In this document: one piece after another, positions 1 to 32,000 of the stretch
How the letters are laid out: each line of letters opens with the position of its first letter
How positions within the stretch are numbered: the first letter of the stretch is position 1
DNA from: Aminipila butyrica
Lineage (GTDB): Bacteria > Bacillota > Clostridia > Peptostreptococcales > Anaerovoracaceae
Assembly: GCF_010669305.1 (NCBI RefSeq)
Contig: NZ_CP048649.1
Location: 896,650-928,649 of the forward strand
Direction: 5' to 3'
Length of the DNA: 32,000 bases
The notes under the pieces: generated by a model
Databases searched by the model: none
Seen by the model: only the letters and a program-made list of their open reading frames with translations
What the model was told of the DNA's origin: nothing
Program-made: the position numbers and the translations under genes

Positions 1-1
1 A

Positions 2-280
2 AACTATAAGACACTTACAGAAGAAGAGCTCAAAGAAGGGCTCTTTTATAAATTCAATGAGAAAGTTATCCTGCGCACCGACAGCCAAACTCAAATAGAG
101 ATGTTGTCGAGAGCTGTGAATAATGGAATCTATACACCGAATGAAGCCAGGGAATACCTGGACAAGCCAAGAGAGAAGGGGGGAGATGGGCTTTTTATGA
201 ACGGAAACTATATTCCAATTGAGATGGTTGGAAAGCAATATGACAAGGAGGGAGGTGCAGCTGATGCCGGAGAAGAATAA
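2..280 (+). CDS. Portal protein, C-terminal fragment (5' end off-window)
   Basis: Frame 2 is open from the window edge to TAA 278-280. The translated tail ...GIYTPNEAREYLDKPREKGGDGLFMNGNYIPIE... resembles HK97-family portal C-termini. It lies directly upstream of the prohead protease and capsid genes. Confidence 0.65.
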   Translation, partial: NYKTLTEEELKEGLFYKFNEKVILRTDSQTQIEMLSRAVNNGIYTPNEAREYLDKPREKGGDGLFMNGNYIPIEMVGKQYDKEGGAADAGEE

Positions 281-1028
281 AAAATATTGGGAGTTTAAAG
301 CGAAAGTCCAAGATGAGGCAGATTTATACCTGTACATAGAAATTGCATCATGGGGCGCAGGCTATGCCGCTCATTCTGCGCAAAGCTTTAAGCGCGAGCT
401 GGATGCTCTAGGAGAAATCAAGACCCTTAACGTCTATATCAATTCCCCGGGTGGTGATGTGTTTGAGGGCAATGCCATCTACAACATCCTAAGCCGGAAG
501 GCGAAGAAATGTGCTGTAAACGTCTATGTAGATGGGCTGGCTGCTAGTATCGCATCGGTCATCGCCATGGCAGGGACCAAGATTATTATGCCAAACAACG
601 CTATGATGATGATACACAACGCTTGGTGTGTCACCTGGGGCAATTCCGGGGAGCTTCGCGAAGCAGCAGAGATGCTGGACAAGGTGAATTTGACAATCCG
701 GCAGGCCTATTTAAACAAGGCAGGAGATGTCTTAGAGCAAGATGCTTTGATAACGCTTATGGATGAGGAATCGTGGCTAACGGCGCAAGAATGTCTTGAT
801 TATGGGCTATGCGATGAGGTGATTGGCGAGAAGCAAGTTGCAGCTAAGTTTGACCCAGCTCTACTGAAAAACTTCAAAAATGCGCCAACTGAATTTTTCA
901 CCCTTCGACCGGATGGCGCAAGAGAAGATCCCGAGGACAAGAGGCATGAGCCGGCGGAAAAACCGGCCGCACAGCTAGATCATGCAGCCGAGAAAGAACG
1001 ACTTTTACTGGAAATTGATTTTACTTAG
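264..1028 (+). CDS. ClpP-family (S14) prohead maturation protease
   Basis: Motifs YINSPGGDVFEG, ASIASVIAMAG and MMMIHNAW are typical of ClpP-like phage proteases. I moved the start from 219 to ATG 264, which follows AAGGAGGGAGG. Position between portal and capsid. Confidence 0.85.
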   Translation: MPEKNKKYWEFKAKVQDEADLYLYIEIASWGAGYAAHSAQSFKRELDALGEIKTLNVYINSPGGDVFEGNAIYNILSRKAKKCAVNVYVDGLAASIASVIAMAGTKIIMPNNAMMMIHNAWCVTWGNSGELREAAEMLDKVNLTIRQAYLNKAGDVLEQDALITLMDEESWLTAQECLDYGLCDEVIGEKQVAAKFDPALLKNFKNAPTEFFTLRPDGAREDPEDKRHEPAEKPAAQLDHAAEKERLLLEIDFT

Positions 1029-1046
1029 AGAAAGGAAAATAAGAAA

Positions 1047-2234
1047 ATGAATGAAAAATTATTAAAAATGCTTAATTCTATTAATGCAAAGAAAGCAGAA
1101 GCCAAACAGCTTTTAGAGGATGACAAGGTAGACGAGGCAAAGATAGCTAAGGCGGAGCTAGAAAGGATGCAAGCCGCTTTTGACATTGCCAAGGATCTTT
1201 ACGACGAAGAACAGGAAGAAGCTGAGGAGGACATTGCAACCGGCAAGGCGAAAGAAGTCACTGATAAGAAGGACGGCATCCTAGGGGCTTTTGTTAATGT
1301 AGTTAAGGCCGGCATATTGAAGCGGCCCGCGAGCGAAAAGGACCTTGAAATCTTAAATCTGATGACTGAAAAAGATCCAAACGGGCAAGGCGTGTCTGAT
1401 GGTGGCGTAACCGTTCCGGAGGACCTACGCACGCAGATTAAAGAGCTGAGAAGAACAGAAGATGCTCTTGAGTTGCTTGTTAATACAGAGCCCGTTTCTA
1501 CGTTAAGCGGCAGCCGGGTAATTGAAGCCAACGCGGACCAGGTACCCTTTGACAACGTAGAGGAAGCTGCCCAGTTTCCGGATGTTGATACGCCGCAGTT
1601 TATCACGATTGACTACAAGGTCAAGAAAAAGGGAGGCATCTTAAAAGTCACCAGAGAACTCTTACAGGATACCGCGGAGAATATCATCGGGTACCTGAGA
1701 AAGTGGATTGCCAAGAAGGCAAAGGTCACCAGGAATTTCTTAATCCTTGCACAGCTGGAGGAAAGCTTTGGAGGAGCAAATACGCATGCCGTAAGTGGTT
1801 TTGATGACCTTAAGGACATCTTTAACACAATGCTCGATCCAGCCATCGCTCTGGGCGCTAAGGTGCTGACCAACCAAGACGGTTTCAACTGGCTTGACAA
1901 GCTAAAGGACCAGGATAAAAAGTACATCTTGCAGCCTAACCCGGTAAATGCAACGCAGCGCCTGCTGTTTGGCGTGTACCCGGTGATTGTTGCCTCCAAC
2001 AAGGTACTGAAATCCACTGTTGAGGGAACAGATAAAAAGATTCCGCTGTACTGTGGCGATTTCAAAGAAGCAATTACAATCTTTGACCGGGAGACCCTGT
2101 CGATTGAGTTCTCTACGGAGGCGGGTGACTTATGGAGTAAGGACCTTACTGGTGCAAAGGTTCGGGAGCGACTGGACATTAAGACGATTGATGAAGAAGC
2201 TGTTGTTAAGGGAGAAGTGACGGTAACTGTGTAA
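1047..2234 (+). CDS. Major capsid protein (HK97-like, with N-terminal coiled-coil/acidic delta-like region)
   Basis: 395 aa. A charged helical N-terminus (KAEAKQLLEDDKVDEAKIAKAELERMQ...) precedes a capsid-like body. Follows the protease. RBS GAAAGGAAAA upstream. Confidence 0.85.
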   Translation: MNEKLLKMLNSINAKKAEAKQLLEDDKVDEAKIAKAELERMQAAFDIAKDLYDEEQEEAEEDIATGKAKEVTDKKDGILGAFVNVVKAGILKRPASEKDLEILNLMTEKDPNGQGVSDGGVTVPEDLRTQIKELRRTEDALELLVNTEPVSTLSGSRVIEANADQVPFDNVEEAAQFPDVDTPQFITIDYKVKKKGGILKVTRELLQDTAENIIGYLRKWIAKKAKVTRNFLILAQLEESFGGANTHAVSGFDDLKDIFNTMLDPAIALGAKVLTNQDGFNWLDKLKDQDKKYILQPNPVNATQRLLFGVYPVIVASNKVLKSTVEGTDKKIPLYCGDFKEAITIFDRETLSIEFSTEAGDLWSKDLTGAKVRERLDIKTIDEEAVVKGEVTVTV

Positions 2235-2235
2235 G

Positions 2236-2256
2236 GGGGCTTCGGCCCTCTTCTTT
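2236..2256 (+). terminator. Small GC hairpin with TTCG loop after the capsid gene (attenuator or mRNA stabiliser)
   Basis: GGGGC-TTCG-GCCC followed by TCTTCTTT immediately after the capsid stop. Confidence 0.4.
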
Positions 2257-2271
2257 AGAGAGGAGGCCCAA

Positions 2272-2562
2272 ATGAGCGCTGAAACAGCCATGCTTGAGGA
2301 AGTAAAAGATTATCTGCGCGTGGATGGATCTGATGATGATTCTCAGGTCAAGGGTCTTATTTCAGCCGCAGACATTTACCTGGAGAATGCCGGAGCAGTG
2401 AAAGACTATGATAACAATCTATATAAGCTTGCTGTCAAGATTCTGGTGACACACTGGTATGAGAATCGGCTGCCGGTTGGAGAGGTAACGGAAGAAATGG
2501 CCTTTTCGCTTCGCCACATCTTGCTGCAATTGAAATATTGTTACGGTGGTGATGAAACATGA
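2272..2562 (+). CDS. Head-tail connector protein (gp6-like)
   Basis: 96 aa. The motif VKDYLRVDGSDDD...LI.AA..YLE is typical of phage gp6-like head-tail connectors. First gene after the capsid. Confidence 0.7.
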   Translation: MSAETAMLEEVKDYLRVDGSDDDSQVKGLISAADIYLENAGAVKDYDNNLYKLAVKILVTHWYENRLPVGEVTEEMAFSLRHILLQLKYCYGGDET

Positions 2563-2888
2563 ATCCAGGAAAATACAGAAATAAGATTACATTTCTGAAA
2601 AGAGAGCATGGTCAAGATGATTACGGAGAGCAGGTAGACGAATGGACAGCCTTTAAGACCGTCTGGGCAGCTAAGGACCCACTACTTGGAAATGAGTTTT
2701 TTAAGGCCGTGGCCACGGAAGCGAAAGTGGAGGTGAAATTCAACTCTCGGTACATTACAGGAATCACGGGTGATATGCGAATCCAGCACGATAATGAAAT
2801 TTACGAGATTCTTTCAGCCATCGACGTTAAATCTCTCCATAAAGAACTTTTGTGTTATTGCAGGAGGATACCAGATGGTGAAGGTTAA
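2559..2888 (+). CDS. Head closure / head-tail adaptor protein (SPP1 gp16-like)
   Basis: 109 aa. ATGA overlap with the upstream gene. The pattern ...FKTVWAAKDPLLGNEFF...EIYEILSAIDV... is typical of this family. Confidence 0.65.
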   Translation: MNPGKYRNKITFLKREHGQDDYGEQVDEWTAFKTVWAAKDPLLGNEFFKAVATEAKVEVKFNSRYITGITGDMRIQHDNEIYEILSAIDVKSLHKELLCYCRRIPDGEG

Positions 2889-3339
2889 GTTTAAGATTGA
2901 GGGCATGAAGGAGCTGCAAAAGAGTTTGAAAAAGCTTGGTGAAGTTCCTCAGAAGCATGTCACTTCATCGGCCCGTAAAGGTATGAATATTATTTTGAAG
3001 GGAGCTAGATCAAATGCCCCTGTCGATACCGGTGACCTGAAGCGGGGGATGAAGCTTTTCGGTGAAAAGTCACGCTTTAAGGGTAAGAAGGTATACCGCA
3101 TCATATTTGATCCTACCATGAACGACATCTTTCAAAAGAAGAATGCGGAGGGCGAAATCACCGGTTACTACCCTATTTCCCAGGAATATGGTTTTTTTTC
3201 CCGAAATGGCAGATATATTCCCGGATATAGGTTTATCCACGATAGCATGGCTGGTAATGCGAAACAAATGGAAAGAATTGTTGTGGACACCATGAAAACA
3301 AAGATTGATCAGGAGATCGGAAAGGCGGGACTGAAATAA
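2875..3339 (+). CDS. HK97 gp10-family tail-joining protein
   Basis: Start moved to ATG 2875 after CAGGAGGA. The N-terminus MVKVKFKIEGMKELQKSLKKLGE... and the PVDTGDLKR motif match the HK97 gp10 family. Confidence 0.65.
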   Translation: MVKVKFKIEGMKELQKSLKKLGEVPQKHVTSSARKGMNIILKGARSNAPVDTGDLKRGMKLFGEKSRFKGKKVYRIIFDPTMNDIFQKKNAEGEITGYYPISQEYGFFSRNGRYIPGYRFIHDSMAGNAKQMERIVVDTMKTKIDQEIGKAGLK

Positions 3340-3480
3340 ATGGATGAGAGGGAAAGGCTCCAACAGGAGTTTGTTGAGAAAATACAAGAAATTATTGACG
3401 GACTTGAAAAGCAGAAGCTTCCGCTGCGCGCAAAACTCCTTCTGTGGATGCTAAAGCGAAAAGTAAAGCGGGTGAAATAA
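3340..3480 (+). CDS. Small basic ORF (46 aa), translationally coupled on both sides
   Basis: ATG 3340 overlaps the upstream TAA (TAAATG). Its own TAA 3478-3480 overlaps the next ATG (ATAATG). It is below the ORF-track size cut-off and I recognised no homology. Confidence 0.3.
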   Translation: MDERERLQQEFVEKIQEIIDGLEKQKLPLRAKLLLWMLKRKVKRVK

Positions 3481-3857
3481 TGGAAAAAGAGCTAAGGTAT
3501 GAACTGGAAAAAGCAATCCCGGAGCTGGCCGGAAACATTTATCCAACTAATGCTCCGGAGGCGTCAAAACGTCCCTATATCGTCTATACCAGAGTCACAA
3601 CGCAACGCACAAAGACGCTGGAGGGCTATACCAGCAAACAGGCGTTATCGTACATGTTTAGCATCATGGCGACAAAATATGCCGATATGAAAGCTCTGGC
3701 TGAGCAGGTGGAGGCCTTTCTAATCGCCCTGCCTGGCAAGGATATTGGGAAGGATGAGATTCATGTCGAGGACGTAAAAATTAATAACATAAGTGAAACC
3801 TATGAATTTGAGCTGAAAGTAAATCGTGGAATCCTTGATTTCACAATCTATTTTTAG
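3480..3857 (+). CDS. Tail completion / tail terminator-like protein (DUF3168-like)
   Basis: I prefer the start at ATG 3480 (MEKELRYELEKAIPELAGNIYPTNAPE..KRPYIVYTRV), an N-terminal pattern typical of siphovirus tail-completion proteins. Lies just before the major tail gene. Confidence 0.55.
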   Translation: MEKELRYELEKAIPELAGNIYPTNAPEASKRPYIVYTRVTTQRTKTLEGYTSKQALSYMFSIMATKYADMKALAEQVEAFLIALPGKDIGKDEIHVEDVKINNISETYEFELKVNRGILDFTIYF

Positions 3858-3875
3858 CAGAAAGGAAAATATAAA

Positions 3876-4313
3876 ATGAGTGATGATGTACGCAGAGCGC
3901 TAGGAACCAAGCTGAAAATAGGCAAAACCACTCCTGTGGCGGTGGCGGGGCTGTCCTCTATCGGGGGGCTGGAGCTGTCAGCCGACACAATAGATACAAC
4001 TACGCTGGATAGTGATGGAGGATACCGAACTTTTATTGCTGGATTTAAGGATGCAGGAGAGGTATCTTTGGAAGGCTTCCTGATCCCGGCCACGGGAAAG
4101 GGACAAAAGGAATTGTACGACCTGTTTGAGAGCGGGGAGGTAGACGATTTCGTGATTGAGTTTCCTCCTGAAACAGGTACGAAATGGGAATTTAAGGGTG
4201 TTGTAACAGGGTTCTCTACGAGTGCAGATCTGGAGGATCCTCTGGCCTTTTCTGCAACGATTAAAGTCAGTGGCAAGCCAACCCTGACGGTGGGAACAGG
4301 AGGTAGCGGATAA
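3876..4313 (+). CDS. Major tail protein (phi13-like)
   Basis: 145 aa. GTKLKIG....VAGLSSIGGLELSADTIDTTTLDSDGGYRTFIAGFKDAGEVSLEG is a typical major tail signature. RBS GAAAGGAAAA. Followed by the chaperone pair. Confidence 0.75.
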   Translation: MSDDVRRALGTKLKIGKTTPVAVAGLSSIGGLELSADTIDTTTLDSDGGYRTFIAGFKDAGEVSLEGFLIPATGKGQKELYDLFESGEVDDFVIEFPPETGTKWEFKGVVTGFSTSADLEDPLAFSATIKVSGKPTLTVGTGGSG

Positions 4314-4615
4314 TGGGATATACACCGATTGAATTGGACAAGGTCCGAAATTTCAGATATGGTATGAAAGCCATATCACTAATAGAAAAAAAGTTGAAAG
4401 CACCCATCGCCAAAATTGATATGGACAGTTTGACTATGGAAGAATCGGCAACCTTGGTTTGGGCTGGACTTGCCCATGAGGATAAAAACCTCACACCAGA
4501 TAAGGTGATGGATCTTATTGATGATTATTCAACCCTGACTGAAGTTATGAAGGCTATGGAGACGGCAATGGAGGAGGCTTTCGGTGTTGCGGAAGAACCG
4601 GGAAAAAACGAGTAG
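4313..4615 (+). CDS. Tail assembly chaperone, short form (G-like)
   Basis: 100-aa acidic protein between the major tail and tape measure genes. Ends just after a slippery run. Confidence 0.7.
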   Translation: MGYTPIELDKVRNFRYGMKAISLIEKKLKAPIAKIDMDSLTMEESATLVWAGLAHEDKNLTPDKVMDLIDDYSTLTEVMKAMETAMEEAFGVAEEPGKNE

Positions 4616-4935
4616 AGGGCGGCGGGGAAGAGTTCAGCGTGGCCGGAGCGCTGGAGCTTGCCGCCCATATCGGAATCCCAGTAACGGAGTTTTGGGAGAT
4701 TACGCCCTTTGAACTTTCTATAGTGGCGAAAGGCTATGCAAAACGAAAAGCAGAAGAGCAGAAAGAAAGCATTGCTCAAGCATATCTGATCTCTCGGTGG
4801 GTATGGCAGAAGAAGATTAATATTAAGAAGATATTTGCTTCCGATGAGAAAAAAAAGCCAATGACAGATGATCAGATGCTGGAACGCGTGAAAGCGCTTA
4901 ATACTGTTTTCGGGGGAATAGTTGAGGAAAAATAA
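4313..4935 (+). CDS. Tail assembly chaperone, long form (GT-like) via -1 frameshift at about 4600-4609
   Basis: The downstream ORF (track 4639..4935) is in the -1 frame relative to 4313..4615. It has no convincing RBS and stays open upstream through the slippery site. This is the classical G/GT arrangement. Confidence 0.55.
4600..4609 (+). promoter_or_regulatory. -1 programmed ribosomal frameshift site (overlapping heptamers G_GGA_AAA and A_AAA_AAC)
   Basis: The zero-frame reads CCG GGA AAA AAC GAG TAG. The -1 frame has no stop across the slippery site (checked 4597-4639) and continues through ORF 4639-4935. Confidence 0.6.
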
Positions 4936-4992
4936 ACATTGCACTCTAATGCTGGAATATGTTACCATATAAAGTACTTGGAGGTGTGTATT

Positions 4993-5832
4993 ATGAAGAA
5001 AATTTTATGTCTAGTGTCTGTTTTAATTATGGTATTTACACTTATATCTTGCGCTCAAGGAGAGGATGCAGGTTCTAAGCAAAAAAAGCAGGCAGATAGC
5101 AGAACGTTAGCTGAGATGGTCTCAGTTTTTCAAGAAAAAGGGATTGATGGAGAAGTAGAGGAGCCATTATTTCAGTTAGTGGGGGCAAAGGCAGGGGCCA
5201 TATTTTATATGGAAAATTCAGTTGTGAAGATTTATGAATTTGAAAGTGAAAAAGACTATCAAAAACAAAAAGCTGAATATACAATCCTGGAGGACATGCC
5301 TGTTAATGGTAAATTTGCTTTAGAGACCAACAGTGAGAAAGCTGAAGAATTGTTTTCTTCTATTGACCTGGAATTAAAAATACTCGCTGAATTAAAGAAT
5401 AGAGAGATTCCGACGGTAAGTATAGGAGAGGTGATTTCAGACGATAGGGCAGAGGTGACTATAAATAAAATAGAGTTTTCCTATGATGTTCTCCCAGATA
5501 ACACGAATTCATTCTATACGCATTATCCAGCAGAATCCGGAAAAGTATATATTCATGTAGATACAGATGTTAAAAACATTCAGAAGCAAGAGCTTAATTG
5601 TGACGAAGTCATGTCGGTAAAAATAGATTATGATAATGGCTATAAATACACAGCTTTTTCAGTACCAGAAGATTCTAGTACTGGATTTGGTTATTCTACT
5701 AGCATAGCACCTCTTACTTCCCTTGGTGTGCATTTTATGGCGGAGTGCCCTCAAGAGGTGGAGGAATCTCAAAAACCAGTAAAAGTCATTTTCCTTCTAG
5801 GCAATGATGAATATGAATATGTGATCAGATAG
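4993..5832 (+). CDS. Lipoprotein (cargo gene); C-terminal half resembles an Ig-like DUF4352-type domain
   Basis: ATG 4993 follows GGAGGTG. The signal peptide MKKILCLVSVLIMVFTLISC carries a lipobox (LISC). The region has lower GC than its flanks by eye. Confidence 0.7.
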   Translation: MKKILCLVSVLIMVFTLISCAQGEDAGSKQKKQADSRTLAEMVSVFQEKGIDGEVEEPLFQLVGAKAGAIFYMENSVVKIYEFESEKDYQKQKAEYTILEDMPVNGKFALETNSEKAEELFSSIDLELKILAELKNREIPTVSIGEVISDDRAEVTINKIEFSYDVLPDNTNSFYTHYPAESGKVYIHVDTDVKNIQKQELNCDEVMSVKIDYDNGYKYTAFSVPEDSSTGFGYSTSIAPLTSLGVHFMAECPQEVEESQKPVKVIFLLGNDEYEYVIR

Positions 5833-5932
5833 AAGATTTGGCTATAAAGTACTCTGAACAAGAAAATATATGACGGTATGTTGTATAATAGTGGAAAAGG
5901 TGTTGTTATTTTTAGTGAGGTGGTGTACTATT

Positions 5933-6682
5933 ATGGGAATTTTCTTGGTAGAAAAATGCAGTTTGTGTGGGAATACGGATCAAGGCGCAGATATTGCAGA
6001 TGGTTACCTATGTCGGAGTTGTCTGAAAAGGTGCGGGCCTTTTCTACCTCATCTGGCACTAAAAACAAAAAATTTAAAACAAGCGGAAAAAGCGATGAAT
6101 CTTAATGAAATAAATAAAAGCCGACTTTCGGAGTTTTCGGCAACAAAAGTAATTGGGCAATGCGCAGAATTTGATGAAAATAATCGATACTGGATGGGAT
6201 TAAGGAACGGACCTACGAAGTCATGGCTAGATCCTATAGTATATAAATTTGATGATATTGTTAATTTTGAATTGCTTGAAGATGGTGAGAGCGTTACAAA
6301 AGGCGGTTTGGGCATGGCAGCTATTGGAGGTCTTGTATATGGGGGCGTCGGAGCTATAGTTGGGAGTGTTGTTGGCAAAAAGAAGACGAAATCGTCCGTT
6401 AACAGTTTGAAAATTAAAATTACCGTGAGAAACAATGACGACCCAGCTGCTTATATTGATATTTTTAACAAGAAGTTGATGGCAGACTCTTCTCTATATA
6501 GACAATATTTTAGCGAAGCGCAAGAAATTTTATCAATGCTATCAATTATAACGGAATCAAATAAACCTTGTGAACCAAAAACATCTGTTGCTGATGAATT
6601 GTTAAAATTTAAGGAATTACTTGACGCAGGCATATTGACACAAGACGAATTTAATCGTGAAAAAGAAAAACTTTTAAAATAA
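5933..6682 (+). CDS. Zn-ribbon / glycine-zipper membrane segment / C-terminal SHOCT-like protein (cargo gene)
   Basis: ATG 5933 follows GTGAGGTGG. Features: CSLCG...CRSC zinc-ribbon-like pairs; a Gly-zipper GGLGMAAIGGLVYGGVGAIVGSVVG; a C-terminus ADELLKFKELLDAGILTQDEFNREKEKLL typical of SHOCT domains. Confidence 0.65.
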   Translation: MGIFLVEKCSLCGNTDQGADIADGYLCRSCLKRCGPFLPHLALKTKNLKQAEKAMNLNEINKSRLSEFSATKVIGQCAEFDENNRYWMGLRNGPTKSWLDPIVYKFDDIVNFELLEDGESVTKGGLGMAAIGGLVYGGVGAIVGSVVGKKKTKSSVNSLKIKITVRNNDDPAAYIDIFNKKLMADSSLYRQYFSEAQEILSMLSIITESNKPCEPKTSVADELLKFKELLDAGILTQDEFNREKEKLLK

Positions 6683-6690
6683 GATTTATT

Positions 6691-6720
6691 AAAAAGCACT
6701 CTTCTAGGGGTGCTTTTTCT
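6691..6720 (+). terminator. Intrinsic terminator immediately upstream of the tape measure gene
   Basis: AGCACTC (6695-6701) pairs with GGGGTGCT (to 6714). The loop is TTCTAG and a TTTTT run follows. Confidence 0.55.
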
Positions 6721-6745
6721 ATTGCCTGAAAGGAGGTGAAAACAG

Positions 6746-9367
6746 GTGGCGAAAAGTAATTTTATAGTAAGAGGCGGAGCTGACTTCTCTGGCATTAAGA
6801 AGGGCCTAGATCAGACCCAGAAGTGGCTAGCTAGTTTTCAGAGCAATATCAGTAGATCATTGAAAGTCGCGGGAACTGGCATTAAGAAGGGCCTAGATCA
6901 GACCCAGAAGCGGCTAGCTAGTTTTCAGAGCAATATCAGTAGATCATTGAAAGTTGCGGGAGCTGTCTTGGGCGGCCTAGCAGTTGGTAAACTTGTTAAA
7001 GATTCTACGGCTATGGCCATGGGCGTTGAAAGTGCTATTGACAATATTGGCCGAAATATGGGCAGCTCCTCTGCCGCCTTTAATAAATGGGCGGAAACCC
7101 AATCAAAAGCTTTTGGAATGGCGAAGGCCGATGCTTACAAATACGGCTCCACCTTTTCCAACCTCCTCAGCAGTTTTTCGGGAAGCACAAAGCAAACAGC
7201 TGATAGCACTCAGGAGCTGATGAAGGCTGCCGCTGTCATATCAAGTAAAACAGGTAGAAGCTATGAAGACACGGCTGAAAGAATCCGATCTGGTATGCTG
7301 GGATCCACCGAGGCGATTGAGGACTTAGGTGTTTACACGAATGTTTCTATGATTGAGAGTACAGATGCCTTTAAAAAGTTTGCAAACGGTAAGTCTTGGG
7401 CACAGCTTGATTTCCAGGTGCAACAGCAGATAAGACTTGCGGCGATACTAGAGCAGACCTATGCTCGTTACGGAGATACCCTGGCTGATACCACACAGAC
7501 CAGGCAAGCCATGTTTATTGCGAGCCTGAAGAATATCCAGCTGAATCTCGGACAGGCTTTTTTGCCTATATATAATGCCGTGCTACCGGTACTAACAGCA
7601 CTTTCGAATAAGATAGAGGCGGTGACTTCTAAACTCAAATACTTCACCCAAGCGATTTTCGGAAAAGCTGTAGCAGGGCCAGTAGCTAAAACGGAAGAAC
7701 AGGCTGCCGCAATCGCTGGAGTAGGAGATGCAGCAGAAACCGCAGGAAAAAAGGCAGCGGCAGCAGGAAAAAAGGCAAAAGGTTCTGTTGCTGGATTTGA
7801 TGAAATCAACTCCCTTGCTGATCCATCCGATTCGTCCGGAAGCGGAGAGAGTTCCTCTGGGGCCGCCATCGCAGAACCGGTTACTGATATTGAGGTGGGG
7901 GAAGACACAAGTGTAAGCTCAGACTTTGAAAGTGCGATTTCTGCCATGAAGAACCGAATAGGGGAAATCAAATCGTATATTGATACATATTTGGCGCCGC
8001 CATTTCAGGAAGCGATAGAGTTGATAAAGCCCAAAATTGGAGAATTTCAATCTATTTTAGCAGGAGTATGGGCCGACATAGGAGCCCATGGTGCTCCGTT
8101 AAAGAACTGGTTCATGTCAGACTTTACACCTTTTTTACAAAACGTAATTAAGTCGATGGGCATTGTTGTTTCTGGACTTTTTGACAGTTTTAATATGGTC
8201 TTTTCGGACATTTGGAAACGTGCGGTATATCCCACTTTAACCAACTTTATATCTGTTGGATTGCCAGTGCTTACAGACTTCTTAAATAAAGCTGTAAGTC
8301 TCTTTACAGTCCTATTTGAAGAAGTAAAGAAAATCTTTGATATGATATGGTCTGAGGCGGTTGCTCCGGCGTTAAGTCTTGTAACTAAAATCTGGATTGA
8401 TACGGTCAATGTTATTGCAGCGACCTGGAATGAATATGGAAACCCAATCTTTGAAGGAATAAAAACAGCGTTTACACTAGTAGGAGAACTACTCAGGACT
8501 GTATGGGAAACCACTTTGAAACCGGTATTCGATACATTCATGGAAACGGTAGATTGGCTCTGGAGCAAACACCTCAAACCGCTGCTCAGTAATGTTACGA
8601 GTTTGGTGGCTGAATTTATTGTCTGTGCCCTAAAAATAATCAATGAATTTATTCTGCCGCTTGTAAAAGAGTTTGTGGAGAGATTTGGTCCGCCGATAGC
8701 TGTAGTATTTGGCACAATAGTAAGCGTACTAGGTACTTTTCTTGCCGTTGCCGCTGACGTGATTGGCGCTGTAATTACGGTGCTTAAAGGCCTTATCCAA
8801 TTTATCACGGGTGTCCTTACAGGAGACTGGTCCAAGGCATGGGAAGGGATAGTAAACATATTCAAGGGAATCTTTGAAGGAATTGGCGGTATTGTACACG
8901 GCGTGGTGAACATCGTTATTGATCTCATTAATGGGATGATACAAGCTGTAACCGTCGGGCTAAACTACGTCATTGATAAACTGAACTCGATCCAGATATC
9001 TATTCCAGATTGGGTTCCGGATATTGGCGGCAGAACCTTTGGAATTAATATAGATAAAATCACAGCCCCAACAATCCCTAAACTTGCAAAAGGCGGCATT
9101 ACAAATGGCCCGACATTGGCTATGATTGGAGACAATCCTGGAGGTCGGGAAGTTGTTTCTCCTCTTGACGATCTTACAAACATGATAGCCAGTGCTGTGG
9201 GCAGTGCCATGATGGGGGCGATGCAGTTTTCCGGAGCCGAACCTGAAAGAGGAGACGGGGATATTATCATAAACCTTAATGACCGAGAATTGGCCAGGGC
9301 CTCTTTAAAATCGCTGAACAAAGAAGCTACACTACTTGGATATAAACCGATTCTACAGACCATATAA
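6746..9367 (+). CDS. Tail tape measure protein
   Basis: 873 aa. GTG start follows AAGGAGGTG. Long helical, low-complexity protein. The C-terminal motif PKLAKGGITNGPTLAMIGDNPGGREVVSPLDDL is typical of TMPs. Position after G/GT. Confidence 0.9.
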   Translation: MAKSNFIVRGGADFSGIKKGLDQTQKWLASFQSNISRSLKVAGTGIKKGLDQTQKRLASFQSNISRSLKVAGAVLGGLAVGKLVKDSTAMAMGVESAIDNIGRNMGSSSAAFNKWAETQSKAFGMAKADAYKYGSTFSNLLSSFSGSTKQTADSTQELMKAAAVISSKTGRSYEDTAERIRSGMLGSTEAIEDLGVYTNVSMIESTDAFKKFANGKSWAQLDFQVQQQIRLAAILEQTYARYGDTLADTTQTRQAMFIASLKNIQLNLGQAFLPIYNAVLPVLTALSNKIEAVTSKLKYFTQAIFGKAVAGPVAKTEEQAAAIAGVGDAAETAGKKAAAAGKKAKGSVAGFDEINSLADPSDSSGSGESSSGAAIAEPVTDIEVGEDTSVSSDFESAISAMKNRIGEIKSYIDTYLAPPFQEAIELIKPKIGEFQSILAGVWADIGAHGAPLKNWFMSDFTPFLQNVIKSMGIVVSGLFDSFNMVFSDIWKRAVYPTLTNFISVGLPVLTDFLNKAVSLFTVLFEEVKKIFDMIWSEAVAPALSLVTKIWIDTVNVIAATWNEYGNPIFEGIKTAFTLVGELLRTVWETTLKPVFDTFMETVDWLWSKHLKPLLSNVTSLVAEFIVCALKIINEFILPLVKEFVERFGPPIAVVFGTIVSVLGTFLAVAADVIGAVITVLKGLIQFITGVLTGDWSKAWEGIVNIFKGIFEGIGGIVHGVVNIVIDLINGMIQAVTVGLNYVIDKLNSIQISIPDWVPDIGGRTFGINIDKITAPTIPKLAKGGITNGPTLAMIGDNPGGREVVSPLDDLTNMIASAVGSAMMGAMQFSGAEPERGDGDIIINLNDRELARASLKSLNKEATLLGYKPILQTI
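6791..6964 (+). repeat. In-frame 87-bp tandem duplication (2 copies, 3 mismatches) in the tape measure N-terminus
   Basis: Copy 1 is 6791-6877 and copy 2 is 6878-6964. The encoded 29-aa units are GIKKGLDQTQKWLASFQSNISRSLKVAGT and GIKKGLDQTQKRLASFQSNISRSLKVAGA. Confidence 0.95.
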
Positions 9368-9379
9368 GGAGGGGAGAAA

Positions 9380-9724
9380 ATGTTAAAAATAAAAGGAATA
9401 GATATGCCAACTCCTTCCGAGCTGAAGGTTGGTATTCAAGACCTTTCTAAGGCAGAAAGAGCCGCTAATGGGCAGATGTTTATTGAGCGGGTTGCCACCA
9501 AACGAAAACTGGAGCCGACCTGGCAGTATCTATCTAATGACGATCTAAGTAGGTTATTTCAAGCCGTTTCGGGTGTGTTTTTTCAGGTAGAATACATAGA
9601 CCCTCAGGATAATGCAAAAAAGACGGGAACCTTTTATGCAGGAGACCGAAAGGCCGGGGCGTTGGATTATCGCAACGGTGTTATACGATATAAAGATATT
9701 TCCGTAAGCCTGGTGGAGAGGTGA
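9380..9724 (+). CDS. Small tail-tip associated protein (function unassigned)
   Basis: 114 aa, directly after the TMP. RBS AAGGAGGGGAG. Assignment is by position only. Confidence 0.4.
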   Translation: MLKIKGIDMPTPSELKVGIQDLSKAERAANGQMFIERVATKRKLEPTWQYLSNDDLSRLFQAVSGVFFQVEYIDPQDNAKKTGTFYAGDRKAGALDYRNGVIRYKDISVSLVER

Positions 9725-9728
9725 TTAC

Positions 9729-11267
9729 ATGCAGTCATTAAGTCAAAACCCATACAGCCCCGAAAGATGGTCAAATATCAAGGTTAGCTTTGAGCTGGTT
9801 GACGTTGATGCGGCGGAGAATGCAGCCGCTTCCGTCACGAGTGAAGCGGCAATATCGGAGCTTGCGCAGACCCATGATCGAGTAGATGGTATGGACAAAA
9901 GGCTAGCATCACTTGAACATAATTACTTCGTCCTGGATGGTTCGTATATTCTACCTGATGAAAGGGATAACGGACAGGTTGGATGGTGGAGCGGAGAAAT
10001 GTCAGAAGCTGATGGCACTTTCACTAACCCACAAGTATTGGAATTTAATTTTACTTCGGGCCAATCCTCCATCGGTTTTACCATAGTGTTCGATGATAAG
10101 GCATATCAGTACGCATCAGATTTTTCCGTAGAAGCTTACGACGGCGACGGCGTGCTCCTGGGTGAGGACGTTGTAGCAGGAAACAACCAGACTGTGTATA
10201 TTTCTGATACTCCGGTAGATGGATACAGAAAAGTTAAGCTTACCTTCTTAAAAACCCCTATTCCATATCGCCGAGTACGAATCGCAGAAGTGGTCTTTGG
10301 TATAGTGCAGATGTTTGACGACACCAATACAACGGAGCTGAATCTTCTGTATGAGATTTCTCCGTGGATGGAGAATATCCCAACTAATGAACTTTCTATA
10401 ACTGTAGAAAACCTTGATCGGCGCTACAACATGATTAACCCTCAGGGAATCTATAAGTATCTGCAAGAGGGTCAAGCACTGGATATCGCAATAGGTGTCG
10501 GTGAGACCCAGTATTCAATTGAACAGGTCAACATGGGGAGAGTTTACTATACCTCCTCCAGTGCCGAAGATAAATCTATGACGGCAAAGCTATTGGCCCA
10601 CGACTGGTTCTATTTCATGGAGGGTATCTGTCGAATTGGAACTACCGGGACCTGGGTAGTTGCTGAGGCGGTTGCGGCGGTAATTGTAGATAGCGAACTG
10701 CCAATTATGACTAATATTCCAGCCCCCGTGGGAGCAAGAATCATAGGCAGGTGCATCCCACCTGATGTCACGCATAAAGAGGCTATTCGGCTAATTGCCC
10801 AGGCAGCTGGAGCGGTCTGCTTTTTCAATCGAGAGGATGAACTGGAATTTGTAGAGCTCGCACTAAGTACTACAGCGGATACCTTAGATAATAGCAAGCT
10901 TACCGAGCCCGCCAAGGTGTCGGTAGCGGACCGTATAAACAAGGTGGAGGTTACTTCTCGGGATGAATACGCTGATATAGAGGCGATTTACACCGCCTCA
11001 AACAAGGAGGCGGGGGAAGTGGACAAAGTACAGACTGTCAACAATCCGCTTGTAATTAGTTCCGATACGGCAGAATGGATTTTGGACGTTTTACAGAAGC
11101 GAATTACTTACAGCCTTCCAGAGAGGGGCAACCCGGCTCGGGAGGTAGGAGATACCGTCAAGATTTATGATGCTTATAACGAGAATCGAAATGCCATTAC
11201 AACCCAAGAAGAATTTTGGTATAGTGGGTACTTAAAGGCCAACACAGAAGCATGGGAGGGGATGTGA
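9729..11267 (+). CDS. Tail tip / baseplate structural protein (Tal-position)
   Basis: 512 aa, in the position of the tail-associated or distal tail proteins. I saw no catalytic motif. Confidence 0.45.
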   Translation: MQSLSQNPYSPERWSNIKVSFELVDVDAAENAAASVTSEAAISELAQTHDRVDGMDKRLASLEHNYFVLDGSYILPDERDNGQVGWWSGEMSEADGTFTNPQVLEFNFTSGQSSIGFTIVFDDKAYQYASDFSVEAYDGDGVLLGEDVVAGNNQTVYISDTPVDGYRKVKLTFLKTPIPYRRVRIAEVVFGIVQMFDDTNTTELNLLYEISPWMENIPTNELSITVENLDRRYNMINPQGIYKYLQEGQALDIAIGVGETQYSIEQVNMGRVYYTSSSAEDKSMTAKLLAHDWFYFMEGICRIGTTGTWVVAEAVAAVIVDSELPIMTNIPAPVGARIIGRCIPPDVTHKEAIRLIAQAAGAVCFFNREDELEFVELALSTTADTLDNSKLTEPAKVSVADRINKVEVTSRDEYADIEAIYTASNKEAGEVDKVQTVNNPLVISSDTAEWILDVLQKRITYSLPERGNPAREVGDTVKIYDAYNENRNAITTQEEFWYSGYLKANTEAWEGM

Positions 11268-11698
11268 TGCCGCTGATACAACCAATTACAAATCGTACCT
11301 TGGCAGACGTCATCTATGCCGATGCCAGGCCGGACAATCAGGAAGCAAGCAAGGGAGCTCTAAATTATACGGACCTAAATCGCATTGAGAGCAACTGCGC
11401 CTATCTGGCCGGGCAGCTCAATACCTACGGGTATAGCATTGACATAACAGTCAAAACCGACTGGATTATGCAGGACTTTCCATACCAGGGGCAGATAGAC
11501 CGAATCCGGCACAATGTGGATGCCTTGCTCGACGCCCTTTATCGTCTGCCGGATAGCCCGCAAATTCGATACTGGAATAGCCTGGATTGGAATGATATAA
11601 ATAGCTTAGAGCAGAACCTTAAAAATATAGATACATTGCTACAGCGCATGGCCGCTGTTTTTTTACGCTGCGGCGACGCTCATGGAGGTGACAGATAA
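11267..11698 (+). CDS. Tail-fibre associated protein
   Basis: ATG 11267 overlaps the upstream TGA by 1 nt. The pattern N.TDLNRIESN..YL...L...GY is recurrent in Firmicute prophage proteins found just before fibres. Confidence 0.4.
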   Translation: MPLIQPITNRTLADVIYADARPDNQEASKGALNYTDLNRIESNCAYLAGQLNTYGYSIDITVKTDWIMQDFPYQGQIDRIRHNVDALLDALYRLPDSPQIRYWNSLDWNDINSLEQNLKNIDTLLQRMAAVFLRCGDAHGGDR

Positions 11699-12889
11699 AT
11701 GAAAGACGGAATTATAAAGGGGGAAGGGACTAGTAGGCTCCTAAAGGCTCCGGCGACGATACCCACGACTTTTGCGGAGTTCCGGACCGCTTTAATCAAC
11801 GGGATGTTGCCGATAGACCTTTTATATAACGCTATCGGCTGGGACGTAGAAGGAACGGCTCTTAATAAGGCTAACCTGCTCACAGACACCGTGGCGGACG
11901 CCCTTGGTCTGGAGAGCGATGAACCTACAGTAAACGAAGCCATAAACGCACTGCTGGCCGTGGCGACTTCGGCGCGAAACGGTCTCATGTCCGCTACAGA
12001 TAAGGTTAAACTGGATGGGGTGGAGGATGAGGCGAACAACTACAGCCATCCAACCAGTCCGGGCAATCGGCATATCCCGACTGGAGGCACGGTGGGACAG
12101 ATACTGCAAAATACAGCGGGTGGTACGGCGACATGGCAGGATTTAGAAGCAGTAAAAACTAAGGTTTCTGAAGCTGTCCGCACTCTCTACGGCCTGACAG
12201 TGGGGGATGCCAATGTAGAGAAAGCACTTCAGGTCTCGATGAATCTGATAAATGTATTGAACAGCATTAGCTATAAGTACGAAACATTTACTTCTAACAG
12301 CGCGTTTACAGTACCTGCTGGGGTTACTAGCGTTTACCTAGTAGGCTGTGCTGCGGGCGCAGATGGCAATAGAGTGTCAAGAGCGTTAGCCGGGGAACCC
12401 TGTATGTTTGAAAAGTATACAGTAACCCCAGGACAGTCGATTCCCGTAACCGTAGGAGCCGGAAATACCGTATTTGGGGTACTTAGGACACTGCTTGCAG
12501 GTAGTCGTGATTTGAGCAGCAATATTTCATTTGGCTCGACCATCCTTGGACTGGATGGAGTTCGAGGCGTGGGGACTGAAGCCACACCTCCAGCAAAACC
12601 AGTTGGGTTTGAAAATGTGGCGGCAGGCGGAATTTTTAAACTCAACTACCCCCATTTTTTTAGAGGCCTGGATTTCAAAATAGGAACGGCTTTGGGTGGG
12701 GCTGGAGGAACCTCTGTTGACAGATACCCTGGATACGGTGGAGTTTTTGGGATGGGAGGGAGTGTCGGAGGCTATAGTGGGTTTGGAGGTGCAAATGCAG
12801 GCGGCTTCGGTGCGGGAGGAGGAAGCGTATCGGCGGCAGGCTCAGCGACTGGCAAAGGCAGTCCGGGATTTTTGATAGTTTTATACTAA
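11699..12889 (+). CDS. Tail fibre / receptor-binding protein with glycine-rich C-terminal domain
   Basis: Contains the fibre repeat motif GLMSATDKVKLDGVE. The C-terminus has GG-rich tracts (GGAGGTS..GYGGVFGMGGSVGGYSGFGGANAGGFGAGGG) and ends GSPGFLIVLY. It shares the block KVSEAVRTLYGLTVGDANVEKAL with ORF 28466. Confidence 0.65.
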   Translation: MKDGIIKGEGTSRLLKAPATIPTTFAEFRTALINGMLPIDLLYNAIGWDVEGTALNKANLLTDTVADALGLESDEPTVNEAINALLAVATSARNGLMSATDKVKLDGVEDEANNYSHPTSPGNRHIPTGGTVGQILQNTAGGTATWQDLEAVKTKVSEAVRTLYGLTVGDANVEKALQVSMNLINVLNSISYKYETFTSNSAFTVPAGVTSVYLVGCAAGADGNRVSRALAGEPCMFEKYTVTPGQSIPVTVGAGNTVFGVLRTLLAGSRDLSSNISFGSTILGLDGVRGVGTEATPPAKPVGFENVAAGGIFKLNYPHFFRGLDFKIGTALGGAGGTSVDRYPGYGGVFGMGGSVGGYSGFGGANAGGFGAGGGSVSAAGSATGKGSPGFLIVLY

Positions 12890-12900
12890 GGAGGAACAGC

Positions 12901-13284
12901 ATGTTTGCGCAAGTATTGAACCACAATCATATCGTATCGCTAATAGGTGGTGCAGAAATGGGCTTACCCATTAAAGATGAAAGGGTAAGCTGTATAGACA
13001 TTGGGGAGAATCCACAAGGGGTACAAACGGGTATGCTTTACGACCCACAGCAAAAAAGTTTTAAATGGGACATTACCGAATTAAGCTTAGAAGAACGGCA
13101 TGATGCGCTATCTATCCAGTATATCCATGAAAAGTATAGCTATGACGACGAAAATAAGATTATGCGGGAATACCTATCTGACATGGAAAACGAAACGTAC
13201 AAGCAAGTGTTTGAGGCATACAATGCCTATGTGCTTAAATGCAAGCAAAAGGCCTATAAAGAAGTTTATGGAGAGGAAAAATAA
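12901..13284 (+). CDS. Hypothetical protein downstream of the fibre (possible fibre accessory)
   Basis: 127 aa. RBS AAGGAGGAA. Assigned by position only. Confidence 0.4.
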   Translation: MFAQVLNHNHIVSLIGGAEMGLPIKDERVSCIDIGENPQGVQTGMLYDPQQKSFKWDITELSLEERHDALSIQYIHEKYSYDDENKIMREYLSDMENETYKQVFEAYNAYVLKCKQKAYKEVYGEEK

Positions 13285-13293
13285 TCAGTTAAA

Positions 13294-13318
13294 ATCACGC
13301 AATGAAGCGTGTTTTTTT
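13294..13318 (+). terminator. Intrinsic terminator
   Basis: CACGC (13296-13300), loop AATGAA, GCGTG (13307-13311), then TTTTTTT. Confidence 0.55.
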
Positions 13319-13358
13319 AATACATTTTTTAAGCCGAAAGGCAGAAAGAGAGGTCATT

Positions 13359-13592
13359 ATGACTAAGGAAGAAAGAGCAAAGCAGAAAGAGTTCACAAAG
13401 AAGTATGATGCAACTATCAGACAAATTGCGGTTGCAGAGAGCAAAGACATGAGTGTGGCTGAGGACATGCTTAAGTATGAGATCCGTGTGCGCCTAGGTA
13501 TGCAGAAGAGAGAAGACATCTACAAAGGCATTCCAGAAGTTTTCAACTGGAAGACGGCAGAAGCAGACTACATGGAACTGATCAAGAAGTAG
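13359..13592 (+). CDS. Hypothetical 77-aa protein in its own terminator-bounded unit
   Basis: ATG 13359 follows AGAGAGG. The track start at 13302 lies inside the upstream terminator loop, so I rejected it. Confidence 0.4.
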   Translation: MTKEERAKQKEFTKKYDATIRQIAVAESKDMSVAEDMLKYEIRVRLGMQKREDIYKGIPEVFNWKTAEADYMELIKK

Positions 13593-13600
13593 GAATGATA

Positions 13601-13620
13601 GGGGCCTTCGGGCTCCCTGT
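13601..13620 (+). terminator. GC hairpin with TTCG loop (weak terminator)
   Basis: GGGGCC-TTCG-GGCTCC followed by CTGTTGTT. Confidence 0.4.
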
Positions 13621-13649
13621 TGTTAAAGTATAAATCTTAATTGTATAAT
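13620..13649 (+). promoter_or_regulatory. Sigma-A-type promoter candidate for the Kelch gene
   Basis: TTGTTA (13620-13625), an 18-nt spacer, then TATAAT (13644-13649), in an AT-rich gap. Confidence 0.4.
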
Positions 13650-13737
13650 AGAAAAATATGTAAAAACAGAATTGAAATAAATGTGGAAACATGAAACAAT
13701 ATTGTTAAAATATACAATAAAGAAAGAAGGAAACAAT

Positions 13738-15099
13738 ATGAGACGATTTATAGCAATTTTAATGACATTGTGTATGGTACTAGGCATGTCGAGTGTGAGT
13801 GCTTGGGCGGCAGAAGCGGAAGGATGGCAGACTAAAATGATGATGCCCACATCTCCATATCGATTTGACACTTGTGTAGTAGGAGATCGCATTTTTGTTC
13901 TAAGTGGAGAAAAGAGTAATTTGGTTACAATTTATAACACTAAAACCGACACGTGGAAAATGGGAACTCCCATGCCTGAAATACCAGACTCCACTATGGC
14001 TGTTGCCGTAGGAAATAAAGTATATGCTATATGCAGGAATACTGCTCTTGGTGGCTTTATGCAAATATATGATCTATCTACAAATACATGGACAGTTGAG
14101 AAGAATATGTCTAACTTAAAAGAAGGTATGGGCGTGGCTGTTATTGGAGATAATTTATATATGCCTACTTGGAATTATTTAGATTCCACAACAAATATGT
14201 CAATATATGATACGGTATCAAAAACGTGGATAAGCAGTGAGAAAAAAACTCCTATAAAAACTGCCATGTATGCGGTGTGTACACAGGGGACAAACATTTA
14301 TTTGGTTGGGGGAAGTGATGATAGTCGTGCGTTGCAAGTGTACGATTCAACGGCAGATACATGGAAAGTTTTAAAAAGCATGCCAACGGCCAGGAAGTAT
14401 TTAACTGCTGTTGTGGTAGATAATAAAATTTATGCAATGGGGGGAGAGCTTAAAGGTGTTACTAATGTGGTGGAGGTTTATGATATAGGACAAGACAGTT
14501 GGAGTAAGGGGGTACCCATGCTTATAGAGAGACATAGTTTCTCGTCAGAAGCAGTTAATGGAAAGATTTATGCAATAGGGGGGAAGGGAACCTCTGGAAG
14601 TTTAAATTCAATAGAAGCTCTTCAAGTAGGAAACCCAGATAGTGAAACATCTAATAAATTATCCGTATTATTAAACACCACCGAAAACGTCCAGCTCAGC
14701 ACAGCTTTTGACTTAGCCAACAACCAGAACTTCACCTGGTCGTCTACCAACGATGCTGTAGCCACAGTGGACAGTAATGGCAAAGTAACCGCTGTCAGTG
14801 CTGGCGATACAGATATTTATGCTGAGAACGCAGATGGCACTTTTAAGGAGTATATCCCTGTGAAAGTGGTAGAAGGAATTGCAGATGAATTACGTCTGGC
14901 GGTTCACTTAAAAGCGGGAGAGAAAGCAAAGCTATATCTGACAGACGACCCCAGTCTAGTAACCTGGAGTTCTATGGATGAAAGCATTGCGACAGTGTCT
15001 GCTGAGGGGCAAGTTACAGGTGTAAAGAAAGGTCTAGCTATCGTTAAAGCAGAGCTAGAGGGTGAGACTTATCAAATCTATGTACGTGTAAATGGATAA
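13738..15099 (+). CDS. Secreted Kelch-repeat beta-propeller protein with two C-terminal Big_2 (bacterial Ig-like) domains
   Basis: ATG 13738 follows AGAAGGAAAC. Signal peptide MRRFIAILMTLCMVLGMSSVSAWA. Repeated units of the type ..W....MP..R......V..KIYA.GG. Two Big_2-like units (FTWSSTNDAVATVDSNGKVTAVSAGDT and VTWSSMDESIATVSAEGQVTGVKKGLA). Low GC. Confidence 0.8.
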   Translation: MRRFIAILMTLCMVLGMSSVSAWAAEAEGWQTKMMMPTSPYRFDTCVVGDRIFVLSGEKSNLVTIYNTKTDTWKMGTPMPEIPDSTMAVAVGNKVYAICRNTALGGFMQIYDLSTNTWTVEKNMSNLKEGMGVAVIGDNLYMPTWNYLDSTTNMSIYDTVSKTWISSEKKTPIKTAMYAVCTQGTNIYLVGGSDDSRALQVYDSTADTWKVLKSMPTARKYLTAVVVDNKIYAMGGELKGVTNVVEVYDIGQDSWSKGVPMLIERHSFSSEAVNGKIYAIGGKGTSGSLNSIEALQVGNPDSETSNKLSVLLNTTENVQLSTAFDLANNQNFTWSSTNDAVATVDSNGKVTAVSAGDTDIYAENADGTFKEYIPVKVVEGIADELRLAVHLKAGEKAKLYLTDDPSLVTWSSMDESIATVSAEGQVTGVKKGLAIVKAELEGETYQIYVRVNG

Positions 15100-15117
15100 T
15101 TTATAAAACAGTCAGAG

Positions 15118-15140
15118 CCACGGAGCAATCCGTGGTTTTC
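15118..15140 (+). terminator. Intrinsic terminator after the Kelch gene
   Basis: CCACGGA-GCAA-TCCGTGG followed by TTTT. Confidence 0.65.
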
Positions 15141-15173
15141 TTGTATCCAGAATTTTTATTATAACTGAAAACC

Positions 15174-15198
15174 GGGCACGCGCATGCGTGTCTTTTTA
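15174..15198 (+). terminator. Second hairpin plus T-run upstream of the lysin gene
   Basis: CACGC-GCAT-GCGTG followed by TCTTTTTA. Confidence 0.45.
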
Positions 15199-15234
15199 TA
15201 TGCCTTTAAGCTAAAGGCGGAAAGGAAAAGAATT

Positions 15235-15816
15235 ATGCAGCTACAACATCTACCATATACCCCTCTGCGCATCACATCCGGATTCGGCCCGAGAAAGACC
15301 AACATTGCCGGAGCATCTACCGACCATATGGGTGTGGACATAGGGACGGACAAAAGCAAGCCATACACGGCTACAGACGGCGGACCGGTGACGGCTGCTC
15401 TGCCCGGGACCGTAGTCAGCAGTTACTACAATAACTTGCGGGGTTGGGTGGTCCTCCTGGACCACGGCACCATAGAAGGCCAAAACATAAAAACCTTATA
15501 CCAGCACCTAAAGCAAGCCGGAAGTGCCGTGGGAACAAAAGTAAAAGCTGGGGACCGTATCGGCACCATGGGCAACACCGGCGTGGGCGCCCAGCTCCAT
15601 TTGCACTTTGAGTTGCGGGTTAATAACACTTGCGTAGACCCAGAGCCGTATTTGAAAAACATCAAGGAGGTAAAAACCATGGAAAATATCACATTAGATG
15701 AAGCGAAGAGAATTGTCAAAGAAAAAGCAGGTTTGGATGACAACACCATCCAGTACCTGCTTTTCTATAAGTACGGCGAAACGCTGGTGAAGAAGATTGC
15801 CGTAGCGGTGCAGTAG
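15235..15816 (+). CDS. Peptidase M23 (LytM-type) endolysin candidate
   Basis: Carries HMGVDIG (HxxxD) and LHLHFE (HxH) zinc-site motifs and GNTG. The start at ATG 15235 gives MQLQHLPYTPLRITSGFGPR, which matches the second copy at 31854. Followed by holin-type genes. Confidence 0.8.
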   Translation: MQLQHLPYTPLRITSGFGPRKTNIAGASTDHMGVDIGTDKSKPYTATDGGPVTAALPGTVVSSYYNNLRGWVVLLDHGTIEGQNIKTLYQHLKQAGSAVGTKVKAGDRIGTMGNTGVGAQLHLHFELRVNNTCVDPEPYLKNIKEVKTMENITLDEAKRIVKEKAGLDDNTIQYLLFYKYGETLVKKIAVAVQ

Positions 15817-15825
15817 GGAGGCCAT

Positions 15826-16047
15826 ATGAGCACAGAATTTTGGACTGGGCTGCTCATCAGCCTGGTGTCTTACGGGGTAACCTTTGGGGCCTTTTACGGT
15901 ACTGTTATGACAAAACTGAATGTCCTGGAAAAGAAGCAGGATATTCATAATGGGCTAATGGAACGGATGGTGGTAGTGGAGCAGTCCACGAAATCCGCTC
16001 ATCATAGAATAGACGAATTTAAGGAGGAACATATCCATGAAAATTAA
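15826..16047 (+). CDS. XhlA-like membrane protein (lysis accessory)
   Basis: 73 aa. One N-terminal TM segment (FWTGLLISLVSYGVTFGAFYGTV) followed by a coiled-coil, as in PBSX XhlA. Confidence 0.55.
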   Translation: MSTEFWTGLLISLVSYGVTFGAFYGTVMTKLNVLEKKQDIHNGLMERMVVVEQSTKSAHHRIDEFKEEHIHEN

Positions 16048-16285
16048 CTGGAAATTGCGATTAAAAAATAAGACTACACTGTTGTCTCTGCTGGCATGCC
16101 TGGCAGCATTTATCTACCAGGTTCTGGGAATCTTGGGCATCACGGCGCCCATCTCAGAAGAGCAAGTGACACAGGTTTTCGGCCTGATTGTTAATCTGCT
16201 GGGGGCTATCGGTATCATGGTGGACCCGACCACCTCCGGGACTGGTGACAGCTCCAGGGCGCTGGAGTATAAAGAACCAAATTAA
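16037..16285 (+). CDS. Holin, phi LC3 / XhlB-like family
   Basis: MKINWKLRLKNKTTLLSLLACLAAFIYQV...IVNLLGAIGIMVDPTTSGTGDSSRALEYKEP closely follows the phage_holin_1 (phi LC3) pattern as I recall it. Confidence 0.75.
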   Translation: MKINWKLRLKNKTTLLSLLACLAAFIYQVLGILGITAPISEEQVTQVFGLIVNLLGAIGIMVDPTTSGTGDSSRALEYKEPN

Positions 16286-16298
16286 AAAAAGTACATGT

Positions 16299-16326
16299 AG
16301 CCGCCTTAGTAGGACGGCTTTTTTAT
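16299..16326 (+). terminator. Intrinsic terminator after the holin
   Basis: AGCCG...CGGCT stem followed by TTTTTTATTT. Confidence 0.55.
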
Positions 16327-16354
16327 TTGTGTAATCGAGCCTTGTCGAAATAAT

Positions 16355-16386
16355 TAACCGCATATAGTGTCAAATAGTGGTACAAT
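16355..16386 (+). promoter_or_regulatory. Extended -10 promoter candidate
   Basis: TGgTACAAT at 16378-16386. The -35 is weak. Confidence 0.35.
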
Positions 16387-16416
16387 ATGGTAAAAGTATA
16401 TTCTAAGGAGGAGATT

Positions 16417-17070
16417 ATGAAAAGGAAATTACTATCAACAATTTTGGCAATTGCAGTCTTTGCAGCTTCCGCTTCTATGGCCTTTGCCGGAAATATAGGA
16501 GTCAACATTAACGGCGTAAAAGTTGATTTTACCAATGACACTGGAGCTGCGTTTGTGGATAATGCAAATCGTACGCAGGTACCACTAAGGGTGACAATGG
16601 AGGGTTACGGATGCCAAGTAAGCTGGGATCAAGAAACTCAAACGGCCATAGTTACAAAGGACAGTAATAAAGTTGAGGTGCCTATTAACCAAAATTACAT
16701 CATAGTTAATGGGAACAAACAGGATATTGATACTGCCGCACAAGTTGTTAACAGCCGTACATATTTACCAATCAGAGCAGTATTAGAGGCTTTCGGAGCT
16801 AGCGTAAGCTGGGACCAGACTGCTCAGACGGTAGTTATAAAAACAAATACTGAAGGTACTGTACCTGCTACCCATGTTGAAAAAAACACCGCTACCCCAT
16901 CGGTAACACAAGCTGAGGCAGCCTATGTTGGCAATAACGGTACAAAAAAATATCATAAATTAGATTGTAGATATGTAAACAGCATCAAGGCAGAGAATGT
17001 AGCTTATTTTAAAACAAAGTTGGATGCAACTGCTGTTGGGTATGAGGCGTGCAAAGTTTGTAATCCGTGA
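16417..17070 (+). CDS. Secreted protein with two copper-amine-oxidase-N-terminal-like (stalk) repeats and a C-terminal His/Cys metal-site-like motif
   Basis: ATG 16417 follows AAGGAGGAG. Signal peptide MKRKLLSTILAIAVFAASASMAFA. Repeats VPLRVTMEGYGCQVSWDQETQTAIV and YLPIRAVLEAFGASVSWDQTAQTVVI. C-terminus YHKLDCRYV...GYEACKVCNP. Confidence 0.65.
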   Translation: MKRKLLSTILAIAVFAASASMAFAGNIGVNINGVKVDFTNDTGAAFVDNANRTQVPLRVTMEGYGCQVSWDQETQTAIVTKDSNKVEVPINQNYIIVNGNKQDIDTAAQVVNSRTYLPIRAVLEAFGASVSWDQTAQTVVIKTNTEGTVPATHVEKNTATPSVTQAEAAYVGNNGTKKYHKLDCRYVNSIKAENVAYFKTKLDATAVGYEACKVCNP

Positions 17071-17186
17071 TTATTTGCATTTGAAAGTATCAAATTATTA
17101 TATTTAGCAATAATGTTCTTGAGTGATATAGAATGTTAGTTTATAATCGTGTTACAAACTGTGCAATCCTCATGCACTAAACTTCA

Positions 17187-17215
17187 AAAATACCGGGCAT
17201 TAAACCCGGTATTTT
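17187..17215. terminator. Perfect 11-bp hairpin, A-tract/T-tract flanked (bidirectional-type terminator) at the prophage/cotJC junction
   Basis: AAAATACCGGG-CATTAAA-CCCGGTATTTT. Confidence 0.7.
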
Positions 17216-17750
17216 GTATTATAGTCAGATGCTGTGTGGAGGACCCGACGGGGAACTAGGAGCCACGCTCAGATACTTATCACAGCGCTATACCATGCCA
17301 TACAAAGAGTGCATCGGTATATTAACCGACATCGGTACAGAGGAAATCGGCCACTTTGAAATGATTGCAACTATCGTACATCAACTGACCAGGGGACTGA
17401 CTATTGAACAGATTAAAGCGGCGGGCTTTGGTGATTACTTTGTAGACCACACTACAGGCATTTATACAGTGTCTGCAGCAGGGGTTCCTTTTGATGCCAC
17501 CTGTTTTGCCTCAAAAGGAGACGCAATCACAGACTTGATGGAAGATATGGCAGCAGAGCAGAAAGCGAGAACTACTTATGACAACATCCTGCGGTTAGCC
17601 GACGACCCGGATGTCATTGAACCAATTAAGTTTTTAAGAGCTCGAGAAGTCGTTCATTTCCAGCGTTTTGGCGAAGCTCTGCGGGTTGTTCAGGATAACT
17701 TGAACAGCCGGAATTTCTATGCCTTCAACCCAGAATTTGATCGCTGCTAA
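17214..17750 (+). pseudogene. cotJC: 5'-truncated CotJC-family manganese catalase (spore coat protein) gene
   Basis: GGPDGELGATLRYLSQRYTMP...LTDIGTEEIGHFEMIATIV...EDMAAEQKARTTY...FLRAREVVHFQRF matches CotJC / Mn-catalase throughout. The roughly 26 N-terminal residues conserved in the family are absent. The track TTG start lies inside the hairpin, there is no RBS, and an in-frame stop sits at 17178-17180. Confidence 0.7.
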
Positions 17751-17770
17751 TAGGCAGCTTGAAACTAGAC

Positions 17771-17806
17771 AAAAAAGAGGAAGCTTGGAGCAGCTTCCTC
17801 TTTTCT
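17771..17806. terminator. Bidirectional terminator between convergent cotJC and the immA-like gene
   Basis: AGAGGAAGCT-TGGAGC-AGCTTCCTCT 10-bp stem, flanked by AAAAAA and TTTTC. Confidence 0.7.
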
Positions 17807-17841
17807 TATAAAATATGTAAAATTTCATTTGTTACCGTGCC

Positions 17842-18270
17842 TCAATCGTCTCTGCGAATGGGAAATTCCATGCCCAATTTTCGTTCATAATGGCTCATGC
17901 TAGCCCGGACAAATTCTTCATCCAGGTCCAGAAACTCCGCCACATCAGAGGGGGTACGGCAGCCAGCGTTAGCGGCTCGTTCAAAATGTTCGAAAGGAAG
18001 GAGCTTATCAATCGCCCAAGCCCGCGCTTTGTGCTCCTGCTTTACGTTTGAGGTATCGCTTTGGTCTAAAATATTTCCCACTGTAGTATAATAGTGGCCC
18101 AATTCCTCGGCTAGAACGCAAAGTTTTTCCCGATTGTTTATCTTATAATTAATAGCAATTTTAGCTCCTTTACACAACCCCTTCGCATTGGAACTAAAAT
18201 GCTTTTCCTGAACCTGAATTCCTGCGAATTCTGCTTCTTTCATTAGATCTTCATATGTCAAAGACATCAA
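17842..18270 (-). CDS. ImmA/IrrE-family (M78-like) putative anti-repressor protease, with the variant motif EELGH
   Basis: 142 aa. LCVLAEELGHYYTTVGNIL aligns to the HExxH region of ImmA-like peptidases, but E replaces the first H. Lies downstream of, and co-oriented with, the XRE repressor. Confidence 0.65.
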   Translation of the reverse strand: MMSLTYEDLMKEAEFAGIQVQEKHFSSNAKGLCKGAKIAINYKINNREKLCVLAEELGHYYTTVGNILDQSDTSNVKQEHKARAWAIDKLLPFEHFERAANAGCRTPSDVAEFLDLDEEFVRASMSHYERKLGMEFPIRRDD

Positions 18271-18292
18271 CCCCTTAAATCATTCATCAACA

Positions 18293-18772
18293 CTATAAAT
18301 CTTCTAAGTCCTGCATCATCAGAGCAATCTGCTCTGGAGACATATCGTCATTGTGAGCGGCAATCGGCATCAGATGATCTACCGCTTTTTCTTCCTTTTC
18401 TAAATCGAGAACTTTTCTCGAATAGGTGACGATTTTTTGCTTCCCATCTGGGGAACATCGGGCATAGGTGCTCAACAAGTCCTTTGCGCCGGCAGATAGT
18501 TTGACCGGTTGCTTAAAGGAAGAAATTCGATCTCTGGGTACATCATAGCCCATGAGCCAAGCTTCATTTACGTTCAGTGCCATGCCCAATACGGCCAGCT
18601 TATCCTGATTGGGCTCCACTTTCCCCGACACATACTGGCTGATATCGGATTTATTCATTTTTACCTTATATTTCTCGCAATAAGGCATGGCCATATTTAA
18701 AATATCGATTTGGCGCAGGTTTCTCTCCTCCATCATCATTTTTAACCGCATAGAAGTATTTTCTTTTTTCAT
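18293..18772 (-). CDS. XRE-family HTH repressor (ImmR/CI-like)
   Basis: Start at MKKENTSMRLKMMMEERNLRQIDILNMA... (the track start at 18814 is trimmed). The HTH runs through SQYVSGKVEPNQDKLAVLGMALNVNEAWLMG. The C-terminal domain has no S24 motifs. Paired with an ImmA-like gene. Confidence 0.8.
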   Translation of the reverse strand: MKKENTSMRLKMMMEERNLRQIDILNMAMPYCEKYKVKMNKSDISQYVSGKVEPNQDKLAVLGMALNVNEAWLMGYDVPRDRISSFKQPVKLSAGAKDLLSTYARCSPDGKQKIVTYSRKVLDLEKEEKAVDHLMPIAAHNDDMSPEQIALMMQDLEDL

Positions 18773-18793
18773 GTTGTCACCGCCTTTAATCAA

Positions 18794-18822
18794 AATATAG
18801 CATATATTGAACAAAAGTTCAA
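18794..18822 (-). promoter_or_regulatory. Repressor promoter candidate (minus strand: TTGAAC, 17 nt, TATATT)
   Basis: On the plus strand, GTTCAA is at 18817-18822 and AATATA at 18794-18799. The -35 lies inside the palindrome 18807-18822. Confidence 0.45.
18807..18822. promoter_or_regulatory. Operator-like perfect palindrome TTGAAC-N4-GTTCAA
   Basis: Read directly from the sequence. Related sites: GTTCAA-N4-TTTAAC at 18896-18911 and GTTCAA-N4-TTGAAC at 19139-19154. Confidence 0.4.
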
Positions 18823-18859
18823 TATAAAAAACAAAAAGTTAAAAAAATTGAATTTTATC

Positions 18860-18888
18860 TTGACAAAAGGATAAGCACCCTGTAAGAT
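18860..18888 (+). promoter_or_regulatory. Rightward (lytic-direction) promoter candidate
   Basis: TTGACA (18860-18865), a 17-nt spacer, then TAAGAT (18883-18888). Confidence 0.55.
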
Positions 18889-18928
18889 AGAGATAGTTCA
18901 AAACATTTAACCGAAGAAGGGAAGTCAT

Positions 18929-19213
18929 TTGGTGTTTGATTACAGGAAATTGAGGAAAGAGATTGCTAACAAGTTTAAGACACAAGCAGCCTTTGCCCAG
19001 GCAATGGAATGGTCGGAAAGAACGTTATCGTTAAAATTAAACGGCAAAAGGTTTTGGAAACAGCCGGAAATATGTAAAGCGATACATATATTAGAAGTAC
19101 CTGCGGAATCCATCCAAGAATATTTTTTTACATATTATGTTCAAAATATTGAACTAAAATCAGAAGTGGAAAAGGATTCCATTCTTGCTTCGGCTAATCA
19201 AGAGGTTCAATAA
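18929..19213 (+). CDS. Cro-like / DUF739-like small HTH regulator
   Basis: FDYRKLRKEIANKFKTQAAFAQAMEWSERTLSLKLNGKRFWKQPEICKAIHILEVPAESIQEYFFT resembles DUF739 phage regulators. The start codon is non-ATG (TTG 18929 or GTG 18932). Divergent from the repressor. Confidence 0.6.
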   Translation: MVFDYRKLRKEIANKFKTQAAFAQAMEWSERTLSLKLNGKRFWKQPEICKAIHILEVPAESIQEYFFTYYVQNIELKSEVEKDSILASANQEVQ

Positions 19214-19326
19214 AACGGCCAAAGATATTTTCTTCTATTTCGCCCTGAGCAAGGCGTTAAAAGGCTTGCTCTATGGCCCAGGATTGGCCCCGATGCAGGG
19301 GTACGTGCAGGAAAGGAGGTGTTTCA

Positions 19327-19758
19327 ATGTTAAATCAAATAATCGAGGGCATAACAGTTCAACTGCAGTCGGCCTTCGGCGAAAACGTGACTGTCTACAG
19401 TGAAGAGAATCAGCAGGAGCTTTTGAAGCCTTGTTTCCTCATTTCCCTGCTTCGTGCAGCCCAGAAGCCTTTTCCGGGAAATCGGTATCACCGGGAGTAT
19501 TCAATGGATATTCAATACTTTCCAGGAGAGGGACAAGCACCAAATCACGATATGAATCAGATCGCTGAAAAGCTTCTAGACGTTCTAGAGTATGTGCAGA
19601 CAGAGGCTGGACAAATCCGTGGCACAAACATGAGCTGTGAGAAGCGTGCCGAAGGTCTCCACTTTTTGGTCAATTATGACCTGTATGTCCGCAAGGAACG
19701 GACAAGAGAGGAGGCGATGGGTGAATTCGTTATTGCAAGCGGGATAAAGGAGGAATAA
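19327..19758 (+). CDS. Tail terminator / sheath-completion-like protein
   Basis: ATG 19327 follows GGAAAGGAGGTG. The pattern MLNQIIEGITVQLQSAFGENVTVYSEE..Q.L.KPCFLI resembles phage tail terminator family proteins found upstream of sheath genes. Confidence 0.5.
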   Translation: MLNQIIEGITVQLQSAFGENVTVYSEENQQELLKPCFLISLLRAAQKPFPGNRYHREYSMDIQYFPGEGQAPNHDMNQIAEKLLDVLEYVQTEAGQIRGTNMSCEKRAEGLHFLVNYDLYVRKERTREEAMGEFVIASGIKEE

Positions 19759-19762
19759 ACCG

Positions 19763-19954
19763 ATGAAAGAAAAAAAGACAGACAAAAGTGCTGGGGATAA
19801 GGCGGCGGCTTTTGCAAAGAATCAGCTCCTAGGTTCAACAAAATATGTCCACAGGCGAGATTTATTAAACGCTTTGCTGAAAGAGGACAAAACGTACACT
19901 TTGGAGCAGGTGGATGGACTGATTCAGAAATTTATGGAAGGAAAGGTGAAATAA
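19763..19954 (+). CDS. Small conserved phage protein preceding the sheath gene
   Basis: 63 aa. RBS AAGGAGGAA. The pattern F.KNQLLGSTKY..RRDLLNALL.EDKTYTLEQV recurs in Firmicute phages, from memory. Confidence 0.45.
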   Translation: MKEKKTDKSAGDKAAAFAKNQLLGSTKYVHRRDLLNALLKEDKTYTLEQVDGLIQKFMEGKVK

Positions 19955-19955
19955 T

Positions 19956-21263
19956 ATGGCGTTAGGCGGAGGAAATTTTACAACTCAAAACAAAGGACTG
20001 CCAGGTGCATACATTAATTTTGTATCAGCAGCCAGAGCAGATGCGCAGCTTTCAGAGCGGGGGTATGTGGCCATGGCCCTAGAACTGGAATGGGGGCCAG
20101 ATGGCGAGGTATTTACGGTAGAAGCCGCAGAAGTGCAGAAGAATGCACAGAAAATTTTTGGTTACGGGTATACCCATGAAAAAATGAAGGGAATCCGAGA
20201 TTTGTTTCGGAATGCCAAAACACTTTATGCGTATCGGCTGAACAGTGGTGTAAAGGCAGAGAATACCTATGCTACGGCCAAATACACAGGGACTCGGGGC
20301 AATGATATTAAAATTGTCATTGCAGCTAATGTGGATGACACCGGAAGCTTTGACGTAAAGACCCTGGTGGATAATGTTCTGGTAGATTCTCAGACGGTAA
20401 GGACTGCTACTGATCTGCTGAGCAATGATTATGTAGACTTTAAAAGTGATGGGACGCTGGAAGCTACCGCAGGAATTGGCTTGACAGGAGGCAGCAACAA
20501 GACGGCCATAACTGGTACCGATTACCAGGGATTCCTAGATAAGATTGAAAGTTACAGCTTCAATACGCTGGGCTGTCTGGCGACAGAAAGTGCGATTTGC
20601 GAGTTATTTACAGCCTTTACCCGTCGTCTCAGAGATGAGAATGGCATGAAGTTCCAGACAGTTCTTTATCGGACTGCTGCTGACTACGAAGGAGTCATCT
20701 CCGTGGAAAATGCGGTGTCAGATTCAGGATGGCCGGCTTCGGCAGCGGTGTATTGGACAGCAGGAGCGGAAGCTGGCTGCGCCATTAATAAGACCAACAC
20801 TAACAAGCTCTACGATGGTGAATTCAGCCTGAATGTAGGCTATAGCCAGATTCAGCTGACGGAAGGTGTAAAAGCTGGGCAATTTATGTTCCACAAAGTG
20901 GGGGACAAGGTTCGGGTGCTAGAAGACCTGAATACCTTTGTCAGCTTTATGGAGGAAAAAAATTCAGATTTTGCCAGCAACCAGACTATACGGGTTCTGG
21001 ATCAGATCGGCAACGATATGGCCGTTTTATTCAACGGCAAGTATTTAGGCAACATTCCCAATGACGAATCAGGACGAATCAGTTTCTGGAATGATATTGT
21101 TAAGCATCACCAGGAACTGCAAAAGCTTCGGGCTATTGAGGAATTTTCAGCCAGTGATGTGGTGGTGGAAAAAGGCCAGGATAGAAAAGCCGTATTTGTT
21201 ACGGACCGAGTAATGCCAACAAACGCCATGACCCAGCTTTATATGGTTACGGTTATTCAGTAG
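19956..21263 (+). CDS. xkdK: Contractile tail sheath protein (XkdK-like)
   Basis: 435 aa. The N-terminus GGGNFTTQNKGLPGAYINFVS is typical of XkdK/sheath proteins. Followed by the tube gene. Confidence 0.9.
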   Translation: MALGGGNFTTQNKGLPGAYINFVSAARADAQLSERGYVAMALELEWGPDGEVFTVEAAEVQKNAQKIFGYGYTHEKMKGIRDLFRNAKTLYAYRLNSGVKAENTYATAKYTGTRGNDIKIVIAANVDDTGSFDVKTLVDNVLVDSQTVRTATDLLSNDYVDFKSDGTLEATAGIGLTGGSNKTAITGTDYQGFLDKIESYSFNTLGCLATESAICELFTAFTRRLRDENGMKFQTVLYRTAADYEGVISVENAVSDSGWPASAAVYWTAGAEAGCAINKTNTNKLYDGEFSLNVGYSQIQLTEGVKAGQFMFHKVGDKVRVLEDLNTFVSFMEEKNSDFASNQTIRVLDQIGNDMAVLFNGKYLGNIPNDESGRISFWNDIVKHHQELQKLRAIEEFSASDVVVEKGQDRKAVFVTDRVMPTNAMTQLYMVTVIQ

Positions 21264-21285
21264 AAATAGAAAGGAAGGATAGTCT

Positions 21286-21762
21286 ATGTTAAATCATCAG
21301 ATCATGAATGCAGAAGATGCAGTAAGCGGCTCCCTGGCGGAGTGCTACATCACTATCGACGGAAACCGATATAACTTCATGCAGTTATATAAGTTTGAAT
21401 CCAAAGTGGAGAAGACCATCTCCGAAGTGCCTATTCTAGGCAGAACCGGTAAGGGCCACAAGGCCACCGGCTGGAAAGGAACTTGGACTGGCACGGCCCA
21501 TTATAATCAGTCTATTATGAGAGAATTACTGCTGACATACAAGGAAAAGGGACTAGATGTACCTTTTGATATCCAGGTTACGAATGAGGATGAGACCTCA
21601 TCCATCGGCAGACAAACTATTATCCATAAGAATTGTCTGACCTCCGGGGGCATCCTGGCTAAATACGATGCCGATGCGGAATACCTGGATGAAGATATCG
21701 AAGGAACCTTTGACGATTTTGAAATGCCAGAAAAGTTCAATTTATTGAACGGCATGCGTTAA
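21286..21762 (+). CDS. xkdM: Tail tube protein (XkdM-like)
   Basis: The signature ECYITIDGNRYNFMQ...EVPILGRTGKGHKATGWKGTWTGTAHYN...DIQVTNEDETSSIGRQT matches the XkdM family. Confidence 0.9.
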   Translation: MLNHQIMNAEDAVSGSLAECYITIDGNRYNFMQLYKFESKVEKTISEVPILGRTGKGHKATGWKGTWTGTAHYNQSIMRELLLTYKEKGLDVPFDIQVTNEDETSSIGRQTIIHKNCLTSGGILAKYDADAEYLDEDIEGTFDDFEMPEKFNLLNGMR

Positions 21763-21888
21763 ATGGGTAAACCATATCTGTGAAATAGAGGATTACATTA
21801 TATAACTTGTCGAGAGCGGACAACGCAAAGGGCGTGTCTCTTTCTGCCCGCTCCGATTTAACCCCCATCAGTAAAGGAGAATATAAAC

Positions 21889-22317
21889 ATGAGTAATTTA
21901 AATGCTTTTTTAAACCAGCACGCAAACCGTCCGCAGCACACAAGCTTTGCTGTTTCCCCACGCTTTGTAGATGAAGAGGGGCAGCCTGTAAAGTGGGAGC
22001 TGCGAAGTCTGACACAAAGTGAAAGCCAAAAACTGAAAAAGGAATGCACAAAAAGAGTTCAGGTACCTGGAAAGAAAGGGATTTTCACTTCGGAAACAGA
22101 CATTGATGATCTGCTTTGCAAGATGGCAGTCGCTTGTACGGTTTTTCCAAATCTGAATGATGTGACGCTGCAAGACAGTTATCAGGTCATGGGAGCAGAA
22201 AATCTTTTGCAGGAGATGCTGCTGCCGGGAGAATATGGCAATTTCATGGAAAAACTCCAGGAGATCAATGGCTTTGATATCTCTATGGAAGATAAGGTAG
22301 AAGAAGCAAAAAACTAA
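21889..22317 (+). CDS. xkdN: Tail assembly chaperone, short form (XkdN-like)
   Basis: 142 aa, between the tube and tape measure genes. XkdN-like pattern (FAVSPRFVDEEGQPVKWELRSLTQSE). Confidence 0.75.
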   Translation: MSNLNAFLNQHANRPQHTSFAVSPRFVDEEGQPVKWELRSLTQSESQKLKKECTKRVQVPGKKGIFTSETDIDDLLCKMAVACTVFPNLNDVTLQDSYQVMGAENLLQEMLLPGEYGNFMEKLQEINGFDISMEDKVEEAKN

Positions 22318-22490
22318 TCAAGGAGGGCGACTATGAGGCCAACATGGCTTATTACGTCCTCCACAAGTTCCACATCCTGCCCGGCGATTTTATGGCCTTG
22401 TCGGATGAAGAGCGAGCTTTTGTCTATGCAGCTATCAACGTCCGCCTGGAAGAAGAAAAGAGACAGGCTGCAAAGATGAAAAAGAAATGA
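21889..22490 (+). CDS. Tail assembly chaperone, long form via -1 frameshift (extension ...KKLIKEGDYEANMAYYVLHKFHILPGDFMALSDEERAFVYAAINVRLEEEKRQAAKMKKK)
   Basis: The -1 frame region 22308-22490 is not in the ORF track (under 60 aa from its ATG 22344). It overlaps the slippery site and ends 1 nt before the TMP start. Confidence 0.55.
22308..22314 (+). promoter_or_regulatory. -1 programmed frameshift heptamer A_AAA_AAC
   Basis: The zero-frame reads GCA AAA AAC TAA. The -1 frame is open from 22296 to TGA 22488-22490. Confidence 0.6.
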
Positions 22491-22491
22491 G

Positions 22492-24441
22492 GTGAGAAGA
22501 TTGACGACTATAAACGCATCAATCCAAATGACACAAAATATGTCGGCAGCTATGCAGTCCATTCATGGCAGTACAAATTCGGCCATAAGCAGCTTTGCAA
22601 GTCTGCAATCGGCTATTTCCCAGGCCAATATTCAAATGGAGATCGCAGTCGACAAACAAGAGGATTTTCAGAAAGAGACTGCTGGAAGTATAAAAGGGAT
22701 GACGTTATTAAAAAATGCCATGAGTGGGCTTGGTGTAAGCTTAGATATTCAAAAAGTGCTCCAGCTTTCTGATGCCATGGCACAAACTAAGGCCCGTTTA
22801 AGCCTAATGAATAAAGATGAATCATCCACAGGGGAGCTGCAAAGTAAAATATTTGATTCAGCTAATCGAAGTGGGAATTCCTATGCGAACACGGCCAACG
22901 CGGTAACCGATTTGGGACTCAATGCCGGAGATTCTTTTCAGAGCAACGATGCGGTAATTGCTTTCGTTGAGCAGGTTAATAAGCAGCTTGCCTTAGGCGG
23001 AACAGCCGCGGATCAGCAGTCCAATGCCATGGCCCAGTTGTCTCAGGCTATGGCGGGAGGAGTTCTCCAGGGCGAGGCCTTGAATACCGTTCTAGATGCT
23101 GCACCAGGCATAGGACGGAGCATCGAGGAATCCATGGGCTGGGCAGAGGGTTCCATCCGTTCTTATGCAGAACAAGGTGCGGTGACCTCCCAAGTTGTAA
23201 GAGATTCCATGTTTGCCATGCAGGGAGCGACCAATGCTGCATTTAATGATATGGGCATGACCTGGCAGCAGGTGGGGAATGTCATGTCTAATAAACTGCT
23301 ACAGATGTCTACACCTTTATTGGCATTTATCAATACCCTAGCAAAAAATTGGAGTATTTTAGAACCTATTGTAGTAGGCGTACTTGGTGCTCTGGCATTG
23401 TATAAAGGGGCGGTACTAGCATCAGCGGCAGCAACAGCATTTGCTAGTTTTCATACTGCCCTACTTAACATATTGACTGGAGGAACATCTTTGCGGGTGG
23501 CACTTGCCAATTGGGCTTTAAAAAAACAAGCGGTGGCGACAACAGAGGCGGCTGTGGCTCAATGGGGCCTTAACGCAGCGTTACTGGCCTCTCCCCTTAC
23601 CTGGATTGTCGGTATATTACTCGTGGTAATAGTAACACTTTATGCAGTAGTAGCGTGGATTAACAAAACAAAAGATACAACTATCTCAGCTACAGGACTA
23701 ATTGTGGGGGCCTTCTTTGCTTTAGGTGCTATTATTTATAACATAATTGTCGGAGTTATTAATGCGATTATGCAGATCGCATGGACTCGCTTTGCTGAAC
23801 CATGGATTGGAATAATAGAGTGGGTATTAAATGTGTTTAATGGCGGATTTAACAGCTTTGGAGACGCCGTTAAAAACCTACTTGGAAATATTATTTCTTG
23901 GTTTTTATCTCTTGGGAAAGTGGCTACTAAGATTATAGACGCTATTTTTGGAACAAATTGGACAGAAGGTCTTAATGCCTTGCAAGACAAAGTTCTTAAG
24001 TGGGGAAAAAATGATAAGGCAATCACTTTGAACCGGACTGCACCGACTATAAACTCCCGATTAGGCGTAAAGAATTCATTTAACACAGGCTATGGTATGG
24101 GAGAAAATGGTGGAGATGTGCTCAAAGGTATGTTTGATCCTAGGGCACTTGATAATTTTAATCCAAATGGTGAGGAAACTGCTGCTAATGTGGCAGGCAT
24201 CGCAGGCAACACCGGCAGTATGGCCGATTCCATGTCTGTCTCTGAGGAAGACATGACTTATCTGCGAGACATTGCAGAGCGGGAAGCCATCAACCGCTTC
24301 ACTACGGCGGAAATCAAAGTAGAGATGGCCAACAGTTTCGGTGACGTTCGAGAGACCGCTGATGTAGACGGTATCATCAGTTATCTGGCATATAAAATAG
24401 AGGAACAGATGGCCGTATCCGCGGAAGGGGTGTATATATAA
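22492..24441 (+). CDS. xkdO: Tail tape measure protein (XkdO-like)
   Basis: 649 aa, with a central hydrophobic block. Position after the chaperone pair. The start is uncertain (GTG 22492, TTG 22501 or ATG 22528). Confidence 0.85.
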   Translation: MRRLTTINASIQMTQNMSAAMQSIHGSTNSAISSFASLQSAISQANIQMEIAVDKQEDFQKETAGSIKGMTLLKNAMSGLGVSLDIQKVLQLSDAMAQTKARLSLMNKDESSTGELQSKIFDSANRSGNSYANTANAVTDLGLNAGDSFQSNDAVIAFVEQVNKQLALGGTAADQQSNAMAQLSQAMAGGVLQGEALNTVLDAAPGIGRSIEESMGWAEGSIRSYAEQGAVTSQVVRDSMFAMQGATNAAFNDMGMTWQQVGNVMSNKLLQMSTPLLAFINTLAKNWSILEPIVVGVLGALALYKGAVLASAAATAFASFHTALLNILTGGTSLRVALANWALKKQAVATTEAAVAQWGLNAALLASPLTWIVGILLVVIVTLYAVVAWINKTKDTTISATGLIVGAFFALGAIIYNIIVGVINAIMQIAWTRFAEPWIGIIEWVLNVFNGGFNSFGDAVKNLLGNIISWFLSLGKVATKIIDAIFGTNWTEGLNALQDKVLKWGKNDKAITLNRTAPTINSRLGVKNSFNTGYGMGENGGDVLKGMFDPRALDNFNPNGEETAANVAGIAGNTGSMADSMSVSEEDMTYLRDIAEREAINRFTTAEIKVEMANSFGDVRETADVDGIISYLAYKIEEQMAVSAEGVYI

Positions 24442-25097
24442 TGGCTTATGAAATGCGTTTAAACGGAATGCTGCTGCCGGTGACCCCGGAGAAATTGCAG
24501 CGAAAAGTTAAAAACCAAAATGAGACGGTTACCTTGATTGATGGAAGCGAGGTAAATTTGCTAAAAGCTCCTGGACTAATGGAGATTGAGTTAGAGGCTT
24601 TGCTGCCGCAGACAATGTATCCTTTTGCTATATATCCCGATGGATTCCAACCTGCCGAATACTACCTGGATGAACTAAAACGGCTCAAGGATGACAAAAA
24701 GGCATTTACGTTCACTGTGACTAGAGAGAGCCCTTCAGGGCAGAAGCTGTTTTATACCGAAATGGAAGTCTCCTTAGAGGATTACACTATAGCGGAATCT
24801 GCCGACAACGGGCAAGATGTAATGGTGTCCATAACGCTGAAAGAATATAGGCCTTATGGCACAAAGCGGCCTCCTGTAGTTTCTGTCGACCCTCAGGGTG
24901 TTACGACTATTTCCGTCGTAGAATCTCGTCCAGCTAAAGAACCTGCGGCATCTTACACGGTAAAAGCCGGGGATAAACTGTGGGATATATGTAAAGTCCA
25001 CCTGGGCGATGGGAGGCGGTATTCAGAAATTGCCAAATTAAATGGTATCTCTAACCCCAATTTAATTTTCGCAGGGCAGGTGATTCGTCTTGGCTGA
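24441..25097 (+). CDS. xkdP: LysM-domain tail protein (XkdP-like)
   Basis: C-terminal LysM: YTVKAGDKLWDICKVHLGDGRRYSEIAKLNGISNPNLIFAGQVIRL. ATG overlaps the TMP stop (TAATG). Confidence 0.85.
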   Translation: MAYEMRLNGMLLPVTPEKLQRKVKNQNETVTLIDGSEVNLLKAPGLMEIELEALLPQTMYPFAIYPDGFQPAEYYLDELKRLKDDKKAFTFTVTRESPSGQKLFYTEMEVSLEDYTIAESADNGQDVMVSITLKEYRPYGTKRPPVVSVDPQGVTTISVVESRPAKEPAASYTVKAGDKLWDICKVHLGDGRRYSEIAKLNGISNPNLIFAGQVIRLG

Positions 25098-26061
25098 CAT
25101 TCGGCTTTATATAACAAATAACGGAATTATTTATGAACCAGTTGTGGAAGGGGAGATCACGTGGGAAACCGAGCGGTTTGGATCCCCTGGGATACTGTCC
25201 TTTACGGTACTGAAAGATTCTGTTATCAATTTCCAGGAGGGCAATTTGGTGCAGTTATATGTAGGCGATGTGAAAACCTTTTATGGCTTTGTTTTTACCA
25301 AAAAGAGGTCTACGAGTAAAGCAGGCGCCATCAATGTGACAGCTTACGACCAACTGCGATATTTGAAGAATAAAGATGCCTATATTTATCCAGAGGCTAT
25401 GACGGCTACTCAATTGATAAGGGCCTTGGCACATACTTATCGGCTTCAAGCTGGGGAGCTGGAAGATACGGGGTTCATCATTCCCAGAAGAGTGGAAAGT
25501 AACCAGACCCTCTTTGACACGATACAGACGGCGCTGGATGAAACATTGATGAGCACTAGACAGCTCCATGTGCTTTACGACGACTTCGGTAAGCTGACTC
25601 TGCGAAATCTTGAAACCATGAAGCTGCCAATTCTTATCGCTCCGGGAACGGCAAGTGATTTCGATTATTCCACCAGCATCGATTCTGGCACCTACAATCA
25701 AGTTAAGCTTTATTACGATAATCAAGATACACACAAAAGAGAGGGTATGGTCGACTTTGATCCAGTGAATATTGAAAAATGGGGTGTCCTGCAGCTGTGT
25801 GAGAGCGTTCAAAACAAGGGCAGTATCCAACAGAAAGTGAAAGATTTGTTAAAGTTTTACAACATGAAGACTCGCAGCTTGTCTGTGAAGAAAGCGTTTG
25901 GTGACATTCGAGTTCGAGGAGGTTCTGGGGTAATGGTAAGTCTGAACCTGGGAGATATCAAAGTCAACACGTACATGCTGGTGGAGAAGGTTAAACACAC
26001 TATAACGGAAGAAAGCCATTTTATGGACCTGACATTGAGAGGATGTGATGCATATGTCTAA
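25090..26061 (+). CDS. xkdQ: Baseplate hub / XkdQ-like protein
   Basis: 323 aa. TTG start overlaps the end of the xkdP-like gene. Syntenic position. Confidence 0.7.
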   Translation: MADIRLYITNNGIIYEPVVEGEITWETERFGSPGILSFTVLKDSVINFQEGNLVQLYVGDVKTFYGFVFTKKRSTSKAGAINVTAYDQLRYLKNKDAYIYPEAMTATQLIRALAHTYRLQAGELEDTGFIIPRRVESNQTLFDTIQTALDETLMSTRQLHVLYDDFGKLTLRNLETMKLPILIAPGTASDFDYSTSIDSGTYNQVKLYYDNQDTHKREGMVDFDPVNIEKWGVLQLCESVQNKGSIQQKVKDLLKFYNMKTRSLSVKKAFGDIRVRGGSGVMVSLNLGDIKVNTYMLVEKVKHTITEESHFMDLTLRGCDAYV

Positions 26062-26476
26062 TTTAGTGCAATTGATTAAAAAAGCCTCCCTGGAAGCAGG
26101 AGAGGCGGCCGGACCTATGACCGCAGGCTTTGGTAAGGTGGTCTCGGAGAGACCCTTGAAAATTCAAATTGATCAGAAAATCACATTGGATGGGGAATTC
26201 CTTCTGGTGCCAGAGAGTTTGACGGATCATCAGGTGAACATGGTCGTAGATCATCAGACTCAGCCTTCTGGAGGCTTTAGCCATGGCCATAGCGTGACTA
26301 CAGATGGAGGAAGCGGCAGTGCTTCCCCTCATTCCCAGTCCAACCATGCCCACGAGTACAGCGGAACAAAGAGCTTTACGGTGCTAAATGGCTTGCGGAC
26401 AGGAGACAAGGTTATTTTGCTCCGGGTCCAGGGGGGGCAAAAATATATTGTACTGGATAGAGAGGGGAGCGTATGA
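26054..26476 (+). CDS. xkdR: Baseplate spike-like protein (XkdR / DUF2577-like)
   Basis: MSNLVQLIKKA...GKVVSERPLKIQIDQKITLDGEFLLVPESLTDH followed by a His-rich tip (HGHSVTTDGGSGSASPHSQSNHAHEY). Confidence 0.65.
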   Translation: MSNLVQLIKKASLEAGEAAGPMTAGFGKVVSERPLKIQIDQKITLDGEFLLVPESLTDHQVNMVVDHQTQPSGGFSHGHSVTTDGGSGSASPHSQSNHAHEYSGTKSFTVLNGLRTGDKVILLRVQGGQKYIVLDREGSV

Positions 26477-26877
26477 TACCACAAATTGATACAGACCTGC
26501 AAAATGCTTTTGAACTGGCAGAGAGACAACCAAGCCGAACGTATCGGTTAGATCTGAAAAGTGGGCGAATCTTCGGCACGGTTGACCAGTTGGAAGCCAT
26601 GAAACAGGCCATATATAAAATTTTGAACACGGAGCGCTACCAGTATGCAATCTATAGCTGGAATTACGGTGCAGAGTTGGCAGCCCTTATAGGTCAGCCA
26701 GCTACCTATGTCATGGCTCTGATAAACAGGCGAATTACCGAAGCTTTGACTCAAGATGATCGCATTACCGAAGTAGATAATTTCTCCTTTGTTCGAGATA
26801 AAAAGACGATTCAGGTATCCTTTACCGTTCATACCATATACGGTCGAATTGATGCCGAGAAAGAGGTGAACATCTAA
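26473..26877 (+). CDS. xkdS: Baseplate wedge protein, gp25/W-like (XkdS / DUF2634-like)
   Basis: The pattern RTYRLDLKSGRIFGTVDQLEAMKQAIYKILNTERYQYAIYSWNYGAEL matches this family. ATGA overlaps at both ends. Confidence 0.75.
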   Translation: MIPQIDTDLQNAFELAERQPSRTYRLDLKSGRIFGTVDQLEAMKQAIYKILNTERYQYAIYSWNYGAELAALIGQPATYVMALINRRITEALTQDDRITEVDNFSFVRDKKTIQVSFTVHTIYGRIDAEKEVNI

Positions 26878-27929
26878 TGTATGAACAGATGACTTATGAA
26901 TTGCTGCTACAGCGTATGCTGGACAGAGTGCCCTCTGATGTGGATAAGAGGGAAGGGAGCATCATTTATGATGCATTGGCTCCAGCGGCTGTAGAATTGC
27001 AAAATATGTATATTCAGCTGGAAGCTGTACTTAATGAGGGGTTTGCAGATACTCAGAGCCGGTCCTATTTGATTCGTAGAGCAGGGGAACGAGGGATTGT
27101 ACCAGAAGCAGCGACCTTTGCCGTGCTCCGGGGGGTATTTAATAAAGATATTCCAATTGGCTCCCGTTTTAGTTTAGGAATCCTGACCTATACTGCCATA
27201 GAAAAAATGGCTGATGGCTCTTTTAAACTACAATGTGAGACAGCAGGTCAGGCCGGAAACCAGTTGGAAACATTGATTCCCATCGACTATATTGCTGATT
27301 TAACTAGAGCAGAAGCGACAGAGATTTTGGTTCCTGGGGAAGATGAAGAGACAACAGAAAAGCTGCGGGCCCGATATTATGCAAACTTGGATTCTAAATC
27401 CTTTGGAGGTAATATCCAGGATTACAAGGAAAAAGTCAACGCTTTGTCTGGAATAGGCGGGGTAAAGGTTTATCCCGTTTGGAATGGCGGGGGCACAGTC
27501 CGCCTGACAGTAATCAGTTCGGCTTATGAATCCCCCTCCAGTGTACTGGTAGATGAAGTGCAGGAGGCAGTGGATCCGGTGGGCCATACCGGAGAAGGGT
27601 ATGGCCTTGCTCCCATCGGCCATCGAGTGACGGTGGGCGGAGTGAAGGAGACAGAGGTCCATATTTCTACCCATATCGTCTATCAAGAGGGCTGGAATTG
27701 GGAAGACGTAAAGGATTACGTTTTGTCAGCAATTGACCGCTATTTTATGGAGCTGGCTGGTCAGTGGTCAGAGGAAAAGAATCTGATTGTTCGAATCAGT
27801 CAGATTGAGACTAGGCTGCTAAATGTACCGGGAATCATTGATATAGCCGATACTACCATAAACGAACTTACTCAAAACCTAATCTTGGACAGCGACTGCA
27901 TACCAAAGCGGGGTGATGTGATTGGATAG
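26877..27929 (+). CDS. xkdT: Baseplate J-like protein (XkdT-like)
   Basis: 350 aa. The N-terminus YEQMTYELLLQRMLDRVPSDVDKREGSIIYDALAPAA is typical of baseplate J family proteins. Confidence 0.85.
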   Translation: MYEQMTYELLLQRMLDRVPSDVDKREGSIIYDALAPAAVELQNMYIQLEAVLNEGFADTQSRSYLIRRAGERGIVPEAATFAVLRGVFNKDIPIGSRFSLGILTYTAIEKMADGSFKLQCETAGQAGNQLETLIPIDYIADLTRAEATEILVPGEDEETTEKLRARYYANLDSKSFGGNIQDYKEKVNALSGIGGVKVYPVWNGGGTVRLTVISSAYESPSSVLVDEVQEAVDPVGHTGEGYGLAPIGHRVTVGGVKETEVHISTHIVYQEGWNWEDVKDYVLSAIDRYFMELAGQWSEEKNLIVRISQIETRLLNVPGIIDIADTTINELTQNLILDSDCIPKRGDVIG

Positions 27930-28488
27930 AAGAATCAACTTGATTGCTTATTTGCCGGAGATACTCCAGGACATAAGAGAATTTAAGACTGTAGCCGAAA
28001 CAGAAAATTTAGAACTAAAACAGCTGCAAGCTGCACTGAACGCGGCATTAAATGATCTCTTTGTGGAGTCCAGCACGGAATACGGCGTAGCTCGCTGGGA
28101 AAAGATTTTGAAAATCAGTCCGAAGGGCACGAATTCCCTGGCAGAGCGGAAGTTTCGAATCCTAGCCAGATTGAATGAGCAGCTGCCATACAGCTACCGG
28201 ATGCTGGCTCGGCAGTTGGCTACCTTATGCGGAGAAGAGGGGTACAGTCTAAAAGAAAATATTGAGACCTATCAGCTGATTGTCCGGGTAGCCTTGGCGG
28301 CTAAGAGCAACTTTGATGATGTACAAAAGCTTTTGGAACGGGTAGTTCCCTGCAATGTGGCTGTTGATTTGAGCCTGATTTATAACCAGTATCAAGTTTT
28401 AGAAGCATTTACCTATGGCCAACTGGAAGCTTATACCTATGAGCAAATGAGAGAGGAGCCTCTGAATGGGAATAAATTTAACGGATAA
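27922..28488 (+). CDS. xkdU: Baseplate / tail-fibre connector (XkdU / DUF2313-like)
   Basis: The pattern YLPEILQDIREFKTVAETEN...GVARWEKILKISP...ERKFRILARL matches XkdU/YmfQ-type proteins. Confidence 0.7.
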   Translation: MDRRINLIAYLPEILQDIREFKTVAETENLELKQLQAALNAALNDLFVESSTEYGVARWEKILKISPKGTNSLAERKFRILARLNEQLPYSYRMLARQLATLCGEEGYSLKENIETYQLIVRVALAAKSNFDDVQKLLERVVPCNVAVDLSLIYNQYQVLEAFTYGQLEAYTYEQMREEPLNGNKFNG

Positions 28489-29518
28489 TTACAAGTTAAA
28501 AAAGCCGGAAAAGAATGAGTTCTTTAATGTACAGCATCAAAATGACAACATGGATGTCATTGATGGGCAGTTGAAAGAAAATACAGAAGCGGTTTTAAAG
28601 AAGGTAGATCGCATCCAAGGCAAGGGACTGAGCACAGAAGACTTTACCACCGCTGAGAAGAACAAATTGGCGGGGGTGCCAACCAATGCTGGAGAAATGA
28701 AGATTTCTGAGGCGGTTAGGACGCTGTATGGGCTGACGGCGGCAGAAGGGAATGTGGATAAGGCGCTGAAAAAAATACCACCTAAAATGGAGGTGATACA
28801 GAGATTTACAACTTCACAGCTTTTTTTGATACCCTCAACTGTTACTAAAATTGATTTATACATGGTAGGCGGCGGACAAAATGGCGGGGACGGCGGGGAG
28901 GATACTAAAGGTTCATCAGGAAGCATAGCTTATGGTGGAAAAGGTGGTGATGGAGGGGCTATTTTGTATTTAACGAATCTTGTAGTAACCCCTAATACCA
29001 CTGTAGCTATTGTAATCGGACAAGCAGGGTCTCCAAGCAGTTTTGATAAGTTCTCAACCGATGATTCTAGTTTTTTCTTCTCGAATCCGAATACACCTTC
29101 AACAAGTCTGTCCACTTTGTCAACGTACCCTAAAAACGTATTGGGTTTAAGGTGTTGCCCATTTGACGGTAAAATCTATGGAATTCCAGGAGCACCAGGG
29201 GGGTTTGCTAAATGGTACACTAAAACATATGGCGCTGGAAGTAATATAAGCTTATTCGGATTAAATAAAGTTGGCGGCAGTGGGACAATTGTCGCTGGAA
29301 AAGACCATACAAGCGGCGGAGGCGGTGCAAGTTACGAGAATAATGGTGGAAATGGATCAGAAATAAAAGGCGGCGATGGGGGAAATGCATCTCCAAACAC
29401 TGGTCACGGCGGAGGCGGAGGCGGAGGCGCTACTGGTGGGGATAAATACGACGGAACTTTGTCAGGTCTAGGAGGAGTAGGTGGAAGCGGCATAGTAATA
29501 GTTAGATATTATAAATAA
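28466..29518 (+). CDS. Tail fibre / receptor-binding protein A (glycine-rich C-terminal domain)
   Basis: The N-terminus MGINLTDNYKLKKPEKNEFFNVQHQNDNMDVIDGQL is an XkdV-type anchor. GLSTEDFTTAEKNKLAGV is a fibre repeat. The block KISEAVRTLYGLTAAEGNVDKAL is shared with 11699. GG-rich C-terminus ends GIVIVRYYK. Confidence 0.7.
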   Translation: MGINLTDNYKLKKPEKNEFFNVQHQNDNMDVIDGQLKENTEAVLKKVDRIQGKGLSTEDFTTAEKNKLAGVPTNAGEMKISEAVRTLYGLTAAEGNVDKALKKIPPKMEVIQRFTTSQLFLIPSTVTKIDLYMVGGGQNGGDGGEDTKGSSGSIAYGGKGGDGGAILYLTNLVVTPNTTVAIVIGQAGSPSSFDKFSTDDSSFFFSNPNTPSTSLSTLSTYPKNVLGLRCCPFDGKIYGIPGAPGGFAKWYTKTYGAGSNISLFGLNKVGGSGTIVAGKDHTSGGGGASYENNGGNGSEIKGGDGGNASPNTGHGGGGGGGATGGDKYDGTLSGLGGVGGSGIVIVRYYK

Positions 29519-29529
29519 GGAGGTATATC

Positions 29530-29889
29530 ATGGGAATATGTTTAATTAACAAATATACAGATATTTGTGAACGTATTGTAATATTTACAGATATGTCAGT
29601 GGCAGAAGAAATGTTTGGAGACACCTATATTTTAACGGAACAAGTGACCGGTTTCAATATAGGTGATATCTATCAAGATGGAACTTGGAGTAAGGTAGAG
29701 GTCTACCCAGAGGAAAAAGAAGCCAACAAAGAAGAGGATACGCTTATTATGATGATAGATCAGGAGTACAGAATAACCAAGTTAGAACTTGGAATATATG
29801 GAGAAAGAGGTGAAAATTCATATGATTTACAGAACCATAAAAAGAATGATCGAAAAGGGTTTAGCAGATGGTTTGGAAGAAAAGCTTGA
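29530..29889 (+). CDS. Hypothetical protein after fibre A (XkdW position)
   Basis: 119 aa. RBS AAGGAGGTA. Its 3' 68 nt overlap the XkdX-like ORF, so the true end is uncertain. Confidence 0.4.
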   Translation: MGICLINKYTDICERIVIFTDMSVAEEMFGDTYILTEQVTGFNIGDIYQDGTWSKVEVYPEEKEANKEEDTLIMMIDQEYRITKLELGIYGERGENSYDLQNHKKNDRKGFSRWFGRKA

Positions 29890-29956
29890 TGTTTTTTACG
29901 CTGCTGGAAAATTAACGGCAGAGGAATATGCCGAACTAACAGAACTTCTGAAATAA
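29822..29956 (+). CDS. xkdX: XkdX-family small protein (44 aa), absent from the ORF track
   Basis: MIYRTIKRMIEKGLADGLEEKLDVFYAAGKLTAEEYAELTELLK matches the XkdX pattern (..IKR.Y..G.......V..GKITAEEY.EIT). RBS AGAGGTGA upstream. Confidence 0.55.
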   Translation: MIYRTIKRMIEKGLADGLEEKLDVFYAAGKLTAEEYAELTELLK

Positions 29957-30013
29957 AATTTAGAGCTAAAAAACAGTTATATGTAAGAAGAACAGAAAGG
30001 AGGAACAGATAAT

Positions 30014-30751
30014 ATGGGAATAAATTTGACAGATAACTATGGGTTAAAAAAACCAGAAAAAAATGAATTTTTTGACGTACAACACCAGAACGACAACATG
30101 GACAGAATTGACGAACAAATGAAAAATAACGCTAATGCGATGTTAAAGAAGAACGGCAGTATACAAATGGACGGGCCGCTGAAGACCGTTGGTTCCACAA
30201 CTACTATTCCAGCTAGTCAGATTGAAATGGGGAAGAATGCAATAATGACAAGGGACGGCAAGGTGGTATATCTTGCTGTAAATTGTTATCACGATGGAAC
30301 AGACTGGAGGTATAAAGGTAATGGTAAAGCCCTGGTAGTTACGTTTGGGGTAGAATATGATTTTCCTATTATGAATGTTGCCGATATCGGTACCAAAGAT
30401 GCCGTTATCAGTTTCCGTTACGTTAATATGCTTACCAACGAGACTGGGCTGCCTCTAACTGGTGGTACAGTAGCAGGTGATATTACGATTGACAAAAAGG
30501 GTGCATTGGGCAAAACTCTAATCATGAAAAATTCCGATGCCACCATTGATTATGGAACCCAGATTTACGACCATAATCAAGCAAATAGTTACGCAGCCCT
30601 TGTTTTAAATGCTAATTTGGAGTTGAATTCTAAAGCGGTGTTGTATGTAAGTGGAACCACATATAACCTATATGGGACACATAACATAATAGTTTCAACC
30701 ATTTCTCCAAGCTCTGCACTTAACGACGGTGCGCAGCACCAAGTATATTGA
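30014..30751 (+). CDS. Tail fibre / receptor-binding protein B (alternative distal domain)
   Basis: It has the same roughly 38-aa N-terminal anchor as fibre A (MGINLTDNYGLKKPEKNEFFDVQHQNDNMDRIDEQM) and then diverges completely. Contains the fibre motif LPLTGGTVAGDITI. Confidence 0.65.
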   Translation: MGINLTDNYGLKKPEKNEFFDVQHQNDNMDRIDEQMKNNANAMLKKNGSIQMDGPLKTVGSTTTIPASQIEMGKNAIMTRDGKVVYLAVNCYHDGTDWRYKGNGKALVVTFGVEYDFPIMNVADIGTKDAVISFRYVNMLTNETGLPLTGGTVAGDITIDKKGALGKTLIMKNSDATIDYGTQIYDHNQANSYAALVLNANLELNSKAVLYVSGTTYNLYGTHNIIVSTISPSSALNDGAQHQVY

Positions 30752-30756
30752 GGTAA

Positions 30757-31329
30757 ATGACTATGACAATATATAGAGGCGTAGGCGGTGTAAACCGTGA
30801 AATTAAACAGCAATTCAGAGGAGTAGGTGGAGTTAACCGTGAGATTAAAGAACAGTATCGTGGGGGTGGTGGGGTTAATCGGAAGGTCTTCAACGCTAAA
30901 TCAGCGGTGGCCCTGTATTGGCAAGGTGACGAATGTAAAGAGATTACTGGTGGATGGGCAGCCTATTATGGAAAACCTTTTACTTTTACAAAGTTGACAG
31001 ATCGAATGCATATAGAAAAAACTAGCTATGCCACCGGTAGCAGAGTGTGCACAGTCGGCACAGTTAATGTAACAGAGTTCAATAAACTTAAATGCACAGC
31101 TATTATAACACTTGCAGATCGTGTAGGGAACATAGGTTGTGGGATTCCTTCTGACCGAAATGGCGATGGATCAACGATAATTGTAGAGCATAAAATTCAA
31201 GGTACCAATTATGCTCTAGGTGATACTATAAATTTTGAGGTGAATATATCAGCCTATACAGGGTACCGGGCCATATGTTTTGGGCTTTTTGCAGCTGGTA
31301 TGGATGTTTATAAAATATGGTTAGAATAG
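30757..31329 (+). CDS. Hypothetical protein with three N-terminal 14-aa repeats and a beta-rich C-terminal domain
   Basis: RGVGGVNREIKQQF, RGVGGVNREIKEQY, RGGGGVNRKVFNAK. The start may be ATG 30763. Follows fibre B. Confidence 0.5.
   Translation: MTMTIYRGVGGVNREIKQQFRGVGGVNREIKEQYRGGGGVNRKVFNAKSAVALYWQGDECKEITGGWAAYYGKPFTFTKLTDRMHIEKTSYATGSRVCTVGTVNVTEFNKLKCTAIITLADRVGNIGCGIPSDRNGDGSTIIVEHKIQGTNYALGDTINFEVNISAYTGYRAICFGLFAAGMDVYKIWLE
30775..30900 (+). repeat. 3 x 42-bp in-frame tandem repeat
   Basis: Copies at 30775-30816, 30817-30858 and 30859-30900. Copies 1 and 2 differ mostly at synonymous positions. Confidence 0.85.
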
Positions 31330-31341
31330 GGAGGAATAATT

Positions 31342-31743
31342 ATGAAAATTAAATTAAACGACAACACACGATTAAATGTAATACTTGTAAATGGCAAGTC
31401 TACATATTTCCAAGGAGCAAACCGGGACAGCCTAGAGTTTGTTTTTAAGAAAGGGGACTACCCTTTTGACGAACTGGACGCACTGTTTGCTGATTCAGAA
31501 AAAGTAAAAAAAATTATCATACAATCTGACACGACTGCTACCGAGGCAGAAGGGAAGCCAGTGGAAACCCCAACGGAGCATATCTATGATGACTATTCCC
31601 TGAGGGTGGGCATGAAAATGGAGCCTGTAGTACTTTCTCCGGCTACGTCTACCACGCCAGAAATCACGGAAGAACGGGTCATGATTACCATGGCACAGCT
31701 GACGTTGATTGAAAGAAAGCTATCGGATATCGGGTTGTTATAA
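31342..31743 (+). CDS. Hypothetical protein (last gene before the lysin)
   Basis: 133 aa. RBS GGGAGGAA. I recognised no family. Confidence 0.4.
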   Translation: MKIKLNDNTRLNVILVNGKSTYFQGANRDSLEFVFKKGDYPFDELDALFADSEKVKKIIIQSDTTATEAEGKPVETPTEHIYDDYSLRVGMKMEPVVLSPATSTTPEITEERVMITMAQLTLIERKLSDIGLL

Positions 31744-31759
31744 CCAAAATCAAATAAAA

Positions 31760-31794
31760 AGGACAAGTCTCTGACGTGTACGAAGACTTGTCCT
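31760..31794 (+). terminator. Strong 11-bp stem-loop without a T-run
   Basis: AGGACAAGTCT, a 13-nt loop, then AGACTTGTCCT. Confidence 0.4.
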
Positions 31795-31853
31795 CTATCA
31801 TAACATATAAATAGGGACCTTTGGGCCCCTGGTTTAAAAGGAGGGAAGCTACC

Positions 31854-32000
31854 ATGCAGCTACAACATTTACCCTATACGCCGCTGCGCATCACATCTGG
31901 CTTCGGCCCTCGAAAAACGAACATTGCCGGAGCATCCACCTACCATCTAGGGGTGGACTTAGGTACGGATAAAAGCAAGCCTTATACGGCAACAGATGGA
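31854..32000 (+). CDS. Peptidase M23 lysin, second copy (3' end off-window)
   Basis: MQLQHLPYTPLRITSGFGPRKTNIAGASTYHLGVDLGTDKSKPYTATDG is 46/49 aa identical to the N-terminus of ORF 15235. RBS AAAGGAGGGAAG. Confidence 0.8.
   Translation, partial: MQLQHLPYTPLRITSGFGPRKTNIAGASTYHLGVDLGTDKSKPYTATDG

Follow-up and report, generated by a model that had tools for sequence, protein, structure and literature searches.

Several prophage-like elements that split a mother-cell gene and are removed by a large serine recombinase (LSR) have been described, namely skin in sigK, SPbeta in spsM, vfbin in spoVFB, gin in gerE and yin in yabG (PMC4191935, PMC5025042, PMC5499854, PMC5595907, PMC10747680). We analysed a stretch of 32,000 nucleotides of Aminipila butyrica DNA (the window), in which the 3′ part of cotJC lies at the right end of a siphovirus-type prophage. 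This split is a further case of the known kind of gene-splitting insertion, and the target is not new. The original prediction did not count cotJC as an established target, and on this point it has to be revised: the gene was already listed among the sporulation genes into which phages or transposons insert (Abe et al. 2013, cited in bioRxiv 10.1101/2021.11.22.469490), and a skin-like element has been reported in cotJC of Laceyella sacchari (Galperin et al., bioRxiv 10.1101/2022.02.25.481979). The earlier elements share the target gene and are phage, transposon or skin-like inserts with a SpoIVCA-type recombinase. These examples come from the Bacilli side and are mentioned in passing, whereas the window host is an Anaerovoracaceae clostridium and the window insert is an apparently complete siphovirus with its break mapped to the base.

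Like the window prophage, SPbeta (SprA, SprB; PMC4191935, PMC5499854) is a tailed prophage that splits a spore-envelope gene. It is an active prophage of Bacillus subtilis, its LSR uses a short core, and its precise excision restores the mother-cell gene spsM. However, its mother-cell excision is proven and is driven by the sporulation-specific expression of sprB, whereas the recombinase of the window prophage is a predicted one; phage type, target gene and host class also all differ. The skin element in sigK (SpoIVCA in B. subtilis; skinCd with a directionality factor in C. difficile, PMC5025042) is likewise an LSR-borne element in a sporulation gene, and many of the cotJC elements described below resemble it in that the recombinase gene closes the element and immediately precedes the 3′ fragment of the split gene, as reported for spoIVCA. 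But skin is a defective element whose excision is obligatory for sporulation, while cotJC is a non-essential coat gene, often with paralogues. The window element also differs from skin in being a complete-looking phage with lysis genes rather than a recombinase at its right edge. Elements of this class are also found in late mother-cell genes of Clostridium botulinum (gin, vfbin and yin; PMC5595907, PMC10747680), and they include non-phage mini-elements comparable to one of the small cotJC elements found here (L230), but their targets are others and excision or its phenotype has been tested experimentally for them. Finally, one end of prophage phi027 of C. difficile R20291 adjoins CDR20291_1465, a CotJC homologue (PMC11222575). 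That paper does not state that the gene is split, and the relationship is a lead only.

The open reading frame at 17214-17750 matched the Mn_catalase profile PF05067 (E = 5.3e-40, 137.6 bits, cutoff 27) over profile positions 28-197, with the N-terminus missing. Alignment with 12 close relatives showed that the intact proteins begin with MWTYEKKLQYPINIKNPNPAMAKFIITQY followed by GGPDGE, and that the homology of the window copy starts exactly at GGPDGE. The DNA from 17238 onwards corresponds to residues 30-199 of the CotJC/Mn-catalase protein; 29 N-terminal codons are absent, and with them the conserved N-terminus MWxYEKKLQYP... by which a full-length CotJC is recognised. The frame is intact to the stop codon and every family-invariant residue is kept. 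Judged by its sequence, the window copy of cotJC is a gene fragment and not a gene. The original prediction had described the reading frame as CotJC-like over its whole length and lacking about 26 residues. The likeness holds from 17238 on according to both the profile and the alignment, while the first eight codons are phage DNA, and the uninterrupted allele and the intact relatives put the loss at 29 residues. The coordinates of the features are given in the table.

Features of the window around the cotJC junction (positions of the whole stretch)
Feature	Position	Strand	Basis or remark
Siphovirus-type prophage late region	1..17070	+	Pfam and PHROGs
M23 endolysin	15184-15816	+	Pfam, PHROGs
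Holin	16037-16285	+	Pfam, PHROGs
Last prophage gene, Cu_amine_oxidN1 and Ada Zn-binding domains	16387-17070	+	Pfam, PHROGs
Prophage non-coding right end	17071..17237	+	No similarity to intact cotJC (alignment to L236 and Aminipila L001)
Hairpin, perfect 11-bp stem	17187..17215	+	17187-17197 pairs with 17205-17215; -16.1 kcal/mol
Putative P-arm half-site from phage attP	17217..17240	+	Motif at consensus spacing
cotJC 3′ part	17238..17750	+	Codons 30-199 and stop; PF05067, protein alignment, 151/151 nt to L236
Predicted crossover dinucleotide GG (first two bases of Gly31 codon)	17241..17242	+	Inferred from other elements
GC-rich hairpin, T/A runs on both sides	17771..17806	.	Terminator scan: 15 pairs, called on minus strand
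ImmA-type metalloprotease	17842-18270	minus	Right-hand cluster
CI-like repressor	18293-18814	minus	Right-hand cluster
Xre/Cro-like gene	18929-19213		Right-hand cluster

The break could be placed by means of an uninterrupted allele. A Logan contig of 1,664 bp (L236, from SRR27257707) carries DUF1836, cotJA and cotJB, followed by cotJC without interruption as far as codon 79, where the contig ends. From GGAGGACCC (17238) to the end of this contig, 151 of 151 nt are identical to the window; upstream of 17238 the two are unrelated, and homology to attB starts abruptly there. The breakpoint lies between 17237 and 17238, that is, between codons 29 and 30 of the L236 allele, and therefore the DNA at 17214-17237, which encodes the first eight codons of the reading frame, belongs to the phage. 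When the 5′ end on L236 and the window fragment were joined in silico at the GG, an ORF of 199 aa was obtained, which is 94.9% identical to the CotJC of Aminipila sp. without gaps. The comparison with an uninterrupted cotJC, which the original prediction had proposed, thus confirmed the split at single-base resolution. With 100% identity between fragment and empty allele, the intactness of the fragment indicates a recent insertion and not selection. The residues in front of GGPDGE in the window frame (IPGIKPGILYYSQML) had been considered for their resemblance to the CotJC N-terminus. This resemblance is due to chance, the DNA being unrelated to that of the intact allele.

In L236, as in Aminipila sp. 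(L001), cotJC lies downstream of cotJA and cotJB. The CotJB encoded on L236 is identical to a protein named 'CotJB [Aminipila butyrica]' (P0248), and the genome that holds the window appears to hold a cotJB gene as well, which fits a 5′ piece of cotJC lying elsewhere in this genome. No intact CotJC from the window's genome was found among the 120 best protein matches (down to 74% identity). The L236 contig could come from another strain, or from a cured or excised population.

The sequence in front of the fragment offers little for its expression. As originally described, the TTG codon (17214-17216) lies inside a perfect 11-bp hairpin, being located in its 3′ arm; an in-frame stop codon (TAA, 17178-17180) is present 12 codons upstream of this TTG, and a ribosome-binding site is absent, since no GGAGG-like sequence could be read before TTG 17214 or ATG 17229. 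The hairpin has a fold z of -4.0 against shuffles. It was not called by our terminator scan, whose rule its T-tail failed, yet it is terminator-like in character and stands at the end of the phage late operon. A sigma-70-like promoter match (TTGAGT-17-TATAAT, 10/12) is present at 17119-17147 in the terminal non-coding DNA of the phage. It faces the cotJC fragment, with the strong hairpin about 40 nt further on, and could either drive a short transcript or be a chance match. Behind the fragment, the GC-rich hairpin at 17771-17806 is probably the terminator of the cotJ operon, and probably serves the convergent ImmA-like gene too.

The DNA to the left of the junction is that of a prophage, in agreement with the original prediction. 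Pfam and PHROGs identified in it a complete siphovirus late-gene module consisting of genes for a head protease, the major head protein, adaptors/connectors, head closure, a tail terminator, the major tail protein, the tape measure, distal tail proteins, a Kelch/Big_2 protein, an M23 endolysin and a holin. Every visible late gene is intact, and the module ends with the lysis genes.

We then compared the position of the cut with that in other elements and genomes. An alignment-based scan of IMG/VR gave 229 viral contigs with a CotJC relative; a single-protein query with full-length CotJC matched none. The cut was at GGPDGE in at least 76 of the best 80 of these 229 contigs, and at least 35 unrelated groups of sequence stood in front of it. 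Two further contigs (L041 and L049) also start at GGPDGE by eye. Among the best 80 loci of GTDB species representatives, 10 were cut at the same place and 68 were intact, and none of the GTDB matches listed was a 100% match. A pattern search for the region of the cotJC start codon gave 74 more viral contigs. About 50 of these loci represent the complementary 5′ junction: cotJC ends after ...QYGG(P), and foreign sequence with stop codons follows at once. In total, about 135 junctions at the same codon were found in other elements. Together with L236, they bear out the view that a siphovirus integrated into cotJC and that the 3′ part of the gene stands at the right end of the prophage. The hosts in which this site is used include Lachnospiraceae, Oscillospiraceae, Anaerovoracaceae and others.

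Other insertion points in cotJC were seen as well. About 19 loci end right after ...TDIGTEE.AH, which contains the metal-binding EExxH, and continue with similar foreign sequence (...*WK*). The 5′-fragment loci are L083, L085, L086, L092, L100-L102, L111, L112, L120, L124, L145, L146, L148 and L152-L154, and two loci (L116, L130) end after TDIG. In L073 and L075, a 3′ fragment of cotJC begins close to codon 8 (..LQYPV), and the same GTACAAG arm precedes both. The literature search turned up no mapping of the site, no test of excision from cotJC and no account of its frequency in gut clostridia. The use of one dinucleotide by many recombinase lineages, with extra hotspots in the same gene, may go beyond the published record.

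Two features of the surroundings recur. As in the window, a GC-rich hairpin is located 30-70 nt before the junction, just outside the att arm, in many unrelated elements inserted in cotJC (L016, L018, L036, L003 and others), and this suggests a shared layout of an operon terminator followed by attP. The gene itself can be present more than once: a Lachnotalea sp. locus (L229:10001-13633) has two intact cotJC copies 3 kb apart, and another locus (L168) has one intact-looking and one split copy. Such redundancy may make insertions into cotJC tolerable.

The enzyme responsible can be recognised in many of the other elements. At 37 of the 87 attR-type junctions, an ORF of 470-530 aa ends 14-130 bp before the junction. 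All nine such ORFs that were tested matched both Resolvase and Recombinase, and seven of the nine also matched Zn_ribbon_recom, a combination that identifies them as LSRs. The remaining attR junctions have lysis genes at the edge, as in the window. On the attL side of some of these lysis-edge elements there is a convergent recombinase gene; for L091 and L098 the assignment is by the motif AYIRVSDERQ only. Two elements were complete, with the two cotJC halves flanking the element in the same orientation (L230, 7,442 bp; L094, 9,583 bp). Reconstruction of attP gave in both cases an imperfect palindrome centred on the GG of the Gly31 codon, and in L230 the core common to both ends is 12 bp. In-silico excision gave a CotJC ORF of 211 aa for L230 and of 209 aa for L094. 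There was no long target duplication, the 5′ fragments meeting stop codons right after the junction. As to their content, the first of these elements (L230:2564-10005, 7.4 kb, from a Lachnospiraceae MAG) contains an LSR gene with TrkA/TrkH-like and AdhE-like cargo and no phage structural genes, and the second (L094:399-9980, 9.6 kb) is bordered by a lysozyme-like gene on one side and by an LSR gene on the other.

The att arms on the element side also proved to be alike. The arms at attR and the reverse complements of those at attL share one consensus (TATnATAGGTTAtTGCa.t..), in which the distance from the start of TATnATAG to the central GG (Gly31 codon) is 24 nt (35 non-redundant element-side arms). 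In the window, TATTATAG occupies 17217-17224, so that its start is exactly 24 nt ahead of the GG at 17241-17242. Its arm scored +6.6 bits against the consensus and ranked 124 among 63,940 window positions (top 0.2%), which is moderately unusual; we regard the score as supportive, not as overwhelming alone. With regard to the point of exchange, the stretch common to attB and attR starts at 17238 (GGAGG). Codon 30 is sometimes other than Gly at attR junctions (AGA, GAA) and codon 32 varies at attL junctions (P/L/V/T/A), whereas GGN stands at codon 31 of every attR junction except one, whose alignment register is shifted. This pattern, variable on both sides of a nearly constant codon 31, places the exchange at the GG of codon 31, which is the predicted crossover dinucleotide for the window phage too. 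When IMG/VR was searched with the 512-aa tail protein of this phage, there was no match and thus no close relative. The assignment of an LSR to this phage therefore rests on the att-arm motif and on the other elements, and from these we infer that it uses one.

We consider it highly probable that cotJC was split by recombinase-mediated insertion of the prophage, and that the split is reversible on excision. On this reading the DNA at 17238-17750 is the distal, attR-side piece of the gene, and a temperate siphovirus integrated between codons 29 and 32 and cut cotJC in two, almost certainly by means of a phage-encoded LSR. This enzyme would recognise the DNA of the invariant GGPDGE motif, and strand exchange would take place at the GG of the Gly31 codon. 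At attL, one prophage length upstream of the window, we would expect cotJA, cotJB and the first 30-31 codons of cotJC (MWTYNKKLQFPVNIKNPNPAMAKYIITQYGG), probably with a convergent LSR gene beside this 5′ half; the arm on the attL side should resemble the reverse complement of TATTATAGTCAGATGCTGTGTGGA. The location of the 5′ half is thus a predicted one. The lysogen would be unable to make CotJC, because a stop codon and the terminator hairpin stand in front of the fragment, which itself lacks a ribosome-binding site and 29 conserved residues.

Exchange by serine recombinases is conservative, and excision between attL and attR needs a directionality factor. Since the exchange is conservative, any excision would restore the intact 199-aa gene. 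Ordinary lysogeny, in which the prophage is excised only on induction and no switch is coupled to sporulation in this host, is what we would expect, with some reserve. The left part of the prophage could have been deleted or degraded, which would make the split irreversible.

A switch of the skin or SPbeta type is possible, though we regard it as rather doubtful. In this case the prophage would be excised only in the sporulating mother cell, for example through a directionality factor driven by sigma-E/sigma-K; CotJC would be made only in the mother cell, and the prophage would stay in the genome of the spore. The cotJ operon is a mother-cell operon in Bacillus subtilis. Every proven case of this kind is an LSR at a sporulation gene (PMC4191935, PMC5025042, PMC5595907). 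The split 3′ fragments are all intact ORFs (87 of 87 examined), but intact fragments are equally expected from recent insertions, and that of the window is 100% identical to the empty allele. Small non-phage elements with an LSR and cargo share the site (L230), as skin does in sigK, and in the 37 of 87 cases mentioned above the LSR gene immediately precedes the 3′ fragment and is codirectional with it, an arrangement also reported for spoIVCA and spoIIIC (bioRxiv 10.1101/2022.02.25.481979). However, the content of the window says nothing on regulation. Aminipila species are described as non-spore-forming (PMC11362086), which makes sporulation-coupled excision less likely in this host. Many clostridia, moreover, have cotJC paralogues (L229 and L168; two in C. 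aminobutyricum), so that loss of one copy may simply be tolerated.

It is improbable that the fragment is a dead remnant. In this case an old insertion would later have undergone deletion or rearrangement, and the pseudogene would have neither a 5′ piece nor a working recombinase left with which it could be rejoined. A second phage-like cluster adjoins the fragment immediately on the right, which indicates that the region is prone to rearrangement. But there is no decay, as shown by the identity of 151/151 nt to the intact allele and by the frame, which is open to the stop codon. The junction also contains a canonical att arm at the canonical spacing, a cotJB gene is apparently present in the genome, and the late genes of the visible prophage are all intact.

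We find it scarcely credible that the fragment is a working, naturally short CotJC paralogue translated from TTG 17214 or ATG 17229. It does have an open frame of 178 codons in which all residues of the catalytic core are conserved. However, this frame has no ribosome-binding site, starts in a stable hairpin 12 codons after an in-frame stop and opens with eight codons of phage DNA, and the N-terminal segment that it lacks is carried by 12 of 12 aligned relatives and by the 68 intact GTDB loci. That the catalase fragment is cargo which belongs to the phage genome and travels with it, as its frequent inclusion in 'viral' contigs of IMG/VR might suggest, is hardly tenable. The fragment is identical to a chromosomal allele that belongs to a cotJA-cotJB-cotJC operon; in the viral contigs its place is the edge, and the elements in front of it are many and unrelated. 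Of 50,697 deposited phage records, just 12 had cotJC-like matches, none of them a cultured phage of a clostridial host (tblastn with CotJC on deposited phage genomes gave a few unannotated faecal contigs and unrelated catalases).

The split explains the apparent pseudogene in the window. Since the phage-free allele has the whole gene, of which the fragment is one half, the fragment should be annotated as a split gene with an attR site. More generally, one 2-bp position in a highly conserved motif of cotJC is used repeatedly by different serine-recombinase elements. A natural conserved attB with many pairs of integrase and attP could help to insert DNA in gut clostridia that are hard to engineer. 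After sigK, spsM, spoVFB, gerE and yabG, cotJC is the next candidate for an effect of prophages on spore properties. The window case itself is a weak model for the developmental question, because its host genus is reported not to sporulate.

We put forward, as a speculation that we think unlikely, that the GGPDGE DNA is a clostridia-wide landing pad for dozens of LSR lineages, borne by phages as well as by small cargo elements, and that at least some of the elements are reversible spore-coat switches. If this were true, excision of the switch elements would take place in the mother cell, or else in some proportion of the population, and lysogens would give spores with or without the CotJC catalase. 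The extra hotspots after TDIGTEE.AH and near codon 8 would then point to repeated selection of cotJC as a harbour that is safe, conserved and silent in development.

To the right of cotJC, directly after its terminator, there is a second phage-like cluster (17842-32000). After the regulatory genes listed in the table it contains a contractile-tail module with a tail terminator, sheath, tube, tape measure, XkdP-like protein, baseplate wedge and fibre-like proteins. Between the regulators and the tail genes there are no genes for head, packaging, replication or integrase, and for this reason the cluster looks like a tailocin of the PBSX or diffocin type, or like a defective myovirus prophage. 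We considered whether it might be the other half of the same prophage and rejected this, as it starts after the complete 3′ end of cotJC and the terminator. In Aminipila sp. (L001), unrelated genes are found downstream of cotJC.

Two genes of the siphovirus-type prophage have unusual or cargo-like features. In the product of the last gene (16387-17070), Cu_amine_oxidN1 is a 'stalk' domain; the gene is positioned after the holin gene and is cargo-like, and its homologues occur widely in Bacillota, where fusions to nuclease or beta-lactamase-fold domains are frequent. Between the siphovirus tail genes and the lysis genes, 13681-15099 encodes a protein of 472 aa with Kelch repeats and Big_2, a mix that is unusual for this position, and this protein may be a receptor-binding or cargo protein.

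Follow-up and report, generated by a model that had tools for sequence, protein, structure and literature searches.

Are contractile-tail genes that stand in a bacterial genome without head genes an R-type tailocin, or are they what a deletion has left of a prophage? The question arises for Aminipila butyrica, an anaerobic gut-type bacterium, in which a 32,000-nucleotide stretch of DNA (hereafter the window) carries a cluster of contractile-tail and lysis genes that runs from position 17842, switch genes first, to the window's end. The cluster consists of ImmA and XRE genes on the minus strand, a DUF739 Cro-like gene on the plus strand, 113 nt of spacer, and then the tail genes from the terminator through the fibres to the start of an M23 lysin. 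Profile searches of 17842–32000 detected no head, packaging, replication or integrase genes between the switch and the lysin. Tailocins are already known as a kind; on its gene content, the A. butyrica locus adds another credible candidate. We consider it fairly probable that the locus encodes an R-type tailocin, expressed by read-through from an early promoter.

A full contractile tail without a head

The tail gene set and its order are those of the PBSX-type contractile tail, and every gene named in the original prediction lies in its expected place, most with strong profile support. The structural genes open, behind a GGAGG ribosome-binding site, with that for the tail terminator (19327–19758, plus strand, as are all tail genes; PF20765, E = 6e-33). 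It is followed by a conserved 63-aa protein (19763–19954; phrog_966), which precedes the sheath gene in most relatives, and by the contractile tail sheath (19956–21263), a 435-aa protein with four sheath domains that is 100% identical to a protein of Aminipila butyrica. The tail tube (21286–21762) matches the XkdM/DUF2001 profile and PBSX XkdM (E = 4e-20). Beyond the chaperone gene lie the 649-aa TMP_3 tape measure (22492–24441; E = 2e-35) and, by profile match, a LysM-domain tail protein equivalent to XkdP (24441–25097). The baseplate genes comprise a YqbQ/XkdQ-like protein (25090–26061; PF24032, E = 1e-103), a DUF2577/XkdR-like protein (26045–26476; profile match), a gp25/XkdS-like sheath initiator (26473–26877; PF10934, E = 3e-33), an XkdT-like Baseplate J protein (26877–27929; profile match) and an XkdU-like, Mu gp48-like protein (27922–28488; profile match). 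The approximately 20 genes of the cluster are all intact, with lengths that match those of complete phages, and ribosome-binding sites, overlaps and the frameshift site are kept. As proposed, the operon is tightly coupled, most junctions overlapping or spanning 12 nt or less.

The XkdN-type tail assembly chaperone (21889–22317; profile match) ends just after a slippery heptamer, A_AAA_AAC, at 22308–22314. A -1 frame ORF of 58 codons continues from the heptamer to 22490, and the predicted frameshift product (21889–22490) is approximately 200 aa long, its extension matching phrog_10943. The slippery site and the -1 ORF are kept in the window and in all nine relatives checked, the site in locus L003 differing by one base. 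The frameshift had been read as the mark of a maintained device. It is indeed conserved, but in complete phages as well, and because every relative has it, it does not help to decide between a maintained device and a recent deletion.

PBSX and skin, defective prophages of B. subtilis, share the XkdK-to-XkdX tail gene order and have given their names to Pfam families matched here (XkdM tube, XkdN chaperone, YqbQ). PBSX has retained its terminase, portal and capsid genes, fills small heads with random DNA and relies on the sigma factor Xpf. The tail element, as read to 32000, contains no terminase, portal, capsid or Xpf-type sigma factor gene, which bears out the predicted difference from PBSX.

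The expected absence of head genes holds between the switch and the lysin, but not for the window as a whole, which also contains ClpP protease (219–1028) and HK97-type capsid (1047–2234) genes. These belong to a separate siphovirus-type prophage that ends at 16285 and has its own lysis cassette and a complete, non-contractile tail with its own connectors. The left boundary, described earlier as the host-type gene cotJC, required correction: this cotJC-like gene lacks approximately 26 N-terminal profile positions, is not an intact host gene, and adjoins the siphovirus-type prophage. The left edge of the tail element is marked by a terminator-like hairpin (17771–17806, minus strand; 15 pairs and a T run) that follows the ImmA gene and is at the same time placed just past the stop codon of the cotJC-like gene.

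The tail genes lie directly behind a repressor switch

The leftward arm of the switch encodes, on the minus strand, an XRE/CI-like HTH repressor with profile support (18293–18772) and an ImmA-like metalloprotease (17842–18270; Peptidase_M78, IrrE N-terminal-like; PF06114, E = 1e-6; phrog_87, E = 2e-29), a putative anti-repressor. The repressor likely starts at the ATG at 18772, within a reading frame open to 18814. In PBSX, too, an Xre repressor is found together with an ImmA-like protein, XkdA. The window ImmA is 59% identical to that of the headless locus L021/L025, and the C-terminal motif HLMPIAAHNDDMSPEQIALMMQDLEDL is common to the window and L025 repressors. On the plus strand a DUF739 HTH protein (18929–19213; E = 8e-25) occupies the Cro position. 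In L030, which has a phage-type context, DUF739 likewise heads the rightward genes opposite the repressor and is followed by a Bro-N antirepressor gene.

A motif scan of the region between the two arms (18794–18911) revealed a promoter-like site for the repressor (18822–18794, minus strand), one for the Cro-like gene (TTGACA-17-TAAGAT, 18860–18888), and three operator-like palindromes with TTGAAC/GTTCAA half-sites (18807–18822, 18838–18853 and 18896–18911). A fourth, GTTCAAAATATTGAAC, lies at 19139–19154, inside the 3' end of the DUF739 gene. The motif GAAC-N4-GTTC occurs once in the 32 kb, at 18809–18820 (0.31 expected), and GTTCAA-N4-TTGAAC has five matches window-wide, three of them within 320 bp.

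The spacer from the Cro-like stop codon to the terminator ATG (19214–19326, plus strand) measures 113 nt, close to the 110 nt first estimated. Scans of this spacer found neither terminator-like nor promoter-like sites, nor any significant fold (z = -0.54), and nothing left of a head-tail connector gene. The proposal that the tail genes stand behind a divergent ImmA/XRE versus Cro-like switch is thus upheld, with no terminator, further promoter or late activator in between. Plus-strand terminator-like sites within the tail operon are few and weak, and their total counts are close to the shuffle expectation. A DUF1492, DUF722 or sigma-region-4-like activator is present in the other headless loci, and the window element is alone in having none; our reading assumes adequate tail-gene expression without it.

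Fibres and the lysis end

Fibre 1 (28466–29518) has a glycine-rich C-terminal domain (Gly_rich_2), and its middle segment shares 38% identity over 85 aa with the fibre of the neighbouring siphovirus-type prophage (11699–12889). The following segment (29530–29956) encodes a 119-aa ORF, assigned by its XkdW position, and an overlapping 44-aa XkdX-like ORF (29822–29956) whose PF09693 match is weak and under the family cut-off (E = 0.008). Fibre 2 (30014–30751) shares 74% identity with fibre 1 over its first 54 aa and matches the L025 fibre at its C-terminal end, QHQVY. An N-terminal anchor is common to the two fibres in the window and to three in L028, a pattern consistent with targeting diversification. 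Two conserved proteins of 190 aa (30757–31329) and 133 aa (31342–31743) have same-position homologues in L021/L025 and no family match in profile searches; they may serve as accessory or chaperone proteins for the fibres. The last gene is the start of an M23-peptidase lysin (31854–32000) that runs off the window; its 49 readable residues agree at 46 positions with the PF01551 lysin at 15235–15816. The cluster's right end falls beyond 32000, as would its holin. A holin gene is the next gene after the M23 lysin in L025, and comes one 94-aa gene later in L028.

The tail module belongs to the phiC2/CDMH1 lineage

The original prediction likened the locus to diffocin, the R-type phage tail-like bacteriocin of C. 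difficile, which is encoded in CD630 by a cluster that includes CD1363 and CD1364 and whose stress-induced particles are set free by cell lysis (PMC6088184, PMC11329794). The likeness in architecture stands: both are headless contractile-tail clusters of spore-forming clostridial-class bacteria, here as read from genes, with sheath, tube, tape measure, sheath initiator, baseplate and fibre genes. It does not extend to sequence, and diffocin is no orthologue. CD1363 (354 aa) matches only residues 188–405 of the 435-aa window sheath (E = 4e-8), and the match of CD1364 to the window tube is of partial length (E = 1e-6). The window element also differs in having short fibres and in lying directly behind an ImmA/XRE/Cro-like switch. 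Among deposited phages the closest are the C. difficile myophages CDMH1, phiC2, phiMMP01 and phiMMP03, with 61–62% full-length sheath identity (62% for CDMH1/phiC2), and by these comparisons the tail module belongs to the phiC2/CDMH1 myophage lineage, a different one from that of diffocin. These four are complete temperate phages, whereas in the window element the switch has taken the place of all that lay upstream of the terminator gene.

Closer still are complete uncultured phages with 68–73% sheath identity, in which the same tail module follows terminase, portal, MuF, scaffold, capsid and connector genes. The nearest relative with known context is the headless L021 (75%), which has another locus, another regulator and another deletion scar, and the head-bearing L022 (73%) and L023 (72%) are as close. 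This proximity supports a rival explanation, that the cluster is the remnant of a recent deletion in which one illegitimate recombination took out the head and packaging genes along with the early ones; the tail genes would then be intact for want of decay time, not selected and maybe not usefully expressed. Headless loci are not monophyletic in the sheath tree, and no same-site counterpart of the A. butyrica element was found. No other Aminipila species is among the named sheath matches, so the element may be young. Given the close complete phages, the non-monophyly and the lack of another Aminipila match, the earlier suggestion that the window element itself has been maintained over the long term rather than decaying is unsupported. 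The missing late activator and the prophage-rich site, adjoining a truncated gene, also fit a remnant.

Headless loci are recurrent and can be under selection

The same tail module is found without head genes in five more kinds of locus, with differing deletion endpoints, all at most approximately 400 nt upstream of the terminator ATG (none detectable in the window; 17 nt in L005; ~100 nt in L025). Three of these loci have host genes on both sides: L021/L025 lies between FeoB and SASP/LacI genes, L028 (Sinanaerobacter sp. ZZT-01, complete genome) between peroxiredoxin and Pirin genes, and L029 is on a 294-kb contig, its baseplate protein being seen on eight contigs. L025, L028 and L029 share a layout of repressor, small regulator, terminator-to-fibre genes and M23 lysin, followed by host genes, with a Pfam holin in L025 and L028 and XhlA in L029. 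L002/L003 (Anaerovorax) and L005, also headless, have the same left-hand part and are seen without their lysis end. The headless state has evolved at least four times independently, and the endpoints differ.

L028 and L002/L003 come from two species and have their chromosomal site and scaffold-gene scar in common. Between them all 12 tail genes have dN/dS values of 0.016–0.17 at dS 0.5–2, from which we conclude that strong purifying selection acts on the tail genes of these headless loci; their fibre genes, in contrast, have diverged. Decay and recency are seen as well. The headless locus of Anaerovorax IOR16 has a frameshifted LysM gene and a split adjacent tail gene, and the sheath of headless L005 is 93% identical to that of the head-bearing phage L008; therefore headless forms can be very recent deletions. 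Both observations favor a remnant in A. butyrica. Against it stand the preserved genes and their signals, a deletion that joins an early promoter to the first gene needed for tail completion while keeping the lysis genes, the repeated independent outcome, and purifying selection wherever it is measurable. Moreover, a young deletion of this layout, once derepressed, would still make tails and lyse the cell. We regard a recent remnant as a serious but distinctly less probable explanation. The recurrent headless loci and the purifying selection make the tailocin reading stronger than it was from the window alone.

That the cluster is the tail-only half of a split or partnered virus, with its own heads beyond 32000 or capsids from another element, is improbable. 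Capsid-forming satellites do borrow tails, the right end of the cluster is out of view, and 17 kb upstream there is another prophage, which has capsid genes. However, 10 of 10 head-bearing relatives have their head or connector genes immediately before the terminator gene and none past the lysis genes; in three headless relatives the lysis cassette is followed by host genes; the upstream prophage has a tail and connectors of its own; and the joining connectors (gp6-like, head closure, HK97 gp10-like) are absent from the window element. An Afp/PVC-type extracellular contractile injection system, delivering toxin into eukaryotic or bacterial cells, would likewise be a headless sheath-tube-baseplate machine, but is very improbable here: the window as read yielded no AAA+ ATPase, no toxin cargo and no gene of Afp type, every component matches phage XkdK-to-XkdU-type families, a tape measure, frameshifting chaperone and phage lysin are present, and the sheath is 62–75% identical to phage and prophage sheaths.

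A proposed model for the A. butyrica locus as a tailocin

As an R-type tailocin, the element would derive from a temperate phiC2/CDMH1-like myophage that lost everything between its first early gene and the tail terminator gene. At rest, the XRE repressor would occupy the TTGAAC/GTTCAA operator-like sites and shut the rightward promoter (18860–18888). Upon DNA damage or other stress, the co-transcribed ImmA may cleave the repressor, as its homologue cleaves ImmR in ICEBs1. The rightward transcript could then read through from the Cro-like gene into the approximately 20 tail genes, the M23 lysin and presumably the holin, bypassing the late activator of the parental phages and of the other headless relatives. 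Baseplate proteins (LysM and the XkdQ/R/S/T/U equivalents), tape measure, two chaperone forms, tube, sheath and terminator, all present as genes, would assemble into headless contractile particles carrying one or both fibres. After lysis these would bind related cells, contract, puncture the membrane and kill, as R-pyocins and diffocins do.

The R-type pyocin of P. aeruginosa (PrtR/PrtN) resembles the proposed device in concept, as a domesticated chromosomal contractile tail that is stress-induced and lysis-released, with variation concentrated in the fibres. Its tail is of an unrelated, P2-like lineage. Its repressor-then-activator cascade is mirrored in L025, L028, L005 and L029, whereas the window element has no activator step. 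The pyocin repressor is cleaved with RecA help, whereas that of the window is paired with an ImmA protease. A parallel for this pairing is ICEBs1, in which an ImmR/ImmA pair, followed by an integrase, controls conjugation genes (PMC8960796). In both systems an M78-type metalloprotease gene comes after an HTH repressor gene on the same strand, and the two face the regulated operon; in the window, ImmA is instead followed directly by the terminator-like hairpin, and the regulated operon encodes a tail.

Two phage-derived elements on one strand

Two phage-derived elements are found on the plus strand of the window. Positions 1–16285 hold the late half of a siphovirus-type prophage, with a ClpP-type prohead protease, an HK97-type capsid protein and head-tail connectors, a tail part (lambda-like tube, chaperones, an 873-aa tape measure, distal tail proteins, a fibre and a Kelch/Big_2 protein) and a lysis part in which an M23 lysin (15235–15816) is followed by holins up to 16285. 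The second is the contractile-tail cluster that runs from 17842 to the window end at 32000, hereafter the element. Between them lie a gene for a secreted protein with a copper-amine-oxidase N-terminal domain (16387–17070) and a cotJC-like manganese-catalase gene (17214–17750), which has a hairpin and T run directly upstream. The original prediction placed the left boundary of the element at a host-type cotJC gene. A cotJC-like gene is present, but it is truncated, with approximately 26 N-terminal profile positions missing. Some sporulation genes are interrupted by prophage-like elements, and this one looks to have been split by the siphovirus-type prophage; its other half would lie to the left of the window.

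The absence of capsid genes, also predicted, holds for the element (17842–32000), but capsid genes do exist in the window, in the other prophage. Assignment of these upstream genes to the element was rejected because they lie within a complete siphovirus-type late region that has its own lysis cassette. Two ORFs that do not look phage-derived (4939–5832, lipoprotein-like, and 5870–6682) sit between the chaperone and tape measure genes of the siphovirus-type prophage, and an 87-nt tandem duplication in perfect register (97% identical, 6789–6962) is found near the 5′ end of its tape measure gene.

The element encodes a complete contractile tail and no head

Profile searches against Pfam and PHROG bore out the predicted gene list and order. 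An ImmA-like M78 peptidase (17842–18270) and an XRE-type repressor (18293–18772) on the minus strand face a divergent DUF739 HTH gene in the Cro position (18929–19213, plus strand). The tail genes then begin with the tail terminator protein (PF20765; 19327–19758, plus strand), followed by a 63-aa conserved protein, sheath, tube (XkdM family), XkdN-type chaperone, tape measure and LysM protein. The baseplate genes are, in order, YqbQ/XkdQ, DUF2577/XkdR, sheath initiator/XkdS, Baseplate_J/XkdT and Mu-gp48/XkdU. At the 3′ end are a glycine-rich fibre, a 119-aa ORF with an overlapping weak XkdX-like ORF, a second fibre, two conserved proteins with no family match and the start of an M23 lysin. The sheath and Baseplate_J proteins are each 100% identical to an A. 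butyrica database protein. The contractile-tail set is thus complete (terminator, sheath, tube, chaperones, tape measure, baseplate, sheath initiator and fibres), with protein lengths equal to those of complete phages. Coupling is tight, most tail junctions being overlapping or very short. The sequence signature of the expected chaperone frameshift is also found: a canonical slippery heptamer, A_AAA_AAC (22308–22314), lies at the gene end and is accompanied by a 58-codon ORF in the -1 frame. Slippery site and -1-frame ORF are kept in the window and in all nine relatives checked, with a one-base difference in the site of L003, an Anaerovorax locus.

Profile searches of 17842–32000 returned no head, packaging (portal, terminase), replication, integrase or sigma-like genes. 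As far as the window allows, this region has the genomic features by which an R-type tailocin is recognized. That the locus is an R-type tailocin was the main reading of the original prediction, and we consider it the best available explanation and a probable one. On this reading the 649-aa tape measure would give sheathed rods approximately 100 nm long, in extended and contracted forms, that carry neither heads nor DNase-protected DNA.

The two fibres share a 74% identical stretch over their first 54 aa (28466–28627 versus 30014–30175) and differ afterwards. The same N-terminal anchor is carried by all three fibre genes (at 11708, 13110 and 15196) of L028, a related locus in Sinanaerobacter. 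Judged by sequence, fibre genes with a common anchor look like arrays that encode alternative receptor-binding proteins. The 190-aa protein after the second fibre starts with three tandem RGVGGVNREIK-like motifs (30757–30890); the motif has no family match and is kept in the metagenomic relative L025 (77% over 43 aa).

The last tail gene and the lysin are 110 nt apart, and a 10-bp GC-containing hairpin in this interval (GGACAAGTCT ... AGACTTGTCC, 31761–31793) may set lysin expression apart from that of the tail genes. The first 49 codons of the element's lysin fall inside the window; a holin would be expected beyond position 32000. These codons are homologous to the M23 lysin of the siphovirus-type prophage (15235–15380 versus 31854–31999; 85% nucleotide identity, 46 of 49 aa), and the homology begins exactly at the ATG. 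Recombination between the two resident elements could use the paired lysins as its substrate.

Tail genes directly follow an ImmA/XRE switch

The switch has the ImmR/ImmA-type layout, in which an HTH repressor is followed by an M78 metalloprotease on the same strand and faces a putatively regulated operon. The co-oriented repressor and ImmA genes end at a strong hairpin terminator (17806–17771), leaving no space for an integrase. The divergent region spans 156 bp and contains a minus-strand promoter-like site and TTGACA-17-TAAGAT at 18860–18888, which ranks first among the plus-strand promoter-like sites of the entire region. Operator-like palindromes built from TTGAAC/GTTCAA half-sites lie at 18807–18822, 18838–18853 and 18896–18911, and the Cro-like gene contains a perfect palindrome copy within its 3′ end (19139–19154). 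The motif of these operator-like sites also occurs as a perfect GTTCAATTTATTGAAC palindrome at the 3′ end of the tube gene (21735–21750).

GAAC-N4-GTTC occurs once in the 32 kb, at 18809–18820. In Gram-positive bacteria the LexA box has this same core. LexA control of the headless family as a whole was set aside, as none of the other headless switches contains the site; we therefore treat it as an operator with no partner assigned. It may be an operator for the XRE or the Cro-like protein. DUF739 in the Cro position is found in a phage-type context as well, in the related locus L030.

Between the Cro-like stop codon and the ATG of the terminator protein gene we measured 113 nt, in agreement with the approximately 110 nt predicted. 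This spacer contains no terminator-like or promoter-like site, folds as RNA into no more structure than shuffled sequence (z = -0.54) and holds no remnant of an HK97 gp10-like connector. Alignment with the activator-to-terminator spacers of the headless loci L025, L005 and L003 revealed no conserved stretch that could represent a common promoter or motif. In the other headless loci this position is filled by a small DUF1492, DUF722 or sigma-region-4-like activator, an arrangement that resembles the repressor-then-activator cascade of PrtR/PrtN. The A. butyrica element has no such activator. The simplest reading is that the late tail operon came under the early promoter through a deletion that joined the two, such that derepression would drive the tail and lysis genes directly. 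Derepression would presumably follow cleavage of the repressor by ImmA, as in ICEBs1 (PMC8960796).

The repressors of the window (C-terminus, 18293–18372) and L025 (1355–1440) end in a near-identical tail, HLMPIAAHN[DE]D.SPEQI.LM.DLEDL, despite very different DNA-binding parts. This common tail is possibly the part recognized by ImmA.

Repeated loss of head genes in one phage-tail lineage

Among deposited phages, the C. difficile myophages CDMH1, phiC2, phiMMP01 and phiMMP03 come closest, with sheath identities of 61–62% (62% over the full length for phiC2 and CDMH1). Genome and metagenome scans gave closest matches of 66% and 62% and none nearer, and IMG/VR held no relative of the element's tail terminator protein. 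Three uncultured relatives, L022, L023 and L024, are complete phages with sheaths 68–73% identical to that of the element; their genes run from terminase through portal, MuF, scaffold, capsid, connectors and an HK97 gp10-like protein to the terminator protein, sheath and onward. Head or connector genes also lie directly upstream of the terminator protein gene in the related loci L001, L007–L011 and L018.

The same tail module without head genes was found in five further kinds of locus. The first, on a metagenome contig (L021/L025; sheath 75%, ImmA 59%), consists of FeoB, ImmA, XRE, a 135-aa DUF1492/sigma-region-4-like protein and the terminator protein through fibre, then an M23 lysin and holin, and ends in SASP, LacI and other host genes. 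In the complete genome of Sinanaerobacter sp. ZZT-01 (L028), peroxiredoxin precedes an XRE with a zinc finger, a 145-aa activator-like protein, a scaffold-gene fragment and the terminator protein through baseplate; three fibres, an M23 lysin and a holin follow, and then Pirin. The Anaerovorax loci L002/L003 are syntenic with L028 and have an identical chromosomal site and scar. A Lachnospiraceae genome bin (L005) carries XRE, a DUF1492 protein and the terminator protein, and a 294-kb contig (L029) carries ImmA, HTH, DUF722, the terminator protein through fibre, XhlA and an M23 lysin, then host genes; the L029 baseplate protein was found on 8 contigs. Lysis genes are kept wherever the downstream end is readable (L025, L028 and L029), the M23 gene of L025 and L028 has a holin gene downstream of it, and host genes follow the lysis cassette in all three. 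Among loci with readable context, seven are headless, the window included, versus ten that bear heads.

The headless loci do not form a single clade on the sheath tree. The sheath of headless L005 is 93% identical to that of head-bearing L008, and that of L021 is equally close to the complete phages L022 and L023 and to the window. Scars differ as well: homology between L005 and L008 starts 17 nt before the terminator ATG, L025 retains a remnant of a gp10-like C-terminus, L003 and L028 retain a scaffold fragment, and the window has no detectable scar. Because the scars differ and the headless loci are not monophyletic, heads were lost several times independently, each time with the loss ending just upstream of the terminator protein gene. 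A single headless lineage uniting the window element with L021/L025 is not supported, as complete phages fall between them on the sheath tree and their regulators and deletion scars differ.

The scaffold fragment (PF06810, profile positions 83–149) is an ORF just upstream of the terminator protein gene at 2157–2540 in L028, 2160–2468 in L003 and 1568–1876 in L002. Its dN/dS of approximately 0.1 indicates that it may be co-opted and not a dead scar.

Selection on headless loci

L028 and L002/L003 have their flanking gene, regulators and scar in common and are collinear at 78–82% nucleotide identity up to the fibres, which have diverged. Such a concentration of variation in the fibres is known from tailocins. 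All 12 tail genes give Nei-Gojobori dN/dS values of 0.016–0.17 (dS approximately 0.5–2), and are under strong purifying selection after head loss.

The chief rival to a tailocin is that the A. butyrica locus is a young, unselected deletion remnant, which we consider rather unlikely. The LysM gene of the Anaerovorax IOR16 copy carries a frameshift and a gene of the adjoining siphovirus-type tail module is split, so decay occurs too. No same-site counterpart of the A. butyrica element was found, and there is no other Aminipila species among the named sheath matches; we infer its maintenance by analogy only.

Comparison with known contractile systems

The locus shares the XkdK-to-XkdX tail gene order of PBSX. 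It is not a PBSX-like defective phage, given that terminase, portal, capsid and Xpf-type sigma factor genes are all absent from 17842–32000, as originally proposed. The predicted likeness to diffocin stands at the level of architecture but not of sequence: the diffocin sheath CD1363 matches at E=4e-8 over 220 aa and the tube CD1364 at E=1e-6 over partial length, and these weak, partial matches do not amount to orthology with the diffocin family. In its predicted function the locus resembles R-type tailocins such as diffocin and R-pyocin. An Afp/PVC-type extracellular contractile injection system was rejected, as the profile searches found no AAA+ ATPase or toxin cargo families and a phage-type lysin is present.

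Reviews describe diffocin as essentially the only well-documented headless R-type tailocin of Gram-positive bacteria, and a review of clostridial prophages reports that Gram-positive tailocin producers, those of clostridia included, usually keep capsid genes (PMC10538166). Our literature search found no paper that mentions prophages or tailocins of A. butyrica. The present comparison suggests that true headless contractile tailocins are commoner in anaerobic, gut-associated Clostridia than recognized and that headless loci evolve repeatedly from one phage-tail lineage. More tentatively, the window could represent an unrecognized, fairly common class of R-type tailocin in anaerobic Clostridia, repeatedly derived from phiC2/CDMH1-like myophages by deletions ending just upstream of the terminator protein gene and then kept under purifying selection while the fibres diversified, with A. 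butyrica as a distinct regulatory solution. The hosts of such a class may be Anaerovoracaceae, Lachnospiraceae and relatives, and its loci may occupy fixed chromosomal sites and carry fibres in arrays of two or three. A. butyrica may have placed the late operon on the early promoter of the ImmA/XRE switch and dispensed with the late activator of the other members.

What is added here is evidence for the repeated passage of one phage-tail lineage to headless, chromosomally fixed clusters in anaerobic Clostridia, together with the unusually direct wiring in A. butyrica. If the particles are active, these loci would offer compact scaffolds of about 14–16 kb whose modular fibres could be used to kill hard-to-target anaerobes with a narrow spectrum. 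Their independent deletions would then be a natural experiment on the conversion of phage to weapon, with the early-promoter fusion as the simplest regulatory design among these headless loci.

In Anaerovorax sp. IOR16 the R-type fibres are directly followed by a siphovirus-type tail module (L003, 13346–19804), with no head genes in between. It comprises a putative tube and a 588-aa putative tape measure (neither with a family match), a chaperone, Dit and a Sipho_Gp37 split in two, and it is missing from the syntenic Sinanaerobacter locus. This module is either part of an R-type/F-type tandem, as in pyocins, or a decaying remnant.
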